IMG/VR virus record: IMGVR_UViG_3300023184_000029
Location: 64,001-128,000 of that record
Direction: 5' to 3' (one strand)
Length of the DNA: 64,000 nucleotides
Source: a virus
A program made the translations under genes and the position numbers. The notes beneath the pieces were generated by a model, which did no database searches, was not told where the DNA came from, and worked only from the letters and a program-made list of their open reading frames with translations. The number at the start of each line of letters is the position of its first letter. Positions within the stretch are counted from its first letter, which is position 1. This document shows, one piece after another, positions 1 through 64,000 of the stretch.

Positions 1-339
1 TATATGATTAACATCAAATCCTTTTGCTATAAATTCTATGATGATTTTTGATAATGTTCCTCCGCTATCACATATATCATCCACAATAAGGATATTACGA
101 TCTTTAGAGAGTTCTTCTACTTCATAAAGTCTAACTTCATTATCATTACTATCTCTAAGCTGACAACTCATCATAATTAGAGGTTTATTTAAAGTATGAC
201 TAATCTTAACAGCTGGAATTAATCCTCCCCTTTTAACACCAACCACATAATCAGGCATCCACTTATCAACATATAGTTGCCGTATAATATATAGAATATC
301 ATGATCAAAGTTATCCCAAGTATAAAATAGTCTGTTCAT
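1..339 (-). CDS. Type I phosphoribosyltransferase (partial, runs off the left edge)
   Basis: Own translation from ATG 339: MNRLFYTW...VVGVKRGGLIPAV...NILIVDDICDSGGTL, which has the PRPP-binding loop. Absent from the ORF track because it is truncated. Confidence 0.85.
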   Translation of the reverse strand, partial: MNRLFYTWDNFDHDILYIIRQLYVDKWMPDYVVGVKRGGLIPAVKISHTLNKPLIMMSCQLRDSNDNEVRLYEVEELSKDRNILIVDDICDSGGTLSKIIIEFIAKGFDVNHI

Positions 340-343
340 TATT

Positions 344-784
344 TTACGCATTTGAATTCCTACAGCTATCACAAAGAGTAGTTATCCAACCGCCCTTATT
401 AGGGTAGCCTTTATTTCCGCAAACTTCACAAATCTTATAACTCATGGCTTCTGCCATGCTAACTAAACCTTCTATATATTCATCACCACCACTAAAATAG
501 ACTCTAAGACCACCAAACTTTTCTTTGATTTGATCAAATTTAACGGGAAAATATTCCGGCAATCCTTTGAGTTTTTCTGGATTATTTTTTTCTAGATATT
601 TTTTATTATCTTCTATACTATTTTCATGTTGAACAATCATCCAACAAAGAGATGACAATATATCATGCCAACCGTTTCCGCAATCACAGCCCCATGACAT
701 ACAGCTACTTTGAATACCTTTATCTTTATTTATAAAGAGATTAGGATATTTTTCAAACAGTTGATTTTGTAATTCTTGATCCAT
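344..784 (-). CDS. Conserved hypothetical phage protein with C-terminal CxxC...CxxC Zn-binding motif
   Basis: 146 aa; QIKEKFGGLRVY motif common in large phages; CEVC and CDSC. Confidence 0.7.
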   Translation of the reverse strand: MDQELQNQLFEKYPNLFINKDKGIQSSCMSWGCDCGNGWHDILSSLCWMIVQHENSIEDNKKYLEKNNPEKLKGLPEYFPVKFDQIKEKFGGLRVYFSGGDEYIEGLVSMAEAMSYKICEVCGNKGYPNKGGWITTLCDSCRNSNA

Positions 785-791
785 AATTTCC

Positions 792-1184
792 TCAGTGAAT
801 ATGGCAGTTACTAGTAAAAATTATACCTCGTTTTTGGGGCGGGTCAATAGGTTTATCAAACTTAATAATGTCTGATACTACCCATCCATATTTAGGCTTA
901 TTATCATTCCACCCATAGTCTTTGTTGTCTTCTTCTACTTTGTGTCTTTGATAATCATCAATCCATGATTGTTTGTCAGGATAAGAGAAAGAATGACTAA
1001 AAGTAATAATTCCGATAATGCGACTTTTAAACTTCCCTTTCTTGCCGGGAGTTTCTATGAGTGCCAAAGGCTCCCCATTATACTTGTCAGGAAGCTGATA
1101 CGTTCTCGTTTCAACGGTTTTCAAGCCATTAATTAAAAGAATACTCCACGGGGCTTGAACATTTAAACCACTCAAACTATTCAC
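792..1184 (-). CDS. ASCH/PUA-like domain protein
   Basis: LNVQAPWSILLINGLKTVETR matches the ASCH signature (PW...I..G.K..E.R). Confidence 0.75.
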   Translation of the reverse strand: MNSLSGLNVQAPWSILLINGLKTVETRTYQLPDKYNGEPLALIETPGKKGKFKSRIIGIITFSHSFSYPDKQSWIDDYQRHKVEEDNKDYGWNDNKPKYGWVVSDIIKFDKPIDPPQKRGIIFTSNCHIH

Positions 1185-1395
1185 AGTTTTCTTTCATCCA
1201 CAAACGGTTCAACTTAATATAGTTCATAATATAATTAGCCGCATTATTTACACTATCTTTAGACTCATAATGGGTCTGTAGCATATTTTTAACAACATAC
1301 TTTTCATCGTCTGTCATCAAACCATCTTTACCAAATCCACCATATTCATCACTAATATAGTCTGCCACAAGATTGGTATACTTTTCAAGTTTCAT
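1177..1395 (-). CDS. Hypothetical protein
   Basis: 72 aa; GGAG RBS; directly behind the promoter at 1417-1445. Confidence 0.7.
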   Translation of the reverse strand: MKLEKYTNLVADYISDEYGGFGKDGLMTDDEKYVVKNMLQTHYESKDSVNNAANYIMNYIKLNRLWMKENCE

Positions 1396-1416
1396 AAGTG
1401 TTCTCCTTGTAGTGCA

Positions 1417-1445
1417 AGTATATCACTCTTATCGGCCTTTGTCAA
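1417..1445 (-). promoter_or_regulatory. Sigma70-type promoter with CCGATA spacer motif
   Basis: TTGACA-aaggCCGATAagagtga-TATACT (17 bp spacer). Confidence 0.8.
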
Positions 1446-1507
1446 GACGAACCTTGAGAATCCCTGATTCTGAAAAAATATTTCAAACCTTTCTGTTAGT
1501 ACTGCGT

Positions 1508-2224
1508 CTATTTAAACTTAATAGACTGAATATCTATATATGTTAAATGCCAATTTAAATAAATACTATTCTTTATCTCTTGATATCCTATGTATTTTTC
1601 TAATCCTGCAAGTATGTTATTATCAGAAATATTTCTTAAATCAAATAATAGCCTACAATAATTAATCATATCATTTTTTGAATTAAAGACCCAAGGACAT
1701 TCTATATCAGAAATACCTAATACTGATAAACTTTCGGGAAATTGTATATCGTGCCAATTATAGTATAATCCTTTATGTTCACCCGTTGAAGTATATTGAC
1801 CAATAAAATTATCTAAAAATAAAGAAATATTACTGTTCAATGAAACATCTGCTAAATGAATTAAACCTTCATTTTTTATGTGTAATGAAATATTTTTTAA
1901 AAAAGAATCTAATTTTTCTATATGATGTATAGAAGCCAAGCATACAATTCTATCAACATTAGGAATATCCCACTTTTCATATGGAGAAACTACTGATATA
2001 TTATTAATAGATTCAGAAAAGTCTAATGACAATACTGTACTATCTTCTGGACAATATTTTTTTAAATATCCTCCTAGAGATGGTATGTCTAATATTATTT
2101 CATTATTTTTTACAGGATATCTAGAAAAAAGTTGATAAAATTCTTGATCCCTAGCATTAGGATACAGACTCATTGCCAAATCATAAGACTGTCCTCTATG
2201 TCTAAAAATATTACTATATTCCAT
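1508..2224 (-). CDS. Class I SAM-dependent methyltransferase-like protein
   Basis: ILDIPSLGGYL resembles motif I; DRIVCLASIHH resembles the post-II motif. Confidence 0.65.
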   Translation of the reverse strand: MEYSNIFRHRGQSYDLAMSLYPNARDQEFYQLFSRYPVKNNEIILDIPSLGGYLKKYCPEDSTVLSLDFSESINNISVVSPYEKWDIPNVDRIVCLASIHHIEKLDSFLKNISLHIKNEGLIHLADVSLNSNISLFLDNFIGQYTSTGEHKGLYYNWHDIQFPESLSVLGISDIECPWVFNSKNDMINYCRLLFDLRNISDNNILAGLEKYIGYQEIKNSIYLNWHLTYIDIQSIKFK

Positions 2225-2226
2225 AT

Positions 2227-2667
2227 TTATATACTCTGATCCCAGATAACCATAACAATATTTTCTTGAGTTGGAATAACTAATTCAGCCCCAGAAAACT
2301 TTTGTGGAAAATGTTGTGCATATTTCATGCCGTCTAATTTTTTAAGAAATACTCTACATACTATTTTATTAGCAAGTTTTAGAAGATGGTCAATAAGTTC
2401 TATACCAGCAAGATTTAATATTCCGTCGCCAATAATCACAGAGGATTTTTGATCTAATTTTCCCCAATCGGACTGAATAACAGGTTTATTTTGTGGTATT
2501 GGATTAATATCAACCATAAAATCACATAAGGGAATCAACTCTTTTGTCATTCCCAATAAACAAACTGGACTTATTCCGCTTGTATGAAGTTTAAATAATT
2601 CTACTTCATATTCATTTGGAGATAAAGGAGGTTTAAGATTTTGCCAATGCTGAGTATCTTGTATCAT
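2227..2667 (-). CDS. Hypothetical protein (possible degenerate Rossmann/MTase fold)
   Basis: 146 aa; LLGMT...VDINP; tightly packed in the operon. Confidence 0.6.
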   Translation of the reverse strand: MIQDTQHWQNLKPPLSPNEYEVELFKLHTSGISPVCLLGMTKELIPLCDFMVDINPIPQNKPVIQSDWGKLDQKSSVIIGDGILNLAGIELIDHLLKLANKIVCRVFLKKLDGMKYAQHFPQKFSGAELVIPTQENIVMVIWDQSI

Positions 2668-2668
2668 T

Positions 2669-3328
2669 TTATTTTTGACTTTTGATCGTATTAAGTTCTA
2701 TACAAGTTTTACATTTTCCACATTCTTTAAATATATCCTTATCACTAATAATAGGAGTCCTACAACTCCAAGTCATGTTTCTTAGTTCTGTAGGAATAGT
2801 ATTATATATCTCTGCTTTTGTTAAATGTTCAACAGGATATACTTTTTCAACATTTGGAACAAATAGTTTCAATATTTGTGTTCCCCTAATAGCTCTTTCT
2901 TCTATATCTGCACCCATATCAGATTTTGTGCGACCTACAGCAATTTTTTTAATATTAGGTAAACACTTACAAATAGAAGCCGCAATAAAATTGTATATAT
3001 CACTATCAAACATAAAATTTTGATTAATAACTATAGCATCCGCCGTTTCTGTTAAATACGAATAAAAAGGATATTCATGATAACTTTGACTATATTTAAC
3101 TTTGTATGATTGAGATACATACGAAAGAATATTTCTAACAGACCGCTGCTCCGCTTCTGCTCTTTGTTCTTTATTCAGAAGATATAAATGATGTAGATGT
3201 ATTTTGTTCTCTTTGTTCTGCAATAATTGCCATAAAGCCCCAGTAGAATCTAATCCACCAGAAAACATCAGTAATATATTTGAATCATCAATATCTATAT
3301 TTTGTTTTTTTAATATATCTTCTATCAT
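2669..3328 (-). CDS. QueC-like PP-loop ATPase (7-cyano-7-deazaguanine synthase family)
   Basis: LLMFSGGLDST PP-loop; C-terminal SC...CGKCKTC Zn motif. Confidence 0.75.
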   Translation of the reverse strand: MIEDILKKQNIDIDDSNILLMFSGGLDSTGALWQLLQNKENKIHLHHLYLLNKEQRAEAEQRSVRNILSYVSQSYKVKYSQSYHEYPFYSYLTETADAIVINQNFMFDSDIYNFIAASICKCLPNIKKIAVGRTKSDMGADIEERAIRGTQILKLFVPNVEKVYPVEHLTKAEIYNTIPTELRNMTWSCRTPIISDKDIFKECGKCKTCIELNTIKSQK

Positions 3329-3391
3329 TAGTTATATTCTTTCATTCATCTTTAGTAATATTATATCTAAGCTCTAATTATGTGATAATAA

Positions 3392-4078
3392 CTATACAAA
3401 CTTTTCTAAAGTTATTATACCATCTTTTATCCCTAAATAAGTGCAGGTTTTTTCTGTCCAACATCCACTATTAGCATACCATACAGAATGGTTTTTATCA
3501 AGTAAAGGATAATGAGTATGGCCCAAACAAACACAATCAATTTGTTTACCTATTGAATAGTTTCTGGATTTTTCCATCATATTCTCATTACATCTTAAAT
3601 AAGTCTTTGAGCGATGTTTAATAAATTTGGGCAAAAATCTTTTATCAAGTCTCTGAATTGTTCTATACATAAAATCTGCTACTCTTGTAGTATTAGGATA
3701 TTTATATATAAAATCGTCAAATTGATCTCCATGCAAGCACAAGAAGTTTTTATCTCCACTAGAAAAGATATACTCATTCTTAAAATCTAATCCTATTAGA
3801 TGAGATATGTTTTCAGCATCTCCATCATGGTTCCCTCTTATCCAGACTATTTCTACATATTTACTCATTCGTCGTAATAAAGACAATATTTTCCAATGAT
3901 TTTTCTTTATTCTACGAAAATCTAGGTTATCAAAAAAATCCCCATTAATAATCAATTTATTTGTTTTAGTATAAACTAATCCTAAAAAAGCATATAATTG
4001 TTTGCTCTCACAAACACTACTTCCTAAATGAGTATCGCTTATTATTATTGCATCCAGCAATTTTGAATTTTTGGTCAT
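3392..4078 (-). CDS. Calcineurin-like metallophosphoesterase (LpxH-like)
   Basis: SDTHLG, NGDFFD, GNHD, HGD and GHTH motifs. Confidence 0.9.
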   Translation of the reverse strand: MTKNSKLLDAIIISDTHLGSSVCESKQLYAFLGLVYTKTNKLIINGDFFDNLDFRRIKKNHWKILSLLRRMSKYVEIVWIRGNHDGDAENISHLIGLDFKNEYIFSSGDKNFLCLHGDQFDDFIYKYPNTTRVADFMYRTIQRLDKRFLPKFIKHRSKTYLRCNENMMEKSRNYSIGKQIDCVCLGHTHYPLLDKNHSVWYANSGCWTEKTCTYLGIKDGIITLEKFV

Positions 4079-4157
4079 TTTCTCAATACTTTAGAGTAAT
4101 TTAACCCCTTGATACTCTAAAATACACTAATTTAGTAGTGAATATAATTCTCAATAT

Positions 4158-4451
4158 TCATTTCTTTTCCCCAATAGTTTCATATTCTTGTATCCAAGCA
4201 TTATAAACATCTTTAGCCTGTTGATGAGTATCACAAGAATAAATTATCCTAAATTTATGAAGATCAACTTCCCTAACAATATCGTTACCGTCTATTTCTT
4301 CATTAAACTGAGGAAGCCCCAATAGTTCTATCCAAGTTTTTTGTGTCACTATAGATTCTTCAGACAAAAGTATATCTTCTTCTAGTTCGTTTGGAATATA
4401 TAGTGGGGGCCATCTCCATGAACGAGATGAAATAAAATCTTGATTATTCAT
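4158..4451 (-). CDS. Hypothetical protein
   Basis: 97 aa; overlaps the next gene by 4 bp. Confidence 0.6.
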   Translation of the reverse strand: MNNQDFISSRSWRWPPLYIPNELEEDILLSEESIVTQKTWIELLGLPQFNEEIDGNDIVREVDLHKFRIIYSCDTHQQAKDVYNAWIQEYETIGEKK

Positions 4452-4681
4452 TGATTATGCTCCAAATACTTATATATAAAATCGGCCAGACCTTTTAATT
4501 CTTCCCTACTAATTGGTGGATGAGCATAATTTTTAGTACAGCCTAACATTAAGCCATAATTATCAATAAACATCATGCCTTTATGAAATAGATGAAGATT
4601 AAAAGAGTCTGCTCTAAATGTACTCTTGTTTGATAAATTTTTATTTTCCATTAAAACAACTCCCCATATCCATTCCACCAA
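4448..4681 (-). CDS. Small paralog-family protein 1 (C-terminal EELKGLADFIY helix)
   Basis: C-terminal motif shared with four other ORFs. Confidence 0.65.
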   Translation of the reverse strand: MVEWIWGVVLMENKNLSNKSTFRADSFNLHLFHKGMMFIDNYGLMLGCTKNYAHPPISREELKGLADFIYKYLEHNQ

Positions 4682-4739
4682 TCATAAATACGAATACTAG
4701 CCATATAGCCAAGAATAGCAAACAATACAAGACCAGCCA

Positions 4740-4949
4740 TTAGTTATTCTCCAAATTTTTATTAAGAAAATCGGCCAAACCCTTTAACTTATCTTTAGTC
4801 ACTTGAAAGGCAACACTCTTATCATTTCGATCATTATAAATCGAAACATAACAAGAATTTCCATTCGTTACCATTTCCACACTAATATCCTTATCAATAT
4901 CATAATGAGCAGGATTAACTGTTTGCATATAATAATCTCTATCAACCAT
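4740..4949 (-). CDS. Small paralog-family protein 2
   Basis: ...VTKDKLKGLADFLNKNLE. Confidence 0.7.
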   Translation of the reverse strand: MVDRDYYMQTVNPAHYDIDKDISVEMVTNGNSCYVSIYNDRNDKSVAFQVTKDKLKGLADFLNKNLENN

Positions 4950-5155
4950 TAGTTATTTTCTCCTAGAAAGCTTTTAATAAAGTTCCCCAATCCCCTTAAC
5001 TCATCCTTGGTCATTCTAACAGCTAGATATTCCCAACTAATAACATTACTAACATCAAACTTGACCATATTTTCCGACAGCATTTCAATATCAAATCGGG
5101 TAACATCAGCCTTATAAAAGTCTTTCATCACAATACTCATTAAAGATTCTCCCAA
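4949..5155 (-). CDS. Small paralog-family protein 3
   Basis: ...MTKDELRGLGNFIKSFLGE. Confidence 0.7.
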   Translation of the reverse strand: MGESLMSIVMKDFYKADVTRFDIEMLSENMVKFDVSNVISWEYLAVRMTKDELRGLGNFIKSFLGENN

Positions 5156-5544
5156 TTTTTGTCAATAATATTTGCAATAGTCTTAAATTTTCGCCCAAAA
5201 TCATTTACATCAGCAAGATTATTATTAATACCATCGGTATCAGTAAACTTACCGTCGTGACTTTTCATACCAGCCCATTTTCTTACTTTTTCTGGTAACA
5301 TATCAGTGCTATTACCAAATCTTACAAAACCAAAACTATAATCGTAGCAACCTTTCACAGTTTTGACCGGAATGGTTTTCTTGTGATTCTTTTTCATTTC
5401 ATCATTATACAACTCACAAAGAACCCCAAGGCAACAATGCTGGGCCTGCTCCCTGTTATTAAATTGCTTGAGAGTTCCCACCCCTTGTTTAAACTTGCCA
5501 GAACAAAGAGCCTTAACCCACTTTTTCATAATGTTATTTTTCAT
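5140..5544 (-). CDS. Conserved hypothetical phage protein
   Basis: WVKALCSGKFKQG...HCCLGVLCEL, a motif pattern widespread in phages. Confidence 0.75.
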   Translation of the reverse strand: MKNNIMKKWVKALCSGKFKQGVGTLKQFNNREQAQHCCLGVLCELYNDEMKKNHKKTIPVKTVKGCYDYSFGFVRFGNSTDMLPEKVRKWAGMKSHDGKFTDTDGINNNLADVNDFGRKFKTIANIIDKNWENL

Positions 5545-5828
5545 TTATTTATCCTTTCAATAATACCAGATCTCCCAAGAGCAATTCTTACCCCCAGTTT
5601 CTTATCATAATTATCATTTCTGCTACAAAGAGCAACTCCCTCAAAATGAAATCCATTAGGACTATCAATAATGATATGAGTTGATCCACCCTTAGTATCT
5701 GGCTCAAGTGGAGAGGAGCCAATAATAACTGAAGGATTAGCAGTTTGCCACTTAAATCTGCCCATATAAAGTCGATTATGAAGAACCTTTACCTTAAAAC
5801 CTTTATTACGAAGTTCTTGAACGGTCAT
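5541..5828 (-). CDS. Hypothetical phage protein (gp49/66-like motif)
   Basis: GVALCSRNDNYDKKLGVRIALGR. Confidence 0.6.
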   Translation of the reverse strand: MTVQELRNKGFKVKVLHNRLYMGRFKWQTANPSVIIGSSPLEPDTKGGSTHIIIDSPNGFHFEGVALCSRNDNYDKKLGVRIALGRSGIIERINK

Positions 5829-6030
5829 TATTTATTCTCCCATAATGGATATTGTTTTTCATTCTTATCTAATTGATCGGCCAATTTTGCCACTTCTCTT
5901 TCGCTCCATCCTGTAAAATAACCCCTCATAAATATTTGGGTTAATTGATTACGGTCTTTTTCATGCTCATAATATTTTTGTACAGCCTCTATCCAAGTTT
6001 TTGTTGCTAATTATAGGGGATTTTCAGTCA

Positions 6031-6228
6031 TTACTTATTCTCAACATCAAAGTCCAAAAGGTCGGGATTAATAAGGTCAGTCATATAGTCTTTAATTAAA
6101 CCATGCAGAGAATCGTCATCTACCGCTGTAACCCAAATATCCTCTATAATCTTATCAACAAGATCACAAACATCTTTAAAGTTATTGCGATCTAAGTTTA
6201 CAAACTCTTGTTTGACGTTAACTGCCAC
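6031..6228 (-). CDS. Hypothetical acidic protein
   Basis: GTG start with GGAG RBS. Confidence 0.6.
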   Translation of the reverse strand: MAVNVKQEFVNLDRNNFKDVCDLVDKIIEDIWVTAVDDDSLHGLIKDYMTDLINPDLLDFDVENK

Positions 6229-6376
6229 TAGTTATTCTCCAAAACTATTTGTTTAAAAATATTGATTTGTACTAAAACATCCCAAAAACTATATCCATAG
6301 CCCTCTTGCAATCTCAAATCTTCTCCATAAAAAATATTATAACAATATCTGTTATCATAACGATAGATGCTAATCT

Positions 6377-6664
6377 TCATTTATTTGTTTCTTTAAATTT
6401 GAATTGACCATATAAAGACTCAAACATATGATTAACCACTATGCCAGCAATATTATTAATGCTATTTTTTGGATCAGCCATTACCCCAATTAACAAATGA
6501 AATTCGTGTTTATGAAGGGGGTCCAACTGAATTAGTAATGATCCATTCCTCATTCTGTTAAAGTGAAAATCTTTATACTCTGAACAGATATACTTTAATA
6601 CTCTTGCGTGATATTTCTTATAATCTGCTTTACTATCAAATTTTTCATTCATAGTTTTTACCAA
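6377..6664 (-). CDS. Hypothetical protein
   Basis: 95 aa, co-oriented with neighbours. Confidence 0.55.
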   Translation of the reverse strand: MVKTMNEKFDSKADYKKYHARVLKYICSEYKDFHFNRMRNGSLLIQLDPLHKHEFHLLIGVMADPKNSINNIAGIVVNHMFESLYGQFKFKETNK

Positions 6665-6746
6665 CCGATTATCCTATCTATAAATGTCGCACATTGCATA
6701 GTGGCTATGAAATATAGTAAATAATACTCCCATCGTGGAATAGTTA

Positions 6747-6935
6747 TCATTTCTTTTCCTCGTAAGGATTAAATCCTGTAAGTTGGTAATAAAAAGAAAA
6801 TAATCTTTGTATACGACTGTTGGCGTCATCATAGATTTTCCAACCATTTTCTGTATCAGTATCTATAGTGTCCTTATAGTCTTGAACACAACTAATAGCA
6901 TAAGCAATATCTTCAGCTAGTGTTGGTCTAATCAT
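6747..6935 (-). CDS. Hypothetical protein
   Basis: 62 aa; start overlaps the upstream stop. Confidence 0.6.
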   Translation of the reverse strand: MIRPTLAEDIAYAISCVQDYKDTIDTDTENGWKIYDDANSRIQRLFSFYYQLTGFNPYEEKK

Positions 6936-7138
6936 TATTTTTCCCCATCACAATATTGATGCTCAGAGTATTCTTCCAACCATTCATGAAAAGCATTATT
7001 AGCATCAAGATAGTTGTCAAAATAGGCGATCTTTTTAAACTTGTGAGTTTCAGTTTGTCTAAGAATTAATCGCCCCCAAACAAGTTCATTACCTTGAGGA
7101 ACTCCATAAAGTTCCATTTTAGTTTGTGGTCTGTTCAT
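6935..7138 (-). CDS. Hypothetical protein
   Basis: 67 aa; coupled to neighbours. Confidence 0.6.
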   Translation of the reverse strand: MNRPQTKMELYGVPQGNELVWGRLILRQTETHKFKKIAYFDNYLDANNAFHEWLEEYSEHQYCDGEK

Positions 7139-7408
7139 TTATTTTTCCCCAATAGTCTCATAAATAAAATCCGCCAATGCTAGTAATTCTTCTTTTGTGG
7201 TTGGTGGATTGATTACATTATGCTTCTTGTTTGTTCTAAAGACCATACCATACTCATAACTGGTTAAGTTATCAGAATATCCACCAAAACGATCACGCTC
7301 TATAGCAAGATCAAAATATTCACCATCAAAAATATTCTGTTTAGGTATATAGCTACTCATTTCTTCCACCATGCTCAATATCCAACTGATAACTTTCCAG
7401 AGAGTCAA
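7139..7408 (-). CDS. Small paralog-family protein 4 (true start probably downstream of 7408)
   Basis: ...PPTTKEELLALADFIYETIGE. Confidence 0.6.
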   Translation of the reverse strand: MTLWKVISWILSMVEEMSSYIPKQNIFDGEYFDLAIERDRFGGYSDNLTSYEYGMVFRTNKKHNVINPPTTKEELLALADFIYETIGEK

Positions 7409-7437
7409 GAATTAGGCCAACTTCATGTTTATCAAGA

Positions 7438-7914
7438 TTAATATTCATTATTCTTCATCCTATTATTTATTAGATTCATTCCAAAAATCTTGTGATTAAT
7501 TCCCATTGTTCGTTTTTCTGGTATAAAAAAGTCTTTATCAAGACGGAAATTATAGTCTGTAATAAGTTTGTTTATTATTAGATTCATTACTATAAATGGA
7601 GATACATTAAAACTATCACTATCTAACCAATTAACATTGGTGGGAATTTCCATAGAGTCTTTAATTCCAAATCCATCAATTGAAAAATACAGATTGAGTT
7701 TTTCAGTACAGGGTACTCCTGTAGTATACAATTCCAAACTATTCAAAGAAGTAATATTACACTTAAAGTCGAGATTATTTATGAATAGTTCAGCAACCCT
7801 TTCTGCTATATCATAACGAATATTAGATGGTTTGACCTTGCCACTAGCAATAAGAGGTAAACTTGATAAACAAGCAAAACTATCTCCTATAAAATTTCTT
7901 CTATTAATACTCAT
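7438..7914 (-). CDS. Protein with twin-arginine (Tat)-like signal peptide
   Basis: MSINRRNFIG...ACLSSLPLIAS. Confidence 0.6.
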   Translation of the reverse strand: MSINRRNFIGDSFACLSSLPLIASGKVKPSNIRYDIAERVAELFINNLDFKCNITSLNSLELYTTGVPCTEKLNLYFSIDGFGIKDSMEIPTNVNWLDSDSFNVSPFIVMNLIINKLITDYNFRLDKDFFIPEKRTMGINHKIFGMNLINNRMKNNEY

Positions 7915-8180
7915 TTCTTTTCTTCTTCAAGAATTTTATAAATAAAATCGGCCATTCCCTTTAGAGTTTCCCTATTCATATCCAATATATAATCATTAAG
8001 AATATCGCCATTATCCCAAAAGTCCACCCTAAACATCTCCCCATTCTTTAGAGAGATTTTATCTATGATTAAAGATAGATCATGATCAATTTGATATTGA
8101 TTTTTGGATTGATGACCATTTTTGATATTAGATTTATAGTTCTTGTTTGATTTAGTATTCATTTCTGGCTCATTTCCCAC
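7911..8180 (-). CDS. Small paralog-family protein 5
   Basis: ...MNRETLKGMADFIYKILEE. Confidence 0.65.
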   Translation of the reverse strand: MGNEPEMNTKSNKNYKSNIKNGHQSKNQYQIDHDLSLIIDKISLKNGEMFRVDFWDNGDILNDYILDMNRETLKGMADFIYKILEEEKK

Positions 8181-8355
8181 TAAAGACTATTTGATTTCTA
8201 TCTTGATGGGCTAGTTTCCCACCAATATGCCTCATCATAATGTGGGCATTAGTATAGTTTGGGTTGTCTTTGTGTTGTTTTTCGGTCAAAAACCATCCTA
8301 AAACTTGGTGCAAAATTTCTAGTTCCTTATCAGTCAGTTGAATCGTCTTATACAT
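8170..8355 (-). CDS. Hypothetical protein
   Basis: 61 aa; downstream of the promoter at 8401-8428. Confidence 0.6.
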   Translation of the reverse strand: MYKTIQLTDKELEILHQVLGWFLTEKQHKDNPNYTNAHIMMRHIGGKLAHQDRNQIVFSGK

Positions 8356-8400
8356 CTTTTTCAGCCTAAAATTAAACTTTTTACCCGTATCAGTACCAAC

Positions 8401-8474
8401 AGTATACCATACAACTCCATAGTGTCAAGTATCGACAAAAGGGGATTGACAACTTTAGCCAAGTCTGGTAGAAT
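8401..8474. promoter_or_regulatory. Back-to-back sigma70-type promoters
   Basis: Minus: TTGACA(8428)-16-TATACT(8401). Plus: TTGACA(8446)-17-TAGAAT(8474). Confidence 0.7.
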
Positions 8475-8573
8475 TAGACTTGTGAGAATCCTTAAATTTC
8501 ACCACCGGATAAGATAATAAGTAAATTTTAATTGATTAATGTGAAAAATAGGACGTATAAGCTAAGAATACTC

Positions 8574-8765
8574 TTATTCGGCGTTGATCTGGGATTCTTG
8601 AGAGGTATATATGGTGGAATTTGATGTGTTAAATATCTCTTTTTTCATTAAAAAATGCACAGAAACCATAGAAACTATTGTAATTAGACCCACAAATACT
8701 AGTTCTTTGATAAAAGGCACATGAAATTCATTAATTTTGATTTTGGTCATAATTATCGTCCTCAT
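8574..8765 (-). CDS. Small membrane protein
   Basis: One hydrophobic segment (ELVFVGLITIVSMVSVHFL). Confidence 0.5.
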   Translation of the reverse strand: MRTIIMTKIKINEFHVPFIKELVFVGLITIVSMVSVHFLMKKEIFNTSNSTIYTSQESQINAE

Positions 8766-8857
8766 AAAGATAATCTTGTAAATAGCTAACTAATGCCCAA
8801 TGTAGTATGGTGCAGGAAAGAATAATCTGTGGGCCATATAAAATTAAAGGATCATTA

Positions 8858-9141
8858 TTAAGCATTATAATAGTCCACAATTCTGCTAAAAATATATGAC
8901 AGTACTATGATTCCTAAAATACTAATTATTAGTCGGGATAGATCATCATGTATGTATGTTGGTAGTAGTGGTTTGCTTACTACTGTATTCTGAAAAAATA
9001 AAGTTATCATTTCTTATATCCATTAATATCTCTGGAACTTGATCCATTAGGATCATAATAACTTATAAGAATAGAAAAAGCAATAATACTAATTATTATT
9101 AAGGATCCAACAACTATGGCTAAAATTTGAGTAATAGTCAT
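8858..9141 (-). CDS. Two micro-ORFs encoding single-TM peptides (9007-9141, 44 aa; 8858-9010, 50 aa)
   Basis: Own translation: MTITQILAIVVGSLIIISIIAFSILIS... and MITLFFQ...LIISILGIIVLSYIFS...; ATGA overlap between them. Confidence 0.5.
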
Positions 9142-9242
9142 TTTATTTTGGGGGCGGATTATTATGGTCTATAAAAAATTTATGACAAATATATATTGTT
9201 GTTTCAACTAATATCACAGACAAGACTAGAAAACCTAAAAGA

Positions 9243-9449
9243 TTAAGTATCTGAACCATAACCAAAAGCCTTTTTAATTAGACCAAAAAAATAATTTGTT
9301 TTACTTTCTGGTTTTATAATATCTTCTGTACTTTTTAAAGTGGGGGATTCATTATTACAATTTCTCTTACATTTTTCCCCACAACTCTTTTTGGGGGTTG
9401 TTTTCTTTTTGGGCTTAGAAGAATCAGACTTGGGTTTCTTTTTATTCAT
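9243..9449 (-). CDS. Small basic Lys-rich protein
   Basis: MNKKKPKSDSSKPKKKTTPKK. Confidence 0.55.
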   Translation of the reverse strand: MNKKKPKSDSSKPKKKTTPKKSCGEKCKRNCNNESPTLKSTEDIIKPESKTNYFFGLIKKAFGYGSDT

Positions 9450-9461
9450 ATTTAATTCTCG

Positions 9462-9507
9462 CTGACTATAACCACTTAAACCAAATCTGCTGGTTTAGGT
9501 GGGACTA
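9462..9507. repeat. Dispersed repeat family B, copy 1
   Basis: CTGACTA-N13-CAAATC-TGCTG-GTTTAG-N4-GAC. Confidence 0.65.
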
Positions 9508-9734
9508 TGATGTTCTAACAATAAAATATTATCTACACTATGATTAACTTTTTTTATTTCTAAACTAATAAAACTATCTGATACATCAGGAAAGGATTTC
9601 TGGAATTTAGTCACTAAATTTTGTACCTGAGAGCATATAAGATCACATGATATTTGTTTATCTAGTCTTATAAAGTATTTTTGACTGACTGTATCCATAA
9701 AATCCAACCCTGAATGATCAGGTAAAACAATCAC
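9495..9734 (-). CDS. Hypothetical protein
   Basis: 79 aa; stop codon falls inside repeat B1. Confidence 0.55.
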   Translation of the reverse strand: MIVLPDHSGLDFMDTVSQKYFIRLDKQISCDLICSQVQNLVTKFQKSFPDVSDSFISLEIKKVNHSVDNILLLEHHSPT

Positions 9735-10057
9735 CTATATCTTACACAAGCATACCATCCACTCCTACCTTTAGCTACTCCTATTTCTACTGGAGTCTTT
9801 TGTCCCCAGTAACAACAGTTTCTAATAGCAGCATCAGAACTTACACTACTAAAACCAACTCCTTCATATCCATTATTTCCACCACAATGCCCCATGCTAT
9901 TTCGGCGGGCCTGAATTTCGGCAACACCTTGAGCAGATGATGTTGATGGTTGATATGAGGAATAGGAGTAATATTTACCCTGACTATAAACTATATTCTG
10001 ACTATAACCAACTGAAGAACAAAAGCATAATGCCACCAATAGTACTAATCTAATCAT
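9731..10057 (-). CDS. Secreted Cys-rich protein, planctomycete-like (CAP-like C-terminal segment)
   Basis: Signal peptide; MGHCGG...YEGVGF...NCCYWG...GVAKG..GWYACVRYR. Confidence 0.7.
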   Translation of the reverse strand: MIRLVLLVALCFCSSVGYSQNIVYSQGKYYSYSSYQPSTSSAQGVAEIQARRNSMGHCGGNNGYEGVGFSSVSSDAAIRNCCYWGQKTPVEIGVAKGRSGWYACVRYR

Positions 10058-10177
10058 AAAAGTTCCTCCTTGAATAAAATAATCCTAGATAAGAAAAGAC
10101 CCCTAATCTTATGAGTTACCGTATTCGCTATTCAGCACGGGTTCATAAAATAGGGGCTATCTTTTCCTTTATATTAA

Positions 10178-10396
10178 TTAACGAACAACGCTACGAACGC
10201 GGGCCACAGTTCTACGACCAAAATTACGAGTAGCCTCAACAGTTCGTCGTGTTACTGTTACTGGAACTGAGATTAGTTCTCTTGTAACATTGACAGTTCG
10301 ACTACGAAGTGTACAATTACCATTAACACAACACTCACCAGCATAAGTTGACGAGCCAAGTAACATAAGAGCAATCACAAATGCAAACTTCATCAT
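10178..10396 (-). CDS. Small secreted protein, planctomycete-like
   Basis: Signal peptide, CC...C, Arg/Val/Thr-rich tail; GGAG RBS. Confidence 0.7.
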   Translation of the reverse strand: MMKFAFVIALMLLGSSTYAGECCVNGNCTLRSRTVNVTRELISVPVTVTRRTVEATRNFGRRTVARVRSVVR

Positions 10397-10507
10397 AAAC
10401 TTTTCTCCTGTTAAAGTATGTCGCGTCCATGCGACCGATTTATGTTCTATAGTAGGAATACAGTTTCAAGGGTCAACTACAAATTTCTTAAGGGGCCTAC
10501 AATCTCG

Positions 10508-10553
10508 CTGACTACAACCAAAAAAACCAAATGCGGCACATTAGCTGAGACTA
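10508..10553. repeat. Dispersed repeat family B, copy 2
   Basis: CTGACTA-N13-CAAATG-CGGCA-CATTAG-CTGA-GAC (compensatory AATG/CATT). Confidence 0.65.
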
Positions 10554-10711
10554 ATGCCCGGATCGGTTATACTAATTATAGTTGATTGTTAATTATGGAT
10601 TAAAGTTTTGAGTAGGATAAAAATATCGGTATCCAAACCATGTTACCAAACTTAACAATATGAAAACACCAACATACCAATACTCTAATGGTAGCGTAGT
10701 CATAAATCACC

Positions 10712-10963
10712 TCAATTCTTAATTGTAAAAGTTTCTGTGTCTGCTCTATCGGTTTTACTAATTTTATTTCTACGAACAATTTTAGTAATACGTCCACGAC
10801 GATCATCATGAGATGATTCTAAGAAACATTTATCCTCATGATTATCATGGAATCCTTTAAAATTCCAGTTATAGTTTAATAGAATCTCTTCAGCAGATGT
10901 AGAGTGATCATAAATTTCACCCTCTACTTCAAAAGAAATTATTCTTCTAAAAGTTCTAGGCAT
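10712..10963 (-). CDS. Hypothetical protein
   Basis: 83 aa; GAGG RBS. Confidence 0.65.
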   Translation of the reverse strand: MPRTFRRIISFEVEGEIYDHSTSAEEILLNYNWNFKGFHDNHEDKCFLESSHDDRRGRITKIVRRNKISKTDRADTETFTIKN

Positions 10964-11252
10964 GATGTAGTTCCTCCTGTGTTGAAGGATCGTCTAGATG
11001 ATAATCCTTGTCTTTCCTTTTGGTTAAGGTAGCTGGCTTATCATAATCTTGCCAATTATCTATTAGAATCTCAGGAGTTTCCTTTCTTATTTCACACTCC
11101 AAAGAATAGTTTCCAGACTTATCCTTTTCTTTACTTAGATAATCTCGTAAAGAGTCTTTAATCTGCATGAAATCCATTTCACCAAGTATCTGATCAATAT
11201 ACTTTCTTTGAATTTCCTTACGATTAACCTCACTAATATATCTAGCACGCAT
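10956..11252 (-). CDS. Hypothetical protein
   Basis: 98 aa; GAGGTG RBS. Confidence 0.7.
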   Translation of the reverse strand: MRARYISEVNRKEIQRKYIDQILGEMDFMQIKDSLRDYLSKEKDKSGNYSLECEIRKETPEILIDNWQDYDKPATLTKRKDKDYHLDDPSTQEELHHA

Positions 11253-11465
11253 AAATCACCTCATGGTTAAAGTTAAAAACACTTTTGCCCATGATTCCAA
11301 TTGTTCTTCGTCTTTGCTCACAAGACGTTTAACATTTGGCTCCGTTGACTAGATCATTATACCAGATGGTGAGATAGCAAACAAATCAATATCTTAACAA
11401 TTTTTTAAAGAGACCTCATCAATTGTCCGACTACGGATATATCGATAATACAAAAATTTGGTTGC

Positions 11466-11493
11466 TTGACAAAACACAGAAATAGAATATAAT
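11466..11493 (+). promoter_or_regulatory. Sigma70-type promoter, antisense to surrounding genes
   Basis: TTGACA-16-TATAAT. Confidence 0.6.
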
Positions 11494-11686
11494 TATGCAG
11501 CGGGTGGAAGTTATACTATATACTAAGAGTACTAGTTAGATACTTTATCTGGTCTATCTATGTTGGACCTATAGACTCTTAGCTTCTATAATAACTACTT
11601 ATCAACCACGCAAACCACTAATACAACCAAGAGCAATACTAAAACAGATAGCGATTGAAAAGAAAATAAAATCCTCCGTTCATTGG

Positions 11687-11715
11687 TTGACAAAAGAAAA
11701 CTTGGAAGTTAGAAT
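11687..11715 (+). promoter_or_regulatory. Sigma70-type promoter, antisense to surrounding genes
   Basis: TTGACA-17-TAGAAT. Confidence 0.55.
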
Positions 11716-11784
11716 AAAACCAACCTCCCACTCTACCAGTATACCATACCTATCGGTCGCCACAACCCCTTGAGTTTAAAGGAT

Positions 11785-12219
11785 TTAGATCAGATGGCCG
11801 GAATCACTAAGAGTTTTAATAGTAGTCCCCAGGCCCGGCACCAAGCTTACCAGAAAGGATTCCATGGACGATACCCAAAGATAATGATCATGTTCCCAGT
11901 TCAATGATACATTGTTACTATTTACATGTGCTATCCATACAGTTTTAGAATATCCACTAGAGTAGTTAATAGTAATAGTCTTAAGATTTTCAATAGGATA
12001 ACTTATTCCAGTTTCTTCATTTAATTCTCTAATAGCAGCAGAGGTATTAGTTTCATTAGGTTCAACATGACCACCAGGCAAACAATATCGGCCGGGCATC
12101 CATGGAGCAGATTCTCCACGACGTAAAATTAATAACTTTTTATATGAGTCTATAACTGCCACAGTTGAGGTTTTTTGATTTTTACTCATGAACAATTTTC
12201 TCGAGTTTTTTAGTAACAC
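11785..12219 (-). CDS. NUDIX hydrolase
   Basis: Nudix box GGHVEPNETNTSAAIRELNEETG. Confidence 0.92.
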   Translation of the reverse strand: MLLKNSRKLFMSKNQKTSTVAVIDSYKKLLILRRGESAPWMPGRYCLPGGHVEPNETNTSAAIRELNEETGISYPIENLKTITINYSSGYSKTVWIAHVNSNNVSLNWEHDHYLWVSSMESFLVSLVPGLGTTIKTLSDSGHLI

Positions 12220-12400
12220 TATCTAAAAGTTTAGTAACAGGTTTAGCAACAGTATAATCACTAACATAGTTCTTTATAGCGTCTAATAGTTTCCATGCCT
12301 CTTGTTTACTTATATCTATTTGCATAATTAACCTCGTAATCAGGAACCATAAAAGACCCATCCCTAGGACAATTTTTAGTACCTTGTTCACCATATTCAA
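12182..12400 (-). CDS. Hypothetical protein (true start probably MQIDIS)
   Basis: 72 aa ORF. Confidence 0.45.
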   Translation of the reverse strand: MNMVNKVLKIVLGMGLLWFLITRLIMQIDISKQEAWKLLDAIKNYVSDYTVAKPVTKLLDSVTKKLEKIVHE

Positions 12401-12539
12401 AAATAAGATTACAGGTATTACATTTATACCTATAGTTTCTGCTTACAACAAGGGAAATTAGCAACATTATAATGCACAGTATTTTATTCATACTAAACCC
12501 CAAATTGACATTTAGGACACTTTTTCCAGTTACCACCAC
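12306..12539 (-). CDS. Small protein with CxxC...CP Zn-ribbon
   Basis: YKCNTCNLIF...CPRDG. Confidence 0.5.
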   Translation of the reverse strand: MVVTGKSVLNVNLGFSMNKILCIIMLLISLVVSRNYRYKCNTCNLIFEYGEQGTKNCPRDGSFMVPDYEVNYANRYK

Positions 12540-12569
12540 AAATTTTACAAATTCCCCTACTATACTTAC

Positions 12570-12773
12570 TCATACCAGTTCTCCAATTCTTTCGTGATAA
12601 TTCCCACCCAACTCCTTATTAATTTCTTTAACATAAAGATTAGCCACACTTAAATAATCACTTCCCTCATTAAGATACCTCATAGTACCAGTCTCCATAT
12701 ACCATTGTATCCTAGCTTTGGCACAATCTATACAATAGTTCATGCTTTTAATCAGATCATCTTTTCTAGACAT
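12570..12773 (-). CDS. Hypothetical protein
   Basis: 67 aa; GGAG RBS. Confidence 0.65.
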   Translation of the reverse strand: MSRKDDLIKSMNYCIDCAKARIQWYMETGTMRYLNEGSDYLSVANLYVKEINKELGGNYHERIGELV

Positions 12774-12815
12774 ATTTTATTTTCTCCTGCATAATTAATA
12801 GACCAAGAATTCGTG

Positions 12816-12860
12816 CTGACTATCGCCAAGACCGCAAATCCGTAAGATAAGCTGAGACAA
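12816..12860. repeat. Dispersed repeat family B, copy 3
   Basis: CTGACTA-N12-CAAATC-CGTAA-GATAAG-CTGA-GAC. Confidence 0.7.
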
Positions 12861-13085
12861 AACAAAGTGGCCCCATATAAAGCCAGACTATACTTAAGCT
12901 TATCAAAATGGTAAAGATTATAACTATCTAACAATAATTTAATATTGAGACTTTATCTCAAAACTATCATTAGAATAACTCATACTCTCCCATACCACCA
13001 GTATACCATACGAGAGGACTCGTCGCAACTTGTTTAGTATCATAGACTTAGAATCATCAAAGAATCTAATGATCCTATATTTTGG

Positions 13086-13131
13086 CTGACTATCAACAAG
13101 ACCAGCAAATCCGGTGGATTAGATAAGACAA
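13086..13131. repeat. Dispersed repeat family B, copy 4
   Basis: CTGACTA-N13-CAAATC-CGGTG-GATTAG-N4-GAC. Confidence 0.7.
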
Positions 13132-13256
13132 TCATAATATGATTTTATACAATCTATTTTTATAATCTTACCCTAACTTCTTTCATACCAACACCTTACG
13201 TCTACTCCCCCCTAGAGTATATCGGAATTTGCCGTGCTTGTCTACAGTTTTTTTGA

Positions 13257-13338
13257 CGTAAGTCCTTATGAATACTAAAGTTACGACAAAATTTTGCGGC
13301 CCGGCTCGTCGTAAGTCGTTATGTTGCAAGTACTTACG
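13257..13338. repeat. Repeat family A (53 bp-phased double palindrome), copy 1
   Basis: TAAGT at 13259 and 13312. Confidence 0.85.
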
Positions 13339-13363
13339 TCTAGTGAACCGTTTCGCAGCAATC

Positions 13364-13403
13364 AAAAGAGAAGGCCGCAGCCAGTTTCCCAGCTACGGCC
13401 CTC
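13364..13403 (-). terminator. Intrinsic terminator after the DUF932 gene
   Basis: GAGGGCCGTAGC/GCTGCGGCCTTC stem followed by TCTTTT on the minus strand. Confidence 0.75.
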
Positions 13404-13429
13404 CCCCTTTTCATCGTGACACGAAAAGA

Positions 13430-14377
13430 TCAGACGGCGTTCGCAAACTCCACTGCGGTATTGAGTGCTTTGACGTTATCAACCCCATTCTGTCCGAACC
13501 AGAGTGAGTCGAGGCGATTGCTCACCGTGCGACCCTTGCTATAGTTCAGATACTCATTGAAGCCATTATAGGCAGCCCACCATGTTCCACGAACATTCGT
13601 AGCACTCTGCTTCGGGCCTTCCACAAGCGTCAAGATTTCATCCATAATATTACGGGTACGAGTCTTGATATCTTCGTCCGGGGTCTTATCAATCCCCAGC
13701 AGAATCTTGACATACTTACGAATATCGTTCTGATTGAAATCCTTAGAGGCGAGGAACCTATACTGTTCCGCAGTCGCCTCGAACTGCACGTTGATATTAT
13801 CCATGATGTCTCGCACGTTATCCAGATTTGTTTTGCTGGAGCGTGTGTGACGAATCCGAATCAACTGGCTGTCCTTGTTGGAGTGGGCAGCAGCGAGAGT
13901 ATTCACGCAGACCACGCGGATCGGAGTATATCCGACGCGGATCGACGTTGTACCGTCGTGGCTGTTACTCAGCAGGATAAACTTGCTCACCTCATCGCCG
14001 GGAACAATTTCGCTGTTCGCACGATTGAGTTGAGCCAACACCCAAACCTTCTCGCCCTCACTGAGCGAACCGGCGGTGTGCAGTTGGCACTCGCCAGCGT
14101 CCAGAAACGGCTGGAACCAATCAAAAGCATCTTGATTCTGGAGAGGGGTATAACGCGGACCCACAACTCCCAGCACCCTATTATCGGTCTTACGGAAAGT
14201 CGCCTTGGCGTTGACTTCCTCGCCTTCCGACGTAAACAACGGCTTCGTACCAACTTCCCAATCCAGACCAGCAGCGGTAATCGCCTCAGAAATAGAGGGA
14301 TTCTCATCGAGCTGCGTACCCTCACCATGCCAAGGGGTAGCACCAACAAACATCATCTTTTCGACCATAGCAGGCAT
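13430..14377 (-). CDS. DUF932 / TIGR03299-like phage-plasmid protein
   Basis: Likely start MPAMVEKMMFVGATPWHG; AGSL..GEKVW.LA, LLSNSHDG, TPIRVVCVNTL, IRHT and T.WAAYN motifs. Confidence 0.88.
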   Translation of the reverse strand: MPAMVEKMMFVGATPWHGEGTQLDENPSISEAITAAGLDWEVGTKPLFTSEGEEVNAKATFRKTDNRVLGVVGPRYTPLQNQDAFDWFQPFLDAGECQLHTAGSLSEGEKVWVLAQLNRANSEIVPGDEVSKFILLSNSHDGTTSIRVGYTPIRVVCVNTLAAAHSNKDSQLIRIRHTRSSKTNLDNVRDIMDNINVQFEATAEQYRFLASKDFNQNDIRKYVKILLGIDKTPDEDIKTRTRNIMDEILTLVEGPKQSATNVRGTWWAAYNGFNEYLNYSKGRTVSNRLDSLWFGQNGVDNVKALNTAVEFANAV

Positions 14378-14477
14378 AATCAACCCTTTCGTGTTACTGA
14401 TTCTTCGTTCCGATACGCTGATTCTACCATCTATTATCGGCAGTGTCAAGGGGCAAACTTGCGGAAAAATTTCGTGA

Positions 14478-14559
14478 CGCAAGTCGTTGGTATATAAGCA
14501 CTTACGTCGGGCGGGGCCGCCCCGGCTCGTCCTAAGTCTTTTGGTGGCTTAGGTTTAGG
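14478..14559. repeat. Repeat family A, copy 2
   Basis: Half-sites at 14480 and 14533. Confidence 0.85.
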
Positions 14560-15041
14560 AGCGGAGCCTTTAGATCACGCACACACCATTTAGATCCTTC
14601 TTCATCCGGCCTATATGAACATTCATCTGGAAGATAGCAATAAATACCCTTGCAAATTGCTCTTGGATATTCATCACTAATAGTATTTTTAATTCTTCTT
14701 ATCGTTTCTCCAGAGCAAATAAGATCATCAATAACCACATATTGAAAAGGAGCAACGCCCTCAGTTCTAAATTCACTGTAGCATTTTTCATCTTTGCGAA
14801 TAATTAAAATGTGTTTATCAAGCAATTCAGCAATTTGTGGAACAACCATCAAACCACTAATACCGCAGCAAGCAATAGTGTCAAACTGATTTTTAATTTT
14901 TCTAAGATCACAAACAGCCTTTATAATTATCTTATTACGCTCTTTATGATTTAGCACACGGCAAGTGTGGCTAGCACCTTGAATAACTTTACCGTCTGGA
15001 GTACGACGAAAATCATCGGGCTTTTGGCTCAAAACATTCAT
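14532..15041 (-). CDS. Type I phosphoribosyltransferase-like protein
   Basis: IACCGISG...YVVIDDLICSGETI PRPP loop; ATG 15041 preferred because 15047-15125 is a tRNA-like element. Confidence 0.75.
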   Translation of the reverse strand: MNVLSQKPDDFRRTPDGKVIQGASHTCRVLNHKERNKIIIKAVCDLRKIKNQFDTIACCGISGLMVVPQIAELLDKHILIIRKDEKCYSEFRTEGVAPFQYVVIDDLICSGETIRRIKNTISDEYPRAICKGIYCYLPDECSYRPDEEGSKWCVRDLKAPLLNLSHQKT

Positions 15042-15046
15042 ATAAG

Positions 15047-15125
15047 TGTGGATGGCTGGATTCGAACCAGCTTTCAAGAAAGAAAGGATAAAGAAAAGAG
15101 TCTAGTCCCACCTAGAAGCATCCAC
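15047..15125 (-). ncRNA. tRNA-like RNA lacking an anticodon arm (29 nt polypyrimidine loop instead)
   Basis: Acceptor GTGGATG/CATCCAC (7/7) plus discriminator A; D-like TCTAG-GTGGGA-CTAGA; T-arm GCTGG-TTCGAAT-CCAGC; loop CTCTTTTCTTTATCCTTTCTTTCTTGAAA. Confidence 0.75.
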
Positions 15126-15130
15126 AAAAA

Positions 15131-15301
15131 TCAGCAATCATCTTCCGTTATATCAGGATAGTAATTCTTTCCATAAGAAGGAACCTCATCATCTTTTTCT
15201 TCATCCATCCAAGGTTCTTCATCTAGACCAAGATCATCGGCATTTTCTACCAATTCATCATAGTCATAATCATACTTTTCGTAATCATCACTATAACGCA
15301 T
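15131..15301 (-). CDS. Very acidic small protein
   Basis: MRYSDDYEKYDYDYDELVENADDLGLDEEPW...; own promoter at 15326-15354. Confidence 0.65.
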   Translation of the reverse strand: MRYSDDYEKYDYDYDELVENADDLGLDEEPWMDEEKDDEVPSYGKNYYPDITEDDC

Positions 15302-15355
15302 AATCAACCTTCCTTTCTTTCCAACATTATACACCAACCAAACATACTTGTCAAG

Positions 15356-15428
15356 TGGGGGCGGTGGGACTCAAACCCACGATAAACGGTTTAAAAGACC
15401 GCTACTTTAGTCGCTAAGTTACACCCCC
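15356..15428 (-). tRNA. tRNA-Lys(TTT)
   Basis: Cloverleaf; anticodon arm GCGGT-CTTTTAA-ACCGT; T-arm GTGGG-TTTGAGT-CCCAC; no encoded CCA. Confidence 0.9.
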
Positions 15429-15468
15429 AAGGGTTTTCTAGTATACCATTCTTTTTTTATTTGTCAAG

Positions 15469-15540
15469 TGACCCCACGGAGAATCGAACTCCGATCTACA
15501 GCGTGAAAGGCTGTCGTCCTAGCCGTTAGACTATGGGGCC
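15469..15540 (-). tRNA. tRNA-Glu(TTC)
   Basis: ACAGC-CTTTCAC-GCTGT; T-arm CGGAG-TTCGATT-CTCCG. Confidence 0.93.
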
Positions 15541-15580
15541 AGCCATCGCAACTCAAACGTCAGCCTCCGAAGCTTAAAAG

Positions 15581-15656
15581 TAGGGCGTGTACGAGTCGAA
15601 CGTACCTATGATCACCTTATAAGAGTGACGGATGCAACCGGCTTACCTTACGCCCC
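15581..15656 (-). tRNA. tRNA-Ile(TAT)
   Basis: TCACT-CTTATAA-GGTGA; T-arm GTACG-TTCGACT-CGTAC; A73. Confidence 0.85.
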
Positions 15657-15713
15657 GTGTCTTTCAATCATACTCTACTTATCGGCAAGAGTCAAGTCTT
15701 GTCTTTAGAAAAT

Positions 15714-15795
15714 CCTAAGTCGTTATCTGATAAGCACTTACGTCAAAAACGGCCCGCCGAATTTTTCCTAAGTCTTTTATTTTCAAATAGTTATA
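15714..15795. repeat. Repeat family A, copy 3
   Basis: TAAGT at 15716 and 15769; abuts the 3' end of tRNA-Ser. Confidence 0.85.
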
Positions 15796-15796
15796 A

Positions 15797-15883
15797 CGGA
15801 ATCTGAGGGATTCGAACCCCCGGAGGATTTTAACCCTCGGCGGTTTAGTAAACCGCTGCCTTAAACCACTCGGCCAAGATTCC
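15797..15883 (-). tRNA. tRNA-Ser(ACT), class II
   Basis: GCGGT-TTACTAA-ACCGC; long variable arm; G73; T-arm GGGGG-TTCGAAT-CCCTC. Confidence 0.85.
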
Positions 15884-15885
15884 AA

Positions 15886-15957
15886 CTCTGTGAGTAGGAC
15901 TCGAACCTACAACCGGGCGGTTAACAGCCGCCAGCTCTACCATTGAGCTATCACAGA
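15886..15957 (-). tRNA. tRNA-Asn(GTT)
   Basis: GGCGG-CTGTTAA-CCGCC; canonical D and T arms. Confidence 0.95.
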
Positions 15958-16031
15958 CCATCTTGCTTTCGAACCCGTTTGGTGTATTATACTTTAGGGT
16001 TCGATCAATTATTATAGCTGGATATCTTATA

Positions 16032-16529
16032 ATGTCAATACCAGAATTTAAAATTTGCCCAAAGTGCAAAGAAAAAAAACACAAAACCGAATATCATACA
16101 AGAAAAGACAAAGGATATACTTATCTAAAAAGCTATTGTAAACAATGTTCATCATATACCAAAACTAGAGCAGAAATACTAAAACAACAATATAACTTAT
16201 GTTCTTGTGGTAATATAAAGTCTAAAAAGGGTAAAACTTGTAAATATTGTAGTCGTATAGATCATACAGAACTATTAATAGAAAATTGCAAACACCCTAG
16301 ACGTATTGTTAAAAGAACAATAATTAGAGACAAACTTATAGATCATAAGTGTTCAGAATGTGGAATAACTAATGAATGGAATAATAAGCCTATTGTCTTA
16401 CAACTCGATCATATTAATGGTATAAATAATGATAATAGATTATCTAATTTAAGATTTTTATGCCCTAATTGCCATTCACAGACCGAAACATTTTGTGGTA
16501 GTAATATTAAAAATAAAATGCCCAGGTAG
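16032..16529 (+). CDS. HNH homing endonuclease (antisense, inside the tRNA cluster)
   Basis: CPKC Zn motifs; LQLDHINGINNDNRLSNLRFLCPNCH; stop codon lies inside the tRNA-Gln gene. Confidence 0.9.
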   Translation: MSIPEFKICPKCKEKKHKTEYHTRKDKGYTYLKSYCKQCSSYTKTRAEILKQQYNLCSCGNIKSKKGKTCKYCSRIDHTELLIENCKHPRRIVKRTIIRDKLIDHKCSECGITNEWNNKPIVLQLDHINGINNDNRLSNLRFLCPNCHSQTETFCGSNIKNKMPR

Positions 16530-16590
16530 GACTCAAACCTACAACCCGCTGATCCAAAGTCAGCTGCTCTATCAATTAAGCTACTGGGCA
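16518..16590 (-). tRNA. tRNA-Gln(TTG)
   Basis: GCTGA-CTTTGGA-TCAGC; acceptor TGCCCAG/CTGGGCA. Confidence 0.9.
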
Positions 16591-16591
16591 G

Positions 16592-16664
16592 AGCCGATGG
16601 CCGGGAACGATCCGGCGACAGGCAGTTTACAAAACTGCTACTCTACCAACTGAGTTACATCGGC
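16592..16664 (-). tRNA. tRNA-Thr(TGT), atypical T-loop
   Basis: GCAGT-TTTGTAA-ACTGC; T-loop ATCGTTC. Confidence 0.88.
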
Positions 16665-16680
16665 AATCTACCTATTATAA

Positions 16681-16887
16681 TCAATAGTGATAATCCTCGC
16701 AAGCCCGACGCTTTTCAGCGGATCGGGTTCGCAACCGCTTGGGGCGATTGTCCATAACGGTATCCCGATGTTCCTTGTGTCCCGTTGACAACTCCCAAGG
16801 CTTCTTGACCTTGACCTTGATTTTGTTGTGGTTGCGTCGTGGGCGAATATCGTCGTTGAGGTGGTGCATAGTCATGCCATATTCCAT
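16681..16887 (-). CDS. Small basic hypothetical protein
   Basis: KVKVKKPWELSTGHKEHRD...; GC-richer than upstream DNA. Confidence 0.55.
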   Translation of the reverse strand: MEYGMTMHHLNDDIRPRRNHNKIKVKVKKPWELSTGHKEHRDTVMDNRPKRLRTRSAEKRRACEDYHY

Positions 16888-17098
16888 TGTCGTGTAAATA
16901 AAAAACTTTGTCTATGTTAGGATCATAAGCCATTAGACAGTATTGTATAGGATACACAATCTTTTGTCTAGATGGTATTTTTGGAATTTTTAAATCACCT
17001 TTTTGGTAATCTTTAACGCCAGTATAGGCCAAACCTAACAGAGCAATCAATACCCCAATCCATTGGATCACGCTGTCCCATCCTTTCCGTTTAATCAT
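16715..17098 (-). CDS. Putative membrane protein (3' part overlaps 16681-16887 in another frame)
   Basis: N-terminal TM segment VIQWIGVLIALLGLAYTGV. Confidence 0.45.
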   Translation of the reverse strand: MIKRKGWDSVIQWIGVLIALLGLAYTGVKDYQKGDLKIPKIPSRQKIVYPIQYCLMAYDPNIDKVFYLHDNGIWHDYAPPQRRYSPTTQPQQNQGQGQEALGVVNGTQGTSGYRYGQSPQAVANPIR

Positions 17099-17139
17099 AT
17101 CATAGTTATCGGCACTTGTCAACCTTTTCTTTAAAAAAT

Positions 17140-17221
17140 CCTAAGTGGTTGAGGCCATTGCACTTACGTCAAATTTGGCCGGCCCCGCTCGCCCTAAGTG
17201 CTTATGCAGTAAGGGTTTGCG
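17140..17221. repeat. Repeat family A, copy 4
   Basis: TAAGT at 17142 and 17195. Confidence 0.85.
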
Positions 17222-17228
17222 GTTAGTT

Positions 17229-17465
17229 TTAGTCGTTACCTAGCGTCCATCCACCCATCTTTGCGATTACGTTCAGTTTCAAAACTTCCGTTTGCTTATC
17301 AGCAGTTAGATAGTCTCTAAAACCACGCTCATCAATATAGAAGTATTCATCTAATGTATCAAACTTATTACTCTCAAACAAACTTGTAACCGCCGCTTCA
17401 ACAGAACTTTTATCTGTAGAGTAAATTAGTTCCAGAGTACCACACTTGATATAATATTTAGACAT
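17229..17465 (-). CDS. Hypothetical protein
   Basis: 78 aa; YFYIDERGFR. Confidence 0.65.
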   Translation of the reverse strand: MSKYYIKCGTLELIYSTDKSSVEAAVTSLFESNKFDTLDEYFYIDERGFRDYLTADKQTEVLKLNVIAKMGGWTLGND

Positions 17466-17476
17466 TTTTCAATTCC

Positions 17477-18001
17477 TTAGTAGGCATATTCATTTTTATG
17501 TTCAAACTGTCCATAAATATCTTTATCCCAACCACCAAAACTCTCAACCCCAACATCTATCACCACAGGAACCCATGCTCCGTTTCTTCTAACATATCCA
17601 AAGTTTCCTCTATGATGATCGGAGTAGTCCAGCCCACATAGGTGTAGTTCCCAAACTATTTCCCCAATGATAGTACAGTTACTGCAACCACTCTCAAAAC
17701 AGTCTCCGTCACAATACTCGTAACTACACTGTGACATCAATCTAGCAATTTCTGTCAAATAACCATACTCTGTCAATCCTTGATTACTATTTCGGCGAAT
17801 TCTGCCAACTTGACCGTACACACGCGGAGCCAAGTCTTGCTCTGCCAGAATACTTTGAACTTTATGAGCAAAATCTGCTTCCTCTTTAGATTTAAACTCT
17901 TTGAAACCCACACGTTTACGATCTATCTTTCTGTCTTTGATAATATAGAAAGCATTTTTACTTCCCTCATCATCATACAAACCCAAATATATATTAGTCA
18001 T
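17477..18001 (-). CDS. Protein kinase-like (PKL) fold protein
   Basis: GSKNAFY, VGFKEF, APRVYG, DHHRGNFG (catalytic loop) and VIDVG (DFG-like). Confidence 0.7.
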   Translation of the reverse strand: MTNIYLGLYDDEGSKNAFYIIKDRKIDRKRVGFKEFKSKEEADFAHKVQSILAEQDLAPRVYGQVGRIRRNSNQGLTEYGYLTEIARLMSQCSYEYCDGDCFESGCSNCTIIGEIVWELHLCGLDYSDHHRGNFGYVRRNGAWVPVVIDVGVESFGGWDKDIYGQFEHKNEYAY

Positions 18002-18170
18002 TATTTATTTCCGTTCTAATATATTCCATATCTTGATCCGGACAATAGATACACATAGGTGTACCATTTTCACTATACCACCAAGGCTCTACATAAACGT
18101 GTTTATCACACTCGGGACACTCCCATCTACTTCTAACTTTTTTATCGTCAATAGTTTGCCAGTTTTCCAT
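17994..18170 (-). CDS. Small Zn-finger protein (58 aa, not in the ORF track)
   Basis: Own translation: MENWQ...WECPECD...PMCIYCPD; GGA RBS. Confidence 0.6.
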   Translation of the reverse strand: MENWQTIDDKKVRSRWECPECDKHVYVEPWWYSENGTPMCIYCPDQDMEYIRTEINND

Positions 18171-18178
18171 AGTAATCC

Positions 18179-18892
18179 TTAGTGAGCAGGAAACAATACA
18201 TTAGCCAAACCACGAACACACAAGTCACAGTGTACGCTATTTTTGGTTTTTGTGCAAGTGACAACTCCACGACCACGACGAATTTCCGGGCAAGTGATAA
18301 ACTTTTCACCTTCCAGCACAACCAGTTTCGGTAGTGCTGATCGCCATGCTGCAACCTTATTCTTGCCACGCGGACGCTTAGGGGCAATTTTAGTATCACT
18401 ATCACACCATGCGAACAGTTTGAAACCAGCAGCCTTAGCCTGTTTCATATCTTCACCATCATGGATACTAGCATACATATTGATATACTTGCCAAGTTCC
18501 ATAGACAATCTGGTATCATAAATATGGGTATAAGCCCACATGGTCGGCAGACTACCACCACTAGCAAGAATATTCTCACAAGCCCACAATACATTATCAA
18601 CATATTCATTGTCAAGTTCACCATACTTGAAAAAGTCGCCACGCTCATGCCAGCGAACATCTTTATTTTTCTTGACGGCATCCACCAGCATGGAGCGAAT
18701 ACGATTCTTTTCTGTAACAAGATTTTGCATACCGGCAGGACGAACACCGGGATAGATATTTTCCAAATCTTCTGCATAGCATCCGTTACCGAGAAAATCA
18801 CAATCGGACGGACAACTATCACCAACCGGACGCGAAACCACAATACAATTTTCCTTACCCAACTTATCATTACCATTTGCAGTTTTCATCAT
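18179..18892 (-). CDS. Gp88-like protein (radical-SAM-related phage family)
   Basis: GNDKLG, CPSDC...CYA, RWHERGDF, WAYT and C-terminal CP...C..C. Confidence 0.75.
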   Translation of the reverse strand: MMKTANGNDKLGKENCIVVSRPVGDSCPSDCDFLGNGCYAEDLENIYPGVRPAGMQNLVTEKNRIRSMLVDAVKKNKDVRWHERGDFFKYGELDNEYVDNVLWACENILASGGSLPTMWAYTHIYDTRLSMELGKYINMYASIHDGEDMKQAKAAGFKLFAWCDSDTKIAPKRPRGKNKVAAWRSALPKLVVLEGEKFITCPEIRRGRGVVTCTKTKNSVHCDLCVRGLANVLFPAH

Positions 18893-18968
18893 TATTCTCC
18901 CTTGTCTACCGATTCTACACTATATTATCGGCTAGTCAAGACCAATTCTTGAAGAAATTATTTTTTGA

Positions 18969-19050
18969 TGCAAAGGCTTGTGGCATAAGGACTTACGTCA
19001 AACGGGGCCGCCCGGATTTATCCTAAGTGCTTACTGGCGAAGGGTTTAGA
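18969..19050. repeat. Repeat family A, copy 5
   Basis: Half-sites at 18971 and 19024. Confidence 0.85.
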
Positions 19051-19106
19051 ATCGAATCTGTTTTGGTGTATATAGAAGTAGTTAAACTTTCTATTAGGAG
19101 ATTAAT

Positions 19107-19592
19107 ATGGTCAATTGTAGACATTGCGGTAAAGAAACAAATAATCCTAATTTTTGCTCTAGATCTTGTGCAGCTAAAACAACTAATAAAATACCTAAAC
19201 GCAAGAAAAAGATTAATCATTGCTCATTGTGTGGCAAAGAGACAGGTTTTTTTAGAAGGAAATTCTGTATAGATTGTAATCCTATGAATAAAGATTGGAA
19301 TTCTATAACTTATGGAGATGCTATCCAAACTCGTAAATATCAAAAGAATTCTAGGATCAGGAATCTATCCAGAAAAATCTATAAATCATCTGGTAAACCA
19401 GAATGTTGCATGATTTGTAAATACGATAAACATTTTGAAGTATGTCATATTAAAGCTATTTCCTCCTTCCCTAAGACTGCAACAGTTGGAGAAATAAATC
19501 ATATAAATAATCTTATAGCTCTTTGTCCCAACCATCATTGGGAATTAGATCATGGAGACTTAATACTGCCGGAAGGATTTGCACCCTCGTAA
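19107..19592 (+). CDS. HNH homing endonuclease (antisense; ends inside tRNA-Arg)
   Basis: CRHC...FCSRSC; EVCHIK...NNLIALCPNHH; GGAG RBS. Confidence 0.88.
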   Translation: MVNCRHCGKETNNPNFCSRSCAAKTTNKIPKRKKKINHCSLCGKETGFFRRKFCIDCNPMNKDWNSITYGDAIQTRKYQKNSRIRNLSRKIYKSSGKPECCMICKYDKHFEVCHIKAISSFPKTATVGEINHINNLIALCPNHHWELDHGDLILPEGFAPS

Positions 19593-19636
19593 ATCAACTT
19601 AGAAGGTTGACGCCTAATCTACTCGGCCACGGCAGC
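19564..19636 (-). tRNA. tRNA-Arg(TCT)
   Basis: TCAAC-CTTCTAA-GTTGA; acceptor GCTGCCG/CGGCAGT. Confidence 0.88.
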
Positions 19637-19665
19637 GTATATGTATTATATCATATCCACTCAAC

Positions 19666-19850
19666 GCCGCAAGCCCACATGGCGTCCCATGTAGGCTATA
19701 CGGTTTGATGGTGGGATCACTTTACCATCGTAATATTACTAGTAGCAGACCCCTTCCCGGCAACCACGCCGGTTATTAGTTGGTTAGACTCTACTAGGTG
19801 GGTCTGAGCCCACTCCATTACGCGGGACGAATCCCGCCGCACTATGCCTA
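19666..19850 (-). ncRNA. Candidate structured ncRNA (~185 nt)
   Basis: Hairpins GCGGGA-TTCG-TCCCGC, CCGGC/GCCGG, GATGGT/ACCATC and AGCCTACATGG/CCATGTGGGCT; crossing helices CAGACCC/GGGTCTG and CTAGTAG/CTACTAG; no ORF. Confidence 0.65.
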
Positions 19851-19887
19851 AAATCTATTTATACTGACATAGTCCAGTTTATCAAGA

Positions 19888-20139
19888 TCAAGCCTCGACG
19901 GTTTCCTTCTCAACCTTACCAGAGTGGGCATCACCGGCCTGCTCCGCAGTCACGCCCGTGACCCTAGCCCGCCAGACCTTATAACCCTGCTCTGAAAAAG
20001 CCTTGACCTCGCCAGCCTTGACATTCGCATGAACATCGCCAGGGAGGCTATCGCTCAGGCAAGAACGAATCGAATCAACCACACCGTCACGATCAAGCTC
20101 ATCCGCAACCACATCAACCACAAAGCTAAACTTCTTCAT
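19888..20139 (-). CDS. Hypothetical protein
   Basis: MKKFSFVVDVVADE..., 83 aa; promoter at 20183-20210. Confidence 0.75.
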   Translation of the reverse strand: MKKFSFVVDVVADELDRDGVVDSIRSCLSDSLPGDVHANVKAGEVKAFSEQGYKVWRARVTGVTAEQAGDAHSGKVEKETVEA

Positions 20140-20338
20140 TGTAAAAAACCTTTCCAAAAGTGTTATCGAACCAAGTAAAGTAATTATACACACCAAACAT
20201 CACTTGTCAAGGGCTAAGTCGAACTTTGTAGTTTGCGATCAACCAGCGTCTTGTCGTGTGATGCTATCATTCTACCATATAGTATCGTCATCGTCAAGGT
20301 GTTTGCATGAATGATTTTTTGGTATTCTCATGATTTGT

Positions 20339-20420
20339 TCTAAGTTGTTGAAGTATAAGGAGTTACGTCAAATTTGGCCGGCCCGCCTCGCCGTAAGTGT
20401 TTTACGGACAAGGCTTTAGG
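20339..20420. repeat. Repeat family A, copy 6
   Basis: TAAGT at 20341 and 20394. Confidence 0.85.
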
Positions 20421-20792
20421 TCAAGAGAGAAAGCCCTCACAACCCAAAGTGGTCAGTTCACGCAGCAACTTCTCAGCCGCTTCGGGCGTCTTGAAAGTAA
20501 TGCTCTGCCTAACGTTCGGTTGAGCAGGAACGAACCTATCATACTTCCAGCCACCCACCATACCATCGGTCCACTCCTTACTTTCCTTCAAACCCCAGCC
20601 AGTAGCAATCCGAATCGCCTTGATGCAAGGGATGCGGTTGTCCAGAGTCATGCCGCCAGTGATCGTCACCTGTCGCCTCTGGTTCACGCCCAGAGCAATC
20701 TCAATAGCGTTGACGATACGATCATGCAAATCATTGCTAGCCGTATTAGCAATAGCAACAGCCTCGGCCACAGTCACCTGAATACTAATCAT
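20421..20792 (-). CDS. Ribosomal protein bL12 (L7/L12) C-terminal-domain-like protein
   Basis: NRIPCIKAIRIATGWGLKESKEWTD...TPEAAEKLLRELTTLGC, compared with bL12 KI.VIK.VR..TGLGLKEAK. Confidence 0.75.
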   Translation of the reverse strand: MISIQVTVAEAVAIANTASNDLHDRIVNAIEIALGVNQRRQVTITGGMTLDNRIPCIKAIRIATGWGLKESKEWTDGMVGGWKYDRFVPAQPNVRQSITFKTPEAAEKLLRELTTLGCEGFLS

Positions 20793-20794
20793 CT

Positions 20795-21220
20795 TTAAAC
20801 CCTTTCTTCCAAAATATAAACTTGTTTACCGTTAGTCAAGAGAGTAGCATACTCGCTACCATCCCAAATGAATTCGTTACTATCGCTTTCTCGTCGCCAG
20901 TGCGGATCTCTTAGTGGGTTATAGTACAATTTTTCAAGATTGTCAATAGGTAATGAAGGATAAAAATCTTTCCTTAACATTACCTCCTCACACCGAACCC
21001 ACCCACTAACATCATGCACTCCAGCCTCAAATACCTGTTTAGCCTTATTCGGCCTATTCCACAACTTACAACCCCGCATCTCTAACTGATATTTTTTGGG
21101 GTCAACGTAGTATACATCAACTGTTTCCCCACCCTGTTTAACTTTCACTTGCCAGAACATATAATGGGGTCCGTTGCTCAAATGGAAACGAACTTCGCCA
21201 TGCAGTGGTTTCTGTTTCAT
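20795..21220 (-). CDS. Conserved hypothetical phage protein
   Basis: 141 aa; own promoter. Confidence 0.75.
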   Translation of the reverse strand: MKQKPLHGEVRFHLSNGPHYMFWQVKVKQGGETVDVYYVDPKKYQLEMRGCKLWNRPNKAKQVFEAGVHDVSGWVRCEEVMLRKDFYPSLPIDNLEKLYYNPLRDPHWRRESDSNEFIWDGSEYATLLTNGKQVYILEERV

Positions 21221-21270
21221 GCTTATACTATACCTTATAGAAACGATCTTGTCAAGACCCCGTATTCTCG

Positions 21271-21316
21271 CTGACTATCGCCAAGACCACCAAATCCGTA
21301 GGATTAGGAAAGACAA
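21271..21316. repeat. Dispersed repeat family B, copy 5
   Basis: CTGACTA-N13-CAAATC-CGTAG-GATTAG-N4-GAC. Confidence 0.75.
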
Positions 21317-21457
21317 GCAGGCTTCCGCCATACTCGACCAACATTTCAGACAACCTCTTTTGATATCATTGTGGTTGTCCCCACACTTGCTTTCCCGTTT
21401 AAGTATACCTCTATTATCGGCAAATGTCAAGAGAAGTCTTTAAAAAATATTTTTGAA

Positions 21458-21539
21458 CGTAAGTCTTTTGCGGTCAAGTACTTACAACAAATTTCGCCCG
21501 CCGGATTTCTCCTAAGTCCTTATGCTGTAAGAAGTTACA
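21458..21539. repeat. Repeat family A, copy 7
   Basis: TAAGT at 21460 and 21513. Confidence 0.85.
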
Positions 21540-21540
21540 T

Positions 21541-21714
21541 CTAAGAGTTTTCAAAAACTAACTCCACATATTTATTAACAAGTTCAGGTAGTGAAATCTC
21601 ATGAGTACCGATTAGTTCTTTAGTCTTATCTACATTGTGCTTATTTACAGCGGCCATTCTATTTTTGAAAAAACTCAGAATATAGATCATGGCCTTTTCT
21701 CTATCGTTAGTCAT
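21541..21714 (-). CDS. Hypothetical protein
   Basis: MTNDREKAMIY..., 57 aa. Confidence 0.55.
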   Translation of the reverse strand: MTNDREKAMIYILSFFKNRMAAVNKHNVDKTKELIGTHEISLPELVNKYVELVFENS

Positions 21715-22024
21715 ACAACCCCTTAGTATATTCTTCTGGGATAATGGGACACCAACTCTTTGCTCGTTCCTCATCATATGGAAGCCAGAACGGAGCATCA
21801 CAAGCGTCACAAGTCCACGGTTTGGCTTGGTTGGTAAAAACGTGCTGGCAAATCTCTATCTCTTTATCTACAACCTTTTCATTATTTTCATTGTAATAGT
21901 ATGTTTCCATCTTTCGGTCTGGATGGTAAGAATAGTACCCAATTCCTATACCAATATTGGGGCCAAAGTAATAAACCTTCTGCCCAACCTTTGGCGGATT
22001 CTTATGAGAGTTATTCCATTCCAT
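21707..22024 (-). CDS. Hypothetical protein
   Basis: 105 aa; PPKVGQKVYYFG. Confidence 0.65.
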   Translation of the reverse strand: MEWNNSHKNPPKVGQKVYYFGPNIGIGIGYYSYHPDRKMETYYYNENNEKVVDKEIEICQHVFTNQAKPWTCDACDAPFWLPYDEERAKSWCPIIPEEYTKGLYD

Positions 22025-22145
22025 TACTTAGTTACCTCAATACTCCACTTAGTACCCTTCAACTCAGCAATCACAGTCATATCCAACTTAACCAGTTCGG
22101 CCACAATTTCGGCCAACCTCTCAATATCATTAAGATTAAGATAGA

Positions 22146-22373
22146 TCATTTTCCCCTCACAATAATTACACACTCAACATCATTATTGCTATCCGTCATA
22201 TTAACATACTCATGACGACCAATATACCAAGTGTCCTTGTCATTAGCATCAAGTACCACACTATCCGACTTCACACTGATATCATCAAGGCCACCCTCAT
22301 AACCAAGAGTAAGAACCCTCATATCGGACGGATAATTCTTCAACTGCTCAATAAGTTCGTTAACGGTCATCAT
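22146..22373 (-). CDS. Conserved hypothetical phage protein
   Basis: MTVNELIEQLKNYPSDMRV..GYEGG pattern. Confidence 0.75.
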   Translation of the reverse strand: MMTVNELIEQLKNYPSDMRVLTLGYEGGLDDISVKSDSVVLDANDKDTWYIGRHEYVNMTDSNNDVECVIIVRGK

Positions 22374-22624
22374 TCACCCTCCCCAAACATACTTGCCCAA
22401 GCCTCATTATCATTACCCGTCATCAGAATCTCACGCTGTTCAGAATCCAGATACGGAAAGCAACTCTGAATCAGTCCACCATTCAGCCATTCATTAGCAT
22501 CACTCAACTTTACCGTAATAATAAACTGCCTATCACTAGACGTATATCCAGAAAATACAAGATTATCACCTTCCACAACCCTACGCACATTATCAGTCAA
22601 ACAATATCTAGTAAAACCAATCAT
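22370..22624 (-). CDS. Conserved hypothetical phage protein
   Basis: LIQSCFPYLDSEQREILMTG pattern. Confidence 0.75.
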   Translation of the reverse strand: MIGFTRYCLTDNVRRVVEGDNLVFSGYTSSDRQFIITVKLSDANEWLNGGLIQSCFPYLDSEQREILMTGNDNEAWASMFGEGE

Positions 22625-22702
22625 ATTTTTTCTCCTGTGCTACCATTCTACTATCTATTATCGACACTGTCAAGAGGGTTTCTTGAAGAAAAATTTTTAA
22701 GA

Positions 22703-22784
22703 TGTAAAGTGTTGTAGCACAAGCAGTTACGACGAGCCGGGCCGCCCCCGTTTGCTCTAAGTCTTTTAGCAGCAAGACTTTATA
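22703..22784. repeat. Repeat family A, copy 8
   Basis: Half-sites at 22705 and 22758. Confidence 0.85.
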
Positions 22785-22785
22785 T

Positions 22786-23043
22786 CTACTTTAGCAGATA
22801 GGTTATTTTCTGTCCATTTTCAATCATAGCCGTATAGGCCGCAATTCGCCTATCCTTTTCACGCTTCTCAATTTGGTGGTCTGTCTCACCGATCTCTAGC
22901 GAGTCGCACTTACGCTCCAGATCAGTTAAAGAAACGCTATCAGTACGATTGTCTCTAAATTCTTCTGGCAGCCAGCTATTTGGAACCAGAATCAGATCAT
23001 TGATAAGTTTCTCAAATTCTGCCAGCAACTCATAACCATTCAT
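22786..23043 (-). CDS. Hypothetical protein downstream of the large structured RNA
   Basis: ATG 23043 with AAAGGAG RBS; 85 aa. Confidence 0.75.
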   Translation of the reverse strand: MNGYELLAEFEKLINDLILVPNSWLPEEFRDNRTDSVSLTDLERKCDSLEIGETDHQIEKREKDRRIAAYTAMIENGQKITYLLK

Positions 23044-23069
23044 ATCTTTCTCCTTTGTATTAAAACCAG

Positions 23070-23560
23070 CGGAACCATTTACGATCCGGTTCCTATAGCC
23101 CACACCTATAACTTTCAAGGTTTGGAAACCGCCCACGCTGCTTCACTGCTTTCGGGCACCTAATATCAGGCAGTTTATCAGAGGCAACGGTTACTGGTTG
23201 TTCGGTATCCGGCTGTTATTTCAGTGATTCTATCCGATGAAAGATAGAACGCAAGCGTAATGTTGCGGTGTTAATTCACTCTATTACCCGATGAAGGATA
23301 ATACCGGATTGTATTGGCCGTGGTGAGGATGCAATCCCCCATAGATTGGTATTCTAGCCTAACGTATAACCCCGTCAAGCAGCCTTCGGGTACGAAATCC
23401 CGGAACGCTTAGTCGAATAGGTTATCCCAATCTAGTCCAAGGCATGGACCCACGGATGTTTGTATTGTAGGACCGATTGTAGAAGACGTTTCCTAGGACA
23501 TCAACTACCGCTTTTACCGGCTGCTCGGCCCGACACAACCAACAAGTTTTCACTTGTTCT
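23070..23560 (-). ncRNA. Candidate large structured ncRNA or 5' leader (~410 nt core)
   Basis: Own promoter (23567-23594); no ORF; at least 10 nested helices; G.U pairs favour the minus strand. Confidence 0.75.
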
Positions 23561-23622
23561 TCAATCATTCTACCATCTATTATCGGCTTGTCAAGAGAGT
23601 TTCTTGAAAAATTATTTCTAGA

Positions 23623-23704
23623 CGCAAATCGTTTAGAGATAAGGACTTATGTCGAGTTCGGCCGCCCGCCCTATCCCTAAGTTGTTTAAGGATAAGGACT
23701 TACG
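23623..23704. repeat. Repeat family A, copy 9
   Basis: Half-sites at 23625 and 23678. Confidence 0.85.
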
Positions 23705-23705
23705 A

Positions 23706-23909
23706 TTAGTTATTACTAGCCCCAATAGACTCACGAACTCTAACGATACCATCAGTTCTGGCAATCTCAAGAGCCTTACAAAAGAACTCAAAGAAAGTAT
23801 CCATTTCAGTATGTACAGCTTGCTCATCAACAGTGGTAGCATTTATCAGACAAATGGCAAAATTTCTCACACAATCAGAAACAGCATCTCGTTCTTCAGT
23901 TGTCAACAT
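23706..23909 (-). CDS. Hypothetical protein
   Basis: 67 aa; GGGAGAG RBS; promoter at 23930-23958. Confidence 0.7.
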   Translation of the reverse strand: MLTTEERDAVSDCVRNFAICLINATTVDEQAVHTEMDTFFEFFCKALEIARTDGIVRVRESIGASNN

Positions 23910-23972
23910 AATTCTCTCCCTTTCTGCTCAATATACTCTATTAAAAACCTTTTGTCAAGCCCCGACTACTGG

Positions 23973-24017
23973 CTGACTATACCCACTCAACCAACCCGGC
24001 AGGGTTAGGCGGGACAG
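23973..24017. repeat. Dispersed repeat family B, copy 6
   Basis: CTGACTA-N12-CAACCC-GGCAG-GGTTAG (compensatory AACC/GGTT). Confidence 0.7.
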
Positions 24018-24233
24018 TTATGCGTGATTCTTTCCACGATGATATTATCCCCATAGTGCTTTTCCGCTAATCTAATAGCATGATAGGTACTCTGGGCCTC
24101 GACATAACCCAAAAGCTTATATCCTCTCATTACCATATAAGTATCAGTATTCACGCTTCCTCCTCCGATCCTGCGAACATTTCCTCTTTTGATTTCCCAT
24201 ATTCTACACTACTATTATCGGCCTGTCAAGAGC

Positions 24234-24779
24234 CTAAACCTGAGTTTTTCTTTTAAGAAGTTTCCCACACGAACCGTATTTTTCCACAAAACTATCAAAA
24301 TTATCATGATAGTACATATTCATATTATCACAATAACTATCAAAAACGGGAGTATATCCTTCCTTACCCCTTTTAGTATTATTTTCCTCAGCCCACAAAT
24401 CGATCATATTAGAATGGGTCCACTTAATCTTTACGCCCGTCGGAGTCAGGAATATTAAAAAGACCACATCGCACAATTCCGGCTTAATCTTTTGAAAATA
24501 ATAATAAGAACGATTTCCCCTGATCTTAATCGAAGACATTTTAACTTCAACTTTAATCCTATCATCCACAAGAATATCAAAATCACTATTAGAACCATAA
24601 TGCTGCACAATAAACCCACTCATCATAAGTTTTTTAACCAGCATCTTCTCGCCAAACAAACCCCTGTCTGTACTATTTAACAGACTAATGCGATAGGACA
24701 GCTCATCCTTTTCTGTAGAATAAATCTTTTCCTTGACCAATTCAGCCTCGATCTCTTCAAAATCCGCAATAGTGAACAT
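24234..24779 (-). CDS. PD-(D/E)xK nuclease-like protein
   Basis: RGLFGEK...DFDILVDDRIKVEVKMS. Confidence 0.7.
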   Translation of the reverse strand: MFTIADFEEIEAELVKEKIYSTEKDELSYRISLLNSTDRGLFGEKMLVKKLMMSGFIVQHYGSNSDFDILVDDRIKVEVKMSSIKIRGNRSYYYFQKIKPELCDVVFLIFLTPTGVKIKWTHSNMIDLWAEENNTKRGKEGYTPVFDSYCDNMNMYYHDNFDSFVEKYGSCGKLLKRKTQV

Positions 24780-24867
24780 TATTATGTCCTTGTTGGCAGT
24801 TTTCGTTCCTCGATAGTCTTAGGATACCATCACTATCGGCAGTTGTCAATAGATTTCTAAAATTAAT

Positions 24868-24949
24868 CGTAAACCCATATGGCTTAAGGAGTTGCGTCAA
24901 ATTCGGCCCGCCGCCCGCGTCCTAAGTCCTTTGGTGTCAAAGGGTTAGG
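24868..24949. repeat. Repeat family A, copy 10
   Basis: Half-sites at 24870 and 24923. Confidence 0.85.
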
Positions 24950-24979
24950 AGTTGGGCATTCTTTAGGCAGAAACTGCTA

Positions 24980-25384
24980 CTAGAACAGCAGGCTAGCAAC
25001 CTTGCTGGTAAACAGCGTACCAGCCAGCAAAGGCTTGCGACAATTAGTCACACGCTCTGCATAGAAGTTACGCACCTTTCCGTCGAACGTGCGACAAGTT
25101 ACCAGATGGTTCGTGCGAATGAAATTGGGATCATTAGCACGATACCGACTTCTGCTATTCAGCTTGCGAATTTGATCAGCAGTAAGCGTCTGCTTACCGA
25201 TCACCTTAGCAAGGAATCGCTCATGAGTTCCATGCAATGGCTGTTCGTAGGTAAAGTTGAAAACCTGACCCTCAACAGCATTAGCAAGACTAGTTCTAGA
25301 ACCGCCATAGACAGCATAGAACAGAAAACTGGCAACAACAGCAACAGCAGCAAGAAGACCACCAACCACAAACAAATTATCCAT
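24980..25384 (-). CDS. N-terminally membrane-anchored protein with a WYL/SH3-like domain
   Basis: TM segment LFVVGGLLAAVAVVASFLFYAV; VFNFTY...LVTCRTFDGKVRNFYAERV. Confidence 0.6.
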   Translation of the reverse strand: MDNLFVVGGLLAAVAVVASFLFYAVYGGSRTSLANAVEGQVFNFTYEQPLHGTHERFLAKVIGKQTLTADQIRKLNSRSRYRANDPNFIRTNHLVTCRTFDGKVRNFYAERVTNCRKPLLAGTLFTSKVASLLF

Positions 25385-25452
25385 AATCAACCCTTTCGTT
25401 AGGAAAACCAATCGTTCAACTCTCAGCATTCTACAACTATTATCGACATTTG

Positions 25453-25746
25453 TCAAGCCTCAACTTGAACAAAATTTTCTTTCCAATACTCTTGCATTTC
25501 CGCAAGGTTCACCGCACTATCATTCCACGACACACCGTCGGGCGTTTCATAGAAAATAGCACTGGTATATTTCCATGAAGTATTCAAAAAAGCATCGCTA
25601 GACAAATCACGAAGCCTAGCCATAAAATCTTTATAGTCTTGACACACGGCCGCAAATTCGTTCAGACCTTGATCATTACTAATCCAAAGGCATACGTTCC
25701 ACGTTTGGTAGTTCGCATAGCCGTTATAGGTTCCGTCAGGACTCAT
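25453..25746 (-). CDS. Conserved hypothetical phage protein
   Basis: YNGYANYQTWNVCLWISND motif. Confidence 0.8.
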   Translation of the reverse strand: MSPDGTYNGYANYQTWNVCLWISNDQGLNEFAAVCQDYKDFMARLRDLSSDAFLNTSWKYTSAIFYETPDGVSWNDSAVNLAEMQEYWKENFVQVEA

Positions 25747-25828
25747 ACTTCACCCCTTCTTTCATATTGTCATTCTACCATCTATTATCGACCAATGCAA
25801 GAGGGAATCTTGAGAAAATTTTTTTAGA

Positions 25829-25910
25829 CGTAAAGTGTTGATACATAAAGAGTTACGTCAAATTTTTGCGGCCCCGCTCGCCCTAAGTCGTTATCTGACA
25901 AGGGTTTGCG
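25829..25910. repeat. Repeat family A, copy 11
   Basis: Half-sites at 25831 and 25884. Confidence 0.85.
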
Positions 25911-25917
25911 GATAGTT

Positions 25918-26145
25918 TCACTCAAAGTCTACAAATATAACTTGAGCATAACCCCTAGGCTTAATTGTAAAGCCATCGCCAAAATCATAAGTATCACTCT
26001 TAACGCCCGTCATGCCAGCCAGTTTCTTAGCATGATATGTTACGCTACGCTGAGAGTCATTCTTGGGAACAAACTCCCAACGCTTCACCCAACCATAATT
26101 AGCTTCACCACCGAAAGTATCGGTATGAGTTACAACACATTTCAT
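25918..26145 (-). CDS. Conserved hypothetical phage protein
   Basis: TDTFGGEANYGWVKR motif. Confidence 0.8.
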   Translation of the reverse strand: MKCVVTHTDTFGGEANYGWVKRWEFVPKNDSQRSVTYHAKKLAGMTGVKSDTYDFGDGFTIKPRGYAQVIFVDFE

Positions 26146-26345
26146 ATTCCAATCTCCTCTGAACTAAAAGAACAAACATTCAAGCCACTAGCGGCCACAA
26201 CAGTATCAAACATGATACCAAGAAACTCTTGTCGGTCAACAGCATCTGTCATGTTATGTTCCGGCAAGTCTAGAACATACTCGCTCGAAATAGGCTGTTC
26301 ACCATTTTCATTTTCCACAACAATATCAAAGAATCGGCATTTCAT
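26142..26345 (-). CDS. Hypothetical acidic protein
   Basis: 67 aa; ATGA coupling. Confidence 0.65.
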   Translation of the reverse strand: MKCRFFDIVVENENGEQPISSEYVLDLPEHNMTDAVDRQEFLGIMFDTVVAASGLNVCSFSSEEIGI

Positions 26346-26608
26346 TAGTAATCTTCTCCCCCAAAGTAACCGTAATCTTCATCCGTTCCGAATCCCGCAT
26401 CACGCATGGCTGAATCAAAATCCCCATCCATGCTATCATCGTAAGAATCATATTCTTCGTTCTCCAAATCTTCTTCATCATCATCAGTAAACTGACTCTC
26501 AACTTCATGCTCCGCGTCTGGATGATAGCTTGAACTATCCTCTCCATAGAAAACAGCATCATCATCATAAGAATTATCAAAATCGTAAAGGGGATCAGGA
26601 TGGCTCAT
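26345..26608 (-). CDS. Extremely acidic protein
   Basis: Asp/Glu-dominated; DFDSAMRDAGFGTDEDYG. Confidence 0.75.
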   Translation of the reverse strand: MSHPDPLYDFDNSYDDDAVFYGEDSSSYHPDAEHEVESQFTDDDEEDLENEEYDSYDDSMDGDFDSAMRDAGFGTDEDYGYFGGEDY

Positions 26609-26666
26609 GTTTCTTTTCCTTTCTTATGGTCACAGTCTATCAAAAAAAACTTAGCTTGTCAAGAGA

Positions 26667-26873
26667 CTACCACCGATTCCGGCGATACTCTTCTCGCAAA
26701 TCCTCTTCCTCTTGCCTTTGGCGACGAGTAACAGCCGGACCTTCGCCGGTCAGGTAAGCGTCACGGGCAGCATCGTAACCGTCATCACTATCTTCCATCG
26801 GCTCACAATGCTCACCACAACGCGGGCAAATATCTTGAAACCGAACCAGAATACCACAGCAATCACTAATCAT
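26667..26873 (-). CDS. Zn-ribbon small protein
   Basis: SDCCG...CPRCGEHCE. Confidence 0.7.
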   Translation of the reverse strand: MISDCCGILVRFQDICPRCGEHCEPMEDSDDGYDAARDAYLTGEGPAVTRRQRQEEEDLREEYRRNRW

Positions 26874-26948
26874 CTTTCACTCTCTCTTTCTCTCACTCTA
26901 TCCTACACTACTATTATCGGCTTGTCAAATGCCTTTTCTTGAATCTTT

Positions 26949-27122
26949 CTAGATTGAAAGGTTGTCCGAATACTCTTCCGGTACACACTCGTCCACAACC
27001 CCAACAATGTCGGCCCAATCCCAAAAATCAACTTCCACGCTAGGATCGTCAATCGGCTCAACAACCCCTTCGCTCACCATGCCAGCCAGAATCAGATTGA
27101 TTTCATCAAAATCGTGAAGCAT
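26949..27122 (-). CDS. Acidic small protein
   Basis: MLHDFDEINL..., 57 aa; promoter at 27160-27187. Confidence 0.6.
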   Translation of the reverse strand: MLHDFDEINLILAGMVSEGVVEPIDDPSVEVDFWDWADIVGVVDECVPEEYSDNLSI

Positions 27123-27270
27123 TGGTATTTTCCTTAGTGGTTTCCCTTGTGATGCTGTCATTCTACAGTGTTTATCGGCCAATGCAAGGTAAATCTTTGG
27201 AATTTTTTAAATATAATTCTGTGCCAAACGGGAAATATTTTTGTGGCACAGCTTTTGCGTCGATGCTCGT

Positions 27271-27352
27271 CGTAAGTCTATGCTATCAAAGTAGTTACGA
27301 TTCGCGGGGCCGCCCCGGTTTGCCCTAAGTCTTTATAGGGCAAGGGTTTGCG
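27271..27352. repeat. Repeat family A, copy 12
   Basis: TAAGT at 27273 and 27326. Confidence 0.85.
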
Positions 27353-27558
27353 TTAAGAATTTACAATCCAAGCAACCAAGCAACCAGCCACAAAAGAAAT
27401 GGTAAGAATGATAGAATCCGAATTAATCATTATTATCCTCGCTATTCCTTACATAAAAAACCAAATCAGAAACAAACCAAGAACACAACACGCCAGCAAC
27501 AAATCCCACACCTATTTGTACCCAGTTAATATCGACCATCCTTGTCGCCTTTCTTTAA

Positions 27559-27789
27559 TTATGCGGGGTTCAAAGCATTATCCGCAAGAGTAGTAATCTT
27601 AGACCAAGCAGAATCCACAGTATTATCATCACGCAAATAAATTGTATGCTGATCGCCGGGAATATCACTAATAATAGAAACTTGCCAACCACAAGGGGTA
27701 GACCAACCACAACCCGAACGAGTAATAATAACCTCACAACCCTCAAGGTAAGTATCGGTCAATTCTCTAATTTGTTCAACAGTAATCAT
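27559..27789 (-). CDS. Hypothetical protein
   Basis: 76 aa. Confidence 0.65.
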   Translation of the reverse strand: MITVEQIRELTDTYLEGCEVIITRSGCGWSTPCGWQVSIISDIPGDQHTIYLRDDNTVDSAWSKITTLADNALNPA

Positions 27790-27791
27790 TT

Positions 27792-28063
27792 TTATTCCTT
27801 ATTCTTCCAATACTGATTTTGCAGATAATTATCAACAACACCAAAAGCCTGAGCAAACAACCAGAAAGCCACGTTAGCAAAAGCATACATGGCAAGGATA
27901 GTAAAAATCCAAGCATTTATAATGATAATATTGGTCATTTTCCAACCTTCTCTTTCTTCTGCATCATTTCCAGATAGAGTTTTTCCAACAACTTAACCTG
28001 TTTAATAGCACGATTAGTTTCCCGATCCATTCTTTCAATAGCTTTTTGATGTGAAGTTTTCAT
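27792..28063 (-). CDS. Two micro-ORFs (27935-28063, 42 aa coiled-coil; 27792-27938, 48 aa TM peptide)
   Basis: Own translation; ATGA coupling; promoter at 28093-28120. Confidence 0.55.
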
Positions 28064-28162
28064 TTCTTTTTTCCTCTACTTCTTATATCGACATTCTACC
28101 GTCTAATCTTTAGTTGTCAACTAGAAAATTTTCTTGCAATATTGAAAGGTTCCCCTAGCTTG

Positions 28163-28208
28163 CTGACTATACCCAGCTTGCCCAAATCCGCAGGATTAGC
28201 TGAGACTA
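28163..28208. repeat. Dispersed repeat family B, copy 7
   Basis: CTGACTA-N13-CAAATC-CGCAG-GATTAG-CTGA-GAC. Confidence 0.75.
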
Positions 28209-28233
28209 TCAACAATCCCCAGATGACAGGAGA

Positions 28234-28392
28234 CTATGCCGCCTCACCATCATCATAACCGGGGATATAATCCGGTTCGGAATCATACGAAACAACTTCA
28301 CAATGTTCGCCACAATCTGGGCAAATCCCATGATCCATCATGATACCATCCATCTCATACCCACAGCAATCCGAAACCATCATGTCTTCCAT
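28234..28392 (-). CDS. Zn-ribbon acidic peptide (52 aa, not in the ORF track)
   Basis: MEDMMVSDCCG...CPDCGEHCE...PDYIPGYDDGEAA; paralog of 26667-26873. Confidence 0.7.
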   Translation of the reverse strand: MEDMMVSDCCGYEMDGIMMDHGICPDCGEHCEVVSYDSEPDYIPGYDDGEAA

Positions 28393-28550
28393 TCTCTTAT
28401 CCTTCTTTCTTTCTGTCTTACTTCTTATATCGACATTATACCATGTTCATCTTGAGCTTTCAAGAGAAATCCAGAAATTTTATTGTCAAAAGATTTTGAC
28501 AAAACTTTTCGTAATTTTGTGGAGGTTTGGCACACCATTTGCTAAGTTGT

Positions 28551-28632
28551 CGTAAAGTCTTATGGGGTAAGAACTTACATCAAGCCCGGCCCGCCCCGTT
28601 TGTCGTAAGTCTTTATATGGCAAGCACTTAGG
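28551..28632. repeat. Repeat family A, copy 13
   Basis: Half-sites at 28553 and 28606. Confidence 0.85.
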
Positions 28633-28813
28633 AGATACTTTGGCGACTGCCTATAATTTCAGCAGCAATGCTTCGAATTAGAGCATCTTTCACTGCCGGA
28701 TTAGTCACGCATTCTTCCGTGAGCCTTTCGGCCAGAGAACATGATGCGTCCATCATTTCCAAAGCACCTTGCAAGCCAAGGCTCATCCAAATTTTTTCCA
28801 TCGGTGAGAACAT
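28628..28813 (-). CDS. Hypothetical protein
   Basis: 61 aa. Confidence 0.6.
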   Translation of the reverse strand: MFSPMEKIWMSLGLQGALEMMDASCSLAERLTEECVTNPAVKDALIRSIAAEIIGSRQSIS

Positions 28814-28825
28814 TTGTATAGCCTT

Positions 28826-29038
28826 TCAATTCCATCCAAAGTTTTGATCGAGAAACGGTCCGTAGATCATACCCTCATCGATCCAGCACTCATTCAGTTT
28901 CGAGGTAGTGGCATCGAACCGAACACAATACATAGCTACCCTGTCCCCGATTGCTGGCAGGATGTTCACCACCACAGCCCACGCCAGATCGGCACCAATC
29001 CTTGAACCAACCTGAACCCTATCACCAATTTGAATCAT
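28826..29038 (-). CDS. Small SH3/KOW-like beta-barrel protein
   Basis: MIQIGDRVQV...AVVVNI...YCVRFD. Confidence 0.55.
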   Translation of the reverse strand: MIQIGDRVQVGSRIGADLAWAVVVNILPAIGDRVAMYCVRFDATTSKLNECWIDEGMIYGPFLDQNFGWN

Positions 29039-29098
29039 TCTGTTCTCTCTTTCTTGTGTTGGTATTCTAGCGAAGTTTTTTCTGATCGTCAACCCCCA

Positions 29099-29305
29099 CT
29101 ATCGGGTGGTCGCACCGTTCGCTTTGGCATACCGATACAACGCTCGCTCGTCCACCATGAAACGCTGAACACCCTTCAAATCCTTGAAATCCCAATGGTA
29201 GGTGAGAACGTCAGAGCTGACCATCCAACGGGCTTCGATGCTCGAAGTCTTCTTCAGCGTATAGCCCAACTTCTTCAACTCTTTCTCAATCGTCTTGCTA
29301 TTCAT
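29099..29305 (-). CDS. Hypothetical protein
   Basis: 68 aa; promoter at 29335-29363. Confidence 0.65.
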   Translation of the reverse strand: MNSKTIEKELKKLGYTLKKTSSIEARWMVSSDVLTYHWDFKDLKGVQRFMVDERALYRYAKANGATTR

Positions 29306-29479
29306 CTTTCTCTCTCTTTCTTTCTTGTGCTATCATTATACCAGTATTATCGTCCAATGTCAATAGCCTAGATCAGAAAAAGTTTCCTTACAATGCTGTA
29401 AGGTTGGAGAAGCAAGTTTGGCACAGGATTTGCTAGTGATCAGAATATAGGCAGAAACGCCTAATATGTAAGCATTGAA

Positions 29480-29561
29480 CCTAAGTTGTTGGTATATAAG
29501 CACTTACGTCAAATTTGGCGGCGAAAAATCGCCGTAAGTCCTTTGGTAGCAAGGCTTTACG
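29480..29561. repeat. Repeat family A, copy 14
   Basis: TAAGT at 29482 and 29535. Confidence 0.85.
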
Positions 29562-29590
29562 TCGAGTTTTTTTGTACAGTGTACGGAAGA

Positions 29591-29920
29591 TCACCCCTCC
29601 GAAAAGGGGGATACTTCCTCTCCACAAGCAAGAATCGCGGTATATTGCGATTCCAGAGCAGCAACCCTTTCGGCAGAACCCGGCTTGCCAACTCTCACAA
29701 TCATGCGATCCTCACCCCCCACAAGGCGGGGATCGGCCTTTTCCTTGCGAATCTTGCCCAGATTCTTTAGGGCTTTACGATTGAACTTCAGCACCTTCTC
29801 ACTACGGATTGGGCCATACACCCCATCCGCAAGGGAGGGTTGGTGAGGAATCGCAATCCCGAGGAAGCACAGTCTGGCTTGACGCTTGGCGTTTTCGACG
29901 ATAGGGAACTTGGTTTTCAT
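29591..29920 (-). CDS. Hypothetical protein
   Basis: 109 aa, GC-rich; promoter at 29950-29977. Confidence 0.7.
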   Translation of the reverse strand: MKTKFPIVENAKRQARLCFLGIAIPHQPSLADGVYGPIRSEKVLKFNRKALKNLGKIRKEKADPRLVGGEDRMIVRVGKPGSAERVAALESQYTAILACGEEVSPFSEG

Positions 29921-30083
29921 TTTCTTTCTCTCTTTCTTCTTATACCGACATTATACAGGCTTTTCTTTAGGTTGCAAGCGAAATCTTTGGTAGTTTCCTT
30001 ACAATATCGTAAGGTTTCCCACAGCAAATATCGTGCCAAAAAAGAATATTTTACTTTGGCATACGATATGCGTCCAAACTTGA

Positions 30084-30165
30084 CGTAAGTCGTTGCAGCA
30101 TAAGTACTTAGAGAAAATTTTGCGGCGAAAATTTGTCGTAACTCCTTATGGGCTAAGGGTTTGCG
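30084..30165. repeat. Repeat family A, copy 15
   Basis: Half-sites at 30086 and 30139. Confidence 0.85.
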
Positions 30166-30336
30166 ACTCGTTTTTCCACCTATACAGTAGTTCAGCACAC
30201 AATTCCTTAATACTATTTTTAATATTTTCTTTATCTGATTCGCTCAAAGCATATTGCAAACGAATTTGCTCAATCCTTAAAGCGGTTTGTACTGTACATT
30301 TGCTTAGTTGAGAAACTTTCATTTGAACACCTATTC

Positions 30337-30555
30337 TTATTTAGCATGAAAAAAAACATTCTCATTACCAACAGTCTTATTAGTAATGGTCACAATCCAA
30401 TTCTTTCCGCTGCCATCTTCACGCATCACACAATTGATAATACCAACATGGGCATTTCCCTTAGTGTCGATAACACACCCATACTTACCCGTTCGCATAG
30501 CAGAGAAAATCTTGTCGAGGTTATTCACTACCGGTTTATAAGCTGTTGCAAACAT
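30337..30555 (-). CDS. Hypothetical protein
   Basis: 72 aa; GIINCVMREDGSGKNWIV. Confidence 0.7.
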   Translation of the reverse strand: MFATAYKPVVNNLDKIFSAMRTGKYGCVIDTKGNAHVGIINCVMREDGSGKNWIVTITNKTVGNENVFFHAK

Positions 30556-30723
30556 TAGTATTCACCCAAAGTAAAAGAAAGGAACGTAAACAAAAAGATA
30601 GACGGCCCAACCGATTAGAAACACTTGAATACCCAAGCCACTAATCATTCCGAAAGTATCCACATCATCGGGATGCTCACCAAACAAATTGTAGCAGATC
30701 CAGTTTTTCATTTTCTTTTCCTT

Positions 30724-30909
30724 TCAAGCAAATTCTTCTTCACCCTGGAAATCGTCCAGCCACTCATCGTTCGTTTCGATGTGCTCATCGGCATCACCCA
30801 TGATCGGATCCCATTCACCATCATCATAGCCTGGGATATAATCGGCCTCATCTCCATATCCCACGATCCATTCCTCGCCGTTTTCGTCAATCATCTTTTC
30901 CATTTTCAT
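30724..30909 (-). CDS. Acidic small protein
   Basis: Shares DYIPGYDDGE with 28234-28392. Confidence 0.6.
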   Translation of the reverse strand: MKMEKMIDENGEEWIVGYGDEADYIPGYDDGEWDPIMGDADEHIETNDEWLDDFQGEEEFA

Positions 30910-31220
30910 TCTCACTTTCTCTAGTATTCTACTAAGATATTTTCTATTCGTCAAGCCCGATTCATGAATGAGATAGCCTCGTCGGCACTCTTGAAAATCC
31001 CAAGCAAAATCCTCTTGCCATTCTGGTCGTGATAAACCTTAAACTTCCGGCCAATCTGAATCATCGTGAGCGTGATCATTTTCTTTTCTCCCTTTTTCTC
31101 TTGTGCTTTCATTATACAGTGTTTATCGACGCTTTCAAGAGAAATCTTTGTAATTTTTCAAATATAATTTCATGCCAAATAAAGATATTTTTATGGTATG
31201 GCCTTTGCGTCAAAAATCGT

Positions 31221-31302
31221 CATAAGTCATTCCCACACAAGCACTTACATCAAATTTTGCGGAGTATAATGATCATAAGTTCTTATACCGTATAGGTTTA
31301 GG
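31221..31302. repeat. Repeat family A, copy 16 (degenerate core)
   Basis: TAAGT at 31223 and 31276. Confidence 0.75.
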
Positions 31303-31414
31303 GCATAGGGGGGTTTTTTTGTTTTACTTATCATCTCATCAGAATTTCTAAAAATCCTGGGGTGGTCCATACATAGTCCAGGCCCTATAAAATAATTAGC
31401 CAGTTTAATAGCCA

Positions 31415-32626
31415 CTATTTATAAACTTTACCACTCCATATAGAGTTACCGTCCACAACCACCCTAACACTATTCTCCCCGCTCTTAAACCACCTAGGAG
31501 CTAGCTTCATATTAAATCCATGGTAACTAGAACCTAAAACCTTTCTCAAATCCCCCCTATAACCATTAGCAGTACCACTTTTTACCACCACATCATTTAT
31601 AACCACACTAACCACCACAGACTTGTTTCCCCTATTTTCACTAAAAGCCCATCCCTTAATTCTTTTTAAGGATAAAATTTCCACATTTCCTATAGAAGTA
31701 CTAATCACCGGCATACTAATAGAAACCGGAGTCTTTATGGGTTGTGAAACATTAAAAACCAGACTCTTATTCAAGACCCCACCACTGACCAACCTATCTG
31801 CTAAACTATTATTTTTTTCTACAGTACTAAATATATAACTTTTAACCTCATTAATGCTCCATGAAGGATTCTGAGATTTTAAATATCCCACAGAGCTAGA
31901 GACTCTAGGAGCAGCAGCACTTGTACCAGCAAAAGAGCCATAACTATTATTAGGAAAAGTAGTATTTACTCCATTAGCAGGAGCCCCCAAATCTACACTA
32001 TTTTTCCCATAATTAGAATATGATGTCAAATATCCTTGATCAGTCACCGCCGCCACATTAATAACATTAGAACAATCATAAGACCCAGGATACCTTGGAG
32101 AAACATCATTATCTGCACCACTATTACCAGCAGCAACCACAAAAGCTATATCATTATTTCCAGCATTATTGATAGCAGCATACAATAAACTAGAATATCC
32201 TAATCCCCCACCCCAACTAGCATTAATAGCCACCACATTAACCCCATAATTTTTTTTCATCATAGTAGCATATTCTATACCCTTGATTGCTTCGCCGGTG
32301 AATCCTAAACCCTGATTATTTTGAAATCTTAAAATCATCACATCAGAAGTACTATTAGCCACAACCAAACCCGCCACCGCCGTACCATGTCCATACCCAT
32401 CCTGCACATTATTATTATTTTCTACAAAATTCCACCCATGAATATCGTCCACATATCCATTATTATCATTATCAACATTATCACCAGCAATCTCTCCAGG
32501 ATTGGTCCACAATCTATCAGCCAGATAAGGATGGTTAATGTCTGCACCACTATCAACAATTGCTACCACACTAGATAAAACAGTTCTAGATTCTAAGTTC
32601 TCTAAAGATAAAACGTATTGTTTCAT
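31415..32626 (-). CDS. Subtilisin-like serine protease (S8) with a planctomycete-type N-terminal motif
   Basis: Catalytic triad IVDSG / GHGTAVAG / GTSAAAP; N-terminal LSLENLESRTVLS. Confidence 0.92.
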   Translation of the reverse strand: MKQYVLSLENLESRTVLSSVVAIVDSGADINHPYLADRLWTNPGEIAGDNVDNDNNGYVDDIHGWNFVENNNNVQDGYGHGTAVAGLVVANSTSDVMILRFQNNQGLGFTGEAIKGIEYATMMKKNYGVNVVAINASWGGGLGYSSLLYAAINNAGNNDIAFVVAAGNSGADNDVSPRYPGSYDCSNVINVAAVTDQGYLTSYSNYGKNSVDLGAPANGVNTTFPNNSYGSFAGTSAAAPRVSSSVGYLKSQNPSWSINEVKSYIFSTVEKNNSLADRLVSGGVLNKSLVFNVSQPIKTPVSISMPVISTSIGNVEILSLKRIKGWAFSENRGNKSVVVSVVINDVVVKSGTANGYRGDLRKVLGSSYHGFNMKLAPRWFKSGENSVRVVVDGNSIWSGKVYK

Positions 32627-32770
32627 ATCGAGTCCTTTCGTGTTGAGAGTCCAGTCACAACATATAGTGGTTTATACCCGGCGTCGCCACAAGATCAAGA
32701 GTGTGTATAAAAAAAGAGACAAACATTTCTGCTTGCCTCTTCTTTATTATTCTATCTTTATTGTTATAGA

Positions 32771-33082
32771 TTAATAATTATATTCATTCCAATTAGTATA
32801 GTAATAACCATAATTCTGTGGATAACTATAGTAATGAGAATAATTCATAAAAAACTGGCCAACCACCGGTCTATACTCTATCCTATTCTCCACCACAGGA
32901 ACAAACCTCTGTTGCTGCACAATAACAGGAACATATTGATTTCCATAAAGAAAATATGGTGGATAAACTACCACTGGAACTGGTTGAATAGTAGCATGAT
33001 TATACTTTATCCAACATGGACCAGCTCCCATACTACAAAATACCACCAACAGAATACAAAAACTATTGAATAATTTATTCAT
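32771..33082 (-). CDS. Secreted Tyr/Pro/Val-rich protein
   Basis: Signal-like N-terminus. Confidence 0.6.
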   Translation of the reverse strand: MNKLFNSFCILLVVFCSMGAGPCWIKYNHATIQPVPVVVYPPYFLYGNQYVPVIVQQQRFVPVVENRIEYRPVVGQFFMNYSHYYSYPQNYGYYYTNWNEYNY

Positions 33083-33303
33083 TATAGATTTTCTCCATTA
33101 GCTTCAAATGTTTTAATTTTGGAAGGACGACCACGAGGCTTCTTTAAACTTAATTTTCTTCTTTGACGACGAACCATAGCTGTTGTTATAGTTTGTCCTG
33201 TCATCTCACTTAACTTAGATGCTAAAACCTCATCACAAATTAGATTATGATTTTTACCAATAAAGTCGGTTTCTGCACTAGTCCACTTCTTATAATTAGC
33301 CAT
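33082..33303 (-). CDS. Small putative DNA-binding protein (Myb/HTH-like with an AT-hook-like KPRGRPSK)
   Basis: YKKWTSAETDFI...; GGAG RBS. Confidence 0.65.
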   Translation of the reverse strand: MANYKKWTSAETDFIGKNHNLICDEVLASKLSEMTGQTITTAMVRRQRRKLSLKKPRGRPSKIKTFEANGENL

Positions 33304-33392
33304 AATTCCTCCAGTATATAAATTTATATTGACTAAAAAGCCATCAACACTACTATATTAGTGTATTGATAAGTTTTGCGCAAGGAGATCTT

Positions 33393-33539
33393 ATGAAAAA
33401 CGATGAATTTAATTTAATAGACTCCGTTTTAATCGTCAAAGCATCAGGATCTTTATCTGAAGATATTCAGGAAGAATTAAAATTACCAGAAGGAAAAACT
33501 ATAGCCAGTTTAATAAATGAGCAAGAAGAAAAAGAATAA
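33393..33539 (+). CDS. Small acidic protein (48 aa, not in the ORF track)
   Basis: AAGGAG RBS; MKNDEFNLIDSV... Confidence 0.55.
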   Translation: MKNDEFNLIDSVLIVKASGSLSEDIQEELKLPEGKTIASLINEQEEKE

Positions 33540-34179
33540 AGATATTTTACCAAATGGTGTTACTGAAGATGAATTTTTAATAGTATTGGATAATATTAGC
33601 AAAAGATTGGGTTATAAATTTCGTTTCGGATACCATGATTTTGATGATATGAAACAACAAGCCGCCATATTTGCTATGGAAGGTTTGCAAAAATATGATC
33701 GTAGTCGCCCCTTGGAAAACTTTTTATGGACCCATGTGAGAAATAGACTATTTAATTTCAAAAGAAATAACTATCAAAGGCCCGACAAACCTTGCATAAC
33801 ATGTCCACTATTTGATAAAAATTATGCTTGTTCTACCAATCAATGTTCAAAATATTTAAACAAAGATGATTGTGCTCCTTATGCAGCATGGGCCAATAGA
33901 AACGAAGCTAAAAAGAATATTATGCAACCGTCCCATATTGATCAAGACTTATCCATTCCTAATTTACAAATATCTGATTCTACCAATTTTATTCAAAATA
34001 AAGAAATTATATCTTTTTTAGATGAAAATATTCAGTCAGAATTTAGAGAATCATATTTAAAACTAAAACATGGAACCAATATTCCAAAACAACAACTAAT
34101 AAAACTACAAAAACATATTGCGCAATTAATGGAGAATAAAAAATGGGAAATTCAGCCCCCAAAAAAAGAGGACAATTAA
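33517..34179 (+). CDS. Phage sigma70-family factor (region 2-like)
   Basis: DDMKQQAAIFAMEGLQKYDRSRPLENFLWTHVRNRLFNFKR. Confidence 0.75.
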   Translation: MSKKKKNKDILPNGVTEDEFLIVLDNISKRLGYKFRFGYHDFDDMKQQAAIFAMEGLQKYDRSRPLENFLWTHVRNRLFNFKRNNYQRPDKPCITCPLFDKNYACSTNQCSKYLNKDDCAPYAAWANRNEAKKNIMQPSHIDQDLSIPNLQISDSTNFIQNKEIISFLDENIQSEFRESYLKLKHGTNIPKQQLIKLQKHIAQLMENKKWEIQPPKKEDN

Positions 34180-34976
34180 GCTTAGATGAAGAACAATATA
34201 TAAGGGAAAATTTTGGTTCGCTATCAGTAGAACAAATAGCTTCATCACTAAATAGAAGTACCGCCCCTGTTCAAAGATATATTACAGAAAATAAACTATT
34301 AATATCAGATAGTGATAAAAGCACCCAAGAATTTTTAAAACAAAAATTACACAGCAAAACATTTTGGCCCGAAATAACCAGACAGTTTGATGATGATAAC
34401 GGAGAAAGAGCATATTTTGAAGATACCTGGATTGGACTTATTAAACAGTTTCGTGAAGACGTTTTACCAGCAGAAGAACTTCAAATCAAACAATTTATCA
34501 CTATTGATATTCTTATTAATCGAAGTATGAAAGAAAGAAAAAGACATATTGCTGAAACTGATAAATTACAAAAACTAGTAGACAAAGAATATGAAAAAGC
34601 AGAAACTGACAGAGACATTCCCAAACTTGCTAATATGGAAACTCAATTAAGTTTTGCACGAAATAGTATTGCCAACTATACTAATGAATATACTAAACTA
34701 TTAAATGAGCAGCAGAAGATTAGTAAAGATTTAAAAGCTACCAGAGAGCAAAGAATCAAAAGAATAGAGGACGGAAAAAGTAGCTGGACAGGCTTAATAC
34801 GAATGTTAGAAGACGAAACTATCAGAGAAAAAGAAGGACGAGAAATGGAGATTTTGTCATTAGCTACTGAAAAAAGTAAAAGCAAACTACAAGAATACCA
34901 TACCTATGAAGATAATTTAATAGATAAACCATTTTTAACTCCAGAGTCTGTATTGTTAGAGGAAAATAATGAGTAA
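34143..34976 (+). CDS. Hypothetical protein with N-terminal HTH and coiled coil (possible small terminase)
   Basis: LSLDEEQYIRENF..LSVEQIASSLNRS; located upstream of the packaging genes. Confidence 0.55.
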   Translation: MGNSAPKKRGQLSLDEEQYIRENFGSLSVEQIASSLNRSTAPVQRYITENKLLISDSDKSTQEFLKQKLHSKTFWPEITRQFDDDNGERAYFEDTWIGLIKQFREDVLPAEELQIKQFITIDILINRSMKERKRHIAETDKLQKLVDKEYEKAETDRDIPKLANMETQLSFARNSIANYTNEYTKLLNEQQKISKDLKATREQRIKRIEDGKSSWTGLIRMLEDETIREKEGREMEILSLATEKSKSKLQEYHTYEDNLIDKPFLTPESVLLEENNE

Positions 34977-35970
34977 AAAAGCTATAATAACAGGAGTCAC
35001 AGGACAAGACGGTTCATATCTGGCCGATCTACTATTAGAAAAAGACTATATAGTAGTAGGCTTACATCGACGATGTAGTTCTAATAATTTTAGTCGTATT
35101 AATCATCTAATAGATAAACCAAATTTTATTTTAGAAGAATTTGATATTACAGATCCTAGTGGATGCTCAAGAGTTATAGACCAGCACAAACCTGATGAAG
35201 TTTACAATCTTGCTGCACAAAGCCATGTTGGTACCAGTTTTAGTCAGCCCCTAACAACTTTTAGTATCAACACTTTGGGAGTTACCAATCTACTAGAAGC
35301 TATAAGATTATTATCTCCATCAACTAAATTTTATCAGGCCAGCACCAGCGAAATGTTTGGGAGAAATTATTCAGTAAATGAAAATCATACCAAGTTCCAA
35401 AATGAATTAACGGCTATGCTACCTCAAAGTCCATATGGAGCATCTAAGCTAGCTTCTCATCATATGGTTTATATTTATAGAACATCTTATAGTTTATATG
35501 CTTGTTCGGGTATACTCTTTAATCATGAAAGTCCTCGTCGTGGCGAAAACTTTGTTACTAGAAAAATTACCAAGTATATCGGTCAATTAGTAAATAACAA
35601 AATTGATAAAAACGAAAAATTAAAACTAGGAAATATTAGAGCCAAAAGAGACTGGGGCCATGCGAAAGACTATGTTTATGGTATGTATTTAATGTTGCAA
35701 AAACAAGAACCGGATGATTATATATTATCAACAGGTCACACATATTCTGTGGAAGAATTTTTAAATAAAGCTTTTAGTTTAGTCAACTTAAATTATTTAG
35801 ACCATATAGCTATTGATCCTGCTTTTTATCGTCCTTGTGAAGTAGACTATCTTAAAGGAGATTCTTCTAAAGCAAAAAATAAACTTAATTGGCAACCATT
35901 AATTTCTTTTGATGCTCTAGTAGAAGATATGGTTAGTAGTGATATAAGAGTATATAAAAATGCGTCGTAA
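34969..35970 (+). CDS. gmd: GDP-mannose 4,6-dehydratase
   Basis: ITGVTGQDGSYLA, YNLAAQSHV, QASTSEMFG, PQSPYGASK, FNHESPRRGENFVTRKI and RDWGHAKDYV. Confidence 0.96.
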   Translation: MSKKAIITGVTGQDGSYLADLLLEKDYIVVGLHRRCSSNNFSRINHLIDKPNFILEEFDITDPSGCSRVIDQHKPDEVYNLAAQSHVGTSFSQPLTTFSINTLGVTNLLEAIRLLSPSTKFYQASTSEMFGRNYSVNENHTKFQNELTAMLPQSPYGASKLASHHMVYIYRTSYSLYACSGILFNHESPRRGENFVTRKITKYIGQLVNNKIDKNEKLKLGNIRAKRDWGHAKDYVYGMYLMLQKQEPDDYILSTGHTYSVEEFLNKAFSLVNLNYLDHIAIDPAFYRPCEVDYLKGDSSKAKNKLNWQPLISFDALVEDMVSSDIRVYKNAS

Positions 35971-36226
35971 TTTTGATGATCCCCAATATAAGAAGTGGCG
36001 TAAACAAGTTTATACTAGAGATAAATTTCAGTGTAGATGGCCTAATTGTAATAGTAAAAAAAGATTAAATGCTCATCATATAAAAACTTGGGCCGGTTTT
36101 CCAGGATTAAGATTTGATCCAAATAATGGTATAACCTTGTGTAAAGCTCATCATGACCTTATTAAAGGTATGGAAGAAGAATATAGTTTTTCATTTTTAA
36201 TGATATTGTTAAAGGATAAAAAATGA
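35960..36226 (+). CDS. Small HNH endonuclease (packaging-associated type)
   Basis: CRWPNC...LNAHHIK...NGITLCKAHH. Confidence 0.85.
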   Translation: MRRNFDDPQYKKWRKQVYTRDKFQCRWPNCNSKKRLNAHHIKTWAGFPGLRFDPNNGITLCKAHHDLIKGMEEEYSFSFLMILLKDKK

Positions 36227-36813
36227 TCACTTTTGATCCCCCAATCACTATAAAGCAGCCCCCATATACCAACCCCACAACAAATAAGGTTATAACTCCA
36301 GAACCCAAAGTTCTAACCTCATTAGATTTGGTTTATATTGATAATCCTCAACGAAAAACTCTATTAGCAAACTCAGAGTCTTTACCCCTAAATTTTCTAA
36401 TTTTTTCTGCACAATCCTATGATGATGCTGGAGACTGGACCCAAGAACAGGCAGAAGCTATAGTTAAAATTCAGATGGGTAAAGATCCCCAGACTTATCT
36501 TCAAAACAAGTTTCCGGTCACTATGGAGCAACATCCTAACGGACCAGGATCTGTTTTATCGGGCATGTTAAAAACTCTTGGTATTAATCCTACTCCTAAT
36601 TGCTCTTGTAGGCAAAATGCTATTAATATGAATATTAAAGGACCAGATTGGTGTGAACAAAATATGGATACTATTATTGGTTGGCTCAAAGACGAATCAA
36701 CAAAAAGAAATCTGCCTTTTATAGATATGGTAGCTAGAGCTATGGTAAAAAAAGCTATCAAAACTTCCAGAAGATTACTAGCCAAAGAAAGTGTGGTTAA
36801 TGTCGAAACATGA
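36223..36813 (+). CDS. Hypothetical protein
   Basis: 196 aa; CSC...GPDWC motif. Confidence 0.7.
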   Translation: MITFDPPITIKQPPYTNPTTNKVITPEPKVLTSLDLVYIDNPQRKTLLANSESLPLNFLIFSAQSYDDAGDWTQEQAEAIVKIQMGKDPQTYLQNKFPVTMEQHPNGPGSVLSGMLKTLGINPTPNCSCRQNAINMNIKGPDWCEQNMDTIIGWLKDESTKRNLPFIDMVARAMVKKAIKTSRRLLAKESVVNVET

Positions 36814-37279
36814 TGACTTTACTATCATTGTTGATACAAGAGAACAACAACCATGGACATTTACGGAATATTCTGTTGCTAATAAAAAGCTAGATACTGG
36901 AGACTATAGCATAGAGGGCTTGGAGAATTTATTAGGCATTGAAAGAAAAAAAAGTATCAGCGAATTTGCTAATAATATTGTTGAAAGTAGATTCAAAGAT
37001 GTAATATTAAGAATGAGCCAGCTTAAATATTCATTTTTATTATTAGAGTTTGATTTAGAAGACATATTAATCTATCCTCGTGGCTCAACAGTGCCTAAAA
37101 GAATGTGGGATAAAATTAAAATATCTCCAGCATTTATTATCAAACACATTTTGGAATTACAAATTAATCATAATATTAAAATTGTTTTTTGTGGTAATGC
37201 AATTAATGCTCAAAAAATAGCAGAGCATATTCTTAAAAAGGTGAACTACATTGAGCGATTTACAAAAAAAGATATTTGA
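36800..37279 (+). CDS. ERCC4/XPF-like nuclease domain protein
   Basis: IIVDTREQ, LDTGDYSI and IERKKS motifs. Confidence 0.88.
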   Translation: MSKHDDFTIIVDTREQQPWTFTEYSVANKKLDTGDYSIEGLENLLGIERKKSISEFANNIVESRFKDVILRMSQLKYSFLLLEFDLEDILIYPRGSTVPKRMWDKIKISPAFIIKHILELQINHNIKIVFCGNAINAQKIAEHILKKVNYIERFTKKDI

Positions 37280-39284
37280 TAATGCTTGGCTAGGTCTTGG
37301 AGACCTTAATTCATTAGCAATACCTAATAATCTAATGATTAATAGATCTGAACAGGATATAGCATACCCTGATGTTCATCTATTAAAGATTATGAGAGAT
37401 ACAAAATACATAGGAAGTACAGTTAAGCTTCTTTTCGATATAGAATTACATCCTATCCAGATAGCAATATTGCAAGAGTTTTGGCATAGATCTTTTCCTA
37501 TGTTCGTAGCTAGCCGTGGTTTTGGTAAGTCTTTCCTGATGGCTTTATATTGTGTTCTTAAATGCACTTTCGTACCCGGTACAAAAATAGTAGTAGTTGG
37601 TGCAGCTTTTAGACAGAGTAAAATTATATTTGAATATATGGAAACAATATGGAGAAATAGCCCTATTTTACGGAGTATTTTTAATAGCAATGATGATGGA
37701 CCTCGAAGAGATGTTGATAGATGTACTATAAGACTCGGAGATAGTTGGACGATTGCTATTCCTTTGGGAGATGGATCAAAAATTAGAGGATTAAGAGCGC
37801 ACATTATTATTGCTGATGAGTTTGCTTCTATTAGTCCGGATATTTATGAAACAGTAGTATCCGGATTCGCTGCTGTATCTGCTAGTCCTATTCAGAATGT
37901 TAAAGATCAGGCAAAAAAACAAGCGATGATAGATGCCGGAATATGGAATGATGAATTAGAATCTTTAAATATTAAAATGAGCAATCAGGCTATTATTTCT
38001 GGCACAGCTGATTACTCTTTTAAACACTTTGCCAATTATTGGAAAAGATACAAAGGTATTATAGAAAGTAAAGGAGACGAGCAGAAACTAAAAGATATTT
38101 TTAAAGGAGAAATTCCGGATAATTTTAATTGGAAAGACTATTCTATAATTCGTGTTCCTTATGAATTAATACCAAAAGGATTCATGGATGACAAACAAGT
38201 ATCTAGAGCTAAAGCTACTATACATACTGGAATATATAATATGGAGTATGCTGCTTGTTTTATTTCTGATAGTGAGGGATTTTTTAGACGAAGCTTGATA
38301 GAAAGCTGTGTTGTTTCGGATACTAATCCTATTCTGATAGATAATAAAACCATTCTTTTTGAAGCTTCGACTAAAGGAAATACTAATTGCTCGTATGTAT
38401 ACGGAGTAGACCCTGCCTCAGAACAGGACAATTTTAGTATTACTATTATAGAAGTTCACCCAAATCATAATAGATTAGTATACTGCTGGACAACAAATAG
38501 AAATAATTTTAAAGAAAGACTTAAAAAAGGATTGGCACAAGACCATGATTTTTATGGATTTTGCTGTCGTAAAATTCGTAATCTTATGAAAACTTTTCCT
38601 TGTACCAGACTAGGCATAGATGCTCAAGGAGGAGGTGTTGCAATAGAGGAGGCTCTACACGACCCGGCCAAGCTTGAAGATGGTGAGCATTTAATATGGC
38701 CAGTTATAGAAGACTCATCCACTAAAGACACAGATTCTCAACCAGGATTACATATTATAGAACTAGTACAATTTGCTAAAGCAGACTGGACCGCACAAGC
38801 TAATCACGGTTTAAGAAAAGACTTAGAAGATAAAGTATTATTGTTTCCTAGGTTCGATAATTTAACTTTAGGATTAACAATGCAAAAAGACGGTAAAGAT
38901 ATTATAGAAGATGAAATGAATCCTATTTATGATAATTTAAGCGAGTGTTTGTTGGAAATAGAAGAATTAAAAAATGAATTGACCACAATTGTTATGACAC
39001 AAACAAGTACTGGTCCTAATGCTAGAGATCGATGGGATACTCCTGAAATTAAATTACCTAATGGTAGAAAAGGAAGATTGAGAAAAGACCGCTATAGTTC
39101 ATTAGTAATAGCAAATATGCTGGCTAGACAAATGAATAGAAGTTTAAAAAATATAGAATATGAGATTATAGGAGATAATGCCCGAAATTCTAATATAAAA
39201 GCAGACGGAAATATGTATAGAGGACCAGAATGGTTCACCAACAATGCTAATTCTGACATTTATTTAGGACTATATAAAGAATAA
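37251..39284 (+). CDS. Terminase large subunit
   Basis: Walker A ASRGFGKS, Walker B IIADEFA, nuclease YGVDPA; upstream of the portal. Confidence 0.9.
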   Translation: MSDLQKKIFDNAWLGLGDLNSLAIPNNLMINRSEQDIAYPDVHLLKIMRDTKYIGSTVKLLFDIELHPIQIAILQEFWHRSFPMFVASRGFGKSFLMALYCVLKCTFVPGTKIVVVGAAFRQSKIIFEYMETIWRNSPILRSIFNSNDDGPRRDVDRCTIRLGDSWTIAIPLGDGSKIRGLRAHIIIADEFASISPDIYETVVSGFAAVSASPIQNVKDQAKKQAMIDAGIWNDELESLNIKMSNQAIISGTADYSFKHFANYWKRYKGIIESKGDEQKLKDIFKGEIPDNFNWKDYSIIRVPYELIPKGFMDDKQVSRAKATIHTGIYNMEYAACFISDSEGFFRRSLIESCVVSDTNPILIDNKTILFEASTKGNTNCSYVYGVDPASEQDNFSITIIEVHPNHNRLVYCWTTNRNNFKERLKKGLAQDHDFYGFCCRKIRNLMKTFPCTRLGIDAQGGGVAIEEALHDPAKLEDGEHLIWPVIEDSSTKDTDSQPGLHIIELVQFAKADWTAQANHGLRKDLEDKVLLFPRFDNLTLGLTMQKDGKDIIEDEMNPIYDNLSECLLEIEELKNELTTIVMTQTSTGPNARDRWDTPEIKLPNGRKGRLRKDRYSSLVIANMLARQMNRSLKNIEYEIIGDNARNSNIKADGNMYRGPEWFTNNANSDIYLGLYKE

Positions 39285-39348
39285 AGTGTGTATATTACAG
39301 TATTCTCGATTCAAATATAATCTAATCACAATACAATTATAAATAATT

Positions 39349-41556
39349 ATGGCTAATAAAAAAAATTCTAAACAAAATGCTATTAATAATGCGGCCATTC
39401 CCCAATCAGATGCTTATGTTACATGGGGAGAGGATTTAGCCAGTAAACAAGAAGCTTTTAAAAAATCTGGAGAATCTTTAGAAGAATTTGTTGGTTTAGC
39501 ATCATCTTCAGAAAAAGCAGTAAGTATGAGAAGATACGGATTAGACTATTCTAATTTAGATGGTCTTACTGGTAGCAGACCCGGATTTACCAAATCTGAC
39601 TATGATTATTTTAGACCAGATGAAGCGGTTCCACAAAGAGTAAAAGAAATTCTAAAAAGAGCTGACGATATTTATCAAAGAGTTGGTTTAGTCAAAAATG
39701 TGGTTGATCTTATGGGAGATTTTGCTACTCAAGGAATCAGAATAGTTCATAAGAACAAAAGAACAGAAAGATTTTATCGTCGCTGGTTTAAAAAAATAGA
39801 AGGAAAAGATAGATCTGAAAGACTAATAAATAATTTATACAGATCTGGTAATGTTGTTATAGATAGAAGAACAGCAAAATTAACTTTAAAATCTGGAGTA
39901 CAACTATATCAAAGTCTAGGTACTGCTGATACTATCGTTAGCGATATTGATCAGAACTCTCCCTCTGTTGAGAAAAGAGAAATTCCTTGGAAATATACTT
40001 TTATAGATCCTGTATTTGTTGATGTTGCTGGAGGGTCTTTATCGTCATTTTCTAATAAGAAAAATTATGTCTTACAACTACCGGCGTCTTTGAGTAAGGC
40101 TATAAATACTCCTAAAACACCAGAAGAAAAATTAGTTGTAGAATCATTACCTCAGCAAATTATAGACGCGGCAAAAACTAAAAAACCATTTCCTTTGGAT
40201 CCTGATAAAACTATAGTTTGCCACTATAAAAAAGACGATTGGCAGTCTTGGGCTTTTCCTATGATATATTCCATTATGGACGATATAACTATTGTAGAAA
40301 AACTTAAATTAGCAGATATGGCGGCTCTTGACGGAGCTATTTCTAATATTAGGATTTTTAAATTAGGTAATCTAGAACATAGAATTATTCCTACTAAAGC
40401 AGCAACATCTAAATTAGCACAAATACTAGGAAATAATGTTGGTGGTGGTACTATGGATATTATTTGGGGTCCAGATATAGAAATGTTAGAGTCTAAGACC
40501 ACTGTTCATCAATTTTTAGGAGAAGCCAAATATATACCTCATATGAATAATGTTTATGCTGGCTTAGGTATTCCTCCCACATTAACAGGAACTTTTGCTT
40601 CCGGTGGTACAACGAATAATTTTATTTCATTAAAAACATTAACACAAAGATTACAATATGGTAGAGAAGTATTAACAAAATTTTGGGAAAATGAAATTAT
40701 GTTAGTACAAAAAGCAATGGGTTTTAAGTATCCAGCTAAGATAGAATTTGATAGAATGGATTTATCTAACGAAGATTCAGAAAAAGCACTACTAATACAA
40801 CTAGCTGATAGAAATCTTATATCCGACGAATTATTACAAACTAAATTTGGCATGGATCCTGATATGGAGAAGAGTAGACTTAATAGAGAAAACAGAGAAA
40901 GAGATAGCGAGAGAATGGTTCAAAAAGCCGGTCCTTGGTTCGATCCTACTCCAGAAAATAGTCTTAAAAAGATTGCTTTACAGACAGGGGTAGTGGCTCC
41001 TAGTCAGGTAGGTCTTGAATTAGAGAAAAAGAAATCTGGTGAACAAAGCGCTCTTCAAATGAAAGTACCAAGTTCACCAACCAAGTTGGCAAACGATTCT
41101 CCTGAATCGTTGCCTGGGCAACCAGGACAGGGAAGACCAAAAACTAGCAAAGATCAAGAAAAGCGAAAAACTAAAGTTTTCAAACCTCAAACAGGCGCAG
41201 GTTTAATGATTTGGGCGAATAAAGCTCAAGATAAAGTTAGCGAGATACTTAATCCTATTTTATTAGAATTTTATAATAAGAAAAATTTAAGAAGTCTTTC
41301 TTCAGTAGAATCCCAAGAGATAGAAAATATAAAAACAAAAGTATTATTTGGACTAGATCCATTTTCAAAAGTTGGTCAAGACACGATCTTTGAATCTTTT
41401 GCAAAGATAGACTCTGAGAACCAAACACACCTAGTAGTTGCTTATAAATTATGGCTAAAAAACATAGAAAATGATTTAAACTATAGCTTAACTGTGGATG
41501 AACAAAAACAAGCTAAAGCATCATTTTACTCTACGGTGTATATTAGCAACGCATAA
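39349..41556 (+). CDS. Portal protein
   Basis: 735 aa after the terminase; GLGIPP motif; synteny. Confidence 0.8.
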   Translation: MANKKNSKQNAINNAAIPQSDAYVTWGEDLASKQEAFKKSGESLEEFVGLASSSEKAVSMRRYGLDYSNLDGLTGSRPGFTKSDYDYFRPDEAVPQRVKEILKRADDIYQRVGLVKNVVDLMGDFATQGIRIVHKNKRTERFYRRWFKKIEGKDRSERLINNLYRSGNVVIDRRTAKLTLKSGVQLYQSLGTADTIVSDIDQNSPSVEKREIPWKYTFIDPVFVDVAGGSLSSFSNKKNYVLQLPASLSKAINTPKTPEEKLVVESLPQQIIDAAKTKKPFPLDPDKTIVCHYKKDDWQSWAFPMIYSIMDDITIVEKLKLADMAALDGAISNIRIFKLGNLEHRIIPTKAATSKLAQILGNNVGGGTMDIIWGPDIEMLESKTTVHQFLGEAKYIPHMNNVYAGLGIPPTLTGTFASGGTTNNFISLKTLTQRLQYGREVLTKFWENEIMLVQKAMGFKYPAKIEFDRMDLSNEDSEKALLIQLADRNLISDELLQTKFGMDPDMEKSRLNRENRERDSERMVQKAGPWFDPTPENSLKKIALQTGVVAPSQVGLELEKKKSGEQSALQMKVPSSPTKLANDSPESLPGQPGQGRPKTSKDQEKRKTKVFKPQTGAGLMIWANKAQDKVSEILNPILLEFYNKKNLRSLSSVESQEIENIKTKVLFGLDPFSKVGQDTIFESFAKIDSENQTHLVVAYKLWLKNIENDLNYSLTVDEQKQAKASFYSTVYISNA

Positions 41557-41580
41557 ACATCATCAAATAAGGTATAAATA

Positions 41581-43083
41581 ATGAAAATTTTTCAGCAAGA
41601 AATTTCGGATGGTCTTGAGCATAAACTCCAAACATCTGCATCAATTTGTTATGCTTCTGCTGTTTCTCCTTCTTCTATAATAGATAAAAAACATATTAAA
41701 AATATGAATAAAAGTTTAGCATCTATTAATGATGGCGATTTATACTATTTACAATCTATTTTAGTTACTACATCATGGAATAAAAATGATGATATTTTTG
41801 ATAAAGAAGAGGTCTGGGCGGCTAGAAATAGCCCAGAGGACAAACCAACAAATCTAGAACATGACGAGAGTACCATTATCGGTCATATTACATCAAATTG
41901 GCCAATAACAGAAAATGGAGAGCTTATCAGTGAGGAAACCCCAGCGTCAGAACTACCTGCAAAATATCATATTTTAACAGGATCCGTTATCTATAAAGGG
42001 TTTTCTATACCAGAACTACAAGAAAGAACGCATAAACTAATATCAGAAATAGAAGAAGGTACTAAATACGTTAGTATGGAGTGTTTATTTACTGGTTTTG
42101 ATTATGGATTAGTTAATAAAAGTACTGGAGAGTATAAAGTTTTAGCTAGAAATGAAGAAACAGCATTTTTAACAAAATACCTTAGAGCATATGGTGGAGT
42201 AGGAGAACATCAAGACTATAAAATTGGTAGAGTTCTAAGAAATATTAATTTTTCTGGTAAAGGATTTGTTGACAAACCAGCTAATCCAGATAGTATAATT
42301 TTATCTAATAATCTTGTAACTAAAGCTAATGAAAATTTTTCTAACGAAAAAAATACAGTTTTACAAGATATGGGTGTATCAAATAAAGTGTCCAACCTTA
42401 ATGCGGAGAACATTACTATGAATTCAGAAGATACTACAGCAACAGTACAAGCATCAGATTGTTCAGAAGCTCACGCTCAAATTGTAGAACTACAGAACAA
42501 GGTTGTTGCTCTAGAAGCTGAAGTTAATACCAAAACAGAATCAGCAAATACAACATTTGCCAGTCTCGAAGATCTCAAAAAGCAAAACGAAGATCTTATT
42601 CAGGCCAATGAAAAATTAGGTCAAGATCTTGCAGGTGCCTCAGAAATTATAGCAGCATATAAGAACCAAGAAGAAGAAATGGCTAAGAAAGCAAAGAAAA
42701 TGAAGAGAGTTGCTGCTTTAGTTGATCTCGGTATCGATTCCGAGACAGCAACATCAACAGCTGATAAGTTTGAGTCATTAGATGACGAAACTTTTGCCAC
42801 TATGACATCTGTTTTTGCTAAAACTCTTCCTCCTTTCCTTAAGAAAAAAGAAGAAGAAGACAAAAAAGAAGATAAAGAAGAAAAGAAGACTGCTTCAAAA
42901 GATCAAGAAGATGCTGATTCAGACAAAAGCACGAAATCCTCAGTAGATATTGAAGCTCTCGACACTGTTGAAGTTGAAGATAGCGTTAGTCTCAGTATTG
43001 GTGGTCAGGTTGAATCAGCCGTTGAAACAACACGCGCCGCCTTGGTTGAATTTATTTCTAGTAGACTCGGTAAAAAACTCTAA
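41581..43083 (+). CDS. Prohead protease/scaffold protein
   Basis: NLEHD, VSMEC and GFVDKPANP protease-like motifs; coiled-coil/acidic C-terminus. Confidence 0.8.
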   Translation: MKIFQQEISDGLEHKLQTSASICYASAVSPSSIIDKKHIKNMNKSLASINDGDLYYLQSILVTTSWNKNDDIFDKEEVWAARNSPEDKPTNLEHDESTIIGHITSNWPITENGELISEETPASELPAKYHILTGSVIYKGFSIPELQERTHKLISEIEEGTKYVSMECLFTGFDYGLVNKSTGEYKVLARNEETAFLTKYLRAYGGVGEHQDYKIGRVLRNINFSGKGFVDKPANPDSIILSNNLVTKANENFSNEKNTVLQDMGVSNKVSNLNAENITMNSEDTTATVQASDCSEAHAQIVELQNKVVALEAEVNTKTESANTTFASLEDLKKQNEDLIQANEKLGQDLAGASEIIAAYKNQEEEMAKKAKKMKRVAALVDLGIDSETATSTADKFESLDDETFATMTSVFAKTLPPFLKKKEEEDKKEDKEEKKTASKDQEDADSDKSTKSSVDIEALDTVEVEDSVSLSIGGQVESAVETTRAALVEFISSRLGKKL

Positions 43084-43103
43084 AATTAATAGGGAGAAAT
43101 CAA

Positions 43104-43562
43104 ATGGCTCTTAAACCACATCGTGTTGAATCATACACAGACGTATCGAATTTCATTAACACTGCATCAGAAAGAGGCGGTATTGTAGTACACGTTTCTT
43201 CTGGTAGCGGCGTAGCCCTAGATGATGCTCTAAGTCTAGTAGCATATCCTACTGGCACTCCTAGTGGCACAAAACCAGCAGGCTTGCTACTAAATGATGT
43301 TGTTAGTTATGATCTAACTAGACAGCATCTTAACTGGTACAGAGACGAGGTTCCAGTTGGTGGTAAAGCTACAGTCTTGCGTCAAGGTCAAGTCACAACT
43401 AACCTTGTTGCCAATGGTGTTACTCCAACCGCTGGGGCTGACGCTTACTATGATGGCAGTGGTTATTTAACAACCACAAGCACTAATAGTGTTAAGGTCG
43501 GTAGATTCCTTAGTGTCCTTGATGCAGACGGTTACGTTAAAGTAGATATCAACATTACCTGA
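43104..43562 (+). CDS. Capsid decoration / head protein
   Basis: Beta-rich 152 aa protein between scaffold and capsid. Confidence 0.65.
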   Translation: MALKPHRVESYTDVSNFINTASERGGIVVHVSSGSGVALDDALSLVAYPTGTPSGTKPAGLLLNDVVSYDLTRQHLNWYRDEVPVGGKATVLRQGQVTTNLVANGVTPTAGADAYYDGSGYLTTTSTNSVKVGRFLSVLDADGYVKVDINIT

Positions 43563-43576
43563 TAAGGGAGAAAGCA

Positions 43577-44587
43577 ATGTCATCGAAAACGCAAAAATTT
43601 CAGCCCGCTCCAGAATTAACTGAACTTTTAGTTCGTTCTGGTTCACCAAATAGAGAAGTAGCCCTAGCTGCTAATGCAGAAATTGCTAAAGCACTAGAGC
43701 TTCCATTGAGAAAGGGTCTACTCAGTGGGGATATTTTAAATGGTATTTTCGAGCCAATTCAATTAGCTCAAAATGCTACTCCAGAATTTCCATTAGACTT
43801 CCTAGCCCCAGGTACAGAAAAGGACTTTGTTGCCTATACTGTTCCTAATCATGGATATATTCCAGAGCGTCATGTTGAGAGCGATTACGTCATGGTACCA
43901 ACCTACGACGTTGGCTCTTCAATCGACTATCTCTTAAAGTATGCCAGAGATGCCCGCTGGGACGTTGTTGGTCGTGCTATGGAGGTTCTAGAAGGTTCTT
44001 TCGTTAAGAAGATGAACGACGATGGTTGGCATACTGTTCTAGCTGCTGGTGTTGATCGTAACATCGTAGTTTATGATAGTGATGCTAATACAAATCAGTT
44101 TACAAAGAGACTTGTTAGTCTCATGAAGACTGTTATGCGTCGTAACGGTGGTGGTAACTCAGCATCTAATAACAGAGCTATCCTAACAGACCTTTACGTT
44201 TCTCCAGAATCTATGGAAGATATTCGTAACTGGGGTATCGATCAGATCGACGAAATTACTCGTCGTGAGATCTATACAGCTGCTGACGGTACTCTTAATC
44301 GTGTGTTTGGTGTTAATCTTCATGACCTAGATGAACTAGGCGTTGGTCAAGAATATCAGCTATTCTATAGCAATATTCTTTCTGGCGCACTACCCGGTAG
44401 TAAGAGTGAAATCGTTGTTGGTCTCGATCAGAGCAAGAACGATACATTTATTATGCCAGTTCGTCAAGAGGTTCAAATCTTCGAAGACGACACACTACAT
44501 CGTCAGAAGAGAGCCGGTTTCTATGGCTGGTCAGAGCACGGTTTTGCCGTTCTTGACAACCGTAGAGTTGTTCTTGGCGCTCTATAA
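43577..44587 (+). CDS. Major capsid protein
   Basis: 336 aa; strongly biased high-expression codon usage; followed by a terminator; synteny. Confidence 0.85.
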   Translation: MSSKTQKFQPAPELTELLVRSGSPNREVALAANAEIAKALELPLRKGLLSGDILNGIFEPIQLAQNATPEFPLDFLAPGTEKDFVAYTVPNHGYIPERHVESDYVMVPTYDVGSSIDYLLKYARDARWDVVGRAMEVLEGSFVKKMNDDGWHTVLAAGVDRNIVVYDSDANTNQFTKRLVSLMKTVMRRNGGGNSASNNRAILTDLYVSPESMEDIRNWGIDQIDEITRREIYTAADGTLNRVFGVNLHDLDELGVGQEYQLFYSNILSGALPGSKSEIVVGLDQSKNDTFIMPVRQEVQIFEDDTLHRQKRAGFYGWSEHGFAVLDNRRVVLGAL

Positions 44588-44617
44588 TTTAATTAGCTAT
44601 ATTAATAGCGAAATAAA

Positions 44618-44649
44618 AGAAGGCTGGCTTTGCGCCGGCCTTTTTTTTT
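44618..44649 (+). terminator. Intrinsic terminator
   Basis: AAGGCTGGC-tttgc-GCCGGCCTT followed by a T run. Confidence 0.85.
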
Positions 44650-44705
44650 GGGTGTATCTTATTATAGATCGATCAAAATAACTTTTTAAATATAGGGCGA
44701 CAACT

Positions 44706-45110
44706 ATGGCAGCGGCCAAATATGATTTCGCTATAGAACAAGGTACGTCTTTTAGATTATCTTTAATATATAAAGATTCTGAAGGTAATCCGATGGATCT
44801 TACAGGTTGGTGCGCAAGAATTATTTGGAAAACAAGTAGTACTACTACTCAAATATTTTCATCTAATAATAATGATCATGATGTTTATAGATTCGAGATA
44901 GATGAACCAAATGGAAAGTTAACACTTTTATTCCCCTCAACAACTACTAATAGTTTTAATTTTAATACAGCTAAATACGATCTTGAACTACAAAGTCCAG
45001 ACGATCTATATAATGGAGGAGGTAAATATACTACTAGAATTCTTTATGGAGTTATAACTATTGTAAAAAGATTTAGTCAAATTTCATCCAATATGGATTG
45101 TAATATATGA
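44706..45110 (+). CDS. Ig-like structural protein
   Basis: YDFAIEQGTSF...YDLEL; paralog of the N-terminus of 53256-54263. Confidence 0.65.
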   Translation: MAAAKYDFAIEQGTSFRLSLIYKDSEGNPMDLTGWCARIIWKTSSTTTQIFSSNNNDHDVYRFEIDEPNGKLTLLFPSTTTNSFNFNTAKYDLELQSPDDLYNGGGKYTTRILYGVITIVKRFSQISSNMDCNI

Positions 45111-45367
45111 GCAATTTTATAGTTGAAATTACTGATCCTCAAGTGTATACAATAGATATTGAGACTAGTTTTGTTGATAATATTAATAATATTGAAATAC
45201 AAAGATATGATCAATATAATATTGATATAATTAATGTTGAAAGAATACTTCCTAGTGATTTACCAGACTATCCAGTTAATAGAATAATTGGTGATTTTCC
45301 AGTAGCAAGAATTAGTGGATTAGCAGAATATTTAGATAATTATCATTTTGATTGTGGCTCGCCCTGA
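45107..45367 (+). CDS. Hypothetical structural protein
   Basis: 86 aa. Confidence 0.6.
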   Translation: MSNFIVEITDPQVYTIDIETSFVDNINNIEIQRYDQYNIDIINVERILPSDLPDYPVNRIIGDFPVARISGLAEYLDNYHFDCGSP

Positions 45368-45390
45368 TTATGAAATAATGGAGAAATAAA

Positions 45391-46719
45391 ATGCCAGTTC
45401 AAACAAAAGTACAATTAAGAAGAGGTTCGTCAGTTCAATGGGCCTTATCTTCTGATGCTTTATCAGCAGGAGAAATAGGATATGATACAACACTAAAGAA
45501 ATTTAAAATTGGAGACGGATCAACATTATGGGGCAGTTTAGATTGGGCCACAACATTACCAACAGAACTAAATGAGATTATTGATGATAGAGTTAATGAT
45601 TTAGTAGTTGCTGGCAGTGGTATCGTTAAAAGTTATGACGATTCTGGTAATTCATTAACAATTAGTAGTCCATTATCTGCTGGTAGTGGTATTAGTTTAT
45701 CTTATAGCGGTGGAACTTATACCATCAACAATACCGGCATAATTACTAATGCTAGCGATATTGTTGGTTTTGATACTCAAGTAAGAACAAATAGATTAGA
45801 CCAGATGGCTGCCCCATCAGGATCAGTATCTTTAAATAGTCAAAAAATTACATCATTAGCTACTCCAACATCTGATAGTGATGCTGCTACTAAAGCTTAT
45901 GTTGATGCTGCTCGTAGCGGATTAGACGTTAAACAGAGCGTTAGGGCGGCTACCACAGCTAATATAACGTTGAGTGGCGCTCAAACTATTGATGGTGTAA
46001 ATATTGTGTCTGGTGATAGAGTATTAGTAAAAGATCAAAGTGTTGGTAGTCAAAATGGTATTTATACTGCTGCTGTTGGAAGTTGGAGTCGCTCATCTGA
46101 TGCTGATAGTGATACCGAAGTCACCGCAGGCATGTTTACTTTCGTAACAGAGGGTTCTACAAATAGTGATAGCGGTTGGGTTTTAACAACCAATGATACT
46201 ATTACACTAGAATCCACAAGCCTAACCTTTGCTCAATTTAGTGGTGCTGGTCAAATTACTGCCGGATCTGGTTTAACTAAAACTGGTAATACAATAGATA
46301 TTGGTACCGCTAGTTCTTCTAGAATTGTTGTTAATACTGATAGTATAGACTTAGCAACAGTAAGTAGATCTGATAGTAGCGGTTCAGCAGGAAGCACATT
46401 TCTACAGTCTGTGACCACAGATTCTTATGGTCGAGTAACAAGCTCAGTATCAGGAGTTTTTCACGACGCCTCAACATCTGTTAAAGGAATAGCATCTTTT
46501 GATAGTGGAGATTTTAGTGTAAGTTCGGGAGCAGTAACTATTAAAGCTAGTGGAGTAGATAATAGTCAATTGGTTAATAGTAGCATAACAGTTGGCTCAA
46601 GTTCCGTTTCATTGGGTGGCACTTTGACAAGTATTAATGGTTTAACTAGTATAAGTGGAGTTAGTGCTGGTAGTCCAACAACCCTTTACTATTGTGCTAT
46701 AGATGGTGGAACTCCCTGA
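45391..46719 (+). CDS. Fibre protein with Mtd_N-like N-terminus
   Basis: QLRRG...LSAGEIGYDTT.K.KIGDG...W; DAATKAYVD; Ser/Thr/Gly-rich. Confidence 0.8.
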   Translation: MPVQTKVQLRRGSSVQWALSSDALSAGEIGYDTTLKKFKIGDGSTLWGSLDWATTLPTELNEIIDDRVNDLVVAGSGIVKSYDDSGNSLTISSPLSAGSGISLSYSGGTYTINNTGIITNASDIVGFDTQVRTNRLDQMAAPSGSVSLNSQKITSLATPTSDSDAATKAYVDAARSGLDVKQSVRAATTANITLSGAQTIDGVNIVSGDRVLVKDQSVGSQNGIYTAAVGSWSRSSDADSDTEVTAGMFTFVTEGSTNSDSGWVLTTNDTITLESTSLTFAQFSGAGQITAGSGLTKTGNTIDIGTASSSRIVVNTDSIDLATVSRSDSSGSAGSTFLQSVTTDSYGRVTSSVSGVFHDASTSVKGIASFDSGDFSVSSGAVTIKASGVDNSQLVNSSITVGSSSVSLGGTLTSINGLTSISGVSAGSPTTLYYCAIDGGTP

Positions 46720-46737
46720 TATTAGGAATTTAGAGCT

Positions 46738-47496
46738 ATGCCAGTTAATGATCTTATTACTATTAGAAAAGGAACAGCATCCGAATGGAGTAGTAGTAAT
46801 CCAGTTTTAGCTAGTGGAGAGCTCGGTTTTGACCTGTCAAACAATATATTAAAAATTGGAGACGGCTCATCAGCATGGAATAGTTTAAATAATCACTCCC
46901 ACTCCAGCATAAATATTAGCGACTTTACTGAATCTGTTCAAGATATTGTTGGTTCTGGATTTTTAGTTGCTGGAACCGGAATAGTTTTAGACTATAATGA
47001 TAGTGCTAATACTTTAACTATTAGTAGTAGTGGAACTGGCGGTGGGGTTAGCATAACTAATTTTAGTGATAATAGAATATTAACATCTGATGGAACATCA
47101 ACGGGAATAAATGCTGAAAGTAATTTAACTTTTGATGGAACTAGTTTAAAAGTTAATAATATTAATGTTAGTGTTAGTGGTCATTTTCATACTAGTTCAG
47201 ATATTAGTAATTTTAATAGTAGCGTTAGTGGACTATTACCAGTAACTAATATCTCTGCTGGATCTAATACTAGTATTAGTTCGGCTAGTGGAACTTATAC
47301 AATTAATTCAATTCCATTAATTAGTTATTCAACTACTACTAGTTTTCCAGCTTCTGGGGTTTCAACATCATATTATTTAGCTAGTGATTCTAGTAGAATA
47401 TATCAGTGGACAGGACTTCAATATGTTGAGTTAGGCGCTCAAACCGTTAGTTCAATAGATAATATTTTTCATCCATTTTTATTAGGAGGCATATAA
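46738..47496 (+). CDS. Second fibre protein with Mtd_N-like N-terminus
   Basis: IRKGTASEW...PVLASGELGFD...KIGDG. Confidence 0.78.
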   Translation: MPVNDLITIRKGTASEWSSSNPVLASGELGFDLSNNILKIGDGSSAWNSLNNHSHSSINISDFTESVQDIVGSGFLVAGTGIVLDYNDSANTLTISSSGTGGGVSITNFSDNRILTSDGTSTGINAESNLTFDGTSLKVNNINVSVSGHFHTSSDISNFNSSVSGLLPVTNISAGSNTSISSASGTYTINSIPLISYSTTTSFPASGVSTSYYLASDSSRIYQWTGLQYVELGAQTVSSIDNIFHPFLLGGI

Positions 47497-47823
47497 ATGC
47501 CACAAACACATAAGGTATTAGGACAGGTTAGCCCAGCGGCCTCTTCTCTTACAACACTCTATACCGTGCCGGGAGCTACACAGACTGTTTGTTCTACAAT
47601 AAGCGTTTGCAATCTTGGGGTGTCAGCAACATTTCGAATTGCGATTCGACCAGCGGGAGTAAATCTTGCTAATCAGCATTATCTTGTCTATGACGCTACT
47701 GTTAACTCTAATGACTCTTTTTATTTGACTGTTGGCATTTCGCTGGCTGCTACGGACGTTGTTTCTGTGTTTAGTTCTACAAATACTCTGGCGTTTTCGT
47801 TGTTTGGCGTGGAGATAACCTAA
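47497..47823 (+). CDS. Small structural protein
   Basis: HKVLGQVSPAA...; motif common in freshwater phage tail regions. Confidence 0.7.
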   Translation: MPQTHKVLGQVSPAASSLTTLYTVPGATQTVCSTISVCNLGVSATFRIAIRPAGVNLANQHYLVYDATVNSNDSFYLTVGISLAATDVVSVFSSTNTLAFSLFGVEIT

Positions 47824-49463
47824 TGTCTATTACAACTGAATCACGGCCGAGATTGGCAAGCAAGTTCAATTTGCGATCAGCTGCTACTGTCACATCAAGC
47901 CTGACAACATGGGTGCGACCGGCCGATTGGTTATCATTACCAAGCGTTACCGGCCAGCAACGATTCGCTGGCTTATACCGAATTGACCCAGAAAGCAATT
48001 TCGTCGCTCTTACGGCAGCCGCCGCGTACACGGTGGATTGGGGTGACGGCACCACCACGAACCACGCGACAGGAACAACTGCCTACAAGCAATACGATTA
48101 TTCGACGATTAGCAGCACGGGTGAATCGACGCTTGGGTATCGTCAGGTCATCATTCAGGTCTATCCGCAAGGCGCGGCAAACCTAACATCGCTAAATTTG
48201 CAGACTCGCCACAACCAAAGCGGCCTCAACAGTGCTTATTACGCTGGATGGCTGGATATTGCCGTGAATGGTGCGAGCCTGACATCGCTCACGATTGGCA
48301 GCAGCACTCTTGCGATGCCGTATCTCCAGCAAGTCACGATTGGCCAGCACAACATCACCAATATGACTACCTTCTTTATGAACTGCTGGGTGCTTCAGTC
48401 TGTGCCGTTGTTTTCAACAGGCAGCGTGACAACCATGAGCAATATGTTTCAAGAGTGTCGTATGCTTCAGGTAGTTCCACAATTCAATACGGCATCGGTC
48501 ACAAACTTTGGTGCTATGTTTAGTAATTGCCGGGCACTGATAACGATACCACTCTTCAACACCTCATCGGCAACAAGTATGGCTAACATGTTCAGCGGCT
48601 GTAGGAACCTCCAGTATGTGCCGCTTCTCAATACAGCAACAGTAACCACCATGAGCTCAATGTTCAACGGCTGCTCCATGCTTCAGTCGGTACCGCTTTT
48701 CAACACAACATTGACCACAAACATGAGTTCAATGTTCAATCTCTGTAGTGCGTTGTCTTCAATACCTCTTTTCAATACGGCATCGGCAACGAATATGAAC
48801 TCAATGTTCTACGGCTGCAAGCAGTTGACTACTGTTCCTCTTTTCAATACCGCTCTTGTCACAGATATGAGCAGCATGTTCAACGAGTGCGAAGCACTCA
48901 CCAGCGTTCCACTATTCAATACATCTTCGCTCACAAACATAAATACCATGTTTAGACTTTGTTTTTCTCTTACCACCATTCCTCTTTTCAACACGGCATC
49001 CGTCACTAATTTTACGAATTTGTTTTCCGGCTGTACCGCGCTCATCAGTGTTCCGCTTCTGAATACAGCGGCAGCCACGAATATGAATAATATGTTTGTA
49101 ACCTGCAACGCCCTTCAATCTGTGCCACTATTCAACATGGCTTCAGTTACCAACACACAAGGCATGTTCAATGGATGTTGGTCACTCATCAACGTTCCTG
49201 CGTTGAACACTTCCTCTGTCACTTCGGGCAACTTCGCGTTAATGTTTAGCGGCTGCTCGTCACTATCCTCTGCTCCGCTGTCTGGCACGAACCAGAACAT
49301 CAGCTACGCATCGTGCAAGCTGTCGGCAGCCGCGCTCAACGCTATCTACACGGGACTGTCTGCGACTGGTACTGGAAAGACCATCACTGTTACTGGTAAC
49401 TGGGGAACAGCATCTCATGATACTTCAATCGCCACATCAAAAGGGTGGACCGTAACGGTCTAA
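47823..49463 (+). CDS. BspA/DUF285-type 22-aa leucine-rich-repeat adhesin
   Basis: About 14 tandem PLFNT.SVTNM..MF..C..L.S repeats; GC-richer than the flanks. Confidence 0.88.
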   Translation: MSITTESRPRLASKFNLRSAATVTSSLTTWVRPADWLSLPSVTGQQRFAGLYRIDPESNFVALTAAAAYTVDWGDGTTTNHATGTTAYKQYDYSTISSTGESTLGYRQVIIQVYPQGAANLTSLNLQTRHNQSGLNSAYYAGWLDIAVNGASLTSLTIGSSTLAMPYLQQVTIGQHNITNMTTFFMNCWVLQSVPLFSTGSVTTMSNMFQECRMLQVVPQFNTASVTNFGAMFSNCRALITIPLFNTSSATSMANMFSGCRNLQYVPLLNTATVTTMSSMFNGCSMLQSVPLFNTTLTTNMSSMFNLCSALSSIPLFNTASATNMNSMFYGCKQLTTVPLFNTALVTDMSSMFNECEALTSVPLFNTSSLTNINTMFRLCFSLTTIPLFNTASVTNFTNLFSGCTALISVPLLNTAAATNMNNMFVTCNALQSVPLFNMASVTNTQGMFNGCWSLINVPALNTSSVTSGNFALMFSGCSSLSSAPLSGTNQNISYASCKLSAAALNAIYTGLSATGTGKTITVTGNWGTASHDTSIATSKGWTVTV

Positions 49464-49470
49464 TCAAAAT

Positions 49471-49659
49471 ATGAATACTAGTGGTTTTTATAAAATCGAT
49501 ACAGAAAGTCTAGAGATATTGTATGCTCCAAATGCGGTTTATGGCCCAGGATTTACACTACTCAAAGAAAAATATAATGAATATAATTATCCAATTGATG
49601 GATGGACTTGGTTTGATAGCGAAGACGAAGCAAAAATTGCTAACAATACTATAACTTGA
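49471..49659 (+). CDS. Small fibre-associated protein
   Basis: 62 aa; YPIDGWTWFDSE. Confidence 0.65.
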   Translation: MNTSGFYKIDTESLEILYAPNAVYGPGFTLLKEKYNEYNYPIDGWTWFDSEDEAKIANNTIT

Positions 49660-49710
49660 CAAACTTATCAATATGAATATTATTAATCCATAATTTAAAA
49701 GAGTAACATT

Positions 49711-50031
49711 ATGCCATTTAGTTTTCCAAGTAGTCCAACAATCGGCCAACAAAGCACACAGAATGGACGATCATATACATGGTCCGGATCTGTGTGGGAA
49801 TTAACATCTAACGCCACCACCATTCCCGTAGTGGTAAATCAAATACTTAGTTATACAACAGTAGCAAATTTTCCATCATTAGGATCCTCAAGTTCTTATT
49901 ATATAGCAACTGATACTAGTCGATTATACCAGTGGACAGGTTCATTATATGTAGAAGTGGGGCCACCCATGACAGGTTTTACTAATGCTCAAGCAGCAAT
50001 TAATTTATTTTTATGGAGTAACTTTAGATAA
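49711..50031 (+). CDS. Fibre module protein
   Basis: MPFSFPSSPT N-terminus shared with 51316; YQWTG module shared with 46738. Confidence 0.7.
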   Translation: MPFSFPSSPTIGQQSTQNGRSYTWSGSVWELTSNATTIPVVVNQILSYTTVANFPSLGSSSSYYIATDTSRLYQWTGSLYVEVGPPMTGFTNAQAAINLFLWSNFR

Positions 50032-50043
50032 AGGGAGAATATT

Positions 50044-50427
50044 ATGGCAGTTAGTCCAAGTTTCGCAGCAGTACCAAGAATAGGGGCTGTTAGCATAGCA
50101 ACAGCAGAAGCATCCTATACATCTCCAACCAATTTTGGAACAGTTATTACTGGTGCTTCTACAGGAACCCGAATAGCAGAAATTGTTGTAAAAAATGCAG
50201 CTACCAGTGCTGCTGCTATTGTACGAATATTTTTACATGACGGTAGTACATACTGGTTATTTGATGAAGTTACTATAGCCGCAGCAACAGGATCATCCAC
50301 TGTTCAGCAAACTAGAGTCAGCACAACATATACCAATTTGATTCTACCATCCGCTTCATGGAGTGTTAGAGTTACTACAAGTGTTAGTCAAACAACTCAC
50401 GTTACAGCATTGGGGGCAGATTTATAA
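50044..50427 (+). CDS. Structural protein
   Basis: 127 aa, Ala/Thr-rich. Confidence 0.7.
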   Translation: MAVSPSFAAVPRIGAVSIATAEASYTSPTNFGTVITGASTGTRIAEIVVKNAATSAAAIVRIFLHDGSTYWLFDEVTIAAATGSSTVQQTRVSTTYTNLILPSASWSVRVTTSVSQTTHVTALGADL

Positions 50428-51302
50428 TGAATAACGGTATCTACGGCTTCGGTTCGCTAATCACCAGTGCAATGCCCTACGCGAGTAGTCCAGTGTCGGC
50501 GGCTACCACGGTGCCTGTTACGGCTCTGGTGGTTGGCGGCGGCGGCGGTGGGAATGCCACATTCAATGGTTCGGGGGGTGGCGGTGGCGGGGGCGGATAC
50601 GTTTCAGCGAATCTTTTACTGCCAACAAACACATCGTTCACTGCCGATATCGGCGCAGGGGGCGCGGCCAGTAGCGTGATTGCAACAGCTACTCGTTTTG
50701 GGCCAATCGCCGCTGTTGGTGGTGGGGGTGGAACAGTACAAAACACCGTCAACGGGCGCGGCGGCAGCGGTGGCGGCGGAACTAATAATGCGACGACCGG
50801 AGGCGCGATTATCGTAACAGGGCAGGGCAATTCCGGCGGCAACGGGAACGCAACCGGCGGCGGTGGCGGCGGTGGTGCTGGGGCGGCGGGGAGTGCCGGA
50901 GCAGCAAACACTGGAGGTGCGGGCGGCAGCGGGGCTGCAAACACCATCACCGGTTCATCGGCCACCTACGCTGGCGGCGGCGGTGGTGGAACTAATACTG
51001 TTCCGGGGAGCGGAGGCGTTGGGGGTGCTGGCGGTACTGGTGGTGGCGGCAACGGAGGAGCAAGGTCTGACGCGATAACAGTTACGGCTGGCGGTCCGAA
51101 TACAGGAGGAGGCGGGGGCAGCGGCACTTTTGTCAACGGCAACAGCCAATCGCAACCGGGCGGCAGCGGCGTGATCATATTGCGTTTCTCTTCCGCCTAT
51201 CGAATCAGCCTGTCAGCGGGGCTGACCTCAACCATCGCGCCACTCGGGAGCGAAACTGTCGTGACGATCACGGCCGGAACGGGAACAGTTTCATTTAGTT
51301 AG
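50427..51302 (+). CDS. Glycine-rich fibre domain protein
   Basis: LVVGGGGGG...NTGGGGG...GGSGVIILRF. Confidence 0.8.
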   Translation: MNNGIYGFGSLITSAMPYASSPVSAATTVPVTALVVGGGGGGNATFNGSGGGGGGGGYVSANLLLPTNTSFTADIGAGGAASSVIATATRFGPIAAVGGGGGTVQNTVNGRGGSGGGGTNNATTGGAIIVTGQGNSGGNGNATGGGGGGGAGAAGSAGAANTGGAGGSGAANTITGSSATYAGGGGGGTNTVPGSGGVGGAGGTGGGGNGGARSDAITVTAGGPNTGGGGGSGTFVNGNSQSQPGGSGVIILRFSSAYRISLSAGLTSTIAPLGSETVVTITAGTGTVSFS

Positions 51303-51315
51303 TAGGAGTTTATTT

Positions 51316-52284
51316 ATGCCATTTTCTTTTCCAAGTAGTCCAACAGTGGGTCAATTATCCAGACAGAATGGACGTATCTATCGGTGGAACGGATATTCGT
51401 GGGATTTGTTGTCTGATTCTTTTCAATCAATAAAAGCTTTATTAGTTGGTGGGGGTGGACCGGGAGGATATGGAGGAACTAATGGTGGTTCGGTAGACTT
51501 GGCGGGAGGAGGAGGTGGTGCTGGAGCTTTTGTTGAATTAACATCAGTCAATATATCACTGAACACTCCTTATACGATTTCAATCGGCGCTGGCGGGGCA
51601 ATATCTAGTTCAGTCCCGGTGAACAATGGCAATTTTTCTAGATTTGATGTTTATTATGCTATCGGGGGAGGTTGTGGCGGCGGCATTGCTACTTTGGCAA
51701 GAATTGGAAACTCGGGAGGAAGCGGAGGCGGCAGCGGTAGTTACATGGGAGCTAATACTTTCGGTAAAACTATGATTCCTCTGTACGGAAATAACGGCGG
51801 CAACGGAGCATTTACAGGTTTTTATAATGCAGCGGGCGGCGGCGGCGGAGCAAATACAGCAGGAAACAATAACGCAGGTACCGCAGGCGGTAGCGGCGGA
51901 AACGGAACAACTTCGTCCATCCCAAATACATCAGCAACGCCACCAGCGAATACTAACACCTTTTGTGGCGGCGGCGGTGGTGCCGGTGCGGCAGTTTCTG
52001 GAAGTAGCGGCTCCGGCGGAACTGGTGGCGGCGGAACGGGTGCGGTCAGCAGCCCATCAAGAGCTTCTACTGCCGGAACAGCCAATACCGGTGGAGGTGG
52101 AGGTGGAGGTTACAACGGAGCAACATTAGTTTCCTCTAATGGAGGATCTGGTATAGTAGTTTTAAGGTTTTCATCAACATTAAATTATACGGTAGGTGTT
52201 GGATTAACATACACCTCTTCCACATCTGAAAATGAAACCATTCTTGTTTTTACAGCAGGAACGGATACTATTACATTTAGTTAA
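51316..52284 (+). CDS. Glycine-rich fibre domain protein
   Basis: LLVGGGG...NTGGGGGGG...GGSGIVVLRF. Confidence 0.8.
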   Translation: MPFSFPSSPTVGQLSRQNGRIYRWNGYSWDLLSDSFQSIKALLVGGGGPGGYGGTNGGSVDLAGGGGGAGAFVELTSVNISLNTPYTISIGAGGAISSSVPVNNGNFSRFDVYYAIGGGCGGGIATLARIGNSGGSGGGSGSYMGANTFGKTMIPLYGNNGGNGAFTGFYNAAGGGGGANTAGNNNAGTAGGSGGNGTTSSIPNTSATPPANTNTFCGGGGGAGAAVSGSSGSGGTGGGGTGAVSSPSRASTAGTANTGGGGGGGYNGATLVSSNGGSGIVVLRFSSTLNYTVGVGLTYTSSTSENETILVFTAGTDTITFS

Positions 52285-52297
52285 AGGAGAAAAATTT

Positions 52298-52597
52298 ATG
52301 GCACACTATGCATTTTTAGATTCTAATAATATTGTAACCGAAGTTATTGTGGGTAGAGATGAGAATGAACTTAATATTGATTGGGAAAAATATTATGGTG
52401 ATTTTAGAGGCCAAGTTTGTAAAAGAACCAGTTATAACACTTATGCCAATACTCACAAAACTGGCGGAACTCCATATAGGGGTAATTATGCTGGAATAGG
52501 TTATTATTATGATGCTAATTTAGATGCTTTTATTCCTCCAAAACCTAGTGAAGAAGCAGTATTTGACAACAATACCTGTTCTTGGATAGTTTCTTAA
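52298..52597 (+). CDS. Conserved fibre-associated protein
   Basis: MAHYAFLDSNNIV..VIVG...RTSYN...YAGIG..YD...DAFIPP; AAGGAG RBS. Confidence 0.8.
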   Translation: MAHYAFLDSNNIVTEVIVGRDENELNIDWEKYYGDFRGQVCKRTSYNTYANTHKTGGTPYRGNYAGIGYYYDANLDAFIPPKPSEEAVFDNNTCSWIVS

Positions 52598-52687
52598 TTA
52601 GTAACTTAAAGTACAATATACATATATACCAAAGGGTGTATTCTTGAATATACTCTATAATTTTTTACTTTTAAGGAATAAAATATA

Positions 52688-53224
52688 ATGTCTTGGCAAA
52701 TAGAAATCCCATTGATTACTAGAACCTTAATTAATGATTTATCAGATCAGCCACAATATAGTGACGAAAGAATAGTACAGCTCGTTACTATAGCTGCTCA
52801 ATATGTTAAGAGCGAAATTAATCTTGGTAGAACATATAATATAGATATTGTTAATCAAATTATTAGTCCTGATCCTACAAATCCTGATCCTGGTAATCCA
52901 TTAGCTAGAGACAATGATTATATCGGTTTTATTGCTTTAAAATCAGCCTGTTTATTAGATCAAAGCACACTAAGAACAAAAGCTTTGATGGAAGGAATTA
53001 GAGCAAGTTTAGGACCAGCAGTTATTAGTGTTGCAGGAAACATAAGAGCTTATCAGATTTTGCTTGAGCAAGGCCCATGCTCAACATATCAAGAACTGCG
53101 TAGTCAATATGAGTTTGGAAACGCTAACGCTATTAGGGCTATGATGAGCCCATTCGTTGGTAACAAGTTTGATCCCAGAGCTATTCAACTCAATCCTTTT
53201 AGAAGCAGAGATATTTACTCTTAG
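52688..53224 (+). CDS. Putative head-tail adaptor
   Basis: Helical 178 aa protein; synteny. Confidence 0.55.
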   Translation: MSWQIEIPLITRTLINDLSDQPQYSDERIVQLVTIAAQYVKSEINLGRTYNIDIVNQIISPDPTNPDPGNPLARDNDYIGFIALKSACLLDQSTLRTKALMEGIRASLGPAVISVAGNIRAYQILLEQGPCSTYQELRSQYEFGNANAIRAMMSPFVGNKFDPRAIQLNPFRSRDIYS

Positions 53225-53255
53225 TAAATTTTTTTAATTAATCAGAAAGTATTAT

Positions 53256-54263
53256 ATGCCAGCAGCTAATTATAATTTTTTAATCGAACAAAGTTCAGAT
53301 TTTATTATTACTTTTCAGTATACCGATGAAAACGGAGTCTCGGTAGATCTTACAGACAGTTGTGTTAAATTAAGATATCTCACTAACAACAAAATACAGG
53401 GAATATTTACAAATGGTCTGGTTGATGGTCTTAGTCCTAATCTTATCACAAATGGTTATGAACTTACCACAACTAATACTGGGCTTATTATATTAAGATT
53501 AGCTTCTACTCTTACGTCTACTTATATTTTTGATAATGCTGTTTATGATTTAGATGTACAGTTTGATATAACAGATATTAATGGAACTAGAATTAGTAAT
53601 ACTAGGGTGGCGACTGGCACAATAACAATTGTTAAAAAATATTTTCCATCTATAATAGGATGTGATATATCATCTGGTGAATTAAATATTACTCCTACCC
53701 CTACACCAGCCGGATCATCTCCTACTCCAACACCAACACCAGCTTATTCCACGGACCTGTGTTTTCCTGAGTGTATAGATTTAGACGTATATTCAGTAGT
53801 ATATACCGGATCGTCTATGAATATACCAGATAATAATATTTGTAGCGGTATTATTAGTACTTCGGATTCTAGAAGTATAGAAAATGTAGAAGTAGCAATT
53901 AATGGTTTAAGACATAATTCTCCTCAAGATCTAACATTTATTTTGGCCCCGCCCAATGGAAATAAAATTCTATTATCTTCTCATAATAAAATAGGAAACT
54001 ATAATCCTGGATTTAGTTTTATGTTTTCTAATAAAGCTACAGCAGGGAATTATTTAAATAACATATATTCTGGTGGCGTCTGTTCTATTTTGGATAAAAC
54101 CAGTAGTATTAAGTTTCAGAATAGCTCTTTAGAACCAGGATTTAATCATCTATTTGGGTCTTCAACAACAGGAAATTGGACTTTATATATAAAAGATGAT
54201 GATCCTGGAGTTTCTGGTTCTATAGATTCATGGAAGCTTATTATTACATACTTACCAGAGTAA
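53256..54263 (+). CDS. Structural protein: Ig-like domain, TP linker and proprotein-convertase P domain
   Basis: IENVEVAIN.L.H....DL...L..P...GNWTLYI.D...G.SG.I.SW.L. Confidence 0.75.
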   Translation: MPAANYNFLIEQSSDFIITFQYTDENGVSVDLTDSCVKLRYLTNNKIQGIFTNGLVDGLSPNLITNGYELTTTNTGLIILRLASTLTSTYIFDNAVYDLDVQFDITDINGTRISNTRVATGTITIVKKYFPSIIGCDISSGELNITPTPTPAGSSPTPTPTPAYSTDLCFPECIDLDVYSVVYTGSSMNIPDNNICSGIISTSDSRSIENVEVAINGLRHNSPQDLTFILAPPNGNKILLSSHNKIGNYNPGFSFMFSNKATAGNYLNNIYSGGVCSILDKTSSIKFQNSSLEPGFNHLFGSSTTGNWTLYIKDDDPGVSGSIDSWKLIITYLPE

Positions 54264-54266
54264 AAC

Positions 54267-54467
54267 ATGAATATTATTCAAATACTAAATAGATCTTATA
54301 TATTATCGGCATCTACATATTATTTGAGTATTGATAGTATTAATACTGATACTAATACTATTAGAATAAAAAAGAATATAGGTTCAGGATCTGTTAATTT
54401 ACTTATTGATAATAAAATATCTATACAAAAAGAACAGCCTATTATACTATTAATTCAAGAGAGATAA
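54267..54467 (+). CDS. Hypothetical protein
   Basis: 66 aa. Confidence 0.5.
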   Translation: MNIIQILNRSYILSASTYYLSIDSINTDTNTIRIKKNIGSGSVNLLIDNKISIQKEQPIILLIQER

Positions 54468-54469
54468 TA

Positions 54470-54997
54470 ATGAATCCATTTTCTGACACCATATCTCAAC
54501 ATCTTAAAAATACGTTTAATCAGGCCATAGACAGCTTACTGCAACAAGGGGCATTGACCATACCGTGTAAACTAGTTTATAGCAATACTACTAATAATAA
54601 TTTATGCAATAATTGTTTTTATGATAATATTTCTAAATTATCTTCTAATTTATATAATAATACCGGCCCACAACCTTTTCCAGATAATACTATTTGTCCA
54701 ATATGTTTAGGAGCAGGATTATTTCAGAATGATTTTACAGAAATAGTGCATATGGCTGTAATTTTTGATAGTAAATATTTTATGAATTGGTCATCTAAAT
54801 CCGTACAGATAAGTAGTGGTCTAGTTCAAACTATTTGTAATATTAATTTAATGTCTAAAATTTTAGATGCTAATGAAATTATTTTTGATAATTCAAATAA
54901 TAATATAAATTATGTTTCTTGTCAAAGAGCAGGACATCCAGAGCCTTGTGGTTTTGGAGATAATAGATATATTATAACAATGTGGAAAAATAAATGA
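54470..54997 (+). CDS. Putative neck/head-closure protein (Cys-containing)
   Basis: CNNC...CPIC.G.G; synteny. Confidence 0.55.
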   Translation: MNPFSDTISQHLKNTFNQAIDSLLQQGALTIPCKLVYSNTTNNNLCNNCFYDNISKLSSNLYNNTGPQPFPDNTICPICLGAGLFQNDFTEIVHMAVIFDSKYFMNWSSKSVQISSGLVQTICNINLMSKILDANEIIFDNSNNNINYVSCQRAGHPEPCGFGDNRYIITMWKNK

Positions 54998-55638
54998 ATA
55001 TCACTGTTAGTCTCTTAGAAAGCAGTGCTGATATTAAAGATCAGATACTAGTAGCTATAAAAAATCATATAGAATCTAAACTACCCAAAGCTTCTAAAGC
55101 GGCTACAGATAAAATCCATCCATTAATTATAAAAGGATTAAAAGAAGAACCAGAATATCAGTCTTTAGTTGGCGGAGATCTAAGATTAGGGATGGGAATA
55201 GCAGATAGCTCTAAAGTAGATGATATTATTGAAAAATTAGCTTCTACTATTAGTATAGAAAATAAACCAATCACAATTGGCTCAAATGGATTGTTGGGTG
55301 GATTTGTGATCACAGCTATACATTCAGAAAATTTTAATGGCTTGTTAACAGACGACAGCGCTGTGGTTGTTGATACAGAAAAGGGTTACTCTTTACCGTG
55401 GCTTGATTGGTTATTGTTGCAAGGAAATAAAACCATTATTACTGACTATACTATGAAGGTTGGTCCTAATCCAAATTCTAGAACAGGCATGGCTATTATG
55501 GTTGAGTCTGATAGAAATTGGAGAGTGCCTCCCTCTTTTGCTGGTACAAAAACTAATAACTGGACAACCAGAGCAATACAACGAATTCAAAAAGAAGTAG
55601 AGAATATTATACTTAAGGAAGTTGAAAAAATTATATGA
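54994..55638 (+). CDS. Putative neck/tail-completion protein
   Basis: 214 aa; synteny. Confidence 0.5.
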   Translation: MNITVSLLESSADIKDQILVAIKNHIESKLPKASKAATDKIHPLIIKGLKEEPEYQSLVGGDLRLGMGIADSSKVDDIIEKLASTISIENKPITIGSNGLLGGFVITAIHSENFNGLLTDDSAVVVDTEKGYSLPWLDWLLLQGNKTIITDYTMKVGPNPNSRTGMAIMVESDRNWRVPPSFAGTKTNNWTTRAIQRIQKEVENIILKEVEKII

Positions 55639-56579
55639 GTACTTTTGATTTTGTAGAAGATATTGGTTCTAGAGGACCAACAGCTAATTTAGAAGATAAT
55701 CTTAAAAGTTTTCTGGACTGGTCTTTTCTGAATATTGGAGGATTTATAAATATCAATATTCCACCAAGCGGATCCCCCGCCACCCAGCAAAGCCTGCATA
55801 AACTAATACCATCTACTGAAACTGGATACTCTCCTGGTCGAGTATGGGAAACAGCAAGAAAAGATTGGGTTTATGAAACTGGTGTTGTTCATAATAATAT
55901 TTCCCCGATTCCTATCTCTGGTATTTATGTTAATAAAACATTTTTACCGGCCCCCACAGGAAATAGCCAATATTCATATACTTTAGACTATCCTCTTGGT
56001 AGAATTATTTTTAATAACAATATTAATACTAATAGTCAAATTGAGTTAAATTATTCTTCTAGATATATACAAGTATATAAATCTAACGAATCTGTTTGGT
56101 GGAAGACTCTAGAGAATATATTTTATAATCCATCTGATTCTAAAGCCAATAATATAAAAGATATAACATCTGTTCATAGAATAGAAATGCCTGCTATAAT
56201 GATAGAATCTACCCCTAGAGTAGTACTTACTCCTCATGAGCTTGGCACAAGGGCTAATATTATTACTCAGGATGTATTATTACATATTTTTACAAATAAT
56301 CCTGTACAAAGAGATAATATTATTAGTATTTTATTATTACAAAAAGATAAGTCTTTAAGACTATATGATATTAATAAGGTGGTCAAAGCAAAAGTTAATC
56401 CGGTGGATAACCTGGGACAACCCAATCCTAATAGATTAAATTATGATCAACTTATAAATGATATATTATATAGAGCTAATTATTTTAATATTAGAAATAT
56501 TTCTATTTCTGAGCTAAATACTATAACCTCTAGTTTATATAATGGTATCTTAAGACTGAGTTTGGAAATTTTTCCATGA
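55635..56579 (+). CDS. Putative tail terminator/completion protein
   Basis: 314 aa upstream of the tail tube. Confidence 0.55.
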   Translation: MSTFDFVEDIGSRGPTANLEDNLKSFLDWSFLNIGGFININIPPSGSPATQQSLHKLIPSTETGYSPGRVWETARKDWVYETGVVHNNISPIPISGIYVNKTFLPAPTGNSQYSYTLDYPLGRIIFNNNINTNSQIELNYSSRYIQVYKSNESVWWKTLENIFYNPSDSKANNIKDITSVHRIEMPAIMIESTPRVVLTPHELGTRANIITQDVLLHIFTNNPVQRDNIISILLLQKDKSLRLYDINKVVKAKVNPVDNLGQPNPNRLNYDQLINDILYRANYFNIRNISISELNTITSSLYNGILRLSLEIFP

Positions 56580-56675
56580 TTCCGTATATATGGTGTAACT
56601 AGTATTAGTCTACAATATGATTGATCAAGACTCTTAAAATTTCTTTAAAAAAATCAATGTCTAGGAGAAATTAAT

Positions 56676-57743
56676 ATGCCAGCCACAGCCAATAACAGAA
56701 TTTTTTACGCCACACAAGCTATTCAATTACAGCCTCAAGACAGAGACGGCACAAAATGGCAAGGCGGAAGCGATTGGATTACTCCACTAGGTATCCAAAG
56801 CGCTGGTATGACAACAAACTTTAATTTAGAGCAAGTTTTTACACTAGGTCAACTAGAACTATATGATAACATTGAGAATGTTCCTGAAGTTCAGGTAACA
56901 TTAAATAAAGTATTAGATGGCACAATGCCACTATATCTAATTTGCATGGGTGGATCTGCTCTTGATGCTAGTGGTAAAAATATTGTAGAATTAGCTAATA
57001 ATAGAGTTAATTTTAGACTTGGTATATGGCCCGATAATCAGGGCGCTGCTAGCGGCACTGTTCAGAATTATGTTGATTGCAGTGGTATGTATCTATCTAA
57101 CTTTAGTTATACTATTCCTGTCGAAGGTAACTCCACAGAAGATGTTACACTAGTAGGAAATAATAAATTGTGGAATGCTAATACAGCCATGGCAGCTACT
57201 CAGTTTGATACAGAAAAGAGTTCTGTACAAACTATCAGAAGATACAATATGAATTATAGTGGCTCAACACTACCAACAGGAGTAGCAGGTATTCCTGTTC
57301 CATCTGGCAGAACCAAACCATATCTACAGAGCGTTAAGATTAGCGCAGACCTTGGTCGTGAAGCTATTTATGAACTAGGTTCCATGGCTCCTTATTATCG
57401 TTATGTTAAGTTCCCTCTTGAAGTAACATCAGAATTCGAAATTATTGCTAATGACGGAGATCAAATGGACGCTAGCGACTTTTCAAGTTTAACTGGCTGT
57501 GGTAATGTTTACAAAAATGTTCAAGACAAAACTGTAGTTGTACAGGTTTGTGGTGGTGAATCTGGAGATAATTTAACACTAGATCTTGGGGCCAAGAACA
57601 AGCTAACTAGTGTTAACTATAGTGGTGGCGATACTGGCGGAGCTAATGCTACTATTACTTATAGTTTCCAGACATTTAACCACTTCGTAATGACTGGCGC
57701 TGGCTCATTTAACAATGTAAATCTTGTATGGCCAGAGAATTGA
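56676..57743 (+). CDS. Major tail tube protein
   Basis: 355 aa; high-expression codon usage; GGAG RBS; precedes chaperones and TMP; no sheath gene seen. Confidence 0.7.
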   Translation: MPATANNRIFYATQAIQLQPQDRDGTKWQGGSDWITPLGIQSAGMTTNFNLEQVFTLGQLELYDNIENVPEVQVTLNKVLDGTMPLYLICMGGSALDASGKNIVELANNRVNFRLGIWPDNQGAASGTVQNYVDCSGMYLSNFSYTIPVEGNSTEDVTLVGNNKLWNANTAMAATQFDTEKSSVQTIRRYNMNYSGSTLPTGVAGIPVPSGRTKPYLQSVKISADLGREAIYELGSMAPYYRYVKFPLEVTSEFEIIANDGDQMDASDFSSLTGCGNVYKNVQDKTVVVQVCGGESGDNLTLDLGAKNKLTSVNYSGGDTGGANATITYSFQTFNHFVMTGAGSFNNVNLVWPEN

Positions 57744-57784
57744 TAGTTATTAGATAAGTAGATACATAATATAGGAACAAAAGG

Positions 57785-57928
57785 ATGGATGATTTATTTA
57801 TAGTAATAGGTAAATTATATACTGATTTATCTAATAGTCAAAAATATATAGAGATGCTACAACAGCAGCTCAGGGACAAAAATCAGGAAATTCTGGAGCT
57901 TAAGAAGCCCAAAGTAAAAGATGAATGA
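57785..57928 (+). CDS. Small coiled-coil protein (47 aa, not in the ORF track)
   Basis: MDDLFIVIGKLY...QQQLRDKNQEILELK. Confidence 0.6.
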   Translation: MDDLFIVIGKLYTDLSNSQKYIEMLQQQLRDKNQEILELKKPKVKDE

Positions 57929-58961
57929 TCAAGATGTGGAGCTTTATCTTAACAGGATTTTTACAGGAATTCTATATTTTTATTTTAAGAATGAACAATA
58001 TGAATTAAGATCGGCTCCTAATCATATCAAATATCAAGGAAGTTTAATATATAATAATATTATCAATGAAGAAAAATACAACGAATGGATAAGAGAAGAA
58101 AATTTAATTCCCGTAATGATAAACCTAGGATTGTGGCAAAAGGATACTGATAAGCTAATAACTAAATTAGAAAAAAAAATAGAAGACTCTAAAGTGGAAC
58201 TATATAAGAATTCAACACAAAAAGATAATCTTAAGAAAATTAGGAAAAATCTGACAGAAACCAGAGAAAGTATGAATAATATTCTATCAAAAAAGAATGA
58301 ATTTATGAATCATACTTTAGAAGGATATGCAATGGCTATAAAGAACGAATATATTATATGTAATACTATATTCAAAAATAATAAAAAAGTTTTTGATAGT
58401 ACTAATAGAAATACTTCATCTTATACAGACTTTAATGATATAGTTAATGAAATAAATCATAATACTATTAATATGGATCAACTTAAATTTTTGGCTCGCA
58501 GTTCTATGTGGAGATCTTACTGGAATGCTAATAAAAATAATGTTTTTAGTACTCAGGTTATAGATTGGACAGATGACCAAAGAAATTTAGTTAATATTAC
58601 AAAAATGTATGATAATATATATGAAAATGAACATTGTCCCCCAGATTCTATTATTAATGACGATGATATGCTTGATGGTTGGATGATTCTGCAAAGAAGA
58701 AAAAGAGAAAAAGAGAAGACTCAGCAAAGCATAGATGAGCTTAATCCTAATCTTAAAAACGCTAATGAGGTTTTCTTATTTGCTAATAATAATGAGTCTT
58801 ATGAAGAAATTACTTCTTTGAATAGCGCTGAAGCTAGTGCTAGACTTAAGGAAAAGATGAATTATATTAAAACAGCGGGAACCGTAGATGATAGCAAACT
58901 CCCAGACGTACAAAGAGAACTATTACAACAACGAAATGATATGCTTAAAAATAGGAAATAA
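57921..58961 (+). CDS. Putative tail assembly protein
   Basis: 346 aa, coiled-coil. Confidence 0.55.
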   Translation: MNDQDVELYLNRIFTGILYFYFKNEQYELRSAPNHIKYQGSLIYNNIINEEKYNEWIREENLIPVMINLGLWQKDTDKLITKLEKKIEDSKVELYKNSTQKDNLKKIRKNLTETRESMNNILSKKNEFMNHTLEGYAMAIKNEYIICNTIFKNNKKVFDSTNRNTSSYTDFNDIVNEINHNTINMDQLKFLARSSMWRSYWNANKNNVFSTQVIDWTDDQRNLVNITKMYDNIYENEHCPPDSIINDDDMLDGWMILQRRKREKEKTQQSIDELNPNLKNANEVFLFANNNESYEEITSLNSAEASARLKEKMNYIKTAGTVDDSKLPDVQRELLQQRNDMLKNRK

Positions 58962-58964
58962 ATT

Positions 58965-59297
58965 ATGAATAATATAGAAAGATTATTATCTAATATTGAG
59001 ACTAGAATTAAAACTACTATGATAGGTTCATTAGCTAGATTTGAAGAATCTTTTGATCACTTATGGGAAGAAGATACTGAAAAAGCTGCTATGTATTATA
59101 ACTTATGGGAACAAACCAGAAATAATATTTTAAATAATGGCAATAATCAATTAAGAGCAGCCATTGATGAATTATCAGATTATCTTTATAATAATGTGAG
59201 GGTTCCTAACAATAAGCCTAAATTTGAAAATAAGTATCATTATAAGTTGTTTTTTAATAATCCGGACCATAAAAATAATAAAGGAGACAGAGAATGA
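58965..59297 (+). CDS. Hypothetical protein
   Basis: 110 aa. Confidence 0.65.
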   Translation: MNNIERLLSNIETRIKTTMIGSLARFEESFDHLWEEDTEKAAMYYNLWEQTRNNILNNGNNQLRAAIDELSDYLYNNVRVPNNKPKFENKYHYKLFFNNPDHKNNKGDRE

Positions 59298-60160
59298 AGA
59301 CTAAGACTTTTAAAGTAGAAGTAGATACCAAGGAAAGAGAGATACTAGTTAAATCTCCGTCTTTAAATGATCAGAGAGAGGCCCAGAAGATATATAATCA
59401 GGCTTTTACCGACGCTATCAAATCAAAGAGCGTTGTACGAGCCAAGCTGGATGATTTGCTACAAGATCAGGGACTATGGAATGATGAAAAACAGGCTAAG
59501 TTTTCTGAACTACAAAGAAAACTACTAGACGGAGAAAAAAGACTAGCAAAGGGAGGCTTTAGTTTAAATGAGGCCAAAGACTTGGCTATTGAGATGAAAG
59601 ATACTAGAGATCAAATTAGAGATCTTATTAGTGTCAAAACTTCTTTGGATAATCATAGTGCTGAAGGACAAGCAGATAATGCTAGATTTAACTACTTAGT
59701 ATCAGCCTGTGTGGTGTATAACGATACTAAAGAGCCAGTTTTTAGTAATATGGAAGATTATCTAAATAGGGGCTCAGAACAAGTAGCAGCACTTGCAGCT
59801 CAGAATTTGGCTAATATGCTTTACGGTTTGGATAATGATTATGAAAGTAATTTGCCTGAAAATAAGTTTCTAAAGAAATATAAATTTATTGATGACAAAT
59901 TAAGAATGATTGATAAAAAAGGAAGACTGATTGATTCAGAAGGAAGACTGGTGGATGAAAATGGTAGATTCATTGATGATCAGGGTAATTTTATTGATAA
60001 GTTTGGTAACAGAGTAGATGCAGACGGAGAATATATTGTTGAGACACAACCGTTTTTAGACGAAAATGGAAAGCCTATTATTGATGAAGACACTAGTGAT
60101 AAACCAGAATCAAATCAATCAGTATCTGAAAATACTTCAGAGGAAAACAAGACTGGCTGA
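59294..60160 (+). CDS. Putative tail assembly chaperone
   Basis: 288 aa; paralogous to 57921 in its N-terminal half; C-terminal GRL.D..G repeats. Confidence 0.55.
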   Translation: MKTKTFKVEVDTKEREILVKSPSLNDQREAQKIYNQAFTDAIKSKSVVRAKLDDLLQDQGLWNDEKQAKFSELQRKLLDGEKRLAKGGFSLNEAKDLAIEMKDTRDQIRDLISVKTSLDNHSAEGQADNARFNYLVSACVVYNDTKEPVFSNMEDYLNRGSEQVAALAAQNLANMLYGLDNDYESNLPENKFLKKYKFIDDKLRMIDKKGRLIDSEGRLVDENGRFIDDQGNFIDKFGNRVDADGEYIVETQPFLDENGKPIIDEDTSDKPESNQSVSENTSEENKTG

Positions 60161-60195
60161 TAATATTTATTTTTTATTATATCGATTATATACAG

Positions 60196-60236
60196 ATCCC
60201 TGTGCGCTACTATTGTGCATAGGGATTTGTTTTTAT
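60196..60236 (+). terminator. Hairpin terminator or attenuator before the TMP gene
   Basis: ATCCCT.TGCGC/GTGCA.AGGGAT followed by TTGTTTT. Confidence 0.55.
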
Positions 60237-60265
60237 ACATTTAAATTCTAAGAGAAATTTTATAT

Positions 60266-63200
60266 ATGTCATCAGCTTTTAATTTAACCGCACAGCTAAA
60301 TCTTAGAGGACCATCTAATATTGGAAATATAGTTTCTAATATTCGTAGACAGCTTGGTACTATCAATAGCACTGTTAATTTAACAGTTAATCCAAACGCC
60401 GTTACCGGAGTTGGAAGACTTAATGCTTCATTGGTAACATTAAATACCACATTAGCCCAGACACAAACATCAGCAAATGCCGCAGCATCAGCAATTGCTA
60501 ATTTTGCTCAAGCATTTAATACCAATGCTGTAGGTAGAACTACACAACAGCTTAATGCTGCTGTAAATACTACTAATAATTTATCTAGAGCCACTTCTAA
60601 TACTTCTAGACAAATTCAGATGGCTCATTCAGAAATGGCAGAGTTCGGTAGACAATCTTATCTAGCTATTAGAAGATTTGCTGCATTTAGTATAGTAACA
60701 GGAGGTGTTTTTGCATTAACCAATGCTATTAAAGGAGGTATTTCTGCTTATGTAGATTATAATCAAGAACTGGTTAAACTACAACAGGTTACCGGAGGAT
60801 CCGCAGAATCTTTGAAGGGTTTGGAAAAAGAGATTACGGGCTTATCAACAAACTTAGGAGTTTCTTCTGGAGAGTTAACAAAAATTTCGTCTACTTTGGC
60901 TCAGGCAGGATTGAGCGCTAGAGATACTGAAAGAGCACTTAAGGCTTTGGCTTTAAGCTCATTAGCTCCGTCTTTTGATGATATGAATAGAACGGTAGAA
61001 GGTTCTATTGCTTTAATGAGACAGTTTGATATTAGTGCCAAAGATTTAGAGGCTTCATTAGGCTCTATAAATTCTGTTGCAGCAAAATTTGCAGTAGAAT
61101 CTAGTGATATTATTGCTGCTATTCAGCGTACTGGTGGTGTGTTTGCTGCTGCTAGTAGAGGAGTAAGTGAAGGTAAACAGGCTTTAAATGAATTTATTGC
61201 TGTATTTACTAGTGTTCGAGCCACCACTCGTGAAAGTGCAGAAACTATTGCTACTGGCTTAAGAACTATCTTTACTCGTATCCAGAGAGGTAGTACTATT
61301 GAAGCGTTGAAAGAATTCAATGTTAATCTTACTGACGCTCAGGGTAAATTTGTTGGAGCTTACAAAGCTATTGAACTACTATCCAAAGGTTTGAGTAGCA
61401 TAGATCCTAGAGATTTAAAGTTTTCTCAGATCGTTGAGGAGCTTGGTGGTTTTCGTCAGATAGGCAAAGTTATTCCCCTTATTCAGCAATTCGGCACTGC
61501 ACAAGAAGCTTTAGCAGTAGCTCAACAAGGACAAGGTTCTTTGGCTGAGGATTCTATTAAAGCACAATTATCTTTAGCAAATCAAATATCCAAAGTAAGA
61601 GAAGAATTTTTAGCTTTATTTAGAGATATCGGGGGCTCTGATAGTTTTCAGCTTTTAACTAAAGGAGCGCTTGGTCTTGCAAGTGGTCTCATTAAATTAG
61701 CCGATGGTGCTAAGGGTGTGTTGCCGGTATTAGGTATGCTTTTAGCATTTAAGGGAGCACAGGCTGCTACACAATTTGGATTAGGATTCGTAGGAGCTAT
61801 GAGACAAGGCTCTACTGGTAGAAGACGAGCTAGTGGTGGACCCATCAATAGATATGCTGCTGGCGGGCCTGTGGATGTGGATGTTGCATTAATGCCGGGA
61901 GAAACTGTGGTATATCCTGATGCTGTTAGTAGGATTGGAGTATCTAGATTAAGACAATTAAATCATGCGGATAAAAATGGAATAGCGGGTAAAAGAAGAG
62001 GAGGAAGAGTCTCTAAATTTTCTAAAGGAGGATATGCTGAGGTTCCTGGGTCTGGTCGCACAGATAGTTTTTATACTCAATTACCAGAAGGAAGCTTTGT
62101 TATAAGAACAGATGCTACAAGATCTCTTGGAGGACCAGATGGAGTAATGGATGCTGCTAGAAATCATGCATTTGGCGGAGATGTACAAAAATTTGAAAAT
62201 GGTTCGTGGAGAGAGGTGAGAGCACAGGTACGATCTGGCAGAGGGAGACCATCTAAAACTAAGAGTACAGTAGGACAGGCTGTAGAAAAAATAGAATCTA
62301 CAACATACGATAGAAAAGGAAGATTTAAAACGGATTTTCCTTTTATTATCAGAGGATTAAATAGAAAAGGTACGAAGCAAAAAATCAATGAAGAAGCAAT
62401 ATTAAAGGGGTACCTAAACCAAGGAGTAAACGATCTCTCTAAAGCTATTGTTGATAAAACACAAGGAAATATAACTATACCAACCGGTAATATTAATATT
62501 CAAAATAAAGAAAGTATTTATGGAGGATTATTCGAGACAGCTTTATTAAAAATTAGTGGTCGGTCAAAAGATAAAAAAGATAATAATCAAGCTTTTGATT
62601 TTCCAAGAGGTATAGGGTCAGCTTTATCTCCTATTTTTAGTGGTATGCCACCTGATATATCTACTGATGTTAAAAGAACAGCAGCTGCAAATGCTGCTCT
62701 GAAATCCAATATTGCTAATAAAATAGCAAATGATATGGCTTCTAATAGGCTTCCTCAAAAACCAACGCCCGTTGGAGTAGTATCACTATCCCCAATGGAT
62801 TCTGCTATAGTTTCTAAAATTTCAGGAGTAGAAGTAGATAGATTATTGAAAACTAAACTAAAAATAAAAGAACAAAAAAACAAAAAGAAGAGAAATGCTA
62901 AACGTAGAGCTGATAGATACTATGATAATGCTTTAGAAAACGCTATTAACATGATGCCATATGCTATAGGTGGTATTGTTCAAAAGTTTGGGGTTGGAGG
63001 AGAAGCAGAGCCAGTAAGGCGTACTGTTGGAATTATTGATTCTGACTCATGGAAAGGGGACTCTCCAGATATTGCCGCAGCGATGAAAGAGCTTGGCATT
63101 ACTAAGCCCGATGAATATAAAGCTTATATGTCAAACTTAGCAGCTCAAAAAAGACAATCTAATGGAGTACGAAAACTCAGAGTAGCTACCGCAGTAGCAG

Positions 63201-64000
63201 CTGCTGGCAAGACCCGTATTGCTTTTGGTGGAGCTAGAGGTCAAGAAGCAGATAATGCAACATTACGAAAAACAACCAGAACACAAATAAGAGTACCAAG
63301 TGATTTCGACAAATTAGGACCCACCGACGATATTGTTGATACAACTTCAGTAGTTACCCCTAGAAATTTGGGTGCGTTAAGAGCTGCTGACAGAATACGA
63401 GTTATTTCAACAAGATCCAAAGAAAGTCAAGAGAAGGTTGTTGAGAATAGAGACACTAGAGACATTCTTGGAGCATCTGGACAAGTTGATCCAACTGGAA
63501 CTAATTTTGGACAATATGATCGTGAAGCAAAATCTGTTAGTAAAGCACCAAAAAATAGCGGCCCAATGGAAGCGTTATTAGCAGCCACAGAAGTTTCCGG
63601 AATTGATCCTAAAAAAATTGTAACAACAGATTTAGCCACCGGAAAAAGAATCTCACCTCCAAAAGTAAGAACCCCTGATAAGATGGGTGTTATGACCGGT
63701 AATTTTGGTCCTACTACACCAGCCCATGTGGAAATGGCAAAAATAGGGGCTAAACAAGCAGGAATCAAACGTGAAAATGTAGTCGCTATGGTTGCTAACG
63801 ATGTGCCTATAGATCCATTTAATAGAGATCCAGAAGCAGAAAGAACAGCGTATCTTCCACAAAAATCTAAAACAGGACCTTCTAGATACGGAATGGCCCA
63901 AGCTGTTTTTGGAGCTGAAGGCTTTTCTGTTCATGCTATGGAGAGAGGATCGTCTCCAAATTCTATGCCCTATGCTTTTCAAACTGGAGAAGATACAGAT
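60266..64000 (+). CDS. Tape measure protein, multidomain (partial, runs off the right edge)
   Basis: Open frame from ATG 60266 to the window end; TLAQAGLS...KFAVES...QIGK TMP core; ASGG...MPGE repeats; embedded enzyme-like motifs. Confidence 0.88.
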   Translation, partial: MSSAFNLTAQLNLRGPSNIGNIVSNIRRQLGTINSTVNLTVNPNAVTGVGRLNASLVTLNTTLAQTQTSANAAASAIANFAQAFNTNAVGRTTQQLNAAVNTTNNLSRATSNTSRQIQMAHSEMAEFGRQSYLAIRRFAAFSIVTGGVFALTNAIKGGISAYVDYNQELVKLQQVTGGSAESLKGLEKEITGLSTNLGVSSGELTKISSTLAQAGLSARDTERALKALALSSLAPSFDDMNRTVEGSIALMRQFDISAKDLEASLGSINSVAAKFAVESSDIIAAIQRTGGVFAAASRGVSEGKQALNEFIAVFTSVRATTRESAETIATGLRTIFTRIQRGSTIEALKEFNVNLTDAQGKFVGAYKAIELLSKGLSSIDPRDLKFSQIVEELGGFRQIGKVIPLIQQFGTAQEALAVAQQGQGSLAEDSIKAQLSLANQISKVREEFLALFRDIGGSDSFQLLTKGALGLASGLIKLADGAKGVLPVLGMLLAFKGAQAATQFGLGFVGAMRQGSTGRRRASGGPINRYAAGGPVDVDVALMPGETVVYPDAVSRIGVSRLRQLNHADKNGIAGKRRGGRVSKFSKGGYAEVPGSGRTDSFYTQLPEGSFVIRTDATRSLGGPDGVMDAARNHAFGGDVQKFENGSWREVRAQVRSGRGRPSKTKSTVGQAVEKIESTTYDRKGRFKTDFPFIIRGLNRKGTKQKINEEAILKGYLNQGVNDLSKAIVDKTQGNITIPTGNINIQNKESIYGGLFETALLKISGRSKDKKDNNQAFDFPRGIGSALSPIFSGMPPDISTDVKRTAAANAALKSNIANKIANDMASNRLPQKPTPVGVVSLSPMDSAIVSKISGVEVDRLLKTKLKIKEQKNKKKRNAKRRADRYYDNALENAINMMPYAIGGIVQKFGVGGEAEPVRRTVGIIDSDSWKGDSPDIAAAMKELGITKPDEYKAYMSNLAAQKRQSNGVRKLRVATAVAAAGKTRIAFGGARGQEADNATLRKTTRTQIRVPSDFDKLGPTDDIVDTTSVVTPRNLGALRAADRIRVISTRSKESQEKVVENRDTRDILGASGQVDPTGTNFGQYDREAKSVSKAPKNSGPMEALLAATEVSGIDPKKIVTTDLATGKRISPPKVRTPDKMGVMTGNFGPTTPAHVEMAKIGAKQAGIKRENVVAMVANDVPIDPFNRDPEAERTAYLPQKSKTGPSRYGMAQAVFGAEGFSVHAMERGSSPNSMPYAFQTGEDTD

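Follow-up and report, generated by a model that had tools for sequence, protein, structure and literature searches.

Our analysis revealed that the repeated element in the early region of this phage (uncultured, freshwater, genome of 186,542 bp) is best read as a polar, dyad-symmetric DNA site for a multimeric sequence-specific protein that would act on the adjacent early promoter (probability roughly 0.55). A multimeric DNA-binding protein (a dimer of dimers or larger) would most likely occupy all copies; we infer the binding and the sign of its effect from sequence.

In the window (the whole stretch of 64,000 nucleotides analyzed), a letter check confirmed elements at all 16 first half-sites listed by the first-pass annotation. 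The profile scan that it had proposed for the genome and its relatives was performed with nhmmer. The profile of the 16 copies hit exactly 16 sites in the genome (E-values from 3e-18 to 5e-27), all within 13.2-31.3 kb of the window, in a single orientation and with no net indels in the alignment. The 25-bp palindrome pattern gave 25 matches (3 with the reversed control). Distances between elements, computed from the coordinates of the 16 window copies, agree with those given before (604-1829 bp, mean 1198), and the elements are indeed confined to the GC-mosaic early region (GC content of 37-44% vs 29-35% on either flank, no copy elsewhere). The elements are listed below (window coordinates, no strand assigned; copies 1 to 16 by coordinate check and nhmmer).

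13172..13204, truncated element (one palindrome and the core start) at the far array end
13259..13343, copy 1 (last in the array by transcription direction)
14480..14564, copy 2
15716..15800, copy 3, right end adjoining the tRNA-Ser 3' end
17142..17226, copy 4
18971..19055, copy 5
20341..20425, copy 6
21460..21544, copy 7
22705..22789, copy 8
23625..23709, copy 9
24870..24954, copy 10
25831..25915, copy 11
27273..27357, copy 12
28553..28637, copy 13
29482..29566, copy 14
30086..30170, copy 15
31223..31307, copy 16 (array start; comes after the subtilase gene)

Each element consists of two 25-bp palindromes enclosing a GC-rich core, and the dyad centre lies at 39.5, between the halves of GGCC-GGCC. 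The geometry of the palindromes stands as first described, while four 10-bp boxes (TAA-N4-TTA at positions 1, 16, 54 and 69) are a better description of the conserved units. The reportedly invariant 53-bp period was found in 16/16 window copies, and about 500 further copies from related freshwater phage contigs have the same length in 98% of cases (identical in 485/494). In an alignment-free motif test, the inner gap was 28 bp in 716/729 motif pairs and the palindrome spacer was 7 bp in 1015/1021. Among 432 unique copies, several A/T positions are nearly 100% invariant beside near-random neighbours. Orientation to transcription is also invariant (438/456 copies; the remaining 18 are ambiguous calls of at most 12 bits), and each of five complete genomes has the elements in one region and one orientation. 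The right end usually abuts an upstream stop codon or tRNA, as had been noticed; upstream ORFs terminate on stop codons that the element itself supplies, at its right edge or inside it (model positions 83/84 in 104/357, further positions 90, 78, 63 and 55), and tRNA-Ser adjoins the copy at 15716.

A conserved intergenic module, about 150 bp long, has the element as its upstream part and on the minus strand runs from the upstream stop through the 85-bp element, an A/T-rich, UP-like linker (an A-run/T-run tract upstream of the -35 box) and a near-consensus sigma70-type promoter to the next cassette, so that each cassette has its own promoter. The promoter consensus among relatives is cTTGACA-16/17-TGnTAGAAT, and a sigma70-type promoter follows every window copy (16/16), as listed below with the gap in bp between the left end of the element and the -35 box.

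13216..13244, minus strand, weak promoter after copy 1, TAGACA-17-TATACT, gap 14
14421..14449, minus strand, promoter TTGACA-17-TAGAAT, gap 30
15667..15695, minus strand, promoter TTGACT-17-TATGAT, gap 20
17094..17122, minus strand, promoter TTGACA-17-TATGAT, gap 19
18912..18939, minus strand, promoter TTGACT-16-TAGAAT, gap 31
20269..20297, minus strand, promoter TTGACG-17-TAGAAT, gap 43
21402..21430, minus strand, promoter TTGACA-17-TATACT, gap 29
22645..22673, minus strand, promoter TTGACA-17-TAGAAT, gap 31
23567..23594, minus strand, promoter TTGACA-16-TAGAAT, gap 30
24821..24849, minus strand, promoter TTGACA-17-TATCCT, gap 20
25772..25800, minus strand, promoter TTGCAT-17-TAGAAT, gap 30
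27160..27187, minus strand, promoter TTGCAT-16-TAGAAT, gap 85, extra TGCCA/TGGCA motifs in the gap
28435..28463, minus strand, promoter TTGAAA-17-TATAAT, gap 89, sigma54-like motif in the gap on the plus strand
29335..29363, minus strand, promoter TTGACA-17-TATAAT, gap 118
29950..29977, minus strand, promoter TTGCAA-16-TATAAT, gap 108, TGGCAC-N5-TTGC in the gap
31111..31138, minus strand, promoter TTGAAA-16-TATAAT, gap 84

The gap clusters at about 20, 30-31 and 41-42 bp. In the window it is 19-20 bp in three copies and 29-31 bp in six to seven, the others being 14, 43 and five values within 84-118 bp. The helical phasing to the promoter that had been proposed is seen in relatives as well: after de-duplication (133 modules), the gap is 19-21 bp in 20, 29-32 bp in 68 and 38-46 bp in 41 modules, and in-between values occur in only 4/133 (27, 33, 35 and 35). 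Part of this three-way grouping could stem from a few ancestral linkers by descent, not from selection. Because the element keeps a fixed helical face, at 20, 30/31 or 41/42 bp to the -35 box, RNA polymerase at the neighbouring early promoter would be the target of a bound protein. The element is not an obligatory activator site, since its promoters come close to consensus and others of their class do without it (three inside the array and three outside); that several promoters have no element had also been pointed out before. Given such near-consensus promoters, and with no excess of intrinsic terminators (15 terminator-like sites vs 13.4 expected in the region, where promoter-like sites number 99 vs 49 expected), coordinated shut-off or insulation against read-through would be favoured over activation.

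The complete sister phages G004 and G005 have no element of the type described above (type A). Their slot holds another double palindrome (type C: CTGCCAAAATGGCAG, 14-bp GC core, repeated; 29-bp period), which precedes orthologous cassette genes (e.g., GP88-like and DUF932 genes, 67-79% identity). Because of this 29-bp period, the earlier argument from five helical turns is not general. No mixed type-A/type-C arrays were seen among the genomes compared, and the median identity of core proteins to this phage is about equal in the two element groups (63% vs 58%). We know of no nameable regulator consensus that the type-A or type-C palindromes match. The array-wide swap of element type points to a matching trans-acting protein. 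Against this reading, gene conversion could, through concerted evolution, help to keep an array uniform.

The binder suggested in the first-pass annotation, the conserved product of 33082-33303 at the head of the early operon, does look DNA-binding (a three-helix HTH and an RGRP AT-hook). As a type-specific reader it was rejected for want of co-variation with element type, because the invariant third helix is shared by its orthologues in phages of the other type, and the alignment has no column by which the two groups can be told apart. Additionally, about 20 plausible type-A-specific ORFs showed no recognisable DNA-binding domain in Pfam.

Comparison of gene content between elements across relatives revealed gain, loss and replacement of cassettes at the elements. 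The 411 cassettes can be sorted into 182 families; part of the backbone order is conserved, with insertions and replacements of whole cassettes, and homology breakpoints are about 3-6 fold enriched within 100 bp of elements. At junctions, the distal palindrome goes with the upstream cassette and the proximal one partly with the downstream cassette, and contigs from lake metagenomes join cassettes inside elements (e.g., 24879 to 20357 and 21434 to 24885). These observations support the earlier idea of PeSL-like cassette-shuffling junctions, while the spacing rule suggested with it is not supported, the 411 gaps in relatives running from 375 to 3489 bp (median 1042, sd 450) and tracking cassette size. 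It is conceivable, though rather unlikely, that the primary role of the element is recombinational, a PeSL-like junction of mobile regulatory cassettes in which protein binding is secondary and which is kept because the phage can shuffle early ORFan cassettes with it. The exchange data, the almost complete restriction of cassette genes to ORFans and the use of element stop codons by upstream ORFs all fit such a role. However, homologous recombination needs similarity only, and leaves unexplained why invariant positions stand beside free ones, why polarity and the phase to the -35 box are fixed, and why an unrelated palindrome type has replaced the element across whole arrays. Furthermore, crossovers are spread across the element rather than at one fixed point, and no tyrosine or serine recombinase was found in the 186.5-kb genome (no match to Phage_integrase, with positive controls, or to Resolvase). 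Under the protein-site reading, the exchange would be a by-product, with the 16 directly repeated modules serving as homology for cassette gain, loss and replacement.

The element may also be a protein-dependent transcription stop or insulator, at which read-through from the upstream cassette is halted by a protein on the site, or by a polymerase holoenzyme bound there stably, because the region has no hairpin terminators; we consider this improbable, and it overlaps with the preferred one without excluding it. The element always comes directly after a gene end, terminator-like sites are not in excess despite many strong co-directional promoters, and at the start of the early operon, where the first promoter has no co-directional gene before it, an upstream element occurs in 0 of 80 loci. 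Nevertheless, some promoters in the array follow gene ends without an element, and phasing to the -35 box would be superfluous for a pure roadblock.

There is a small probability that the element is the enhancer (upstream activator sequence) at which a host sigma54 activator drives sigma54-type promoters in the modules. The -24/-12-like motif TGGCA[CT]-N5-TTGC[AT] occurs 65 times in 431 modules (0.4 expected, about 160-fold), within 0-60 bp past the element; dyads in pairs are a usual feature of sigma54 activator enhancers, and type-C palindromes end in TGGCA, some overlapping the full -24/-12 motif. But only about 15% of modules have the motif, it runs antisense to the early genes in 50/65 cases, 11/16 window copies have a sigma70-type promoter alone, no Sigma54_activat domain was found in the phage, and the distances fall short of those usual for looping.

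A GC-rich centre within an imperfect palindrome at gene 3' ends could suggest a structured RNA or a DNA hairpin/cruciform (an intrinsic terminator, a REP/BIME-type mRNA stabiliser or an attC-like folded site), which is very unlikely here. Among the 432 unique copies, covariation was absent for all three possible hairpin registers (pairing equals the independent-column expectation), and the strongest mutual information was only between adjacent columns. The folding energy of real copies was not better than that of shuffles (core z = +0.2) or column chimeras, the elements have no U tract, the Rfam search of 12-34 kb in the window matched only tRNAs and a Pistol ribozyme and no family for the element, and, as stated, no integrase was found. 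With neither covariation nor excess folding, the element is therefore read as double-stranded DNA and not as hairpins or intrinsic terminators, which favours the protein-type binding site proposed earlier. Finally, a selfish, MITE-like miniature transposable element would be short, palindromic overall and present in many copies as here, but is hardly credible for copies confined to one 18-kb region, one orientation and the same slot between gene end and promoter, with almost no length variation and the same restriction in four other complete genomes.

For a clade of large freshwater phages, we tentatively suggest a recombinase-free cassette platform for the host-takeover region, in which all junctions would carry one lineage-specific 'address' (a rigid double operator) of at least two exchangeable types, each read by one putative master protein (phage or host) that switches or insulates all early cassettes together. 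With one master protein per address type, the whole array would be re-addressed when that protein changes. The 78-bp cis element is precisely delimited and highly rigid, has hundreds of variants in nature together with a natural swap of specificity, and so offers an unusually good handle for the early-gene master regulator of an abundant uncultured group of lake phages of 150-240 kb. If the reader is a host factor, element type would mark the host range of metagenomic phage contigs.

Among the known REP, MITE and operator families that the first-pass annotation had set against its own reading, REP/BIME identity was rejected (no hairpin pairing, one region, one orientation), as was MITE identity (all five complete genomes confine the copies to a single region and orientation), and Rfam gave no match. 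Integron attC sites are likewise imperfect palindromes of 60-140 bp bounding gene cassettes in an array. In contrast to them, the elements here have no integrase, no conserved core sites and no folded-strand constraint (pairing as in independent columns), their cassettes have their own promoters instead of a common one, and crossovers are not at a single point. Like the enhancers of sigma54 activators such as NtrC, the elements lie upstream of a promoter and pair dyad-symmetric sites at a distance of a few helical turns, and sigma54-type motifs are strongly enriched in the modules, whereas here the promoters are mostly sigma70-type only, most sigma54-like motifs face the opposite way and no activator gene is present.

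The operator sites of protein p4 in Bacillus phage phi29 are inverted repeats with 15 bp between half-sites, located upstream of the A2c/A2b/A3 promoters, where the bound dimer or tetramer contacts the polymerase. Similarly, the elements are paired inverted repeats whose outer half-sites lie about two helical turns from each other, and the sigmaA/sigma70-type promoters follow at about 70-90 bp. However, phi29 has four sites in one control region and this phage has 16 at cassette junctions, the sequences are unrelated, and no p4 homologue (Phi-29_GP4) was matched in this genome.

PeSLs are the promoter-early stem-loop cassettes of T4-type phages; the stem-loop that makes up their upstream part has been demonstrated to act as a transcription terminator (Arbiol et al., 2010, PMC2839356; Comeau et al., 2014, PMC4122927). 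PeSLs and the modules here are both composite intergenic repeats in which a GC-rich upstream part is followed by an AT-rich tract and then by a strong sigma70-type early promoter. Both border ORFan cassettes where the early region is plastic, and both are breakpoints of insertion, deletion and replacement between relatives. They differ in that the element here is a rigid 78-85-bp four-box dyad without pairing constraint instead of a terminator stem-loop, keeps one polarity, is helically phased to the -35 box, and can be swapped array-wide for another palindrome type; moreover, this phage does not belong with the T4-like ones (no isolate has a terminase more than 27% identical to its own, with Bacillus siphophages as best matches). 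The PeSL idea, that regulatory repeats double as shuffling junctions, is in this way extended to an unrelated phage lineage and to a module that is putatively protein-site-based, not hairpin-based.

The double palindrome, an 85-bp unit referred to here as the type-A element, proves to be a genuine cis element, both rigid and widespread. Its source record (186,542 bp, rated complete by CheckV) derives from lake and freshwater metagenomes. All 16 elements of the first-pass annotation were recovered where it had placed them, and an nhmmer-type profile of the 16 copies, searched against the whole genome, returned exactly 16 sites (E-values 3e-18 to 5e-27), all within window 13.2-31.3 kb, which confirms their confinement to the early region. 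The copies share a single orientation and align with zero net indels. The element matches its own reverse complement more weakly, and is thus a dyad overall; a simple palindrome pattern gave 25 matches, compared with 3 for the reversed control. The genes and tRNAs of the array stretch lie on the minus strand, and its GC content is 37-44% versus 29-35% on both sides. For the whole cassette array (window 12000-32000, cassettes being the genes between elements) the range is 37-44%, and for the genome the value is 34%. At the far array end, past a weak promoter, one palindrome and the first core bases form a truncated element (13172-13204) that looks like a deletion remnant.

Viral contigs were scanned for relatives with the inner-dyad pattern and then with the profile, which was built without gaps; in the collection scan, a locus counted when one or more of its copies had ACTTACGTC-N23-CTAAGT. 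This yielded 523 elements from 104 loci, in arrays with about 1 kb spacing. Related contigs are not independent, and de-duplication was applied to the count of copy lengths and to the classes of distance to the -35 box. Identical length was found in 485 of 494 full copies (de-duplicated; gapless profile), and alignment-free motif tests put the inner gap at 28 bp (716 of 729 pairs) and the palindrome spacer at 7 bp (1015 of 1021). Each of four further complete genomes (200-230 kb) holds 13-17 exact inner-dyad motif matches and 0 control matches, and profile scans of three of them found 15-17 copies in one 17-20-kb block each. The 53-bp period is therefore conserved in relatives and is kept. The proposed spacing rule is abandoned: neighbouring elements in relatives are 375-3489 bp apart (median 1042, sd 450, right-skewed), which is the size distribution of cassettes with 1-4 small genes and not a ruler.

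No megablast match was found among isolated phages, and terminase identity to any isolate is at most 27%. Literature searches, both conceptual and with motif strings, turned up no account of the element, and in an informal comparison none of the LexA, Rex, CIRCE, NtrC, SoxR or Fur-family consensus sites fits the palindromes. A scan of genome_contigs for a host clue returned only freshwater MAG contigs of many unrelated phyla and chance singles. The array-bearing contigs L124, L131, L132, L133, L137 and others sit in freshwater MAGs labelled Gammaproteobacteria, Alphaproteobacteria, Planctomycetota, Methylococcaceae and others; most likely they are mis-binned phage DNA.

The logo of 432 unique copies consists of four 10-bp boxes, TAA-N4-TTA, at element positions 1-10, 16-25, 54-63 and 69-78. 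The inner boxes (TAAGsACTTA and TAAGTsCTTA) are mirror images of each other and the best conserved of the four; the outer boxes are weaker versions of them. The dyad centre falls at position 39.5, within a GGCC|GGCC core flanked by CAAAyyy or CGAGCss words that occur in either half. Several A/T positions are invariant at about 100% of these copies, and the two 6-7-bp 'loops' are essentially random sequence. Compensatory change was found neither in the long hairpin register nor in either local register: pairing equals the expectation for independent columns, observed pairing at variable pairs is often below it, and the strongest mutual information links adjacent columns in every case. Shuffles fold at least as well as the core (z = +0.2), and column-by-column chimeras at least as well as real copies; there is no U tract, and the elements have no match in Rfam. 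The region has 15 terminator-like sites (13.4 expected) and 99 promoter-like ones (49 expected). A hairpin or terminator reading is rejected for the lack of covariation, of excess folding and of a terminator-like excess. Many variable copies without compensatory change imply that sequence is conserved on duplex DNA, the signature of a protein-binding site.

In minus-strand order the upstream gene ends and the element follows, as had been claimed for its right end; the upstream stop codon lies between the element edge and 30 nt inside, in all three frames. Downstream come an A-run/T-run linker and a near-consensus promoter (cTTGACA-16/17-TGnTAGAAT), and a promoter of this class follows 16/16 window copies. 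Promoters without an element, also reported earlier, do exist: of 18 promoters of the same class in the genome, six have none (three within the array, three elsewhere), and many more strong minus-strand promoters lie within cassettes. The element keeps one orientation with respect to transcription (438 of 456 copies, the other 18 being ambiguous calls of 12 bits or less). Distances from the element to the -35 hexamer cluster at 20, 30-31 and 41-42 bases; with related modules collapsed, the classes are 19-21 (n = 20), 29-32 (n = 68) and 38-46 (n = 41), and only 4 of 133 fall in between. The helical phasing suggested by the first-pass annotation is supported. Within the window, three copies have a gap of 19-20 and seven one of 29-31, the others lying at 14, 43 or 84-118. 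The ladder step is about 10.5-11 bp and places the centre of the proximal palindrome near -69, -79 or -90, positions at which bound proteins are known to contact polymerase. The longer gap classes have extra motifs inserted. Classes this narrow, in otherwise freely diverged sequence, point to selected spacing; common ancestry of the linkers in a few types may also play a part.

Sister phages carry a second element type. The 73-aa gene heading the early operon (33082-33303) was used as clade marker and has relatives on at least 324 viral contigs; type-A elements lie downstream of it in 39 of the 56 loci with enough sequence, and upstream in 0. The sister complete genomes G004 (149.5 kb) and G005 (224 kb) carry the marker and lack type A. 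The same slot is occupied there by a type-C structure, CTGCCAAAATGGCAG, a 14-bp GC-rich core and CTGCCAAAATGGCAG again, with a period of 29 bp in 28 of 34 neighbouring pairs, fixed orientation, and the same kind of linker and promoter following. Among the copies listed, type-C variants are not compensatory. The arrays are:

L177:12700-19500, type-C array of G004, 25 palindromes in the genome
L180:13250-19900, type-C array of G005, 39 palindromes in the genome

Orthologous cassette genes, such as a GP88-like gene (67-73% identity) and a DUF932 gene (76-79%), have the element of their own phage group ahead of them, type A or type C, with similar spacing in the two. Mixed arrays were absent among those examined. 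Core proteins of the two groups have diverged from this phage to much the same extent (median identity 63% for the type-A group and 58% for the type-C group). A whole array has thus been re-equipped with the other palindrome, genes and promoters being retained. On the simplest interpretation, every copy has to fit a single trans-acting reader. The promoter spacer (-35 to -10) carries a conserved gCCGATAAtAGA word, also given as gCCGATAA, in type-A and type-C phages alike; such a word is unusual in promoters of the sigma70 type, and another protein may bind there. Examples are:

14421-14449, promoter with the gCCGATAAtAGA spacer word
22645-22673, promoter with the gCCGATAAtAGA spacer word
23567-23594, promoter with the gCCGATAAtAGA spacer word

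The 73-aa protein (33082-33303, minus strand), first gene of the early operon, had been named as a candidate binder. Its DNA-binding look is upheld by the model: a predicted three-helix bundle (pLDDT 83) is followed by an RGRP AT-hook, and the HTH protein is conserved, with an RRQRRKL basic stretch. Fold matches are weak only and to generic three-helix DNA-binding domains (Myb, GcrA, small terminase), and a PDB sequence search gave nothing significant. Co-variation with element type is lacking: the two phage groups share an invariant third helix and 0 alignment columns separate them, which rules the protein out as type-specific reader. Speculatively, it might have a target common to both types, e.g., the linker or the promoter spacer. 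A sigma-like protein (33517-34179) likewise shows no co-variation with element type and was rejected as reader. No integrase, resolvase, HU/IHF, sigma54 activator or phi29 p4 homologue was detected in the genome. Presence/absence profiling of six complete genomes (four type-A, two type-C) yielded 44 ORFs specific to type A, and none of the 20 plausible ones has a DNA-binding Pfam domain. The largest identity gaps between types among core proteins belong to an IMPDH/GMP reductase-like enzyme, a GHKL ATPase and a subtilase. The GHKL-domain protein (895 aa; 34752-37439, minus strand, in genome coordinates of this phage, G000, outside the window) shows the second largest gap, with 84% identity among type-A phages and 58% to type-C. 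Synteny at the four usable loci gave no candidate for allelic replacement. The reader is possibly a host protein; the two element types would then be markers of different hosts.

Two further features accompany the array:

27190-27270, 28470-28550, 29370-29480, 29980-30085 and 31140-31220, TGGCAC-N5-TTGC (-24/-12) motifs with TGCCA/TGGCA inverted repeats
19816-19878, minus strand, Pistol ribozyme (Rfam; 50 bits, gathering score 34.5), just upstream of tRNA-Arg

The former lie between the five rightmost elements and their own promoters. In relatives, 65 sigma54-type motifs occur in 431 modules against 0.4 expected (about 160-fold), just beyond the element, and 50 of the 65 point opposite to the early genes, i.e., in the late-gene direction. 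The Pistol match probably accounts for the 'structured RNA' noted earlier at that spot.

The suggestion that elements serve as cassette-shuffling junctions is supported by cassette gain and replacement and by breakpoint enrichment at elements. Nearly all cassette genes are ORFans. There are 182 families among the 411 inter-element cassettes; the backbone order is partly conserved, and whole-cassette insertions and replacements are many across relatives; the window has three unique cassettes in place of two backbone ones, plus one inserted. Homology breakpoints in relatives are about 3-6 fold enriched within 100 bp of elements. Where only the upstream cassette is shared, similarity of the distal palindrome is 0.77 (0.79 in fully orthologous junctions) and the core and proximal palindrome are intermediate; where only the downstream cassette is shared, the gradient is reversed. 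These opposite gradients indicate crossovers spread over the element and its flanks, as expected of homologous exchange and not of a site-specific recombinase. In contigs of other lake samples, some cassettes are joined inside elements (e.g., 24879 to 20357 and 21434 to 24885), and many other joints lie away from elements.

The element is best explained as a putative protein-docking operator coupled to early promoters and doubling as a cassette junction. A reader protein would dock at it and act on the adjacent early promoter, with either sign of effect. The phi29 p4 operators and the paired dyads of sigma54 enhancers have similar geometry, but membership fails, as the p4 homologue and the cognate activator, respectively, are missing in this phage. 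The closest described system is the PeSL (promoter-early stem-loop) of T4-type phages, which combines a stem-loop terminator, an AT-rich tract and a sigma70 early promoter, flanks ORFans in hyperplastic regions and mediates modular shuffling (PMC2839356, PMC4122927). The element shares three of four testable PeSL features, but lacks the stem-loop terminator, and the phage is unrelated to T4. In this way, the element is PeSL-like in evolution and stands outside the PeSL family.
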